The notes under the pieces were generated by a model, which was not told the origin of the DNA, made no database searches, and saw nothing but the letters and a program-made list of their open reading frames with translations. 55,376 bases of DNA. Source: Asterionella formosa. Its lineage: Eukaryota. Below, piece after piece: positions 1 through 55,376 of this stretch (its first letter is position 1; each line of letters begins with the position of its first letter). The stretch covers positions 1 through 55,376 of the forward strand of contig NKIB01013590.1 of NCBI GenBank assembly GCA_002256025.1, given 5' to 3'. Made by a program: the position numbers and the translations under genes.

Positions 1-88
1 AACAACGACAACAACGACAACAACGACAACAACGACAACAACGACAACAACAACAACAACGACAACAACGACAACAATAACAATAACC
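1..88. repeat. Microsatellite (AACAACGAC)n degrading into (AAC/AAT)n; truncated by window start
   Basis: Directly visible 9-bp and 3-bp periodic repeat. Confidence 0.95.
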
Positions 89-1039
89 ACATTGCATAAT
101 GCATTTTACCACGAAAGTTATAATTTGTTCCTTCACCATGTTCTAGTCAGTAGCTGTTTTCCATTAAAAGAAGCCTGGTGCGGACGGTCCTCCTCCTATA
201 CCTTTGCTTTGTACTAGCCATGTGTACATTCTACATAACAAAAAGCTGGCGCGCAGTCTATGCTTTGTCAGTATACTTTTTGGCAAGCAATGCAGACCTC
301 ACGAAAATCTGACGAACATGGTGAATCGTCACGATTTTCAACGTTGTGATTTGCAAAAGGTTAGTACCAGTAACGCCGCTAGATTGCACTACATAGGATG
401 TCTGAACTAATTCAACTATTTTTCCCACCTTTTCGGAGCGTCTATAAGCAAAACTACCGCTACAACGAAGACTCTAACAGGGAAAATATCTAGCTGTAGC
501 AAATCTATCGAATATGCGAATTTTGTTGCACAGAAATAGCTGTTGCAGGTATTCGCGTTCATCTGATGATCATGTCATTGTCGTCGGGCTCAGTAGAAAA
601 TAAGAGCTGCAACCAAAGCTATTTCTTTTCGGAAAGGCTACAATTTGTCTACAATGATTATTTTATCAAATAAAATTCGGTTAACAAATCAAATCAAAAG
701 AAACGTTGGTAGATATGTTTTATATATACTGGCACCCGTAGTTCTATAGAAAAAGGAGTCGCATACCGGTACTATATTAGTGTTCATCGAATATCGTTGT
801 AGTCAGTCGAAAATGAGAGGTATTTCCGAGATACTTCAAATAGTAAACAGTGATATCTCTAGCAAGTGGCTGGCCTTAGTGAAAGTAGCATTGGATGTAT
901 AGCTGTGTTAAATCGAATTGAATGAGATAATTTATTTTGTGGTTTTACAAATGATGGATCAAATATCTATATCGGCCGTTGTCTCTTTCTATAAAACAAA
1001 TATCCGTACATAATCGCTATTTAATCGTGTTTTATTACC

Positions 1040-3045
1040 ATGAACGACGACGATTGCTGTTTGATATGTGGTAGCTAAGGGTCCATTTGTTTCCCTTCAC
1101 CGTCATTACGCACATAGCCCCGAATGCCAAACAGCTGCTGAGTTGTTTTGTAAACCAGCAACTGGTCCAGACGACCTTCAGGAAGAATATGATGGATTTC
1201 ATCAATCTCTACCATCACCTGCTGATGACTTTTCGTCGTCATTAAAGAAAAGGGCCAAAATTTGTATACAAGCGAAATAGTGGTACAGGATGAAACCAAT
1301 ACTACTATTCCAGTCCTGAGCACCACAGGGATTAGGTTTTCCTCCGCCGATCCTGGTATACCATTCTCAGTTGGCGATGTAATGAAGTCTCGACTGCTTA
1401 GTCTTTTGCTCGTCACCCATTCTCCTCTTTACATGTTAGATCAAATCAAGAATTTCTGCAGCACAGCTCAGGAAGCTGGATTCATTTTGAATCTTGTCCT
1501 CCCAGGAGGACCACTGTTCTGAAAGAATTTCAAAACCGATTTAACATGAATGATTGAACTCCCCAGGTGAAACAGGCCATATTGCATGAGGGAAAACTGA
1601 TTGATGTTGTATGTTTTGATTTCATGGCTCAGGCTAAGAATCTCTTGACAAATGACACACTAATGTCACCACAAAATGTGTTATTTGATTTCGTCAATCT
1701 GTGTAAAGCACCACAACCCACCAGTGTCAGATCCGAATTTATCACTGGTACCTAATGGATACATGCCCATGAATATTTATGTTCTCAACCAATTGAATTC
1801 CTTGTTCCACTCATGTTCTTTATTGACAAGACACACACGGTTGAAAAAAGAAAGTAAACAATGGAGCCTGTCCTAATGTCACTTGGTATATTTACTACCA
1901 ATGTGAGAAATAAGGTCAATGCCTGGCGGCCAATCGGATTGATCCCAAAGCTGACATCATCAAGTTTATCTGAAATCCAGTCCCTAACCCCTGATCAAAA
2001 GGAATCCGATTATCACGCTGTCCTTGGTGTGATTCTTGAGGGGGTCAAGAATGTCCATCAAGCTGGTGGATTCAAACACATTTTCAACTTCGGAGGCAAT
2101 CAATTTACATTTAATGTGAAAGTTCCGGTTGGTCTAATTCTCGGTGATGCTGAAGGTTTAGATGCACAATGCGGACGAAAGAAAACATATCTTAAGACTG
2201 CCAGAATGTGTCGTGAATGTGATTGTACGTTTGATCAAATGGACAATCCATCTCATGAATGCAGTTCTGTAGGTCAGATTGATTACGAGGAACTATTAAT
2301 CCGGGGCATAAAAGATTTATTGGATAATGTGAGCCAAAGATTCATCTATACCTCTTGGTAATCAGTTGTGTCGTGGTGGCGATCCTCTTGGTGTTAATGG
2401 GCACGTTCCTCCTGAAAAACTACATTCCATTCAAGAAGGAATAATGGATCACCTCATGGAGCTATATTCTTATATGATCGGGCGCCCCAAAACAGTGAAG
2501 GGTAATTCCAATCGAAAACTGTTTGACCAGTTGTTCAACAAAATATCTAAATTCTTCCTTCACCAGAATGACCGAGACCTTCCTCGTTGTTCCTTCAATT
2601 TCGGCTTTCATGGTTGCAAAACGAAAACAGCTGCTAACGAAAGAATCGGAGTGATGCTTATTGCCTGTGTTGTCATGGCATGTGATGCTGGAATCAAAAT
2701 CTGCCGAGAAGAAAGTGGTATGACCAATGAAGAAATTCGAAAGGTCTATTCGAAGGGATGCTCTACTACAATGCCTGGTTTAGTAAAGAGAGCAATGATG
2801 TGGGAAATTTACCACAGGAACACCAAAGCGTTGTCAACTGTTTTACTAAGCTGGTAAAAGAATGCCCGAGAACAACAACCTCTCAGGGATGAAAGCTTGC
2901 GAAGTTTCATCAACAGATGCATAGTACTGTAAGAAACATTCATCGTTTCGGAAGTCCACAGGTTTTTAATGGAGGCCAAATGGAAAAGAATCTTAAATTC
3001 TTTTGTAAATTACCAGCCAGGACTTCCCAGAATCGCATAGGAAAT
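1040..3045 (+). mobile_element. Degenerate Plavaka/CMC-like DNA transposase pseudogene
   Basis: Successive frameshifted or stop-interrupted ORFs (1567-1755, 1861-2361, 2366-2857) carry EPVLMSLGIF..AWRPIGLIP, YHAVL, LILGDAEGLD..C, CRECDC, PPEKLHSIQEG, DRDLPR and a later K.HQ.H...I..FGSP motif, the order recalled for Plavaka-type transposases. Confidence 0.65.
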
Positions 3046-4035
3046 GGCCATTGCGGCACATCTTAATTTTGACTCACTACGGCGACATGCATTGAATGTT
3101 AAAAATATGCAACAGCTGTTTCTTAACGAATTTGCGGATTCAATTGTTGTCAGCTACTTATCCTTTCCTTCTTTTTCTATATTTTACTTGCTAGAGTTAT
3201 CGCTGTAGACTATTTGTAGCTGCTCCGAAACGGAGAAGGCCATTGCGGCACATCTCAATTTTGACTCACTACGGTGACATGCAAGGTTAAAATATGCAAC
3301 AGCTGTTTCTTAACGAATTTACGGATTCAATTGTTGTCAGCTACTCATCCTTTCCTTCTTTTTCTATATTGTACTTGCCACAGTTATCAATATAGATGTA
3401 GTCTAGCCGATCGGAAAAGGAGAATGTCATTACAGCACATCTCAATTTTGACTCACTACAGCAACATGCAAGGTTGAAATATGCAACAGCTGTTTCTTAA
3501 CGAATTTACGGATTCAATTGTTGTCAGCTACTTATCCTTTCCTTCTTTTTCTATATTTTACTTGCTAGAGTTATCGCTGTAGACTATTTGTAGCTGCTCC
3601 GAAACGGAGGAGGCCATTGCGGCACATCTCAATTTTGACTCACTACGGTGACATGCAAGGTTAAAATATGCAACAGCTGTTTCTTAACGAATTTACGGAT
3701 TCAATTGTTGTCAGCTACTCATCCTTTCCTTCTTTTTCTATATTGTACTTGCCACAGTTATCAATATAGATGTAGTCTAGCCGATCGGAAAAGGAGAATG
3801 TCATTACGGCACATCTCAATTTTGACTCACTACGGCGACATGCAAGGTTGAAATATGCAACAGCTGTTTCTTAACGAATTTACGGATTCAATTGTTGTCA
3901 GCTACTCATCCTTTCCTTCTTTTTCTATATTTTACTTGCTAGATTTATCACTGTAGACTATTTGTAGCTGCTCCGAAACGGAGAAGGCCATTGTGGCACA
4001 GCTCAATTTCGATTCACAACGGAGACATGCAATGC
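3046..4035. repeat. Tandem repeat, ~187-bp unit, 5 full copies plus a partial one, alternating A/B variants (374-bp higher-order unit)
   Basis: Unit starts at 3046, 3238, 3425, 3612, 3799, 3986; near-identical ORFs at 3274 and 3648 (offset 374). Confidence 0.95.
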
Positions 4036-4835
4036 TAAACGATGCTCAACGAGTACCAACGGTGCTTTTTTCTAATCTGGCAGGCTATTGTAATCTCTAC
4101 AATCAACAATGACTAAAAAACGTGTCTACAACATCAACTACTACTACTACGTGTGCTGAATTCTACAGTGTGAATTTTCCTCTCGCATGTGTTATTCTTT
4201 GCCAGTTCAGATCAAAGAAATATGTCGGAGGGGAAAAAATAATAAGTGAATCGGAATTGGCGACTCTTTCGTTCATTAGATGGTGAAAGCAGCATAATAT
4301 TGCGGCGGAGCAGCATAATTTCGCTTTTATACTGTCGCGATGGCTAGTTGGTCAACATATATTGTCACGAACACACATAATTATTGGTGTGATCACATAA
4401 TTATTCGATAGTAAGTGAAATAAATTTTTGTTTAACCCGAATAAATGAGGGAAAAAGTAACATAATATTTCAAAAAAGTAGCATAAATACGTCACTTTAG
4501 ACATAAATTCGAAAAAGTGCTGTAAAGGCGTCTTAGATGGCATTGGAGTCATTTTAGAAGTCAAATGTTGCAAAACTCAGAATGCTAGAGTCTACAACTG
4601 CACTTCGCAGAGAAATGATCTACTGGATGTCTTGAATAAGTTTAGGTCCCACTAAGAGTTGCGCGGGAGGAACTGAAAGAACTCGAAAATAAAAATTATG
4701 ACTCTTCAAGTTCTGACATTGTCCAAGCTCGTTTAGAAATTGCGTTGTGTAAAAGAAAGCGTGATCAGGTCTTCAATCTCTTGTCTCAAGGTGACACATT
4801 GAAATGAATAATTTTTTTCAACAATCAATTATAAT

Positions 4836-6173
4836 CTACATTAAATTTAATTCATGTAATTCCAAGCTTTTTCTTTCAATACTAGCTGGAGGTCTTTGCA
4901 AACAACCCATGTTATCAATTCTTTCAAGAATAACATCTCGAATGACAGAACCACCAGGCATTACATCCAATTTCTCAACTGTTGGCAAATATCCCCAACG
5001 AAGTAGAGAATTGTAGACTGGGGTGATTTCAGCTAAAATCTCCTGGATGTCATCTGCCTCATCACTTCCAGATAACCCAGAAATATCCTTATCAACTTTA
5101 TTTCGTCTATGGCATAATTGTGCAAACGTGCACATACCTCAAGCACTTTTGCAGTTGTTTCCAAGCCAGTTGTTAAGTTTCTTTTTAGAACAGCCCATTT
5201 TGTCTGTAACAAACCAAATGCCATCTCTATCCTAATCCGTAGCTGGGAAAGAAAGAAATTATAGGCATCTTGTGGTTGGTCATCACGCTGAGAACCAACA
5301 AATGGAACTAACATGACATCTGACAATGTATATGCTGCATCACCAACAAGATAGAAACCAGAATCAAATAATGCAGTTTTGTTGGGTAGAGCAGTTCTCT
5401 CAAACGCAACTTGATCACTGCATCGTCCAGGAGCAATCACCCCAAAAAATATAAATCCACTCTCAACATCACAGATAGCCCGAACATTGATACCATAAGT
5501 CATGTAATGTCCAGAATAAAAAGCTCCTCGATTGTTTCCACAGTCACGTAGCGTGGGGCGACTAATTGTGGCTAAAAAACCATCAATAGAACCAACACAC
5601 CCTCTGATCAACCCTTCTGTGCTCTTTTGTTCAAAGGCTATAGCCAATTTCATCGAATCACTCCTTGTTTTAGGAAAATATAATTTTCAGATAATCACAG
5701 TCAAGCACAGATTCACGAAATGAATCTCGGCATCTATAGATTGAAGCTATGCTACATCCGTAGGCATGACGAATGTCAATGTAGCTGCCTCCAGCCAGCC
5801 ATCGAATGCCAATGGCCAGCACAATTTCTGGGTAAATGGGAGTAGCTGTACCGCACTTGGAGAAAATCCCAATGACATCACTCTCCAGCACGTAAACCAA
5901 CTTCTTAAAGGCTCGAAGGGACATTCTATAAGTCTTTTCAAAACCGTCCTCACGATACAGCTTCTTGACATGAGAATGCCATGACATTCTCTCATGCTCC
6001 CATTTCGCCTTCCTCTTTTTAACTATCGTTTCAGCCTCCAGAGCCAGATGACAAAGGATAAAGAATTGATCATGGTCATCATAATCAAAGAATTGATGAT
6101 TGTTTTCATTATCAAAAAATTGATTACTGATGGCATAATTACCATCATCATCATTGCCATCGTTGATATTCAC
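4836..6173 (-). mobile_element. PIF/Harbinger DDE transposase (DDE_Tnp_4), frameshifted pseudogene
   Basis: FEKTYRMSLRAFKKL and LAIGIRWLAGGSYIDI in 5670-6173; GSIDG, INVRAICD, LVGDAAY, RIRIEMAFGLL and CARLHNY in 5033-5653; frameshifts near 5660 and 5090. Confidence 0.9.
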
Positions 6174-6183
6174 GGCACCTTCT

Positions 6184-7710
6184 TCAGTCCAATGTTTCCA
6201 AGTATCTTGCCAACAAGTTCTGTCTGATTATTGGAAGCGGCGCATTGCCGTTGCGCTTGTACCATGTCACCATTGTTTTCAGTTCAGCTACGTTGTAGCT
6301 TCCAGCTCCCTTTCCAGTCTCTCTGATGGCCTGTACCTTCTGTGACAATTCAAAAAACCGTTGATTCAATTTCTGCTCCTTGTTTTTTTCCTGGATTTCA
6401 TGCCAGCGTTTGATTTCCAGCATATGCTCAAAAAGCGGTGGTCCTAGATAAGTGTTTCCAACAGCAAAGTGCAGTCCTGCGGTCATTCGTTTGTGTGTGT
6501 CGATTGCTGCTTGTGATGTTTGTTTTCTTTTCCTGGCATGTTCTGCTACATCATCACCATTTCCCACATCTTCTCTGTTTATGTATTCAACGATTTGGTT
6601 TGTAAGAGTTCCTGAAAGTCGTTCTTGCAGGTTGAGCTGGTCAGGTGTAATAGAGGTTCTGTTGCTGTGTAAGATTCTATTCAATGGGACAACACGAAAT
6701 TTCGTCAGCTGTATTTCAGGATTCAACAAACAATTATAGTTCAAAGGTCCCCAGCCTCACTCTGCTACCGCTTTTTTGTTTGTGCGTAATCTCGCAAAAC
6801 GTTTTCCCCGAGAAAAGTGAATTTGTAAGTTGCAGTCCCTCTCGGCATGTGATGGATGAGCGCATTTTACCCAACTGATCAATGAGCTCCACAATGTAAG
6901 GTTCCACTTCAAGCATAGGTGAGATGCGAGCTGTGTTTGTTCCTTGATTGTTTTATCTTTTTGCACGTGTGCTAACTGTTTCGAAATTAATATTGATAGC
7001 AGGAGGAATGCCAAGCAAGCGCCTCCTTTTCTCTCAGTATTATACAGGTAAGTGTATTTCTCTTCTCTCGTAATTCTCCTCCTCCTCCTTTTTCTTTTTC
7101 CTCTTCTCTCCCCCTCATTTATTCTGCTGCCGAATTGGAAATACATTCTTTCACTTTTTCTGCCATGATGGAGCTGGCTACTGCAGTTGTTCCCTTTGGA
7201 CGACCACCATAGTAGGGCAGGGTTGTAGTGGCAGAAATGGTGCTGCTGCTTTCAGTTGATACAGTAGTAGTGCTGGCAGGAGGCAAACTAGAACTTGCAG
7301 ACATAATCATAGTAGTAATGGAAGAATGATGATGATTTTTTCTGCTATAGCTGTAATTTTCTACACCTTCCATTGTCAGCATAGATATTTCGCTTTCTTG
7401 TGATTCTTCATGCACATCCTCCTCAGCAGGCTGTTTGTCCATGCTGGTAGCTACTGGTGCCACCAGATAACCTCATTTTACTTAGAATGTATTTCACTTT
7501 CTGTGTAGTCACCCATGGGACAAGTTCTTGTATATCGTGCACAGCACAAGAAATTGCGCCATATGGTAGATTTCCATTATTGTTCGCTTTCAACACTTCC
7601 ATATTTGTAGAAATGTTCAATAGGCAATGTTCAATCATCCTTGCTTTGTTTGTGCTGCCAATAGACGGAGCCGCCTTGCCCGAAGGCACAGTCGATTTCT
7701 TTTTTGCCAT
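6184..7710 (-). pseudogene. Fragmented companion ORF of the transposon, directly upstream of and co-oriented with the Harbinger transposase
   Basis: Chain of frameshifted ORFs (7423-7758, 7119-7463, 6734-6916, 6184-6744) with GRPKGTT, EPYIVELIDQL..EGLQLTNSL, GWGPLNYNCLLNPEI and a C-terminal AELKTMVTWYKR..LLARY helix motif. Confidence 0.55.
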
Positions 7711-8667
7711 AGTTTGGATGCATATTATGAGCCAAGAATTGCATACTGGTATGTACACATTTCCTTACAAGTATGTATGGGTGAAAGGGCGCAAGTTTAT
7801 GATGCTCAAGTTACTTAGACACTATCAAGTGACAGGGATAAGGATATGACAGGAATCATACAACAAATAAATCGAAAGCGATAATGTTTTATCGAGTTGC
7901 GTATATCATATAACAATGAGTCCTCAAAACATGGGATAATCCGTGTTCTGGCAATATTTTCGTCGATCGCACTTTTCAACCGATATTTTAGGAAAAACAA
8001 ATTGCTATAAACTTATATCTAATGACATAGCATCAAAGCGTACATGCTCAAGATTAGGGTCGAAGTTTTAAAATTAACAAATCTGCATTTGGTAGGGTCA
8101 AACCGTGTTTTTCTCCTGTTCAGTGGGTCACAGCGGTTCCAATTTTTTTTAGTGGGTCACAGCAGTTTTTTACTGGTAGCAGTGATCAGAACTCCCAGTA
8201 CCAGCACCGGTAGACACAGTACCAGCAGTTACCCGGTAAGCGGTACCTGGTGCCGGTACTGGTACCATAATCTAACATTGTGCGTGGTAGGAGAGTTAAT
8301 TTTACTGGTTTATTACCGGCAGAAGGTATTCTACTGGTATTTTATCTGGTTTAAAATATTCGAATAAAGCAACAACCGGACGAACGATGATCACCATTAG
8401 CTAGATGTATTGTGTTCCAGATCCTCTGCCTCCTGCCCCATCTGTAAATAAATAGCGGCACCTCGTAGGAGTACCTACCTGGTACAGTGCTCCCTACCGG
8501 TATATTGGTGGGTCGTCGCAACCACAATTTGCCACCATGCTCAGGCTCACAGTTAGTCATCCTCACTCACTTGTTTGCAAATGATCACTACCGGTATGCT
8601 ACATGCCAGGAGTACATGATAGTTCAATTTACTGCAGCAATAATCTCAGCAGTAGCAAGTGCTTCGA

Positions 8668-9868
8668 ATGCGGCATTTCTTCCTTGTGATATCAGTATTA
8701 CTGCTTGCTTCATTGTTCTCTATCCTCCCCTCGCTCGAGCTGGACCAGAGGACACGAGATTTTACCAACGTACCTTCCATTGATGACAGAAAAGCATTGC
8801 AAGCCACTGCATTTGTCTTCGGCCCAGTCGTGCACATCGTCGTTACAAGATTCATGCAGCATCAACCTACTCTTGTCGAACTTGGTTCCGCCAGATTGGC
8901 TCTCTTTCGGGCGTTTTGCCTACCAACAATGATCCAGCAAAGCAACCAGAACTTCCTTTGGGTAATCCAGACGGACCCACATCTTGACTCGACTTTAATG
9001 CAAGAGATGGTCTCACTACTGCAACCGCATTCACACTTTTTCCTCTTGCTATCCAATGACAACGGCCAGAACTTCCGTCGACAGGCAGTGAACGAGAGCC
9101 TTGTTGCGTCGGGCGACGTTGCGCTATTGTCACAGGCGAGGAAGCTCTCTGAAGACCACATATTTATCGAAACTCGAATTGACGCCGATGACGGGATCAA
9201 TCTCCGTCTGCTGCAGAACATTCAACATGTTTCTATACAACGACTGTCAAATCCTCCTGTCAATAGTGCCTCTCGCTGGTTAGTCTTTTGCATCGACCGT
9301 CACTTTGAATGGCACAACGCGGATGAATCACCAGAGGGTGTATTGGTCCTTGTATCAGAGGCTATTTGCGTCACTCCAGGTCTATCGTTTGCAATGGCCC
9401 CGGAGGTGTCACGAGATTCCTTGCCAAAAGGCGCCCATAACCGCCTTGTGTACAAGGCTTCGACGTGTAAAACGCAAAACGAGACGGCCTGCATCTATCG
9501 CATGTATCAAATTCATCGAGCGGCGGCCATTCGGGCGAGAACAACAACCAGCGCAGGTATGGCCAACATTGGAAAGACCTTCGAGAAAAACTCCTCTACG
9601 AAATTATTTTGGGATGCTGCCTCCATAGATCTTGGTATTGATAAAGGGGACGTGATCAACGCGAAGGCATATCTAGATGTGAGAAAGGTGGATATTGCAA
9701 GAGAGAATTTAGATGGTCAATGGTACGTTAAATTTCGGATCTATTGTGATTTACTACTTATGAATTCATTGCCAAGCTAATCTGCTATGTAGTACCAAAG
9801 GTCACTCCTGTAAAGAAGAATCTCTTGAAAAGCTAAAGGAAATATTAAACAAGTCGTTAAATGTCTAG
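8668..9868 (+). CDS. Putative glycosyltransferase (putative rhamnosyltransferase-like), type II membrane or secreted; exons 8668-9722, 9793-9868
   Basis: N-terminal hydrophobic anchor; VVTRF, RLALFRAFCLPTMIQQSNQNFLW and TRIDADD (DxD) motifs; removing GT..AG intron 9723-9792 gives ...GQCTKGHSCK...stop. Confidence 0.7.
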
Positions 9869-9900
9869 GATTAACAACTTGTGCTGCGATCTTCGTTTCC

Positions 9901-11708
9901 TTAAGATTGATTGCCTTGCAACATGATGCTGCCTCGCTTTATCTTGACCGAGTCAAGGCTCCGTACGTTACAGCTCTCCTGCTTACCAGAAGACCTAGCT
10001 GAGTCGTCATTCAATTGAATATCAGTTGTGCTGAATCGGCGAAGGAAAGGGCGTCTGACTCGTATCGCCGAGGTTGCTTCAGCCTCGAGCGCCGATTTTC
10101 CATGCTGAGAATCATTTGAGATTCGAAAGCTCTTTTGTTTGTAGGAGTCAAGACCTCGAAAACTCCTTTCCTCATGGTTGGAACCCAATGACTCGTCATA
10201 AAACGAAATGTCAGTGGTGCTCAATCGGCGCAGTAAAGGACTCATAAATCTTGTCACAGCGGATCCTTGTGTCATTTCTCGCTGGATTGATTCATTTGAA
10301 GGATTATAACTTTGGTCTGGCTTGCTCGAGTCACAACTACGAACGCTTAGTCCCTCACGGTGGCAAGAAGACCCATCTGACTCGTCATTACACTGAATAT
10401 CATGGGTGCTGAGTCGGCTTACATTTGACTTGCCATTCAACTGAGTATCGGATGTGCTACTTCGGCGCTTGAAAGCGCTTCTCAATCTATTTCGAAAGGT
10501 TGAAGTTGTCACTTTTGACTGGCTTGGAGAAGATTGCTGTTTTCCCTGTTTCGCAACCGGGGCCCTGGTAGTAGCGACTATGTCTTCGAGTGATTTGACA
10601 ACACAGCCAAATGATGGCCGTTTGCTAGGGTCTTTATCCCAGCCTTGTTTCAGGAGAGCTCCAATCACTGACGATGAAATGCTCTTGATTGACGGCCTTT
10701 TGTTACCCCGAACAACGTCGGCATCGAAGACAAGATTATCGCTCACATCACCAAAAGCCCTCTTTAGCGTGCAGATTTCCCACAGTGTAATCGAAAACGA
10801 GTAAACATCACACCCGAAACCATAGTCTTGCATTGTAGCAACTTCAGGGGCCATGTATCTGATAACAATTAGTCGAAGTGTTGAGTTGTACTATATAATA
10901 GAAATCTTCGACGACAACAACAACAAAGAGTTCAGATTTATCGCGCTTACCTTGGAGTTCCACAATTTCCCGTCATATGCCTTTTCCCTTCGTTTCTCGT
11001 ATTTTCGGAGGAAAAGTTAGGGTGATACTCCCGAGCGAGACCGAAGTCAAAGATTCGCACGATACCATTTTCATCAAATCCAATGTTATGCGGTTTTAAA
11101 TCCCTGAAGATGATGTTCAGAGAATGTAAATGTTGCATTCCTCTTGCAATCCCGAGACCCACTTTATCTATACGACTAATCATGTCCTTGGAAGATGCCA
11201 TGTTCTGAAATGGGAAACATCGTTGATCTCTCCACAAGTCAAGTCGTGATTCAAGGGTACAAGTTAGCAGATCCAATACAAGAAAGTAACCTTCTTTATA
11301 TGCATGGCTATCAATACCGTAGTCTTTCCTGACCGCATAAAGTCTGATAATGTTTGGGTGATGTAGACTGGATAAAACGATGGCTTCTAGGATCAAATCA
11401 ACGGCACCAGTGATAAATTTTTCTGAGCTAAAATCTTGCTGGGGTCTTAGCGATTTCAGGGCATAGACTCGATCATTAAAATGTTGTCCATCCTTCAATG
11501 AAACCGTGTAAACTGACGAAAATGATCCTTTCCCAATGAGTCGACCTACTTCTAAGTTGTCCCAATCAAGATTTTCAATCTTGTTCTTCGGATGTGGTTT
11601 TAATTGTGTGTCGCCCTTCAGAGTGTCAACGCGAGACAAGATTCTGTCCCCGACCGATCGAGAATGAACGGATTGGTCTAAGGCTCGCAACTCAAGGCTC
11701 ATTTTCAT
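9901..11708 (-). CDS. Protein kinase (TKL-like) with Ser-rich repetitive C-tail; exons 11708-10951, 10858-9901
   Basis: GKGSFS, YALK, FRDLKPHN and DFG motifs; GTPR|YMAPE is restored by removing intron 10859-10950 (GTAAG..CAG); DVYSF follows. Confidence 0.92.
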
Positions 11709-13429
11709 GCATAATCTAATTTAATGCGAGGGAAAGTTTTTGAGACTTAGCTGAACGGAAATGAGGACAAGGTAAAAAAATTCAAGGTGCTCTGCCTTTT
11801 TGTAAATAACAACGATGGATAAATTACTTGCTGTAATTTCTCGTTTCGCTTCTTCTCAATATATTCTGCAAGTGCATTGGTATTCTGCCTGTACCTGTTG
11901 TGATGTCCTCGGACTTCGTGTGTGCATGCAAGATACGCAAGAAGTTGAGGTCATTGCCACTGAGGACATGAAGCCGGACAAGGCATTTACGTTTGTCGTA
12001 CTGTTGGAATGTCGTTGAATCGCTGTTGAAATCAATTACTGGTACCGGTATCGATTTCGAATCTGCCAAGCGAGCGACAGTGCCAGTAGACATATCAGTA
12101 ATCCAGTGAAAGACGAATCTGCTAACCCAGCGACAGTAGACATATCAGTAATTCAGTGAAAGACGTTAAATGGCAGCTAATATTATCAAAACCCTACGTC
12201 AGAAAATGACTACCGAATGACTTTGCGGAAAAGCTAAGAAAAGTCATCGACTGTAAGGAAATATTGGGAAGAAAATGCATGCAATTTTCCTGAACATCAT
12301 AATCGCCCGTAGTTTCTCTAATACCTTTTTTGTGGTCTCGAAGAAATTAATTATTTATATCCCTCTTTCGTAATTACATCAATTTAAGACATTCTCTACA
12401 TATGGTGACATACGCGCTTTTCCGGCGCCATCTTTGTTGTCCGTTTGATGAAAATGTCCAGATATTACCTCATAATTGAAATATGGGCGACGTGGCAGTT
12501 TTATTTTTAATGATGCAATCCTGTTAGGGTTCAGCTATGACTTCGAAGTTACAGACATATTTACCGGTAGTACCAGGGTACCAGTGTATTCATACAATGC
12601 AAGGTGCAAGCAATATCGATTTATGTCTTTACAACTACTGTCATCACCAGGTATGATAATTATCCGACGAACCCTTAAATACTTTTTAAAAATACCGAGC
12701 GACTGACGGTAATGATTTATTACAGTACCTGGTACACACAAACAAGTCGAGTTGGTATCATGTGAGAGTTTATTGTTCAACATTGCATGCACTACGTTAT
12801 CGCTCTTCCTTGTTGTAAATATAACGTAGCAAGCCCTGTTGCAAACTCACAGAAACGCAAGTTGCTCCAATTTGCTTTGCTAAAATGGACTACGTGACGC
12901 AGGACAGGCGCTTAAAAAACGAAGCAAAGAACGAAATAGAGAACGCCAATTCTATCCTTGAGCGAATCGACAGGAGTATCACGCGTTGTCAGTGACGTAG
13001 GCTTTATGGTAATTATTTCTTTTAAACTCGGAACCGTCAAAACGAGGGCTAATGGCTGAAAAAACAAGTAAATGACAATGACTGGAGCAATACGTAAAGA
13101 GGCGGCCCAAAGCGAAAAAGCGAAAGTAAGCGATAGTACTTAAGCAGCAGTAAGCAATAGTGGGTGTGCTCTGATAATAAATTTTTTTTACATCCTGTGT
13201 GTATTAGTAAGTCAAACACAAATTATATTGGCGATTTGATTCATAATATCGTCATTCCCCTTTGATAAACGAGAAAATTTAGATTACTTATCTGACATTC
13301 AATAAAAATTTAAATATAATTTATAACAGTTAAGTTTTCATAGTGATGCATCCTCTTGTACTATGCTACGCTGCCTCTTGTTCATTATATGCATGAATTC
13401 CATATATTCAACATCATTAGTCAGTGACC

Positions 13430-13860
13430 ATGTCAGCTTTCCTCTCATCTCCTGATGATGATGACATTATCATCACATTGCTACTGTTGGCAATATGCAA
13501 TCCATCAGTAAACAAGACACCATTCTTCAGTGAAAGGTTGACCATTGCTGAGGTCAGAAGAAGAAGTGGCAAAATCTGGCACTATGCAGCAAAAACATCC
13601 ATTGTCAAGTCCATTCTGTACTTTGTTTGCTCAACAGCAAGCATGATGACACTCTCATCACATTGTGTGGGTTTGACCATGCTTCATTCGAGCTCCTACA
13701 CCAGCTGTTTAAGCCTTGTTTTGATTCCTCTAATCCCTGAAAAAACAGATTTAATTGTATGAAATTCAACAACCAAGAATGGTCAGCGAAAACACCTCTG
13801 TTCCATCAGTTGTCTTGCGCTTGAGTTAGCATGAACCAGGAATCGTGGTTCCTATAAGTT
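13430..13860 (+). mobile_element. N-terminal fragment of a second PIF/Harbinger-type transposase
   Basis: Across frameshifts it reads RRRSGKI...DDTLITLCGFDHASFELLHQLFKPCFD...CLALELA*TRNRGS, resembling the N-terminal/HTH part of stramenopile PIF-like transposases; truncated. Confidence 0.55.
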
Positions 13861-13939
13861 CGCCAGGTGCCCTATGCACCTTGGGAGCCTTTTCTGACCA
13901 AACTAACTTAGTTTGCAACGTTTTTACTGGTACCAGCCA

Positions 13940-14460
13940 CACCGGAGGAGGTCTAATTTGTCTTTGTTTTGTTACATTTTCTTATCTAAAAATGTCGTGA
14001 TAAATGATTGTCCTTGTACTGCCAGACTTGCTGAGGCCGCATATAAAAAATCCGCTTCTTCTTCAAATTTCTTCTTCTTGTACTATGGTCTGCTTTTTAT
14101 GAGTCGCTCAAGTTTGATGCGGAACAGGTGAGAATCCCGGGCGCATGTCAAACCCTTATTTCTGTACAGCTCTCTAATCCTGAGATCTTTAGCTGATTCT
14201 GCAATTTTGGAGTTACTGTACTTGTTGAGGGCCTCATTTCCAGGTGAGCATAGATAACAACCAGATTTGGTGGGTCGCCGCTTTTGACCAACTAGTCCCT
14301 TTGGCATTGCTTTTCTATTTGCCCTCCTGGTTGTGGATAACTGCCTATTTGCAGGACTCGCTGACGATGTACCCCGCATTTTTAAATCCATACCAATATA
14401 AGTTTGATCTTTAAGTTCCTTGAGAATCATAGTTTTCGTCAATTGCGCTGTGCAGGGCAC
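13940..14460 (-). mobile_element. 3' fragment of a non-LTR retrotransposon ORF, same family as 45873-46625
   Basis: QTYIG..MRG, RELY..RDSHLF and KKKFEEEADFLYAASASLAVQGQ align with QTKIG..LRG, KQLY..RDSHLF and KKKKFLEKPDFLFEESARMAQKGQ. Confidence 0.6.
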
Positions 14461-15209
14461 GAAAACCAGTTGAAACCTCTGTGGCTTGTTTGATAACTTA
14501 TAATATAATTTTTTCTATCTACTCTTCAAATAGATGAGAAAACTATTTTGATTGTAATCTTGGAGAGGGAGCAACATCCCAAATGCAAGAAAATACCATT
14601 AAAAAATCTGTACTTATTTTCATGGACTTACTAATTGTCATTGTTCATGTTTCTATGGAATTCTTGATTAGGTCATTTCTGAGTTTAAGGTAGACATACA
14701 TGCAAACATCCAAGAATACACTAACGGTACTTTCCTATACCGGTATGTGGCTAGAAAAGTTGGATTGTGGAAAAGTCATGAATTCACATGACCATCTCAT
14801 CGTGCATATGATAATGCAACACTTTGGTGCAAATATATCAAACCCGACATATCCCAACCAAGCCACGAGCCAGTTAAGGTGATCATCAAGATCCATACTG
14901 GAATATACTATCAAAGTTTGAAGGAATTTTTGTATTTTATGGATATATAAATTTATTCATATACCTATATAAGTTGGAAACTGTCGATACATTGAAACAC
15001 ATATTACCGCATGTAGAACGAGAACAAGACAATTTTTTGTCAAGAACGAGAGATTATGTGTTCAATTATTTTTACATACATTTACATATATATATACGTC
15101 AAACGTGGGACGGCCGACGTTTCCCGCTTATTTTCTCATCCAGGAATGCAACATGAAGCAATGGAAAAGTTGACATGATGTAGAAGAGAGAAGAATTGTA
15201 AGAATCACC

Positions 15210-15914
15210 ATGAGTCGTAGCACGGATCCAGACCCTCTTGCTGTCTTCTGCTACAATGCTGGGTCAACATTGGAAGACATTCTTCTTCTAGAGGAAGAGG
15301 AGCTCATTGAATTATCGAAGAATATTGTAGGCAACAGTGTGTTGGAACATGCACGTGTAATAAAGCAATGGCGACATTGCAGGATGGCTGCCCTTGTGAA
15401 CAAGGAGGTAGAAGAAGAGATGGCATATGAGAGTCTCTTTAGAGTGAGTGAAGAAAGGCCGAAGGAGGAAGAGGAAGAAGAAGTGGTGGACTTACGGGCA
15501 GCATGGGAAAAGGAGTACTACTTACTCTACGGAAAGAATGTTGACGAGAGTGACGCCCCGATGCAAACGCCAGCAATGCGTCAAGAAGACCTGGGTGAGG
15601 ACTGGAATCAATACATCAGAAGACAAATTCAAGAGCAGATGAGTGAACAGCTTGCCGAAGAATTGGATCGACGAAAGGCAGAAATATTGCAAGCCGATTT
15701 ATTCGACGCACAACATGTTCCAAGAACCATTAGCACAGCGAACTCCACGTTGTCTGACGAGGAATCGACTTGGTTTGAAGAGGTGACACAAAGTGGTCAA
15801 CTCGCAATTTCTACTGTTGCATCTGACATGCTGGCGATTATGGAACAAGGAGTTTCACTCTTTTTCGGTAGACCTGCGCCGTCGCAGAAATATAAAAGTA
15901 GTCGGCAGAAGTAG
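15210..15914 (+). CDS. Hypothetical acidic/coiled-coil protein (234 aa)
   Basis: Clean ATG-initiated ORF with gene-like composition; no family recognised. Confidence 0.65.
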   Translation: MSRSTDPDPLAVFCYNAGSTLEDILLLEEEELIELSKNIVGNSVLEHARVIKQWRHCRMAALVNKEVEEEMAYESLFRVSEERPKEEEEEEVVDLRAAWEKEYYLLYGKNVDESDAPMQTPAMRQEDLGEDWNQYIRRQIQEQMSEQLAEELDRRKAEILQADLFDAQHVPRTISTANSTLSDEESTWFEEVTQSGQLAISTVASDMLAIMEQGVSLFFGRPAPSQKYKSSRQK

Positions 15915-16501
15915 GCTGTGAAACTCTTGAGCTGGGGCGGAGCAGAAGGCAACTTTCGGTCATTCGTAATTGCTTTCTTGATGACTCTGGATAGATCTTA
16001 TTGTGTTGCAGGTTGGTTGCTGTTTGAAGATACAAGTTAGATTACAGCGAGGAATACTTTTAGATTACAGCGAGGAATTGATGTTGTGCGTTTCCTGCTT
16101 CAAGTAATGTGTAAGAGTGTGCATAGCTTGTGATATCACTTGCAAGTGCCAGATGAAATAATGACGGGAGTACCACATGTATAGGAAGGTTCCCCATAGG
16201 CTTTGAAGTCATGGGGGCGGTATTTATCATTGACCCACTGAAAAGGCTACAATGAACCGGACTAGGTCTACTGATTGGATTCAGGAAATAGTTGATAACA
16301 GCAATTAGCATATGCATCGATAATGTTAAGAGTAACGATTTTATGTTTTGTGCTGCAGTTGTTCAACACCACCAATACCGAGCAAAGCAACACTGACAAG
16401 TCGCCCTACGGAACTGGCACGCGAAAAGAGGGAAATCGTCTAAAGATAGCTTTAAAAAAAATTGAGGATGGCCAGTGATTAGCAGTTTCCAATCAATGCT
16501 T

Positions 16502-17185
16502 TTAATTGCAGACCACATCTTTGCATTCCGTCGCTTTATCAACATCAAGTTGGTCCTCTATTTCAGGCTCAGAGTTGGCAAGACATTCCCTTGGTGTCGG
16601 TGGAAAAGCGTTTGTCGGTAAAATGATAGCAATATAGCCGTCTAATATAGAATCTCTTTCCAGTAACTCCACCGACATGTTGAGGTTGATCTCAATTAGG
16701 AGTCCCCAAAGTCCCGCCAAGACTGATATCACTGTCCCCGCCGCGTCCGTAAGTTCCATTATTGGTGTTGATGGCGTCACGGCGCCACTCACGTTACCGT
16801 TTCCCTTTGATACTTTCGAAAGTCGCTTGCGTCGTTCAGCGTTGGAACATTCTGACCCAGGTTGAACTAGATATTTGACAGAAACAATGTCAGAGGAGAT
16901 GTTTTCGCCCAGCGTCACAATGCACAATCCATTGGCATGTCGATGTACAGTGAGTTTGTTGTGAATTCGCGTTGCCGTTCTTTCCTTGGTTGCATCCTCT
17001 TGCTTGCACGTTTTTGTGTATTGATCACTATTGCTAACCGAAACGACCACGTCGAACGATGACTGGAAAAAGGAATGCGGAGTTCCTGGTCGACCTGTTG
17101 GTTCGCGGGCGACCACAGATACATTGTCATAATAGGTCTCCTGATAGGGATCATGTTGAAGCTTTCGCTTCTTTCCTTTCCCCAT
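16502..17185 (-). CDS. ABITRAM: Simiate/ABITRAM (FAM206A)-like protein
   Basis: HRHANGLCIVTLG, SKVSKG, GLWGLLIEIN and DGYIAIILP motifs; ATG at 17185 (MGKGKKRK). Confidence 0.7.
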   Translation of the reverse strand: MGKGKKRKLQHDPYQETYYDNVSVVAREPTGRPGTPHSFFQSSFDVVVSVSNSDQYTKTCKQEDATKERTATRIHNKLTVHRHANGLCIVTLGENISSDIVSVKYLVQPGSECSNAERRKRLSKVSKGNGNVSGAVTPSTPIMELTDAAGTVISVLAGLWGLLIEINLNMSVELLERDSILDGYIAIILPTNAFPPTPRECLANSEPEIEDQLDVDKATECKDVVCN

Positions 17186-17776
17186 GCTGGTGGTCAAAGG
17201 CAATATTATTCTATTTACAGCTCAATGTATTGCGGAGTGGTTGAATTGTAAGGGTCAGGACATCAAGAAGGATCGTCAGGACCAGAGTCTAATATGATTT
17301 CTATGCTGTTGATGGTTCTCTCAAAAATAAATTGCATTGCTTGCGGCTTGCTTCCACGACGGGTTTTTTTCAAATTGATTGTAAGTACCGTTACTGGTAC
17401 CGGTATGTACAACTCAGCCTACCCCTGATACCAGGGAACCAGTACCTGGTTCTACCTGTGCTCCTGCCTACATAAAATGAAATAAATGTATTTACACGTG
17501 TTTTATTTTTAGTTTGCATGAATATACCGGTATACTACATATTTTATCATACCTGGTACCAGGGTACCGCATCATTTCAAGACTTCGCTCTCGCACAGCC
17601 ACCCAATAATAACCGCTAATCGACACGAGTCGAGCCACCATCATCATGCATCATTTGACTGTGAATATGACGAATACTAAATCTGCTGGAGTGAAGACAT
17701 TTTATGCCCGAAACAATCCCCGTCAGGAAGCAATCTAGCAACTGGTACCTGGTACCAGGTACCATTATTCCCTTCC

Positions 17777-19081
17777 ATGTTTGGTGGGTCATTGTATTGG
17801 TGCATGCTACTATTGACACTTGTCGCCACAACAAGAGGAGTGCTAGGAAGCAGAGCTCTGTTCAAAACTGCCTCGTCGGCTTTTACCTTTTCTCAACTGC
17901 AAGCGGCGACACGTTTGCAGCAATCGAATACCGGTAGGCAGACCACATTCGTGTCACTGGCCACAATCAACGACATCATGTCGGCACCACAGACACACCC
18001 AGAAACCAAAGCCAAAATTGTATCATCGGAGCAGCTCCGAGAATGCGGGAAACGCCTTCGGCAAGGCGAGCTAGTGGCCTTTCCGACGGAAACGGTCTAC
18101 GGGTTGGGCTGTCATGCTCTCGACCCAGATGCCGTTCAGAAAGTATTTGCTGCCAAGGAGCGACCTTTGACGGATCCCTTGATAGTTCACGTCAATAATG
18201 CAGCAGATGCACTCAAATTGTGGCAAGCGCACTCCGACAAGGCCCTCCTCGCACTAACGACTACCTTTTGGCCGGGCCCACTCACCCTGGTGGCCAAGGC
18301 CGCCGCCAATGTTCCACAAATATTAATGGCCAATACTGGGTTTGTAGCCTGCCGGTCGCCCTCGCATCCAACAGCAAGGAAGTTAATTGATTATGCCCAA
18401 ATACCCATTGCAGCGCCATCGGCAAATAAATTTGGACATGTTAGCCCAACAAGGGCTGCACACGTATGGGACGATTTGCAATTCGAAGATGTGTGGATTG
18501 TCGATGCTGAAGAGGTGTGCAACGTGGGGGTCGAATCGACAGTGGCCAAGGTGATGGATGATGGACGTGTGACAATATTGAGACAAGGAGCCATTTCGGT
18601 GGAAGATATTGCAGCATGTTTGCAACAGGCTGGGTTGACACATGTGGTCGACAGTGATATCGCTAGGGCTGTCAACGATCATGTGGCGACAATAGCACCT
18701 GGTCAATCGATTCGACATTACTCGCCTAATATTCCAAGTTTTATTGTAGCATCTGCAATATGTACCGCACCACTAACCGCGGACGATAAATCGGCTCTGG
18801 ATACTGCCATTATTTTGGATTTCGGGGGACTGCTTCAGACTTGGAATGGTAGTGCCTTAGCTTATCGAGATTTGAGTACAACGGGAGACTCAGCCGAGGC
18901 AGCACGGGCCGTCTTTGAAGCTCTTAGATGGGCAGAACTGGTTGAAGGTGGATCACGAATCTTATTCCCAGAGTTGAAGTCTGTTGCGGGAACTGATGCT
19001 CTCACTTTGGCGCTCAAGGATCGGTTGACAAGAGCTGCTAGTGGCGTTGTTATTGACGCTCTCAGACAACAAATTGGGTAA
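17777..19081 (+). CDS. SUA5: Threonylcarbamoyl-AMP synthase (Sua5/YrdC, t6A37 biosynthesis) with N-terminal extension
   Basis: VAFPTETVYGLG, KERPLTDPLIVHV, FWPGPLTL, AAPSAN, VGVESTV and the PGQ..RHYSP linker before a Sua5 C-domain. Confidence 0.95.
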   Translation: MFGGSLYWCMLLLTLVATTRGVLGSRALFKTASSAFTFSQLQAATRLQQSNTGRQTTFVSLATINDIMSAPQTHPETKAKIVSSEQLRECGKRLRQGELVAFPTETVYGLGCHALDPDAVQKVFAAKERPLTDPLIVHVNNAADALKLWQAHSDKALLALTTTFWPGPLTLVAKAAANVPQILMANTGFVACRSPSHPTARKLIDYAQIPIAAPSANKFGHVSPTRAAHVWDDLQFEDVWIVDAEEVCNVGVESTVAKVMDDGRVTILRQGAISVEDIAACLQQAGLTHVVDSDIARAVNDHVATIAPGQSIRHYSPNIPSFIVASAICTAPLTADDKSALDTAIILDFGGLLQTWNGSALAYRDLSTTGDSAEAARAVFEALRWAELVEGGSRILFPELKSVAGTDALTLALKDRLTRAASGVVIDALRQQIG

Positions 19082-19502
19082 AAAAGATGACATAAAATGA
19101 CTGCGAAGGCAAGCACTAGAATTATTTTGTACTGTCACGTTTCAAAATAGCAATTTTACAAGAACTGTAAACTACACTATTTTTTTGATGTGTTGCGGAA
19201 TCGCAATCTCAACACTAATGGATCATATATAGGGTCCAAAAAAGGGGAATTCAGGCAACACAAGCACGCAGTCGAAGTTTTCTCGATCAAGTATGACAGA
19301 TCTCTAATCATTTACACGGTGATACAGCGGCTGACGACGAAGCCTAGCGACCACGTTGAGTACAGCAAAAGCTAACGTTAAATCGCACAAGAATGTACTC
19401 TAATGCGTGCTTGGTACATCGCAAACAATCTTTTGATAAATGCTCCCTCATCTATACTAGGAAGCAGCCAAGTTCCATGTACGGCCTGCGCTGGATATAT
19501 CT

Positions 19503-21850
19503 TTAAGAATTTTCGCTCTCCTCTTTTTCTTTCTCCAACTTGTACTTAGCCATGAGCTCCTCTTGGACGTTTCTCATGACAGGAGTATGCTTCATATACT
19601 CCATCGAGAACTCCCCTTTCCCTTGCGTTTGTGACCTAATCTCTGTGGAATATCCAAACATATTGCTCAGCGGAACTTCAGCCAAAATCTTGACTCCACT
19701 TCCATCCTCGTTCATATCACTGCTTTGAATCAATCCCATTCTTTTGTTTAAGCCAGCAACAACGGTTCCTTGAAACTCGGTGGGCGCATCGACTTCCACT
19801 GTCATGATTGGCTCCAAAACACTAGGGCCTGCTAGTTTCATGGCATTACGGATCGCACTAGCCATACAGATGCGAAAGGCCAAATCGGAGGAATCGACAG
19901 CATGACTGGCTCCGTCGTTCAAGACAACCCGAAGACCTTCAACCTCAGCTCCAACCAATGCTCCCTCTGTCACAGCGTCGTTCATGCCCTTTTCGCAGCT
20001 TGGGTAGTATTCAGGAGGAATATTCGTACCAATCAGTTGATTGCAAAACTCGTTGACAGTTCCTGCTTCTTTTATGTCATCTTCCGTCATGGGCTCAATG
20101 TAGCCTACAACTCGGGCGTATTGACCTGCACCACCAGTTTGCTTCTTGTGCAGGTAGTCGAATTCTTGTCGGTGACTGATCGTCTCTTTGTAGTTCACCC
20201 TGGGCTGCCCAACGATGCATTCAACATTGTATTCACGAACCATTCGTTCCACATATACTTCCAAGTGAAGCTCTCCCATTCCACTCAAAATAGTTTCGTT
20301 GGTTTCCGTGTCCACCTTTAGTCGCAGCGTAGGATCTTCCTTTATGAATTTGGCCAGAGCCTTACCAAAATTGTTTTGCATTGCTGATTGCTTAGGCTTG
20401 ACTGCCAAGCTCATGACAGGTTCTGGCACATACATACTGCTCATGGCAAGATTTGTGGGACCATCACTGAAGGTGTCCATGGATTTGCAGTCGACCCCGA
20501 ATATTGCCACAACTTCGCCTGCACCAGCCCGATCAATCTCCTCCATGTCGTCTGAATGCATTCTAACGATACGGGAGAGCTTAATTCTCTTGCCATCACT
20601 AACATTGGTAATGTGCATGCCTCGTTTAAGCGTGCCCTGATATATGCGCATGTAGGTGAGTTGACCAAAGGGGGTTTCTTCCAATTTGAAGGCCAGAGCC
20701 AAGAGTGGATCCTTGTGGGTGCCTGAAATCTTGACTGGTGCTTCGTTCTGTGATCGATCTAGAGCAAAGTTTTCCTTTTCGTGTGGTTCTGGCAGGTACG
20801 AGAGAACCCCGTCCAACAAAGGCTGTACTCCCTTGTTCTTGAAGGCAGATCCCATGAATACAGGTACAAACTTGCAGGCCAGTGTCTGACGACGAATGGC
20901 CGTCTTGAGAAGATCAGTATCAGGAAGTTCCTCCATCAGAAAGAGTTCTGCAACTTCATCGTCAGCGTCAGCTAACTTTTCAATGAGTTCCAAGCGCTTT
21001 GTTTGCATCATCTCGATCATCGATGAAGGAGGCTCAATCTCCCTAATGATTTCACCATTGTCTCCTTCAAAAATATATGCCTTCTCTTCGACAATATCTA
21101 CGATACCAGTATATTCGCCTTCCAATCCAATGGGAATCTGAACCGCGGCTGCGTTTAACTTGAGAATCTTTCTCAAATCCTCAATGACCTTCCATGGATT
21201 GGACCCCTGTCGATCTAGCTTGTTGATAAACGCTAAACGGGGTACATTGTATCGCTTCATTTGTCGATCTACGGTCAAGGATTGCGACTGTACGCCACTC
21301 ACCCCACAAAGCACAAGGATTCCGCCATCCAACACTCTCAATGCTCGCTCCACCTCAATGGTAAAGTCCACGTGACCGGGCGTATCAATAATATTAATGT
21401 GTGCATCTTTCCACTTGCAAAAAGTGGCAGCCGACTGAATGGTAATACCCTTTTCCCGTTCTAAATCCATCGAATCCATCTTTGCCCCAACTCCGTCTTT
21501 GCCTCGTACATCGTGAATCGCATTGATGCGCCCTGTGTAGAAGAGAATGCGCTCAGTCAACGTCGTCTTGCCACTGCGGAATGACGAGTTAGAGTCGTTC
21601 GTATCTTTTGAGACCTATCAGCTTAGTGACGTTTCATTCATGCTGGTAGTAGTGGCATACTTGGTCACAAAAGGATCAACGCCTCCGCCAACACGTACCT
21701 ATCAATGTGAGCGCTGATTCCAATGTTGCGATGCATTGTTTCTGCACTACTGAACCATCTGTTGCTTAACGACAGGGAAGGCGAGATTCTTCTCCTTGAG
21801 AACAGGAATGACGGCGTGGCCGAGGCAAACCGCAGCAATGAAGTCGCCAT
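19503..21850 (-). CDS. GFM1: Elongation factor G, mitochondrial; exons 21850-21699, 21573-19503
   Basis: Mitochondrial-type leader; [18 protein letters not shown] is restored by removing intron 21574-21698; [33 protein letters not shown]. Confidence 0.96.
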
Positions 21851-22104
21851 GGTGGGAGAAAACGAAATGTGTGATGAATATAAAAATGTATTGGCGGTGG
21901 AGGAAATAAAGTGAGGCCATCATTGTGTCGTATGTAGATAATAATGAGGTGGTACCTGGTACAGTATCAGGTACCAGGTACCAGGTACCCTACCAGTACC
22001 ACTACCTCTACGATAAACAGTAACACCGGTACCAGGGTGTCAGTTACATAGGAGTATTTTGGTAGAACCAGACAACGGTACCATGTACCAGGTATTAGGT
22101 AAAT

Positions 22105-22192
22105 CAAGTTGCGGTCATTTTGCTTCAACTAACATTTTAATCTGGGATAAAATCAGCTAAATCTTTAGTTTCAGCAAAATTACCGCAACTTG
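22105..22192 (+). mobile_element. 88-bp MITE family 1, copy 1
   Basis: ~20-bp TIRs CAAGTTGCGGTCATTTTGCT / AGCAAAATTACCGCAACTTG; five same-length copies in the window. Confidence 0.85.
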
Positions 22193-22463
22193 CAAGGTAG
22201 GGTAGGTAACTGGCACTTTAAAATAAACACCGTACCGGTAGACTAACTAACATACCTGGTACTGGTACCACCGGTATAAAGAAATGTGCTGGTTTATTTT
22301 ATGTTGTACCGGTATTCCATGAAGTAAGAAAATATATATTGTTATATTTCATGTGCACCATGTACGAAAAATAATGATGTTGACTCGTCGTTCCGGTAGG
22401 CATCCCTTTATCACTTGCTGGTCAGCATCCTCGTCTCGCTCATCTAACTCAAACTCCAGAAGA

Positions 22464-23891
22464 ATGAAGACATGCAAAATCTCAATGAGAGTGGCCATGG
22501 CAACTTGCACTCTCCTTTGCAGCAGCTGGAATCCAAGGACTGAGGCATTTTCCCCTCGACACTTGTGCCATGCAGTTCATCACACGTCCTCCTTCACAAC
22601 AGAAATACATGTATCAAGGTCACTGCACAATCAAAGTAACAATCGAGGTAATTCAGATTGCACCAATGAACCATCATCAGGAATCCTCACCGACGACGAA
22701 TTGCGCGACCGCCTGCGCCAGGCCTACGAATTCGGCGAAACGGATGGGATTCTCGATCTCGCCTCCACTACGAAGCTCGCCGACGACTACGACCTAGACA
22801 ACCTATTCGTTACGTTCATGGAAGCTGCTTCCTACAATAAGGGCAAGGCAGCTGGGATTATCAATGGATGGATTGGTTCGTGTTGTTTGATGAACGATCG
22901 GGAGCAAGGCGCGACGCTGGCCTGGAAGTTGCTACGCGCCTACGACGACAATGAAATGGGCATCAATCCCGATATAGTAACGTTCTCGTTAGTTTACAGT
23001 GCATTGGTACGTACGGATCAAGAGGAATTTCATGTATTGGCGAATATTGTGATGGAGCGAGCAGAACAACTGAGTAAGAAGGAGGGAGGATCCAAACGTC
23101 GCAGAGCGTTGGCGGCGTCAAATAGAAAAATTTCAAATCCTAATAATGTGGACCTTTCGCCCTTTGGAATCAAAGTACTACATGAAACTCCTCATTTGAT
23201 GGTTTTGTCTAAACCGAGTGGCATGGTGTGTTTCCATAAGAAGTCAACGACAGCTGGCAAACTGACCAAATCGAGAATAAAGAATCAAACAGGAAGTCAA
23301 GGCGACGAGGCAAGAATCGATGTTAGCTTACAAGATGCGTTGCTACATGCCGGAATTCCATTGTCAACGCTAAACGCGGAATGCAGAGGCTTGGTGCATC
23401 GGATTGATCGAGGAACGTCTGGATGCATTGTCTTGGCCAAGACGAATGATATGCATGCCAAACTAGTGACTGAGTTCTTTTTAAGAAAAGCCAAGAAATC
23501 TTACCAAGCCTTGGTAAAAGTGAGAGACGAAAAGCAAATTCCGGAAGAGGGAGAAATTTCTGTGAGCATCGGTGGGAGACCCGCAAAGTCGACCTATGTC
23601 ATGGAGGAGCGAATCAACAACTACGCGAGACTCCGATTGAATACTTTGACTGGCCGTAAACATCAAGTTCGAATACACTGTGCCCAGGGGTTGGATGCTC
23701 CAATTCTGTTGGATCTGCTGTATGGTGACGATAAGTTGGTGTGTCCCAAACCTATCATGAATTTGTCGCAGGATGGACAACGATTCTTTCTTCATGCTTC
23801 GTCGTTGCATCTCATGGAATTTGGTATTGACTGCGAGGCAGCACTTCCGAGTTGGTGGCAGGATGCAATGGATATTTTAAGAAAGGAGTAA
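22464..23891 (+). CDS. RluA-family RNA pseudouridine synthase with long N-terminal extension, possibly plastid-targeted; start uncertain
   Basis: KPSGM, GLVHRIDRGTSG (catalytic Asp), TGRKHQVRIH and FLHAS motifs; TEA-FSP after a hydrophobic stretch resembles the diatom ASAFAP cleavage site. Confidence 0.88.
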   Translation: MKTCKISMRVAMATCTLLCSSWNPRTEAFSPRHLCHAVHHTSSFTTEIHVSRSLHNQSNNRGNSDCTNEPSSGILTDDELRDRLRQAYEFGETDGILDLASTTKLADDYDLDNLFVTFMEAASYNKGKAAGIINGWIGSCCLMNDREQGATLAWKLLRAYDDNEMGINPDIVTFSLVYSALVRTDQEEFHVLANIVMERAEQLSKKEGGSKRRRALAASNRKISNPNNVDLSPFGIKVLHETPHLMVLSKPSGMVCFHKKSTTAGKLTKSRIKNQTGSQGDEARIDVSLQDALLHAGIPLSTLNAECRGLVHRIDRGTSGCIVLAKTNDMHAKLVTEFFLRKAKKSYQALVKVRDEKQIPEEGEISVSIGGRPAKSTYVMEERINNYARLRLNTLTGRKHQVRIHCAQGLDAPILLDLLYGDDKLVCPKPIMNLSQDGQRFFLHASSLHLMEFGIDCEAALPSWWQDAMDILRKE

Positions 23892-24027
23892 TGTTGTTTG
23901 ACTTTTAGAAAGGAAGTCTAAAGTGTTAATTGGTCATCATCAATGTAGCTTTGTTGGGCAATCTCCAAGGTAAACTGTAACATGAGCATGAACGGTGAGC
24001 CATTGCAATTGTATTTGCCATGATGAG

Positions 24028-24294
24028 TGTTAGGACGTGTACATATGACTACCAGTATGGTACATGCATATGATGATGGGTGGACTGTGGTCCACCACAA
24101 ACAAGAAAAAAGCCACGTAGGCAATGAAAAGTGCAATTTCACTACAGAATAGAGTAATAATTCGATTTTCACATTGAATGCTCACTTTAATAATTATCTG
24201 GTTTACAAGTGATAAAACCACTCTGTGTGAATGCTCTCCTGATCCTGTTGTCTTATCAACACAGTTGGGGAACACTAACACCATATTTTCAACA
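24028..24294 (+). repeat. Candidate 5' LTR of the Copia element; left boundary uncertain
   Basis: TG..CA-bounded segment ending TTTCAACA just upstream of the gag region; no second LTR found to confirm it. Confidence 0.35.
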
Positions 24295-24316
24295 TAATTA
24301 AGTGAAGAAAAGCGAA

Positions 24317-25977
24317 CATGGGATCTAGTGACAGCATTAGTCCCAGAGATGACAGCACTACCACTCCACCCAAAGGAAAAGAAGGAATCGGTGGAAACCT
24401 TCAAGAAGCCACAGAAATACGGTTATCACAAGCATGTGGTACCAAGACAGCTCAAGTTTGAGGGCAAATGTGATGATCTGAAGGGTCACAGACATGACTG
24501 CTCTGATGCAAGACAGTCAGACATGTTTATGAAGACAACGAAAGAAATTGGAGAATATGTTGGAAGAACCTACAAATATGGTGGGGATATTCAGTTGGTT
24601 GTTGAGAATCTGGAGATACCAGTCATGGCAGAATCAAATGATCCACCCGAAAATGCGCCCAGGACACAAGAGAGAATCTGGGAAAAGCAGGTTGATGAGT
24701 TTGTCAAGCTTTGTAGATACCTTGCTGAAAATGTGAAGACTCTATACTAATTGGTGTGGGGAAAGTGCACCAACATAATGTGTCAGAAGATCAAGGCATT
24801 GGACATGTTTGATGAAATGTTGAAAGCCACCAGTAATGGATTATCATTGTTGAAGGCCATTAAGGATATGGCATCATACAACTTCCAGACAAGCCAAAAG
24901 TATCTTCCTCGCTCTCTACATGAGTCCAAGCACCGATTTTACCTGTGTGCATAAGGAAGGTTTGCAACAACTCAAGAAGCGTACCCAGAACAGTTTCAAA
25001 ATGTAATCAATGTCATTGAACACAGTGGTGGGTCTGTTGGGCGTGACACAGGAATTTAAAAAATTATTGCCACAGAACAAGAAGGAATGAACTTGTCAAC
25101 AATGTCAGCAGGGGCCATGAGGGATGAACTAAAAAGGGAGACAGAAGGACGATATCTTGCAGTTGCTTTTTACTTGGAGCCAACCAATCACATTTCGGAA
25201 GACTGATTGAGAGCTTAGAGAATGATTTCTTGCAAGGCAAGAACAATTATCCCAGTACAGTTACCGCTGCATAATACCATCTCCAGACAAATTGGAAACA
25301 GGGCCCACGTAATTTGGCTGATGCGTTCAATGCAGCCTGCGAGTGATGGTGTGTCATTCATAAATGTTGATGATAATGAAAATGATCCTGAAGTAACCCT
25401 TGCAATCAATGGACAATCGAAGAAGAACAATGGGACACGCGGCGATAATGCCAGTGCAACATGTCACAAATGTGGGAAACAAGGGCACTAGCTATGCAAA
25501 TGAATGCAATGAAGAATACCAGACAGGTGCAACAACAATGCTTATGACCAGCATGGAAGATGGGGAGTTTGATGCCAAAAAACATTTCCAATTCCTCCAG
25601 GATGATAATGGAATCTCGATGAAGCAAGATTTGAGCAGATGGGCATGTTCCTAAGGCATGGATTCTGCTTGACAACCAGTCGACAGTGGATGTGTTCCAC
25701 AATGCTTCCATACTATGCAACATCAGGGAGCGAAAGGAAGACCCACATGGATATCAACTGCAATGCAGGAGTCACAAGCACCAACATGGTTGGAGATTTG
25801 CCTGGGTACGGTGCAGTATGGTACCACCCCAATGGTGGCATTGGTGCAACTATTCTCTTGCTATCACGAGTTAGGGAGCAAGGTTACTGAGTCACATATG
25901 ACAGTGCAGATGGCAATGAATTTATTGTCCACAAACCCGCCGGTGACACTGAAAGGGTGTTCAAGGAATCTGAGAGG
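24317..25977 (+). mobile_element. Ty1/Copia (CoDi-type) gag-protease remnant, degenerate
   Basis: KFEGKCDDLKGH..TTKEIGEYVG, zinc knuckle CHKCGKQGH..NEC, WILLDNQSTVDVF protease motif, GDLPGYGAVWYHP; ends RVFKESER. Confidence 0.88.
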
Positions 25978-27245
25978 ACCAGCTCCCCTTCAGTTGAGCT
26001 TCTTTTGTTAATTTTTTGATGAATGGATGTTGCATAGATTACTCCCTTTCCTAGAGTCATGGCGCCGCCTGCTGCATGGCTCTTCATGTCAGAATGAGCA
26101 GCAAATGAGGCATCAATCGACCATTTGATGATTTGCATGGTGTCTCCCTCAAGTGTTAAGGGCATGTCAATAGTGCTCCTTAGGTATTTCATGACACAGC
26201 CAAGCTTTTTATAGTCATCTATGTCTGGTACAACCTTCACTCGGTTACAGAGAAGGTTACAGCATTTTCTATATCTGGACAGGCTCGATTGCAGAGGAAC
26301 AGGCAATGTTGTGTTGGCACATGTCAGCCTTCTCCTAACTGAGTGGGATGGCGTCTGTTTCATTAGTCTCAAAAGGTGTCCTGAAGCAGGGATTGCGGTC
26401 TCTCCATTCATGTCATTGGGGAGGGTTGCTAACATGTTGTTGATGTACTCTGTCATAAAGAATTTCACCTTTCCATTGGTTGAGTAATCCAAGATCATAC
26501 CCAGGTAATCATGTATCTTTCCACACATGATGGTTAGTGGAGCCCCTGTTCCAAATGTTGTCTTCCTTGTAGTTTTGTGATTATATCTGCCACACCTTAG
26601 GGTCGACATGCTGGAAGATTTTCAACTCATCTACATGCCATAATATGGACCTGATCAGTCACTTCATGAGGCATTGTCAAGGCGGTCCAGTGGTTTCGAT
26701 TGAGCACATGGCTGGTGGTGGTGAGACTGAAGAAATAGTATCCACCTTGGTCATTAGTACCAGTTGGGCAAAGGGTGATCGCCCCAGTTGTGCGGGTGGC
26801 CATACTTGAGTTGTCAGGTTCCTCATGGTTTTGCACATAACTCCCGAATTCCAAATTGCAATGTTTAGAATAGTCAATTTGGGTCCTGACTATCATCATG
26901 CCTTGTGGACTGATAGTAGTGGATACTCCATCATTGAGTGTGAAGCTGCTGTTCAGCCAGAAGTTGCTGCAGTACACCATCTCTATGGTGTCTTGTGCTG
27001 GCACACAACCCACACTTAAATGGGAGTGTGTTATACACACAGTATGTCCGTTCTTTAATTGTGCAAATTTGCCATTCATGTACAGCACATGCTCATCATT
27101 TGATACGGTGTTGAGGGCAATAATCTGCATTTCTGCAAGGTCACCACAGAGTGATTCAAACTGCCCATTCATCAGAAGGATGGAGATTGTGAAACCCCTC
27201 TTCATATCATATACGCCCTTCACCAGTTTAATGGCTGCAAGGATT
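25978..27245 (-). mobile_element. Copia pol remnant (integrase C-part, deletion, RT end, RNase H), opposite orientation to gag
   Basis: ILAAIK..RGF, FGSYVQNHEE, QGGYYFFSL, NRNHWTAL; WHVDELKI (RT), GKIHDYLGM, WSIDASFAAHSDMKSH, QKINKRSSTEGELV. Confidence 0.88.
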
Positions 27246-30200
27246 TGTCTGTAAATAAAAAATATCATGAAAATATGATCAAGGGTATTGTACGCTAAGT
27301 GGCACAGGATTTTCACATATATGATGGTTTTTCGATCAAAAATATGATCAATGTATAATATAATTATGATCATGCAGTAAACTTTTACCAAGCTTGAAGT
27401 ATGATGAGACTATCATAGTTATAATACCATTGCATCATATAATTTGTTAAACATGGTCATATGATGTGTATACTTTTGTCATACACCATCTATCTTAGCA
27501 TGATCATAATTCTCATCGATATCACTGTCTAAAATAGGATGAAATTGATCGAAATTTAGAACTATATTTAAGAATGGTTTTATGTTTCTATATCTTGAGT
27601 GGCTACGGAATGTTCTACAATGCTCTCATCGCAATGATTGGTGCTTCAGCTGTCACTTCCACCTCCCCTTCCCCCAATCCAATTCTGAAGGTTGTTGTAC
27701 TGGTTGCCTTGCCGTTGTTCCCCTGCTTGCTTTGTTCCATTTACTCCTGAGGGTTGTTCTGAGTTTGCATTCACGCACTATTGAATCCGTTTCGTTGTTC
27801 CAATCAGCCATACTAACAAAGAGAAGCAATTCATTGTTAGCTGTTCATGTTTTGCTTACACAACATCATTCATTTTGCTTCTATCTTGCTTCACTTACCA
27901 CAAATTGAGGAAGTAACTGATGCATATTTCTGTAGAAGAATGTGTCAGTCGAAGATTGAATGAGAAGCAAAGTATTGATCAATAAATGGGCTCCAACACT
28001 GCTGTTTGTAACTTACAAATACTACTGTTTGTCTACCATTATCCTGAAAGAAGCAACACATATGTGGCAGTTTTTCTAACAGTTGTAGATTGATCCAAAA
28101 ATGGCTGATAGGCAGCACTTACCTATTTCTTTTGTCCACATTGATGGTTACTGGCCAGCCACCAAATCGAAAAGGAGCTATTGAATCACTGAAAGGGGAC
28201 GAGTCATTCCGTATTTGTAATCCCAGCAATTGATCATCTTGGCATTTGCTCTTGACAAACCGTGATGCTATGCACAGCTTGTTGATTCCGCCCTTCTCCA
28301 TCATATTCACTCATTCTTATCGTGCTGTATTGTCACTTCAGTTTTTCGCATCATGTGTTGCTTGAGATCCTTCATTCAAGGAAGTGGATGCAGCATGCAT
28401 GACAAGGAACATGAAAGGCATTTGCTCTTGACTTACCATCAATTGATTCCGCCCTTCTCCTCTAAGCCGCAAGTATCATTGTGCTTTATTATCACTTTCG
28501 TTTTCCGCGTCATCATCTGTGTTAATCCTTCATTTCAGGAGCAAAGTGTATGCATGACAAGGAACATGAAAACATGATTTCAAATGTTTCAGCCATGAAT
28601 ACATATATAAAAAGATTTTTAAGAAGTTTAAATGTATATATAGTTGAACATTTGCATAGTTTTAAACACACTCATTATACGGCACATCCTGTGTATACTA
28701 ATATCAATTTTGATTATACATAATTCAAATATATACAATGCATGATGAGTTCATAGTTTTGCACGACCTGTTGAGTTTTTTCAATTTGTGTTGTGTCAGT
28801 TCTTGTACCTACAAGTCAGTGGCTGATTCAATTATGCCCTTTAATAAACGGGAGTCATCACCAATTTTTCAAATGGTCGAAATCATACATTTATGTATAT
28901 ATACATATTGACCAAAATTCATATGGCCTACCAGTAGTACTGTATAATTGCTGGTAATTACTTCCATCATGGAAATACCACAATAGTGCAGCGGAAAACT
29001 GAATATGCTCATGTGTTTAGGATCATTTGATCATATTTTTAAGATCAATTTATCCTGATTCTTGAAAATAAATGTTGATCGTTCATTTTCTCATCAACGA
29101 CACCGTTCATCATATGATCAATATGTTAGCTATGAACAAAGTTATTGGATAAATGAATCAAAATTAATTGATCAAAAATCATAGATTATACCGGAGTAGT
29201 TGCTCATACATGCAACCCCTTTCCCCCCTGTATACAGTATGGAAGTGGCTGATAACCCCCAAGCTACCGAATTTTTATGTCTTGTAAGAATTATCGCAGC
29301 ATGCATGCATGCATACATGACTCCTACTGGTATATACAATGCGGAAATGATGACCACCAGACTACCAATCTTATAGATCCTGTAGAATTATCGCAACATG
29401 GCTGCATATCTAATGAAAGGGCGGGAGGAGTCATCCATGCACCTGTATAGTATGAAATATGGAAATGATCAAATATAGCTAGTCTACTCAAGGATCAGTG
29501 CATCATATATGCCCTGCTGTTGTTTTTTAATTCCTATGAAATCTCTTGATTTGTTCTGTGCTTTTTCGCCACAATTGTTTTCATTGGATGTTTCACTGGA
29601 CAGCATTCTTTGAATTGATTGGTGTGCTTTGAACAATGCAATGATCAAAGTCCACCCCATTGCAGAATGGTGAGTCTCACAACTAAGTATCAGCCAGTCG
29701 ATTAAAATAGTACTGTCTTTTGTGCACCCTCATTGTGTTTGTACTTGACTTGGCAATTGTCAGCCAAGAGCAGCCATGGCAGGCCACGCACCATTTATTG
29801 TCTATGCAAGTTTCGAATGCGTTAAGCAATGATAACTTTTGCTCCCCCCTCCTAAACACTATCTCACAACGCACCCTTGTCATAGTTTTTTCTTTATCCT
29901 TTGGCTTTTCACAGGCCCAGGTTACTCAATGCCTTCATCTGCAAGGAGTTCAGCCAAGCAGGTCCACGTTGGCGTCAAGAAAACCTCAACCCCGATTTTC
30001 CTCACATGCTCCACCCATTGACTTCTTCATTGATGAAGTCGAGGTAGCTATATTGACGACATCAGGTGGCGCAGGCTTGTGTATAGATTGATGATGCTGA
30101 AAGCATTGCTTCCTTTTCCGGTAGGTACCTATTTGTCAACATTGTTTGGGTCAATCTTCCCCGCAAGACCAGAAGCAATAATCCCTTTACTTCTCCTCCC

Positions 30201-31992
30201 AAGAACCTTCATTTCTCTTTCACAATTGTCCTGATGATTGCAGAGCAGCATTTTTAGTTTGATTTTTCAACTGGTTTCGATCCCTTTTGCATTCAAGTCA
30301 AGAAAAAACAACTCATTGAGATTTCTGGAGGTTTTGGTCAGTGGCACCATAAAGCAACAATCTACAGATCATGGCGGCTGTTCTCCATTTTCTGTAGCAA
30401 GTGACAAAGTGACATTCAAGAATGGTCTGGGATCATTGGGGAGAAAAATTAGTAGGATTCTCTGTGTTTGCCCCCGCCTGTTTGGCAGCCATTCCTTCCT
30501 CTCAATCAATACTAGCTAGTATAGCTAATGAAAACCGTAATTAGATGAAATGTGACTTCCGGTTTCTAATATTATACATTGTTGCACTACTGAAACTTGA
30601 ATCCATAAATGGTAATTCAACTTGTGCTTCTTGCATTTTTGCAGTATAGACTGGCTGGTGTTCGACAGGCCAAGCAAAGTGTCTCGCTTTTCATGAACAT
30701 CTACAAGGTACTAGTGCTTTTGTCAAGGTTTGTGTCTAATACCAACTGCTGCCATCCATTGAAATATTCCAGATACATCAAAGAATACGCTCCTGTCTTT
30801 AAATGAGACATGAAAATTACGAAACCAGAATCACTCTGTTACTATAAATAGACGGCACAGTCTCATGCTTCTTTGTGCATATCGCCTGCTATGCTGCGTT
30901 TCAATTCTAGATGTATTACGTTCTTGTTAGAGAGACGATGTTACGGAGAAGTAGATTGTGCTCTTCTATAATGGATGTTGTTTAGCTATGATTGAGGTTG
31001 TAAAACTGATTGATGCTCTGGTGACAGACCGGCCGGAAATATTCGTCTTGTGTGATGAGCCATTTCGTTTTCATTGGATTTCTTCTCAAGCTCTTAACGG
31101 ATTGCATAGTACAAACATACTGTGCAATGTAGATGATGATTCATCGAAGACATATGATGACTTGAATGACAAATGAAGATTTTATCACAAAATCTCGTTC
31201 CTCTCGACATGGCTGGTTTGTCGTTGTTGCAAGAATCAGAGTGAGGACTGGCAAGGATGATGAGCCAAACCACCACATTACTCTAACTGGTACATTATCC
31301 TACCAAGAAATTAAAATAAAGGAACCTAAAAGAAACAATACATATAATAATTTAATTTCCACAGTGAAAAGGGTTACTATTTAAATTACGATGGCACTTA
31401 TCAAAATTATTAGATGATATAACGAAAAATTATGATCAGATGATCATAATCCTATGATGCATCATGGAAATATGATGGTTTTTATTTGCAGACGGTTTTA
31501 ACACTGATTGATGCTCTGGTGACAGACCGACCGGAAATATTCGTCTTGTGTGATGAGCCATTTCGTTTTCATTGGATTTCTTCTCAAGCTCTTAACGGAT
31601 TGCATAGTACAAACATACTGTGCAATGTAGATGATGATTCATCGAAGACATATGATGACTTGAATGACAAATGAAGATTTTATCACAAAATCTCGTTCCT
31701 CTCGACATGGCTGGTTTGTCGTTGTTGCAAGAATCAGAGTGAGGACTGGCAAGGATGATGAGCCAAACCACCACATTACTCTAACTGGTACATTATCCTA
31801 CCAAGAAATTAAAATAAAGGAACCTAAAAGAAACAATACATATAATAATTTAATTTCCACAGTGAAAAGGGTTACTATTTAAATTACGATGGCACTTATC
31901 AAAATTATTAGATGATATAACGAAAAATTATGATCAGATGATCATAATCCTATGATGCATCATGGAAATATGATGGTTTCTATTTGCAGACG
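27246..31992. mobile_element. 4.7-kb TIR DNA element nested in the Copia integrase, 2-bp TT target-site duplication
   Basis: Left TGTCTGTAAATAAAAAATATCAT versus right ATGATGGTTTCTATTTGCAGACG (imperfect inverted repeat); excising it plus one TT restores integrase ...KNQQGNT-ILAAIK... Confidence 0.75.
30997..31992. repeat. 498-bp near-perfect tandem duplication (30997-31494, 31495-31992)
   Basis: Identical ORFs at offset 498 (31166 and 31664); both copies end in CAGACG. Confidence 0.95.
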
Positions 31993-32459
31993 TTGTATTG
32001 CCCTGCTGGTTTTTAATCATCTCTGCAGTCCCAAACTTGATATATCGGGATACTTTCATCAAGAATGGTATTTTGTTTACAAACATTATGTCTCTAGGAC
32101 GAATGACGTCACAGCATCGACTCATTATCTCGGCTGAAATATTGACAAGGTGGGCCTCCATCAGTGTGGCTGCATGCCGGACAGTTTTTCCTTCAATGGA
32201 TCCCATGTCTGGCCCAAATGTCTTTTCGACTGCAGTACTATCATTCCTGTTGATTGGGCAATTCGGTAGTAGGTTGTTGTCCACAATCTTTAGAAATGTG
32301 CGTGTGCTTGGTCTTCTTATCATTTTTGAATTTGGCAAGCTGCCTAGCATGCCATGGGAGTAGCTACTCGCGGTTTGTGTGGCCAGATCGGTTATCCGCT
32401 ACTGTGTTGATTAAGGCAACACCTTTTTCATTGGCACTGCTGTCCATGAAGTACAAACC
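31993..32459 (-). mobile_element. Copia pre-integrase/integrase N-terminal remnant
   Basis: GLYFMD..INTVADN, NNLLPNCPI, FGPDMGSIEGKTVR, DIMFVNKIPFL, IKFGTAEMIKNQ. Confidence 0.88.
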
Positions 32460-33974
32460 CGCGCCTCCCAAGTCGAGTACACAAATTATGAGTACCGGTA
32501 CTAGGCAGACTCCTCCTGAGTAGCTAGGGTCTTAACTAGCTACTACTAGGCAATTCACAGCCTAGCTATCAGCGCGCTTTTCTCCACTACATTGCCCTTT
32601 AATTTAACATTGAAAACCAACTTTAGATAGTTGTTTGTTGAATGCGAACTAGCTTATTGCCCTTCATATAAAATATATATTGTATATTTCATATGCTCCG
32701 TTTTTTGAATCATTCCAAACTAGTCAATATTTTCAATAGCCCCTAGATTTTATTGCCGCCATCGATTGCCGCTTGTTTAAGGGAATTTATTACTGAACTC
32801 GGGCTCTACAGCCCTCAATTGCCTGCTGTTTGTTATTTTAGGAAAATTGACAGCCGAAATGGGAAGAGAGCAGGATGCACCATGTGAGGAAGGCACAAAA
32901 TGATGGTTTTCTGTAAAGTGTCAATGGCAATTCCACTTCACAACAATGCTCCTCATCATCAAGCATCTCAAGCCTTATACAAACTCTGTTGATTGATGAT
33001 TCAAAAACCGACTCTTAATAAAATTGATGTGCCTGGTTGTTAGATGATTCAACTTCTTGTGGGATTCATGTCGTTGCATCATTCTAGCTTTGTCGTGGTG
33101 GCGACAAAATTTTGGTTCCCCTTTCTATTGAATTCCGAAAGCCTTTCCGGTCACCTCCTTCTCTTGATTTTAAACATAGTAATCAATCATATATTGATTC
33201 TTCAATAGCTAGTACCTCGATCAGTCATTTGGTATCAAAACTCAAAACGAAATAGTAGGTCAAAGTTAGGCTTCCATCTCGTCACTGAAGCGGCTTTTTT
33301 GTCAGATATGATTAGCTGTTAAATTTAACTATAATTCTGTAGTATGTTTTCTATGTGTACTACACTATCTCAATTCAAATCTCGGCATCAAGTTTTAGTG
33401 CTCATTAGTTTGCTTTCCCCCCTCTCCTCTACAATAGCTACAATAGTAGTGTTTCATTGCTTCTTATCACAATATAACTTTTGCTACTTTATATTATCAT
33501 CTGCAATAACAACGAAAAGTCGTCAATCCCAATGCGCTTTCTCAAACTCGGCAAAAATAAAGACATTGTTATTATTATGCATTGTGTGTGTTCCAAGTAG
33601 TCGGAGTACCCTGGTACCGGTAAGCCCTAACAAGAAAAACGACTGCTGTACTCAGGAACACTCCCCTCGGCTACCCGGTATATATTGATATGCCGCAGTA
33701 TATCGTTAAGATGGCCCAATATAACAAATATAAATGTAGTCTATGTAATAACTTTCCAGTCTATGTAATAACTTTCCGGCAGCCTATGTAGGAGTACCGG
33801 TACATATACCGGTCGTATGGAAAACATGTACCGGTATGAATATATCATTAATTAAATATATATTTCCTGGTACATAACAAACGATTCTCGTGCACTTTCG
33901 GAATGAAAATACGAACACCCGGCAAAGAAAGAATCTACCGCTGCCTACCGGTACATAGTATACCGGTATTTACC

Positions 33975-35253
33975 ATGGACGATTCATCATCTGTTCATTA
34001 CCTGAAACGGCGGCTCGAAGTTGTGAGCATGTGACGAACCAGACACTCCGTCACGATTGATGGCAATTTTTCACATCATTGTTAAAGATCAGAAGCACTA
34101 AAGGAAGCATGCGAACACCGTTTCTTTTGCCTCCCGCTTCGCGGTTCACACCGGACCTTGTTCCCTCTGCCATCTATCGTCGAAATCTGAATCAGTACTC
34201 TGTTCACTACAGTCCAATAACTTTCCAATGGATTGCAACGATCACCCGAGCCACTGACGGATACAACGCAAAAAGCAATCTTCAATTCTCTTTCTCGTCT
34301 GAGAGAGAGGCCAAAAAGTTCTGCAAGAGCTACACACCTCCAAAGCGAATGCCCCCCACGCCCACCTGCTTTATCTGTACTGTCCCGTACAGCAAGTCAA
34401 AAACGCCCTGCCATTGTCGGAATTGCGGAGTCTGCATTTGCGATAGTTGTTCCACTCGATGGGGGATTCAAATGGTCCCCAAGACTTACACAAGCCATTC
34501 ACGTTCGATCACTGTGAGGGTTTGTAAGTCGTGTGATTGGCTCAGTAACGCATTTTGTATTTCTTTGTTACAGGGAAACAATGCCTATGCCCTGCAGCTC
34601 TTTGAGACTGGGAATGTGAATCTCAGAAGTTTCTTCGCTGATATCCACAAAGAAGCAATGTAGGTTAGACCTCGGGGTCAAACCCTTTGCTGATCGCATC
34701 CATTTCATCGTCGAACTCACCATGTTTCCTTTTGATTGTTAGGCTTCCAATCCATTGTGCTGTTATGGGCGGGAGCTTGACCCTTGTCAAGTGGCTCGTG
34801 GAATCTCACGCATGCCCTTTGTCGGTCAAGATAGACATCAAGACTGGTCGCTTGATGAGCATTCAGACTTCATCTGGCCGGTCTCTTATCGATTTGGCCA
34901 TTGCTGGAAAACCAAAACTTGACATTCTTCGCTACCTAATCCTAGAAAAGGACTTGTCTGTTTTGGATGCTAAGGACTCGACTCTGGCATCGCGTTGCCT
35001 GGAGACTCTACTTCGTTCAGAAGCGTCCATGTCGTGTGAAGCTGGAAATCCCAACCAGATTGAACCTGACAATATTTCTGTTGCTGACTCTGTGGCAACC
35101 AAGGATGCCTGTCTCCTCTGCTGCGAGCAACCATTGGACTGTGTATTGACTCCTTGTGGGCATCAGATATGCTGCCAAGACTGCGGAACGAACCTTACTA
35201 CATGCCCTATATGCAAGATGAACTGCCAAGTCCTGCGTATTTTTCGTCGATAA
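33975..35253 (+). CDS. FYVE-like + ankyrin-like + C-terminal RING (C3HC4) protein, short paralogue; exons 33975-34022, 34088-34659, 34743-35253
   Basis: CFIC..CHCRNCGVCICDSC..RVCKSC; LPIHCAVMGG; CLLC..PCGHQICCQDC..CPIC; GT-AG introns keep the frame (first exon inferred). Confidence 0.82.
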
Positions 35254-35592
35254 TTTTCTGCGGCAAACCGAAAGAATGATACATGCATTGATGCCTTCTG
35301 GGTCAAGAAATTTATCAACGCATGCGGCATTCAAACCGAGTAATTGAAATAGGAACAGCCATCAAAAGGATAATCACTACGGTCACCTAAAAGTACCGCA
35401 AGGCCCATTGTCGCAATCTTGTCGGATGAACATCAGTCATTCCCACAAAGGATACGACTATGGTGACTCACGTCAACACAACATATGCTGGACTCGTGCG
35501 CAGGTAGCAAATATAATTAGGTCATCAGCATTGGTTAATTAAATACTCATACTAGCTAATACATGTTTGCATCGTCGGAAAACATCAGCAGA

Positions 35593-38498
35593 CTACCTGT
35601 ACACGCGTAGAAATTGACACACAACGGAACAAATCGGGCACTTCGAAATATTGGTACTGCATTGGATGCAGCAGATTTCATGTCCACACGGAGTAATGAC
35701 ACAATCGATGGTATAGCTGCAGCAGATAATGCACTGAGGAGGAAAACGGTGGGTGAGGTGCAGGTGAAGGCATACACTCGCGCAACATTAACGATGAGCA
35801 AGGAACGTACAGGATTTTCAACAGAATCAGTTGAATCGTTATCACCACTTTCATGAACCTCTTCATGCTCGCCCGTTTCTGAACAGACATTTGAATATGC
35901 TGCCACTGCTGAGCCATGATCGTTGCTACTGAGTTGCGGCATCGTAGGTTCCAGCTGAGGGACTCCGGGCATATTTTCCAATGCAATGTGTGGAGTAGTG
36001 GCGTACCAGGGCTCGCCCATCTCCGTGTCATTACTGCGACCGGGAATCAATCGTAGAACCTGATCTAAAATGACGATCATTCTTTGCATGCTCAGCTCCT
36101 TCTCGCACGACAGCGACATACCCTTGTCCACGACAAGGTATCGAATTATTTCCACACTCTCTTTCTCCATGGCGATACCAAGAAGAGAACGTCCTCTAGA
36201 AGTCAAAATAGGTGTAAAACTTGAATTGGATTCTTTACTCCTTCCACTGACTCGAATAGATTTCAGAGGACAGCAATGTTCATCCACCAACCACACGAGC
36301 AAATCCAAATTTCCTCCCAGAATTGCGCAATGCACGGGATAGAATAACTCGCCTTCAACATTCGCGAACGGAGTAATCAGATTTACGTTTCCCGTAGCAT
36401 GCAACGCGACTGCTTCATCGTGGTTTCCTTCTAGTAGTGCAAGTCGAAATGCGGAAGATAACCAGTCACAACTTTTGCAAATGTTTATTTCTGACTTTTG
36501 CTTGATATTGTATGTTTCAGGAATCATGTTCCTTGGCCATTGAGTGGCACATGTACTACAAATACAGACACCGCAGTTTCGACAATGACACGCTCGTCGG
36601 AACACAGCAAACCTGACTTTGCAAGAAAAGCAGTCAGGATTGTCAGAAAATGGTAACATTTTCGGTGTAGCCCATGCAAGAGCGAGGGCTTCAGCTTGCT
36701 TCTTAGACGGAACGGAGAACGCTCGTAGTGCTTTTGATGCCTCGATGATATTGTTGTTATCAAGGGCCTTCTGGTTGGTGTTAACGGTGGCGACCCACAT
36801 TTTAGTGGTTTCACTAGGAAAAATAGACCACGGTAGAAGCGTTCTGGGAAGGATTGAATCAGCAGCACTCCCGGGAGTCCCTCGCACGCGGTTGAACGAG
36901 GCTGTTGTGTCACTGAAAAATCGCCCCATTACTTGTGTGGTGTTACGAGCAGCATTTGAAGCAGCAGACGAAAAGATATTCAATGCTGGCCTGTGAGATC
37001 CTCGTCCAGAACCTTGACTACCATTTCGAGCCGACGTTCCATTTTGCATTGCGGTCGTGTCACTGTCAGTGCTGATATTCGATCGTCCACCACTACTGCT
37101 ATACGAGAACTCTCTCGTTGCTGCTGCCGCACCTGGAATCTGATGCAATGTCTCTGAATCACCTACAACTTCAGCGAATGCCATTTGATCAACCTGAGGT
37201 GGCAGTATAGCTAGTGCAACATCTCCTCCTCTAAGGATTGGCTGACGTCTCCAGTCAGCTGATTCGGTTTCATCCAACGCGGCTAATCCAGCTCTTGACA
37301 TGGCTGGTGTATCGCTGGGATCATCTTCAAACGGGTTATAGGAGGCGAAAGTTGAAGCTAAAGATATATTGCGACCAGCCATTCCCACGTGTGGAGAACG
37401 TGGAGGTAGGCCTGCTGGCGAGGAAACAGCTAATGAGAAGTCGCCAATTAGCTGTGCTCGGACACCACCCCGACTAGACTCGTCGAATGGGTGGATCTCT
37501 CCCTCAATACCAACAACCGAGGCTTCGTCTTCATCTACACCTGTAACTGATATCACTGCTTCCGACTCATCGCTATGGGTCCAGATTGCAGGTTGCGGCT
37601 TTACGCCCAATACAGTGGCTTCCACAGGCAAACCATCCCACCCAGAAACCTGTCCCGCAGGTTTGATATCCAGAACAATGCCCTCTTCTGTAGTTACTTC
37701 ATCAACCTCTTCAGCAAAGTTAGTCTCTGAAACTCTTGGCAAGAACTCTTGTATTTGTTCGTAATCTTCTCTAATGAATTCTGCAGTGGCAGCATTACCT
37801 TCAGTAAATTCCAATGGGTGAACGTCCTCGACGATTTCAACAACATACCCTGCGTCTTCGTTTTCTATTTCTGGGGTGCCAGAATTAGATGCTACTGCCG
37901 AAGGTTTCTTATCTTGCTGAAGCTCGCAAACTTCCGTCATTGTGTCGGCCTCGATCGAATCTCCTGGGCTATCAAGTCCACATAGTGAAGACGCCTCTGC
38001 TACAGCAAGTGTTGCACCCTCGCCATTATATTGCCAGCCTGCTGTGAAAGAATTGATTTCCGTTTTGGCTTGACTTATAAGCCTCGTCTCTTCCACCGTG
38101 TTTAGCATTACGAAGTCGTCATCGCACTTATGGACCGCAACTGCGTTGACGGCGACATCTGTCAGGTCGACTTGCTCGTCCAAGGAAGCAACACTCATGA
38201 CATGGCTGTCATTGTTAATCTCTTGCACCGGAAAAATCGGCTGTTCTTCTTCCATTTCAAGTGTTTCTATTGACGTAGATTCGACCAGCAGAACGGGATC
38301 CGTGGGACTCGCGGCAACGTCGGTTTCCGTTGTAGATTGTAATTGATCCACAGATGGATACAATGCAGAATATAGTGTGCCATACTCGCGGCTATTCACT
38401 CGTTGAAAGTTAATGGATGCTTCTAGAATTTCTTCAGCACTGCTTTCGCGAACGATGGATTCTTGAGCAGGTGTGATTGCTGGGATGAAGGGATCCAT
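35593..38498 (-). CDS. FYVE-like + ankyrin-like + RING protein with long acidic disordered N-terminus; exons ~38498-35811, 35733-35593
   Basis: CFSC..RRACHCRNCGVCICSTC..ICKSC; YPVHCAILGG; removing intron 35734-35810 gives CIICC..PCGHEICCIQC..CPIC..LRVYR-stop; 5' start uncertain. Confidence 0.82.
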
Positions 38499-38850
38499 TC
38501 TGATTCGACTGGTTGCAGAAGTCTGGTTACAACAGAACAGCGGCAACTCAACAAGAAATCACTGCAAATAATTTCGATTGCTACCTCCTCCTGTTTCCTC
38601 TTCTTCGATATTGTCCTCGTAAGGAGCAAGCCAATGCGTATGTTTGTAGGTGTATGGAATGTAGGAACTTTTCGAAGCTTTCTAATTGGGAAAGCAACGT
38701 TCAAGGTTGATGATTCGTTTGTTTCTTTTGCTTCTTTTGCATGTGCCTTGCGATCAATGATGGAAATGATACCGGTACATTTATACTGGTATAATAAATA
38801 GTGCGGACAACATCATACACTTGTTTACTCCGTAATGGTGGTGGTACCTG

Positions 38851-38938
38851 CAAGTTGCGGTAATTTTGCTGAAACTAAAGATTTAGCTATTTTTATCCCA
38901 GATTAAAATGTTAGTTCAAGCAAAATGACCGCAACTTG
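38851..38938 (-). mobile_element. 88-bp MITE family 1, copy 2 (reverse orientation), CTG target-site duplication
   Basis: Near-exact reverse complement of 22105-22192; flanked by GGTAC-CTG and CTG-GTAC. Confidence 0.88.
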
Positions 38939-39212
38939 CTGGTACAAGTACTAGGTACCGCCAAGGTATGCTCATGTACATAGTACTGGGAGGTACGGGA
39001 AACTCCGTACTTCCTCGCTACGTGGAAAAGTCCTTTTGTGTATCGTGCACAGACCTCGCTTTTTTTCAAATATCTTGCAAAATGCTAGTCGCGCGTTCTT
39101 CTGCGAAGTTCGCATACTTCTTGAAAAGTACGCGCGACTGCCATTTCGTCGAATCGAGTTTGAGCTCTGATCAGGCATTAAACATCCACGGGCAAAAACA
39201 TTGCTCATCACA

Positions 39213-39400
39213 CGGTATACCGGTGTCCGGTACCGGTACCGGTACCGATACCGATACCGATACCGATACCTGGTACCTGGTACCAGGTGGAGTACCGGTA
39301 CCGGTATTCCGTTTCTAATCATTCAACCCTCTACCTGTAGTTACCCTGGTACGGAGTACCTGGTACCAGGTACCAGTGGTACCTGATACCATCAGGGTAC
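39213..39400. repeat. Dense (GGTACC)n/(GATACC)n/(GGTACCW)n palindromic array
   Basis: Directly visible CCGGTACCGGTACCGGTACCGATACCGATACC...TGGTACCTGGTACCAGG. Confidence 0.9.
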
Positions 39401-40239
39401 ATATCGGCACCTTGATGTAACTTCACGTGCCGGTGTTCGGATGATAATTTACTGGTAGTTTCAGAACCGAACATATCCCCTTCTACCTGGTATGTACTGC
39501 GTCCTGAGTATGCTCGATTTTGTGTAGATAGAAAACCATAGATCCTATATAGAACGGAATTATGTTCAAGGAATAAAATTTATCGGTAATACACATTACT
39601 TGTACAATTTATGTTTGAACAATTTATTTTTGATACTCGTTGTCACACCATGCTCAATGCATCGTTCTTGGTTTCAAAAAAGCAGTCATACCAATCCATT
39701 TGACCAGTGCATATTAGTGACAAATATTTAACACACTGACGGAGATCGAACGAAAAGACCGCAAAAGAACGCGAAGTTCGCAAAAGACCTCAAAAGAACG
39801 AGAAAATCCGGATATACGACGTTTTTCTGTGGTCTTTTCGGTCCTTTGGGAAAACGTGATGCGAGGTCGATTTTAGATAAAACACCGTTTTTGTACGTGA
39901 CTTTTCGTACTTCGGGGTTTCCGTCAACTCCCTGGCGCACTGGCTATATCTTAGTAAAGTAGGAGTACAAAATTATAAAAACGCCACGTGCTATCAGTAT
40001 GCCGCGTACTGTGGTTCTTTACGAATGCCAGCATGACTTTTTTGACAACGAAAACTACCGCGTGGTGAGGCGGTTTCCGTTCGAGTACGTTGAATCGTGA
40101 AAAAGCAACAACTTAAAAAAACACGAATTGATGGTCATTCGTCCCTTCTGGTGTGAATGAATGTTGGGTTTGGATACGACAAAACGAATGCAGCAGCTAC
40201 ATCTTGCAGCTAGCATATAAAATCATCATAATTCGAAAT

Positions 40240-41778
40240 TTAATACTTGGGGAATGTACTGTCCACTTCTTCAGCCCATGCAGTATAGCCTCCCAATATG
40301 TTTTTCACGGAATGGATTTTGAGGCCTAATACCATGGCTTCAGTCAGTATTCGAGTTGCCTCCATGGAGAAGATACCCCGCCGACAGATGCAGTAAATGG
40401 GTTTGGATCCAAGAGCCTCAATCTCTCCCAACGATTCAGACAGTGACGATAAAGGTATATTGGTGGCACCCTCGAGCGAACACATTTCAAATTGTCGTTG
40501 GGCCCTGACGTCCAGCAAAATGTGGGGTGCACTCAGGTCACGGACTTGTTTGTAGTCCCGGCACGAAACATGAAGATCGTTGGCAATGGGACTCGGTATG
40601 TGCATTGGCGCATTTGCGCCTTGCTCTGCTATTCCTTGTGGCCCTCGCGCCATTCGACAAACTTCAACGCTGTCCTCCATGGATGCAATTGTAGTTGCGT
40701 CACTGCAAATTGGGCATTTCTTCGATTTAGGGGGCTTCTTGATAGTTATGAAGGAGCAGCTAAGCGAATCATACATTAACATACGATCATGCATCGTTGT
40801 GCCAACACCAGTCAATATCTTTATCACTTCCAAGGATTGTAAAATACCAATTAAGCCTGGAACAGGTCCCAGAACACCATTGTCCGAACATGATTTGCAG
40901 CCTTCGGCTGCGTTGGGCTTGGGATAGAGGCACCGGTAGCAAGGGCCCCCGGAATGATTGTATACAGTCAATTGCCCTTCTGTACCCATTGCACTGCCAG
41001 ACACTAGTGGCTTTCCTGACAAAACACATGCATCGTTGATAAGATACCGAGTCCTTGGATTGTCGCTTGCGTCAACAATGATGTCGTGGCGGGAAATGAT
41101 ATCTAGTGCATTCGCGTGGGTTAATGCTACTTCAAGAGCAGCACATGTAATGGTAGGATTCAGTGATATGACTGCTTGGCAAGCCGAAATTGCTTTGTTG
41201 ATCCCCACGTTGGCTTCTTTATGTATGACTTGCCGGTGCAGATTTGACATGTCCACGTCATCGAAGTCAGCAACGGAGATTCGCCCAACGCCGGAGGCTG
41301 CCAAGTAGAGTAGAGCGGTCGATCCGATGCCGCCAGCGCCTACAACCAGAACAGAGGAAGAAAGCAGCTTATATTGTCCTTCTACGCCAAACCCATCTTG
41401 TAGCAGTAGTTGTCGTGAATATCTTTCAATGTCCCCGGCTGAAAGTCTTTGGATTGGCTCCACAGTGTCAGGAAGTGGAGGAAACGTCTCCTGTGCTAAA
41501 TTAGTGTCACGCTTTAGCCGACTATTTTCCTCTGAGAGACGATGCACTTCCAACTCCAATTGCCGCAGCTGGCGCTGATAAGTCACTGCTTCATGCTTCA
41601 AGGCGTTATCTTTCTCCTTGATTTCTCGCTCATAAGTCAATCTTGCGACTTGGAGGTCGGTCTCTAATCGTTTGATTTCGTTTCTGGTTTCCTGATGGTC
41701 ACTTGAACCTGCCATCACAATCACGTCTTCTGATGTGTTCATGAGGTCGTTCAAGGCTTTTCTTTCATTTTCCATCAT
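40240..41778 (-). CDS. MOCS3: Adenylyltransferase/sulfurtransferase MOCS3/UBA4 (ThiF + rhodanese) with N-terminal coiled coil
   Basis: RYSRQ, VLVVGAGGIG, SNLHRQ, PCYRCLYP, CSDNGVLG, CPIC; rhodanese ICRRG; C-terminal FPKY. Confidence 0.95.
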   Translation of the reverse strand: MMENERKALNDLMNTSEDVIVMAGSSDHQETRNEIKRLETDLQVARLTYEREIKEKDNALKHEAVTYQRQLRQLELEVHRLSEENSRLKRDTNLAQETFPPLPDTVEPIQRLSAGDIERYSRQLLLQDGFGVEGQYKLLSSSVLVVGAGGIGSTALLYLAASGVGRISVADFDDVDMSNLHRQVIHKEANVGINKAISACQAVISLNPTITCAALEVALTHANALDIISRHDIIVDASDNPRTRYLINDACVLSGKPLVSGSAMGTEGQLTVYNHSGGPCYRCLYPKPNAAEGCKSCSDNGVLGPVPGLIGILQSLEVIKILTGVGTTMHDRMLMYDSLSCSFITIKKPPKSKKCPICSDATTIASMEDSVEVCRMARGPQGIAEQGANAPMHIPSPIANDLHVSCRDYKQVRDLSAPHILLDVRAQRQFEMCSLEGATNIPLSSLSESLGEIEALGSKPIYCICRRGIFSMEATRILTEAMVLGLKIHSVKNILGGYTAWAEEVDSTFPKY

Positions 41779-41893
41779 GTCAACGATCGCCAAGTCAAAC
41801 ACAAATTTTCAATTGGCACCCAGCAACTGAGAAGTATCTTTGTTCTTGTTTTTTTTTAACAGCAGATGCTTTTATACAAGACTTTACTACGTG

Positions 41894-41981
41894 CAAGTTC
41901 CGGTCATTTTGCTTAAATAAACAATTTAATATGGGATAAAAATAGCTAAAGTTTTAGTTTCAGCACAATCACCGCAACTTG
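41894..41981 (+). mobile_element. 88-bp MITE family 1, copy 3
   Basis: Same length, TIRs and core as 22105-22192. Confidence 0.85.
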
Positions 41982-42100
41982 CTTGTACCCTGGGTACCTG
42001 GTACAAGGTACCTGGTACCAGGTACTGTGGACATCACATGATCTGGTGGACCACATTGCTTCGTGGTACCTGGTACCTGGTACCTGGTACCTAGTACCAG

Positions 42101-42172
42101 AGTAGGTCCGGTAAACGAGAACTTTAGCTCAATCATTTTTTGAAGTAAAAACGTGTTTTTACCAGACCTTCC
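42101..42172. mobile_element. MITE family 2 (GGAAGGTCCG-type TIR), CAG target-site duplication
   Basis: AGTAGGTCCGGTAAA / TTTACCAGACCTTCC flanked by CAG on both sides. Confidence 0.65.
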
Positions 42173-42335
42173 CAGGTACCGGTACCCTGGTACCACTGGT
42201 ACCTGGTACCAACAAGATGAGACGAAACAATCATCCCTACCGACATTGCGTTATTAAATATAAAATGATAAGAAAAATAACCCCTACCGCAAAAGTCTTG
42301 CACATCAAACAGCAGTATCGCATATACCGGTAGTC

Positions 42336-43364
42336 ATGGCTCGTTCCACATCCTTGGCCGGATCTTGGGGTGTGTCCATAGCTGCCACAAGTATTCTTTT
42401 CGTGACATCTGGCGTGTTTTATTGGTATCATTCGAGGGTATTGAGAGAGTGCGAATCTAAGCTCAGAAGGGAGCGTCAGGCGGAGCGGACTGGGCGAATT
42501 CGTGCAGAAGTCAAGCTTCGCACGGCTATGAAAGGAAGCAAAGAACAAGATGGTACCATGAACATAAAATGTATTGGAACAGTTTTCTCCCCTTTTACAA
42601 AACGAATGGGAACGCCTCGACAAGGCGCTCTGGTGCCCGCTTCGAGAGCCTACATTCAACTAAACATCCCAATAGAAACGGTTGAAGGAGTAGAGCAATA
42701 CAGCCATCTATGGGTCATTTTTCAGTTTCATGCCAACACAGATCTGGTGTCCTCAAAGAAGACTAAGATTCGACCACCCAGAGGAGGAGGAATAAGAGTT
42801 GGGCAGCTGGCTACTCGTTCTCCTCATCGACCAAATGCACTGGGGTTAAGTTTAGTCAAGATCGAAGGACTGGACACCAGAATGAAGCGACTTCATATCT
42901 CTGCTTTAGATCTCGTCAATGGGACACCCGTTTATGACATCAAACCCTGCGTACCATGGGACGTACCTGGAAATTTTGATGGTAAATCCTTGCAAGTACC
43001 AGTATGGGTCGCCCAAGATGATGCTATTAGTGAAGTGCACTTTACTGAGTCTGCTGACAATGATTTGCAGCAGATGATATCCCAGAATCAACTTTCTCCT
43101 CTCTACTGTAAAAGTAATGATGGCTTCCAGGGGGCTCGGAAAACAATTGAACAAGTATTAGCTCAGGACCCTCGGGCATCAAACAAACGAGGGACCTTAA
43201 CTCAAAATGAGGAACCAAGCTACAAAATCACCTTTCTTAAGACCCAAGTTGAGTTTCAAGTGAAGGGAGGAGGTGTTGAAGTAATACACATCTATCCTAT
43301 TACCTTCAGTGAGTCATCATTTGTGGATGGGATTCCACTTACATCTGAAAATATGGGCCTATAG
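42336..43364 (+). CDS. TRMO: tRNA (adenine(37)-N6)-methyltransferase TRMO/TsaA (m6t6A) with N-terminal TM helix
   Basis: GTPRQG, YSHLWVIFQFH, KIRPPR, ATRSPHRPNALGLSLV, DLVNGTPVYDIKP, LAQDPR. Confidence 0.93.
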   Translation: MARSTSLAGSWGVSIAATSILFVTSGVFYWYHSRVLRECESKLRRERQAERTGRIRAEVKLRTAMKGSKEQDGTMNIKCIGTVFSPFTKRMGTPRQGALVPASRAYIQLNIPIETVEGVEQYSHLWVIFQFHANTDLVSSKKTKIRPPRGGGIRVGQLATRSPHRPNALGLSLVKIEGLDTRMKRLHISALDLVNGTPVYDIKPCVPWDVPGNFDGKSLQVPVWVAQDDAISEVHFTESADNDLQQMISQNQLSPLYCKSNDGFQGARKTIEQVLAQDPRASNKRGTLTQNEEPSYKITFLKTQVEFQVKGGGVEVIHIYPITFSESSFVDGIPLTSENMGL

Positions 43365-45872
43365 GGTGCATCATTGTTTAATTAAAACTTTGGATTGCCA
43401 TGCTTATAAAATAAATATCAATTTGACAACCACAACAAATTAGGCACTTACCCTAGTACAAATAGGTTCCCTTGAGCGGAGCTTCTCCATGAACTGTTGA
43501 TTGTTGATCAAAATAAGACTGATTGTCATACACAGCCATGGGTGTGGTAGGATTCCAAGAAAAAGCAAAACTGCTTGAAAACACAGCCAGATTGACCTCC
43601 AAATTTTCCTTGGAATGAATAGATTCCTCTTAGGAGATGACAGAATTTTCTTCATTTCCAAACAACTATTTTATCACCTTTGTTACAGAGGGATTGATTG
43701 TCATTGCCGTCATTGTACCTAATTGAAGTTTAAGCGATTGACCTGTTTTCATGGACCAATCGATTCATGTCTTCGTCATTCTCGCCCTACTCAATAATTT
43801 GTGAAAGGAATGGCTACATGATTTTGAGTCTTTATATGAAGCAGAAAATTGCTTTGGTGCTAAGATAGCTATCCTCGCCAGTATTCCCTCTTTTTAACCC
43901 TAAAACATTGCACCTCCCCCTCCAATAACAGACCTGAACAAGGATAGCCACCTAGACACCTTCCAGAGGACATCCACGTCCTGATCCTTTGGGTAATCTA
44001 TGTATTCCCCAGTGTATGCCATTGTCCATTTGCCAGGATGAAAAATGGTGCATAATATTGCCTTTGAAAGGAGACCAACTTCCAAATAGTAGGGCAGAAT
44101 GTCACATCCGGAAATTAATTCAAAAATTCGTCCATCTAGCTTTGCATGATTGCAACCATGATCCTAAACTAGCACCATCGCTCACCCAGAACCAGTGGTC
44201 ATCCCCCAGGGTAGTAGGGAGTGGTACCAAGTACCAGGTACCTTGTACACCAACTACCTGGGACCAGGGTATGCGGTAATTTTGCTACATCTAGTTCCAT
44301 ATACCACTTTGTACCGGCAATACTGATTCCAATTCCGAATTAATACATGTGTCTCTTCTTGATATCCATTTAATAACCCAACCCGACCGGCTTGTTGTTC
44401 CTATGTATATATATAGTTTTAATCTGACTTAGCCTACTAAATATTGAGACCAATCTGTTTTGCTTATTCCGCCATTTGCTTCTCATTCATTTTGATTAAT
44501 TTAGGACCGTGGCTTAAAGTAGATTTGCCTAAAGTATGGTAGTTTTGCTTAAAGTATATTTCCTTAGAGTAGTTTTGCTTAAAGTTGCAATTTTTCTTTT
44601 TGTGACGTCATCATTTCAATACTGCTGCCATCACAGTCACCTACAACCTATGTGCGTAATCATACTGTAGCTATAACTATGATACTGAATATGCACCGGT
44701 AGTTGTGTAGCTAGTTGCAAGTGGCTGGAGAATCCTTCATCATCATCTCATTGCAGCGTTGACCATGATGAAAATAGCAAATATCTCGACGAAAAATGAG
44801 AACGATGCTTTCCTCTTTTATCAAACACGACATAGATAGTACAATCGTAAAAGAATAATCCTAATAGCACTAATATTGACAACGAAAATTGAAGTCGCCG
44901 CTGGCACATTTTTTCAGTAGTGTCATCCTGTCTTCCATCATTATGGAACAAGATTATGTACTACTACCGGTAAATCGGAACTTCCCAAACAGGGTTGAAA
45001 AAGAGAAAACTATTCGTAAATTCAACTGCCCATTGGCATTTGCACCACAATTGCACCACCGATTGCACCACTATTACTTAGAGAAACCAAAATTGCACCG
45101 TCAGACTACCCATTTATAAAATCCGTGCTACGGCCTGCACTACCGTAGTGATATTTTCTACATAGGATCACGATCAGATTCATATAAGATATGTATTTTG
45201 TAGTAGCCAACGGCCGTAGGCTACCCGGTGGTACATACATGTAATGGGACATACCGGTACTAATAAAGTATTGCAAGCATTTTGTATCATATATATAGGT
45301 TACTACCAGTAATGAATTTTTAACTAAGGCACTCCTTGCTGACGTCATATTGTCGCTGCACCACATTGCACCACCATAGACCTACTGGTACTCCGGTAGT
45401 ACAAGGTACTGATTTAAGTACCGGTATATGCCTTTGGGCGTAGAGCAATATTAAATCTACACGGTGCAACTAGTAAGATTCAATATAAATGTATAAAAAA
45501 TATGTGTTAACCTCATTTTTTAAGCGCCTTAGTACTACTCTATGATTAGTAGGGGAGCCAGCACCAAGCCTGGGTTTTTTAATTGCAAATACTATTGAAC
45601 CCGCCTAGTAACAACCCAACAGTTGTGGTGTCTCTAGGTGCTTGTGTGCGGGGAAATAAAGGTGGATACACTCTCTCGAATGAGAGTTGGAGTTTGTTGT
45701 TGTGGTGCCGAAATGCTTTGATTAATTGCCAGTCTCCCGCCTTGGGGTTTAACCGGTGAAGAAAGATGTGCTCTTGGTTTGTGAGCGAAAAGTATTTTTC
45801 GGCCACACTGAGGTTTGGGGAATGTCTTGGGCTTGAGACTTTCGGGGAAGTGTGCTGTAAAATTTATTTTAA

Positions 45873-46700
45873 CTACTTTTGTCCTTTTTGGGCCATTCTG
45901 GCTGACTCTTCAAAGAGGAAATCTGGTTTTTCTAGAAACTTCTTTTTCTTTCCCAGATTTGCCTTCATTAGATCTGGCAAGAACTGGGAAAACAGGTGAG
46001 AGTCCCTGGTGTGTATTGTGTGCTGTTTGAGATACAGTTGCTTGAATTTTTCATCATATGCTGAATGTACTATATCCTCATGCTGTCCTCTGTGAAGAGT
46101 CTCGTTCCATTCCTCCCATGTTTTCAATACTACTAAGCTCCAAATTTGGGAGATTGCGTTTTTAGTCCAGTTCTGTGACTGAGATTCCGTCATTTCTTGT
46201 TCGGGGTCAGATAATATGACCTCGCTCCACCTTTTGGTGAGGTAACCTCGGAGAGTAGGGGAGCACCCTATTTTGGTTTGAATGTCGACTGCAGCCTTAA
46301 TCCTGGCTCTGGTATTGAACGTGATATGGGAAGGATAGATTATCTCGAATTGTGCAGACGTGCTGTTATTCAGGACATGATGGAGATAGGCCACAAAGAT
46401 GTGAGAGATTGGTTTTCCTCTCTTCGCATGATAAATCTTTGATGCAAGAAAAGTCATGCGGACTCCTCTAGCGATTTTTGGATTATTGCACTCTAGCAGG
46501 TGGTCGGTAGTCTTGAGATCTGTGCAGTGCGGGCATGTGGAGTCTCCCTGTGCCGCAAGAGCCCGCTTGGATCCTGTAGGAAGCCATCCATGGATAAACT
46601 TAGAAAGCATTGTTTGCTCCGACATAAAGCGCTGGAGAAAGCAGCCCAGTTAATATCTGTATACTCAAATGAAATCTTGTGTTTTGCCTTGAAAAAATGT
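45873..46700 (-). mobile_element. Non-LTR retrotransposon C-terminal fragment (post-RT zinc-finger region)
   Basis: KFIHGWLPTG, CPHC..TTDHLLEC, QTKIG..LRGYLTKRW, IW..WEEWNETLH; typical LINE C-terminus, no RT core present. Confidence 0.75.
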
Positions 46701-47591
46701 ATAAAAAATATCATGAGTAAACATATTGGCATACTCCTGATTTAATTTGTGTTTTGGTGTGGAGCAAAATTATGTCTACATTCAGTGATGTAGAGATAGT
46801 ATAAAGGTTTGAATATCATTTCGGTTTGTTTAAATGGGAGCTCTATCAATCTGGCGCTGACTCTCATTTAATCCAAATATTCAAATGGGCACTCGAATCA
46901 TGGGAACTCATAGCAGCAAACTCCTTGTTCCATGCCGTTTTTACAGCCCTAGCGACATTTTCTCCAAACTACCCGGTAGGGTTAAGCCGAGGGCCACTAC
47001 CTTAAACAAAATTTTGCTTAAAGTACGTTTTCTTAATGTAGAGTCAATTTTCTTAAACTAACGTAGTCCCTAAATATTTGCTTAAAGTAGAGTCAATTTG
47101 CTTAAACTAACGTCAAAATTACAATTTGTCAGAGCCTGTTTTGTCCCTAATTATCTGAATTTATCGAATTTTGTCCAGTCGTCTTTATTTGGGCCTGCGG
47201 GGGCAAGCCGTTAGAACTTTCATACTTAGATTTCTTAATGGCTGCTGAGTCGGGAATATTTGTCGGCTTTGGGAAATGAGTACACGAATACCGGTAAGCA
47301 AAATTGACGCAACTTGGTGGTACCTGGTACCAGGTAGACTTCTGTATGCTTGCCGATTACTATGTTGCATTTAGCTATGTACATTGCACATGCGTACGAA
47401 AAGCATGTGGATCATACGATTCGACACCATCGAAGGATGGTGGGCCTGACGAAGAAAACAATATGAGTACCGTTAAGCTATCATTTTGTACACTAACATA
47501 CCTAAATGTGCTATCTGTAGTCAGCAATGGAGTACATACCACTTCCAGCCCATTTGTGGTACCAGGTACCGGTATTTGTGCTGTGTACCAA

Positions 47592-47679
47592 CAAGTTTCG
47601 GTCATTTTGCTTAAATAAACAAATTAATATGGGGTAAAGATAGCTAAACGTTTAGTTTCAGCACGATTACCGCAACTTG
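47592..47679 (+). mobile_element. 88-bp MITE family 1, copy 4
   Basis: Same TIRs; flanks GTAC-CAA and CAG-GTA. Confidence 0.82.
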
Positions 47680-48415
47680 CAGGTATCATGTGAATTCCAG
47701 CCAGCCATCTCCTCTGCTCGTACTTTCATTCTATGTATGCACCTCGTACCTGGTACCTGGTACCAGATACCGGTAGTCAACAAAGGAGGCCAAAAAAAAG
47801 AATCTTCTTATTCCCCGCAGATTGGTCATCAAACATACATCTTAAAGTACGTTTTCTTAATGTAGAGTCAATTTTCTTAAACTAACGTAGTCCCTAAATA
47901 TTTGCTTAAAGTAGAGTCAATTTGCTTAAACTAACGTCAAAATTACAATTTGTCAGAACCTGTTTTGTCCCTAATTATCTGAATTTATCGAATTTTGTCC
48001 AGTCGTCTTTATTTGGGCCTGCGGGGGCAAGCCGTTAGAACTTTCATACTTAGATTTCTTAATGGCTGCTGAGTCGGGAATATTTGTCGGCTTTGGGAAA
48101 TGAGTACACGAATACCGGTAAGCAAAATTGACGCAACTTGGTGGTACCTGGTACCAGGTAGACTTCTGTATGCTTACCGATTACTATGTTGCATTTAGCT
48201 ATGTACATTGCACATGCGTACGAAAAGCATGTGGATCATACGATTCGACACCATCGAAGGATGGTGGGCCTGACGAAGAAAACAATATGAGTACCGTTAA
48301 GCTATCATTTTGTACACTAACATACCTAAATGTGCTATCTGTAGTCAGCAATGGAGTACATACCACTTCCAGCCCATTTGTGGTACCAGGTACCGGTATT
48401 TGTGCTGTGTACCAA

Positions 48416-48503
48416 CAAGTTTCGGTCATTTTGCTTAAATAAACAAATTAATATGGGGTAAAGATAGCTAAACGTTTAGTTTCAGCACGATTACCGCAAC
48501 TTG
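48416..48503 (+). mobile_element. 88-bp MITE family 1, copy 5 (produced by the 824-bp duplication)
   Basis: Identical to 47592-47679. Confidence 0.82.
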
Positions 48504-49342
48504 CAGGTATCATGTGAATTCCAGCCAGCCATCTCCTCTGCTCGTACTTTCATTCTATGTATGCACCTCGTACCTGGTACCTGGTACCAGATACCGGTAG
48601 TCAACAAAGGAGGCCAAAAAAAAGAATCTTCTTATTCCCCGCAGATTGGTCATCAAACATACATATATGTCGGTATGTGTACATATTTAAGTTGTATCGT
48701 TACCAGGTAATGTTTGTGGTATTCTCGTATTTTACACCATGCATACAATATACCATCCTCTGGGACTGTACACTACCGGTATATTTAAAGCGTGCGTACT
48801 ATTGTTTGTATTTCTTCTTATTTAGTATCCGTGAATTTTCTAGTTTTTGTTTGTTCGGTTGGCTACCGGGTATACTAGCTGCTACTGTGCGACGATTGGT
48901 GAGCGATAGGGCAACAGTGTACTCCAGAGTCCAGAGAACTCCAGGTCTGGTACCAGTACCTGGTCCTGGTACCTGTTAGCACGAACACGACACCAGGCTA
49001 CCGGTACAAGGTATGGTGGAGTACCTCGTACCTGGTACCTGGTACCAGTGCAATCAATCAGAGGAAATAAGGTAGACTACCGGTACCTGGTAACGGTACC
49101 AGGTAGTGAAGATCATCCTGAACGGACGACGAAGCAGAGCCCGAAGAAGAACTGTCACATTACAACTACCGTTTTCAATTCAACAGATATATAGGAAGTC
49201 GGAAGGGCTGGTCACTGTTGCTTGCTCTACCTCGCTAAGCAGGAGATCCAGGAACAGTGGAAACACCTCTGGTTTGAGTGGATCCTCGTTACTTGTCCAG
49301 TGTGTTTCATTTGTTGGCGGAGACTTTCAGCTCCTGTAGGGC

Positions 49343-52300
49343 ATGATCGGCAGTATGCAAAGTCCATGGCAAGCTGACCTTTCCCTTCAGACCGGAGACG
49401 AGGATTACTTGGTTGAAACAAATGACCGCGGTTGGATGGGAAATATGATTGAGCGATCCACTTCTGCACCGCCAATCTCTACCGCGACAAAATTGAATTT
49501 CATGAATGTATTAGGCAGCGAACCCGCTGGTGCGAATGTACGTACCGGTGTTCGATTTGCATTGTGTTTATTTTCTTCGTTTTCCTTGCAGATTCCTTAC
49601 TAGCTTCGCTCAGTTTTTGTTCGCGGGCTCTCAAGCGCATTACATGGGAGAGGAATCCAGTTTGTTTAGGCAGAGTAGCCGCGATTCTGCGCCGCCAGAC
49701 CAGGTACATGTCCCGAGTTCTTCCTTCCTTGCTGGCTTGCGCGATAATACAGGGAGAGCAGCTGCGCCTCATACGGGGTATGGGGATACAGACGCATTGT
49801 TGAACAGCGGACTTTGCGAGAATGCTGGGTTGTATCGGTCTGGAAGTGTTGGCGCAGAGTATTCGGGTTTGGGGTATGACGAAAATCGTCGGATTGATGA
49901 GAACATTGTGCGCTCTCGGTCAGCGGCGCCATCTCTTCTCAGTCGGAACTCTCTTGGACCTCCACCTGGACTCGGAATGAACGGCAATAACGAAGATATC
50001 TCTCCCTCACTTTTCGGAAGTACACCAACTCGAAGCCATATCATGGAGATTGGTCAGCGACGTTCCGCGTCGACTGGAGTACTCGGTGACCCAGAGCATT
50101 ATTCCTCCCTTTCGTCGTTTGGTATTGAGTCGAGTGCTGAACGTTGTACTGTTCGCCCAGCTCCCAAAACTCTAATGGACCTGATTCAAGAAGACATTCC
50201 CCATGATTACCCACATTCGCGACCACAAACGGCTGCACCATACTTGGAACGCGAGGCTGCGAGCTACGGTTACTCACATCGACCGAGAAGTATATCACCG
50301 CCCCAATCACACATAGTGGACTCACAGCGGGGCTATCAAGCTCAGCGACGTGAAGTTGACCCATACCACCAGCACGAGAATATTGAAAGTCTAAATTATC
50401 AAATGGACCAATTGCAAGTTGGACCCGGACAGTACAGGCAGATCCATGGCCAAGGGCAACCGCCGCAATATCAGGTATGAAGCAAATGCATCATTGAAGG
50501 TTTGCTTATTTCGTTCAGCTATTCACTTTCTGTTCTCCCCACAGCACCGCGAAACAGCTCGAGAACAGCAATACACATCCTTTCCTGTTCCCGCGCATTC
50601 TCATCGTGGTGGACATCGAGCACAAGGCATGAATCCTCAAATGCGCCAGCTGCAAGAAAAACAGCAAGTACCAATCTATGCACCTGCCCGTGGTCACGGT
50701 GCCCAATTACACCGTCACCAACAGCACTCACCTCCACCTTACGATGGTCAGCCTCAAGTCTACTACACCAGTGGACAACACGGTGTTCAAGCTCAGCAGA
50801 TGACGCACCAACAGCCACAGCTTCAATTTCTTCCTTCTGGTCAGGCAGTCTATGTCCATGCACCACCCCAATATACTTATAACAATGTTCAATACCACCA
50901 GCAGGCCCAGCAAAGTCAACTTGTTCATCATTCACATCAACAGGTAAATTCTGATCCACACCAACAGTATATTTCTATTATGCCGGTCGCTCCCGGTGGA
51001 GGACAGGTTGCTTATTGGCAGCATCAAGAATTACAAGTTGCTGGGATGGCACCCGCAGCTGTGATTATGCATCCTCGTGATGGCGGACAGCAACAATTGT
51101 CGATGGTTCATTCGCCTCAACATGGACGATCGAAAGGCAACGGGCATGTAGGAATGCGTAGCCCAGCAAATGCCACTGGAAAGGCTCGAGGTGGTCGCGG
51201 TTCTGGACGAGGACGAGGCGATGCGCATGTTAAGAATGTCGTGGGAACACCTCTCGCTAGCCCGCTCCTAGAGGAGTTTCGAGCAACAAAAAATCGCGAT
51301 TGGACGATGCTAGATATCGTGGGGCATATTGTTGAATTTTGTCAAGATCAGAACGGTTCTCGTTTCATTCAGCAACGCCTTGAGGTTGGGAACCCGGACG
51401 AGCAGCAGGTTGTAATGAAAGAAGTGTTGCCTGCTGTGCGACAGCTCCGCAACGATGTTTTCGGCAATTATGTGGTACAAAAGCTCCTAGAATTTGGAAC
51501 GCCGGAAATGAAGGCATGTTTGCGAGACAGCTTGCAAGGTGAAATGCTTCCACTTTCTCTTCAGATGTATGGGTAAGTGAAAGTAAAACAGTTCTGTTCA
51601 GCATAGTCATTCTGTCCCAAATCTGACACATCACCATTTGCAGCTGCCGCGTGGTTCAGAAGGCATTAGAGACATTGAGCGAGGATGATTTGCCACGTCT
51701 ACTAATGGAGTTCCATCATAGTGTCTTGAACTGCATTCATGATCAGAATGGGAACCACGTGATACAGAAGTGTATCGAAGTTTTGAGTACGAAAGCTAAG
51801 CAAGCAATGGCTGCCAAGGATTGGGCTCGTGCTGATTTTTTCTGCCAAGAAATTAATTTTGTTCTTGATGATGTGCTCAATAATGTCGTCTCCCTTTCCT
51901 GTCATCCGTATGGATGTCGTGTCTTGCAGCGTATCCTTGAGCATTGCATCGACGATAATAAGAATAGGGCGCTTGATGAGATTGCGAAGTGGCATAAGGT
52001 GCTCCTAGATGACCAATACGGGAATTATGTTATTCAGCATGTACTCCAATACGGGCGAAACTCTGACCGGCAATCAATCTTAGGTATCGTTGTTCAGAAC
52101 GGACTGCTGACACTGTCGAAGCAAAAGTTCGCCAGCAATGTTGTTGAGAAGCTTTTAAAGTATGGAACCCCTAGCCAGAGAAATGCCCTTGTTAGAGAAA
52201 TGCTGAAGGTAAGCATGTGTAATATGGTTTCCCCTGGTATCGTCCTGCGTAGAGATTCTAACGCGAGTTTGTGAAATTAAGCGCGTCGATGATGCTAGTG

Positions 52301-52555
52301 GATCTGGAGATTCTAGTGTTGTGCTCCTCATGGTTCGCGATGCTTACGCCAACTACGTTGTCCAGACAACCTTGGATGTTGTTTCCGAAGGAGAAGAGAA
52401 GACTTTGCTATTGGAAGAATTAAATGCTCACTCTACGCAATTGGTATGTACATACCGGTATCATTCTTCATTTGTGGACAATCAAAAATTGACTAACATT
52501 TTTACAGCGCAATTACACCTTCGCCAAACATATTGTAACAAAGTTGAGTTCCTAA
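49343..52555 (+). CDS. PUM: Pumilio/PUF RNA-binding protein; introns ~49538-49613 (uncertain), 50475-50544, 51573-51643, 52209-52281, 52444-52507
   Basis: Eight Puf repeats (DQNGSRFIQ, FGNYVVQ, YGCRVVQ, NGNHVIQ, YGCRVLQ, YGNYVIQ, FASNVVE, YANYVVQ) ending YTFAKHIV; Q/H-rich low-complexity N-terminus. Confidence 0.92.
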
Positions 52556-52883
52556 ATCGTCACAAAAAATGTAATGAGATCCCGGGCAGATACTGATCAT
52601 GCTATGCTGACGAGCCTGGAGGGATGTGAAGGTCTGTTAAAAATTGTATATTTCTGAACAGATAAAATGTGGGGGAACTATTTTATATGTACATGCATCG
52701 TATGCTTGAGAAGAGCGCATATATGAAGATAAAAAGTGAAGATTATGACTATAGCTCGTGAGAATGTGAATAAGCAAACAAACGTTAATACTAATGGTAT
52801 GGATATTGCTAGTATATACCAGTAGAATCTGAATCAACGCTGTATCAGTATGCGCGTTATTAAGTGAGTGGGCAACTTGGACG

Positions 52884-53825
52884 TTACAACTCTTTCTCTG
52901 CAATCTTTTTCTTGCCCTTTGTCCTTGTACGCTTTTTCTTGGTCAAGTCAGTGACAGCACCATCAGTCTGTCCATTCACGACAGGCGATACTTCATGTTC
53001 GATCTTTTCAATTCTGGGTGTTGAACCCTGAAAGGGGGCGAGGACATATCCCATAAGATAATAAAGGGAATTGAAAGGGCTGAAAGCTGGTCCCAAAAAT
53101 TGTTGGATTTGTAGAATGCCAACGATTTGCATGAATGCACTAATAAATACGACACCAAACGTGGCATCATCCATTCCCACTTGAATGGATGGTACCGAAT
53201 GCACGGCATTTCTAAGCGCAATTCCAACCGCGCCCTTCTGGTCAAAGACAAAGAAATGGTACAAGGTAGCACAGAACAAGCCATTTTGAAACGGCCAAGG
53301 CATGCCCTTTTCAAGATGTCCGTGAAATCCTTTGAGGAAGAAAGGACCCATGTTACCTAGAAGAGTCGCAAACACAATGGGCCCGAAGATTGGTGTAGGG
53401 TAGTATGCGGAAGGTGCGTCTTTGAACGCTTCATTTGCGATAGCAACGAACTTGACCACCCCCATCGTTCGGAATAGGGTTGAAAATATGGCCGTAACGA
53501 GAGAAATAGGGATGGTGTTACCAAGCTTGTAGCCTAGATCAAAGGGCAAGTAGTTGGCGAGAAAGAATGCGATGATACAAGCGGCCAGACTCAAATCATT
53601 GGAAAAGATAGAGGTTGGCCTTCCCATCCACAACGGTGCGAAAAGCGACCCCCCATAGCCAGAAATCACACTCACGCAGAAAGCGTGGAACCAGTGCATC
53701 TTTCGGTCATTGTTTGGTCCATTCCGCACCGCCATGGCACCTTGATAGGCCATCCAGAAGCACTGACACTCATCTGAACCAGGAAACTTTCCCGTCAGGA
53801 GTTGCAGGACAAAGTTTAGGGCCAT
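52884..53825 (-). CDS. Multi-pass membrane protein, probably TRIC/TMEM38-like cation channel
   Basis: About seven hydrophobic segments; SVISGYGGSLFAPLWMGRP..SND and ATLLGNMG glycine motifs; basic C-tail. Confidence 0.6.
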   Translation of the reverse strand: MALNFVLQLLTGKFPGSDECQCFWMAYQGAMAVRNGPNNDRKMHWFHAFCVSVISGYGGSLFAPLWMGRPTSIFSNDLSLAACIIAFFLANYLPFDLGYKLGNTIPISLVTAIFSTLFRTMGVVKFVAIANEAFKDAPSAYYPTPIFGPIVFATLLGNMGPFFLKGFHGHLEKGMPWPFQNGLFCATLYHFFVFDQKGAVGIALRNAVHSVPSIQVGMDDATFGVVFISAFMQIVGILQIQQFLGPAFSPFNSLYYLMGYVLAPFQGSTPRIEKIEHEVSPVVNGQTDGAVTDLTKKKRTRTKGKKKIAEKEL

Positions 53826-54209
53826 GTTTGTATTCTAGTAACCTCTACCTTGTAATGTGTATATCGATGTCAGGGACTACCAGTGCGCGACACAATTTTG
53901 GTTCTGGGAAAAGCTGGATACCGACAGGTCAAAAGCGAAACCAGAGATCATCGATGGAACTTTAGCTGGGATGTGGGTATGATGTCAAGTAGTTCAGCTT
54001 GATCGGCAGTTGTCCCCAACCACGCACATAATAAAATCACATTCAAATTTTTTATCGAGCGAGGGACAAGTACCTGGTACCTGGTACCAGTACCCTGGTA
54101 CTGATGCACACCATGCATGTGACTGTGCTGAACAATCAATCAGAGGAGTTCCAGGTATACCGGTACCGGTAGTAGGTAATACAATTGACCTTGTAAGATC
54201 GTAAGAAGG

Positions 54210-54262
54210 GGAAGGTCCGAGTATGTTTTGTACTTAGCAATATCTCGATTACCGGACCTTCC
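54210..54262. mobile_element. MITE family 2, short copy
   Basis: Perfect 10-bp TIR GGAAGGTCCG / CGGACCTTCC. Confidence 0.55.
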
Positions 54263-54595
54263 TGGATTTAGTTGTATACCTGGTACCTGGTGTGTGCATA
54301 CCGGTACCAGGTACCCAATTACCGGTATATGTGGTGGCAATGGTGGTTTGGTACCTTGTACCAGGTACAAACTAGCAGCTAGACCAGATACCGTTACACG
54401 GTAACCGAATAGAAAATAGGTCCGGTAGGGCATCATCGCGCTGCAGCAACCACGAACAATGACAAAACTGATGAACACATATACCGGTATGCACACAAAA
54501 ATGTATGAATATAGGTAAATTCATTGGTGTAACACCACAAGCTACAAAAGGGCGAGCGACTTCTGGTATATTACCCGGTACGACTTATGTACGAG

Positions 54596-54676
54596 GAAGG
54601 TCCCCAAATCGAAATGATTACCGGTAGCTAGCTTATAGTCTTTGTCGAAGAAAAAACCGTGTTTTACCGGACCTTC
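54596..54676. mobile_element. MITE family 2 copy
   Basis: GAAGGTCC / GGACCTTC; the 3' part GAAGAAAAAACCGTGTTTTACCGGACCTTC matches the 3' part of the 42101-42172 copy. Confidence 0.6.
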
Positions 54677-54830
54677 GACAGGGTACCTGGTACCAGGTAC
54701 TTACTATGACTCGTCTACAATGATTCCTAAGGGTCGTTCTTATCATTCCGAATTTGCTGTATCATTTCCGGGTTGCGGGCAAAAAGTGACGGTTGGTATC
54801 AAAACACGGTATCAGCAATGGTAACTTGAT

Positions 54831-54867
54831 GGTATCAATTTTGTATCATTGATACAAAATTGATACC
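54831..54867. repeat. Perfect 37-bp palindrome (18-bp arms, 1-nt centre)
   Basis: GGTATCAATTTTGTATCA-T-TGATACAAAATTGATACC. Confidence 0.95.
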
Positions 54868-55178
54868 TTTTTTTGCCCCCTCCAAAAACGGTATCAGTGA
54901 TACTGACATTTTCACGCGGGTATCATTTCCGTTGTCACTAATAAAATAACCGAAAATAAGCCTGCAAGGCAAGGCACCAGTGATAATATAAATGGCATAT
55001 ACTATTCCTTCAATTTTATGCTGGCTGCGTACATCGTCCAAGCAACACCATTGATACAATTATACAGCACCAGACAGAAAGTTATACTTGGCGATCTTAT
55101 AACTCCCAAGTGTTTTTGTGTATTTGTTACTACAGATCAGTCATTTGAATCTCCCTGAAGATACTACAAGCAAGGCAA

Positions 55179-55376
55179 ATGGAACCGCATAGTATGGAAC
55201 CAGTCACACAAACGCAAACAGCAACTGTTGATGTGGAGACCACTGTATGTCAAGATCGACCCACCACCTTCAACAATACAATGCAGTCTCTTGCTACAGA
55301 TACTGAAGTCGATCGATTTGTTGACTCCCTCATACTTCCTGATGACTTTGTGCTTGATAGTGAAAGGACAAAGGTG
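55179..55376 (+). CDS. 5' part of an ORF running off the window (MEPHSMEPVTQ...); product unknown
   Basis: 66 open codons from ATG to window end; not in the ORF track because no stop is reached. Confidence 0.4.
   Translation, partial: MEPHSMEPVTQTQTATVDVETTVCQDRPTTFNNTMQSLATDTEVDRFVDSLILPDDFVLDSERTKV

Follow-up and report, generated by a model that had tools for sequence, protein, structure and literature searches.

To our knowledge, little is known of what defines a diatom promoter, and engineered expression in diatoms still depends on a handful of borrowed promoters. In Drosophila and yeast, general factors act at short promoter words, such as (GA)n for GAGA factor, the DRE TATCGATA for DREF and the sites of Reb1, Abf1 and Rap1, and such words are thought to keep promoters nucleosome-free. 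Among iterated palindromes, HIP1 (GCGATCGC) is spread through the coding and non-coding DNA of cyanobacteria, while REP/BIME elements are imperfect palindromes that are transcribed, lie mostly at 3' or intercistronic positions and are associated with RAYT (Y1) transposases. Tourist-like MITEs (PIF/Harbinger) usually duplicate TWA at their targets, and the PIF/Harbinger transposase complex includes a Myb-like DNA-binding subunit. A further promoter palindrome has been described from oomycetes, which are stramenopiles, as diatoms are. In Phytophthora infestans, TACCGGTA constitutes M94, a promoter motif of high confidence, and its behaviour in oomycetes is stage-linked (PMC3597505). It equals both the inverted-repeat motif-9 (GTACCGGTA), which precedes 1,284 genes of Phytophthora (PMC3520976), and streme-5 ATACCGGTAT of Plasmopara halstedii (PMC10031896). 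Its sister palindrome TACATGTA (M93/AM-20) is recognised by PsMyb37, a protein with a single Myb domain, as yeast one-hybrid and gel-shift assays showed (PMC11134190). We found no description of a promoter signature of this kind for diatoms in the literature.

Palindromic words are highly iterated in the window

The window, by which we mean the whole 55,376-nucleotide stretch of DNA that was analysed, is eukaryotic nuclear DNA of a freshwater diatom. Its gene map was built in this analysis from open reading frames, a Pfam scan of the 43 ORFs of the window and a few RNA contigs, which cannot fix transcript starts, and 13 host genes were counted for placement. At k = 5 to 8, the top k-mers of the window were the palindrome words of TACCGGTA, TACCWGGTA and GGTACC. 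The word TACCGGTA was observed 43 times compared to a mean of 0.26 (maximum 2) in 100 dinucleotide-preserving shuffles of the window, GGTACCWGGTACC 21 times compared to 0.01 expected, and GGTACC at 77 sites compared to about 6 predicted from dinucleotide content; TACCWGGTA had 45 copies. The preliminary description had named GTACCWGGTAC, GGTACC and ACCGGT as its palindromes. These are real, but a half-site, RTACC/GGTAY, describes the core better, in the arrangements TACCGGTA, TACC-W-GGTA and GGTACC, with TACCGGTA mostly standing alone (GGTACC on neither side in 29 of 43 copies) and flanked by A or G at position -1 in 33 of 43 copies and by C or T at +1 in 31 of 43. Whatever its form, the motif is a palindrome of the restriction-site type, and 165 core sites were counted in total.

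Successive GGTACC sites no more than 40 bp apart were spaced by 7 bp in 21 of 38 cases and by 6 bp in 3, and TRF returned period-7 and period-6 head-to-tail arrays (2-14 copies, 80-100% match), many of them of period 7 with 2-6 copies, confirming the 7-bp period that had been proposed. Only motif units, and no inverted-repeat remnants, were found in the arrays inspected. The array strands folded to hairpins better than shuffled sequences (z -2.7 to -5.1), a result that is unspecific, as good folding is expected of any palindrome array.

Clusters lie on the 5' side of genes

All ten clusters of the preliminary description were recovered where it had placed them. Five core sites at 8242..8597, with degenerate half-sites from about 8180, lie upstream of a rhamnosyl-transferase-like gene (Pfam) that starts at 8656 on the plus strand, and five more at 12041..12734 lie upstream of a protein kinase gene (Pfam; 9901-11720, minus strand). 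The weakest signal of all genes belongs to the ORF at 15174-15914 (plus), with a lone TACCGGTA at 14738..14745, 436 bp upstream. Eleven core sites at 17396..17763, including a GGTACC-W x3 array at 17744-17763, occupy the divergent gap between an ORF at 16502-17221 (minus) and Sua5 at 17777-19081 (plus), and 14 at 21951..22315, with a 13-bp-arm palindrome at 21950-21983, occupy that between EF-G (minus) and a pseudouridine synthase (plus). Of the six core sites at 33613..33969, upstream of a FYVE-ankyrin-RING gene (34061-35253, plus), five are TACCGGTA. The cluster at 38770..39492, on the 5' side of a 1000-aa FYVE gene (minus), combines TACCGG/TACCGA period-6 and GGTACCW period-7 arrays; its 21 core sites are all those of the tandem gap 38559-40239 and lie on the promoter side, with at most one site in the 3' half of the gap behind ThiF (39493-40239).

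A further 21 core sites at 41993..42333 fill the divergent gap between ThiF/rhodanese (minus) and TrmO (plus), with four perfect GGTACCT units at 42065-42091 and a TACCGGTA at 42325 that lies inside the TrmO RNA contig, 11 bp ahead of the ATG. The clusters at 47289..49105 (42 core sites in 47017-49529) belong to a tandem duplication at 47017..48664, whose two near-identical 824-bp copies carry arrays and a MITE, and to the region upstream of a Pumilio (PUF) gene, where the last array ends at 49105. At 54071..54699, 22 core sites lie upstream of a TRIC-channel gene on the minus strand, the ORF of which ends at 53834. The remaining cluster, at 44-45 kb, which the preliminary description had set apart as an exception, exists but is loose; it consists of one short array, GGTACCAAGTACCAGGTACC at 44223..44245, in repeat-rich DNA adjoining a truncated MITE end, and of three lone TACCGGTA at 44965, 45252 and 45419 in dispersed-repeat DNA.

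Gene-upstream gaps make up 20% of the window, yet they hold 147 of the 165 core sites, in agreement with the earlier view that highly iterated palindromes are tied to gene 5' regions in this eukaryotic DNA. In 5' gaps, 126 core sites over 9,226 bp gave a density of 13.7 per kb, and in coding DNA 4 sites over 20,133 bp gave 0.2 per kb, which is about chance level; transposon or unknown DNA had 14 core sites in 22,578 bp. At least one site was found within 600 bp upstream of the ORF in all 13 host genes, and within 300 bp upstream in 9 of 13, compared to none of 13 within 300 bp downstream of the stop. Convergent 3' gaps had been described as lacking the motif, and indeed contain no core site in their 1,758 bp in the window, but these gaps are short, and with clusters as the unit and gap length controlled the contrast is weak (P about 0.2); with length likewise controlled, the contrasts between 300 bp upstream and downstream and between 5' gaps and transposon or unknown DNA are stronger. 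Individual promoters carry between 1 and 21 sites.

RNA contigs from two studies end at 49187 and 49201 on the 5' side of PUF and at 41765 and 41786 at ThiF, agreeing within 14-21 nt, and single contigs stop at 42300 (TrmO) and 53943 (TRIC). The ends at these four genes fall some 80-210 bp before the nearest array is reached, which, as they are contig ends only, is a weak hint of where transcripts start. A polyA RNA contig from another locus carries an array together with a MITE end, indicating that arrays are transcribed at some loci.

Arrays in other contigs and in independent assemblies

Similar arrays occupy the 5' gaps of other diatom contigs. Our comparison set consisted of 26 mid-GC contigs, mostly eukaryote-like, one of which was checked by homology and is diatom. 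The eight seeded two-sided gaps in these contigs comprised four divergent, four tandem and no convergent ones, a contrast that is again weak with length controlled (P about 0.3). In tandem gaps at other loci, the promoter side was richer in eight cases and the 3' side in one, with two ties (binomial p 0.039), and 129 sites fell on the promoter side compared to 67 on the 3' side. Among gaps that the search had not picked, at least one site lay in 3 of the 8 divergent, 3 of the 20 tandem and 1 of the 14 convergent ones; most unpicked promoters in other diatom contigs thus have no motif, suggesting that its presence at nearly every promoter may hold only for this species or window. One locus (L020) has a cluster in a convergent gap, and 11 one-sided clusters at other loci fall on the 3' side. 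The motif word recurs in at least one other diatom. Among the 123 fetched loci, blastn and tblastn found no orthologues of the window, and 34 had simple (GGTACCW)n runs in unrelated high-GC DNA. The flanks of arrays elsewhere were unlike one another (agreement 0.37-0.43).

Independent public assemblies and DNA runs hold the arrays of the window with unit-sized indels, which speaks for the arrays being real. One contig from independent DNA (X7 record 26) spans 53999-54755, its alignment having 14 gap letters. Contigs from other runs had no gaps over coding stretches of 1.7-2.4 kb, and across 54.0-54.7 kb they had 14-20 gap letters; their arrays differed by +TACCGG, +TACCTTT and 2-bp deletions, bearing in mind for both comparisons that metagenome contigs may mix loci or strains.

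An 88-bp MITE interrupts the motif

An 88-bp MITE with the terminal inverted repeats CAAGTTGCGGT... and ...ACCGCAACTTG has five copies in the window, four of them independent, and its ends occur in only two of the 123 loci, L009 and L063, which also hold copies. The copy at 38851..38938 (flanks GGTACCTG and CTGGTAC) lies inside TACC-T-GGTA with a perfect CTG duplication, and loose contig ends at 38850 and 38939 coincide with its borders. That at 47592..47679 (flanks GTACCAA and CAGGTAT) looks like a split TACC-A-GGTA with one base changed, and was recopied to 48416-48503 via the 824-bp duplication. The copy at 41894..41981 (flanks TACGTG and CTTGTACC) and the sites in L009 and L063 look like degenerate split motifs. 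The 3-bp duplication has one mismatched base at 47592 and in L009 and two at 41894; the flanks of the copy at 22105..22192 show neither a clear split motif nor a duplication. Since the MITE interrupts existing motifs, the motif is older than the MITE, and landing in the motif centre would be a rare case of sequence-specific targeting for such elements. The Pfam scan also placed a DDE_Tnp_4 transposase ORF at 5033-5686, for which terminal repeats were sought and none found.

Discussion

We consider it more likely than not, though well short of certain, that the arrays are homotypic clusters, in diatom proximal promoters, of a cis-regulatory site that is palindromic, a reading drawn from the DNA sequence; of the explanations that had been offered, a cis-regulatory role is the best supported. 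The half-site RTACC/GGTAY may be taken to form inverted pairs whose members are 0 or 1 bp apart (TACCGGTA, TACC-W-GGTA), a layout that fits a homodimeric DNA-binding protein, and GGTACC would be the overlap of two neighbouring sites, making a GGTACCW run a chain of overlapping binding sites at 7-bp spacing. The leading candidate for the binder is a single-repeat MYB-related factor, by an analogy that uses a different central dinucleotide and a distant lineage. Since nearly every host gene in the window has sites, such a factor may act on transcription or chromatin as a general promoter-architecture or activating factor rather than as the switch of a small regulon. Self-complementary units of 6-7 bp would be prone to replication slippage that lengthens and shortens the arrays. 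Promoters with as many as 21 sites have far more than a factor would require, and the arrays may be neutral over much of their length.

It seems unlikely that the arrays are functionless promoter microsatellites, in which single TACCGGTA or TACCWGGTA are functional or mere seeds and the 7-bp arrays are neutral slippage in nucleosome-free, weakly constrained promoter DNA. Such an origin fits the head-to-tail period-7 and period-6 arrays, the unit-sized indels and numerous gap letters that seem to distinguish populations within promoter DNA alone, the slippage-favouring hairpin folding (z -2.7 to -5.1), the wide range of site number per promoter (1 to 21) and the (GGTACCW)n runs that arise in unrelated high-GC DNA (34 of 123 loci). 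However, it should also have filled the transposon or unknown DNA (14 sites in 22.6 kb) and the 3' gaps (none), it leaves 29 of 43 TACCGGTA standing outside arrays, and a common cause is required for one word to recur at nearly every promoter as well as in at least one further diatom. We give little credence to a DNA modification or structure signal, either a methyltransferase substrate (CCWGG, CCGG or GTAC) or cruciforms marking origins, insulators or recombination sites instead of factor sites. All motif forms are restriction-type palindromes with strong hairpin or cruciform potential, as in the palindrome at 21950-21983, yet any palindrome array shares such folding, Pfam revealed no matching methyltransferase among the 43 window ORFs, and the identical 8-mer behaves in oomycetes as a promoter motif linked to life stage (PMC3597505).

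Least credible to us is that the arrays are target sites or leftovers of a site-specific DNA transposon, the MITE with an autonomous PIF/Harbinger-type partner, landing in open promoter chromatin. MITE copies do lie in or beside four clusters, one splitting the motif perfectly with a CTG duplication and two more in the window, with those in L009 and L063, doing so in degenerate form, and the ORF at 5033-5686 could supply a transposase, although one without detected terminal repeats. The motifs nevertheless pre-exist the MITE that interrupts them, periods of 6 or 7 bp are impossible from a 3-bp duplication, 6 of 10 clusters have no MITE, and other diatom loci have arrays without MITE ends. Excision footprints, which had been proposed for the arrays, were rejected, as the arrays contain only motif units, free of inverted-repeat remnants, and their flanks elsewhere are unrelated; what survives of that proposal is a real kernel, the MITE inside the motif with its CWG duplication.

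The cis-regulatory reading might be extended, doubtfully at present, to a lineage-specific code in some diatoms, in which a general factor, dimeric and probably MYB-related, would recognise the RTACC/GGTAY palindromes upstream of most genes and set the nucleosome-free region. The spacing would be species-specific, 0 and 1 bp in this diatom and almost only 1 bp in others, array growth and shrinkage by slippage would tune promoter strength, and the very centre of the palindrome would be the target of a Harbinger-type MITE, suggesting that the transposase complex of the MITE shares or borrows the recognition of the host factor. Arrays of putative binding sites that vary in length would offer a natural system for the evolution of promoter strength, and the motif could serve as a simple signature by which promoters and gene starts are located where diatom assemblies or metagenomes lack annotation.

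Comparison with known systems

The arrays had been likened to HIP1 and REP, and an 8-bp palindrome with an over-representation of two orders of magnitude does recall them, but the likeness is only superficial. A HIP1 counterpart was rejected, as coding DNA is at chance level (4 sites in 20,133 bp) and the host is a eukaryote, and so was a REP/BIME counterpart, as the sites are 5', with none in convergent 3' gaps, again in a eukaryote; the Pfam scan of the 43 window ORFs turned up no Y1 transposase. The MITE resembles Tourist-like elements in being 88 bp, non-coding, multi-copy and near genes, with terminal inverted repeats, a 3-bp duplication and a DDE_Tnp_4 ORF in the same window; it differs in duplicating CWG inside a specific 9-bp palindrome, not TWA. 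Elements of the GAGA/DREF/Reb1 type are likewise short words, sometimes tandem, at many promoters just upstream of the start site, but they are unrelated in sequence and lineage; this is an analogy and not membership.

The oomycete descriptions, as far as their available portions go, concern single sites tied to stage- or infection-induced genes, whereas the sites of the diatom window belong to housekeeping genes with up to 21 per promoter; those portions make no mention of the +1-spaced TACC-W-GGTA or of tandem 7-bp arrays, and name a factor for TACATGTA and none for TACCGGTA itself. With them the window shares the identical 8-bp palindrome in a stramenopile host, the TACCGGTA core with its purine and pyrimidine (R...Y) flanks and the over-representation upstream of genes, and in both cases the palindrome implies a dimeric binder, as proposed here. 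One word at nearly every promoter in 55 kb, shared with oomycetes, may give access to a regulatory factor that stramenopiles have conserved.

Source of the DNA and gene content

As judged from ORFs and Pfam matches, the window (43% G+C) carries typically eukaryotic genes with few or no introns, including those for Sua5, an organellar-type EF-G, a pseudouridine synthase, FYVE proteins, ThiF/rhodanese, TrmO, Pumilio and a TRIC channel; the gene map was built by us from ORFs, Pfam matches and RNA contigs in place of a formal annotation. The best named relatives of the EF-G ORF were proteins of diatoms (Thalassiosirales, Fragilaria, Nitzschia and others) at ~78% identity, with closer matches at 89-100%, and the public runs containing the stretch are labeled as freshwater, lake-water or algae metagenomes. 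Based on these relatives and run labels, the window is, on sequence grounds, nuclear DNA of a freshwater diatom. Within 49537-52507, RNA contigs from two studies confirmed three introns of the Pumilio gene, each GT..AG and 70-76 nt long (49537/49614, 50471/50542 and 51571/51643), and both RNA runs contained two more such joints, one of 73 nt at 52205/52279 and one of 64 nt at 52442/52507; the X14 contig, past these joints, continues into the convergent TRIC gene. An Atlas search gave no usable match for the ORF at 26627-27391. Repeats were also present: a (AACAACGAC)n run at the window start (1-91), a tandem repeat of 187 bp in 5.3 copies at 3046-4039, and another of 498 bp in 2 copies, 98% alike, at 30996-31997. 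In the unannotated region from 43.4 to 47 kb, the segment 44724-44900 is 76% identical to two other metagenome loci (L019:3912-4093 and L118:465-599), and its very high DNA contig depth indicates that it is either a dispersed repeat or an exon that is conserved but lacks annotation.

The clusters consist of a palindrome with two spacings

All ten palindrome clusters of the preliminary description were recovered in place. A k-mer scan of the window showed GGTACC to be only one part of the motif: the top over-represented words were TACCGGTA (n=43), TACC-W-GGTA (n=45) and GGTACC, which occurs 77 times compared to ~6 expected from dinucleotide content. The 43 copies of TACCGGTA compare with a mean of 0.26 and a maximum of 2 in 100 dinucleotide-preserving shuffles, and GGTACCWGGTACC was found 21 times against 0.01 expected. 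Sequence logos showed that TACCGGTA is mostly stand-alone with purine/pyrimidine flanks (29 of the 43 lack a neighboring GGTACC), and that TACC-W-GGTA lies mostly within GGTACC-W-GGTACC (38/45), indicating that GGTACC is the 2-bp overlap of adjacent sites and that each GGTACCW run consists of palindromes chained together by their overlaps. Among the short GGTACC-GGTACC spacings (n=38), 21 were 7 bp and 3 were 6 bp, and TRF reported many period-7 and period-6 arrays in the window. We also noted an asymmetry in the window, with T-GGTACC-A outnumbering A-GGTACC-T (24 vs 3) and CCTGGTACCAGG outnumbering CCAGGTACCTGG (8 vs 0); it was dropped as a signal because other loci among the matches listed showed 117 vs 68 and 42 vs 43.

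Core sites are concentrated upstream of genes

On our gene map, 126 of the 165 core sites (either palindrome form or GGTACC) fell in gene-upstream gaps (9,226 bp), and the tandem gap at 38559-40239 (1,681 bp) held 21, all of them at 38770-39492, adjoining the 5' end of the FYVE gene, while only 4 were found in 20,133 bp of coding DNA, 14 in 22,578 bp of transposon or unknown DNA, and none in 1,758 bp of convergent gaps. At least one site was present within 600 bp upstream of the ORF in 13 of 13 host genes and within 300 bp upstream in 9 of 13, and no site was found within 300 bp past the stop codon in any of the 13 (9 vs 0 genes at 300 bp; sign test ~0.004, our own arithmetic). The gene singled out earlier for its weak signal, ORF 15174, indeed has a single site. 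The reported lack of the motif from convergent gaps was reproduced, but these gaps are short, and with clusters as the unit and length controlled their emptiness is by itself a weak contrast (P ~0.2, our own arithmetic). At 44-45 kb, what had been called a cluster comprises a short array and three lone sites within dispersed-repeat DNA. A near-identical 824-bp tandem duplication (47017-48664), located upstream of the Pumilio gene, doubles a promoter-like segment together with its arrays and a MITE.

Arrays in independent assemblies and RNA contigs

Contigs from two independent DNA runs and two RNA runs were aligned on 36000-55376. The DNA contigs break at arrays, and summed depth in array and MITE bins, which the two elements share, exceeded the depth in single-copy bins by factors of tens to hundreds. 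In each run, 13 to 24 contigs abut array edges (42064-42066, 42090) with dissimilar flanks (agreement 0.37-0.43), indicating that many further loci in the samples carry the same arrays but have no extended element in common. A contig from another study spans the array region 53999-54755, differing by 3 letters and by 14 gap letters; coding contigs (1.7-2.4 kb) had 0 gaps, and the indels listed include +TACCGG and +TACCTTT. These observations show that the arrays are not assembly artefacts, and array length looks variable, although metagenome contigs may mix strains or loci. RNA contigs from two studies end 14-21 nt apart, at 49187/49201 (PUF) and 41765/41786 (ThiF), and single RNA contigs end at 42300 (TrmO), 53943 (TRIC) and 38775 (FYVE). 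All of these contigs stop roughly 80-210 bp before the nearest array, apart from that of FYVE, which ends in a TACCGGTA. Arrays were not covered by the listed RNA contigs at five genes, which is no evidence that they are untranscribed, and one polyA contig from elsewhere contains an array. Contig ends cannot fix a transcript start; the agreement between two studies at two of the genes gives a weak hint that the arrays lie in the proximal promoter.

The motif in other contigs

A metagenome scan with the 20-mer GGTACCWGGTACCWGGTACC returned at least 124 rows, representing at least 123 loci. Among the matches listed, 34 of the 123 loci had a G+C above 55% and plain (GGTACCW)n within long ORFs; these were set aside as unrelated, and they indicate that the 20-mer string alone is not diagnostic of the diatom feature. 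Two others (L021 and L066) were rejected as eukaryotic loci, being bacterial by Pfam. The motif counts leave out these 36 loci as well as L017 and L044, which are overlapping copies of L016 and L043. A G+C of 38-48% was seen in 74 of the 123 listed loci; 50 long ORFs in 32 of the mid-GC loci were mostly of eukaryotic type (Noc2, TCP-1, mitochondrial carrier, PP2C, DUF6824), and the best named relatives of one phosphomannomutase were diatoms (50-55%). No orthologues of the window were found among the 123 listed loci by blastn and tblastn, the only matches being the MITE or repeats and one weak kinase.

In the mid-GC contigs, clusters again lie between ORFs. Among clusters of at least 4 sites in the listed loci (n=46), 4 were in divergent gaps, 10 in tandem gaps and 1 in a convergent gap (L020), while 17 had an ORF on one side only and lay at its 5' side, 11 lay at the 3' side of such an ORF and 3 had no ORF nearby. 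For gaps of 50-2,500 bp in the 26 long loci among the matches listed, a seed match (n=8) was present in 4/12 divergent, 4/24 tandem and 0/14 convergent gaps, a suggestive bias that is not significant (~0.06 by gap count, ~0.3 by length, our own arithmetic). Within tandem gaps of the listed loci, the promoter half was richer in 8, the 3' half in 1, with 2 ties, and 129 sites fell in the promoter half vs 67 in the 3' half (p 0.039). Of the gaps in the 26 loci that the scan had not picked, 3/8 divergent, 3/20 tandem and 1/14 convergent ones contained at least one site; since most lack the motif, its near-universal presence in the window may not hold in those species. A Ty1/copia polyprotein ORF on the minus strand (L035:1-4149) has a cluster of 15 sites ~820 bp upstream of it (L035:4968-5118), and the motif may thus also occur in the promoter region of a retrotransposon.

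The balance of the two spacings also differed between sources. The window (55 kb) holds 45 TACCWGGTA and 43 TACCGGTA, compared to 240 and 6 in locus series A (120 kb) and 117 and 10 in series B (63 kb). The scan chose the 1-bp form and so inflates the TACCWGGTA counts in both series, but this selection does not account for the 0-bp form being 15-fold less dense in the other loci. As read from these sequences, the spacer grammar differs between diatoms, with both forms equal in the window and almost solely the 1-bp form in other diatom contigs.

An 88-bp MITE that appears to target the motif center

An 88-bp MITE with terminal inverted repeats has five copies in the window (22105-22192, 38851-38938, 41894-41981, 47592-47679 and 48416-48503), four of them independent and the fifth arising from the 824-bp duplication, and it also occurs at L009:892-979 and from L063:397 onward. 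The copy at 38851 is flanked by GGTACCTG and CTGGTAC, which corresponds to insertion at the center of TACC-T-GGTA with a perfect CTG duplication, and the loose contig ends at 38850 and 38939 coincide with its borders. This arrangement seems to recur in degenerate or partial form at the copies at 41894, 47592, L009 and L063, while at 22105 both the arrangement and the CWG duplication are absent. This Tourist-like element thus appears to target the motif, inserting into the center of TACC-W-GGTA with a CWG duplication. The minus strand holds an ORF for a PIF/Harbinger-type DDE_Tnp_4 transposase at 5033-5686, with flanking ORFs up to 7764 that have no Pfam match; no terminal repeats were found around it, nor any link to the MITE.

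Discussion

The best reading of these data is that the clusters are putative binding sites of a dimeric factor in proximal promoters, with the half-site RTACC/GGTAY read by the dimer in inverted pairs whose halves are 0 or 1 bp apart. Array growth is likely driven by replication slippage, since the 6-7-bp self-complementary units can fold into hairpins and the indels are unit-sized. A purely neutral microsatellite does not explain the pattern, as it leaves unaccounted for both the stand-alone sites and the absence of the motif from the remaining non-coding or transposon DNA (22.6 kb). The arrays did fold into hairpins better than shuffles, which is expected from palindromy and does not discriminate among the hypotheses, and a methylation or cruciform signal may be involved, although we found nothing that supports it specifically. 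The earlier proposal of accumulated transposon footprints does not fit either: the array periods do not match, the arrays contain no terminal-repeat remnants, and the motif is not a footprint of the MITE. Thus, of the preliminary interpretation, a promoter-tied, highly iterated and probably cis-regulatory palindrome stands, while the footprint idea and the bacterial analogies do not.

Both diatoms and oomycetes belong to the stramenopiles. In Phytophthora infestans, TACCGGTA is promoter motif M94, rated 'high-confidence', and the sister palindrome TACATGTA is M93 (PMC3597505). Inverted-repeat motif-9, which lies upstream of 1,284 Phytophthora genes (PMC3520976), and ATACCGGTAT of Plasmopara halstedii (PMC10031896) both correspond to TACCGGTA. 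A further report describes binding of the sister palindrome by PsMyb37, a single-Myb-domain protein, in yeast one-hybrid and gel shift assays, and lowered expression of many target genes upon its knockout (PMC11134190). The known part of the motif is a stramenopile promoter palindrome, and by analogy only, a MYB-related single-repeat protein would be the leading candidate for the factor. In the searchable literature, with subscription journals and figure-only logos outside its scope, no paper was found for the array strings GGTACCTGGTACC and GGTACCAGGTACC and no link of the motif to diatoms; the 11-mers matched primer lists in 8 papers, and GGTACC, GTACC and ACCGGT matched cloning sites. A diatom 'palindromic motif', ACACGTGC, is an unrelated iron-response element. 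As far as these searches go, the occurrence in diatoms, the second spacing form and the habit of forming tandem arrays at very high density are new.

The proposed likeness to HIP1 and REP failed on the features that define those systems, which the window motif lacks. Since nearly all genes of the window, housekeeping genes included, bear sites, the putative factor would be a general promoter factor. It would be alike in working to the GAGA factor on (GA)n, DREF on TATCGATA and the yeast general regulatory factors, by analogy and not by membership.
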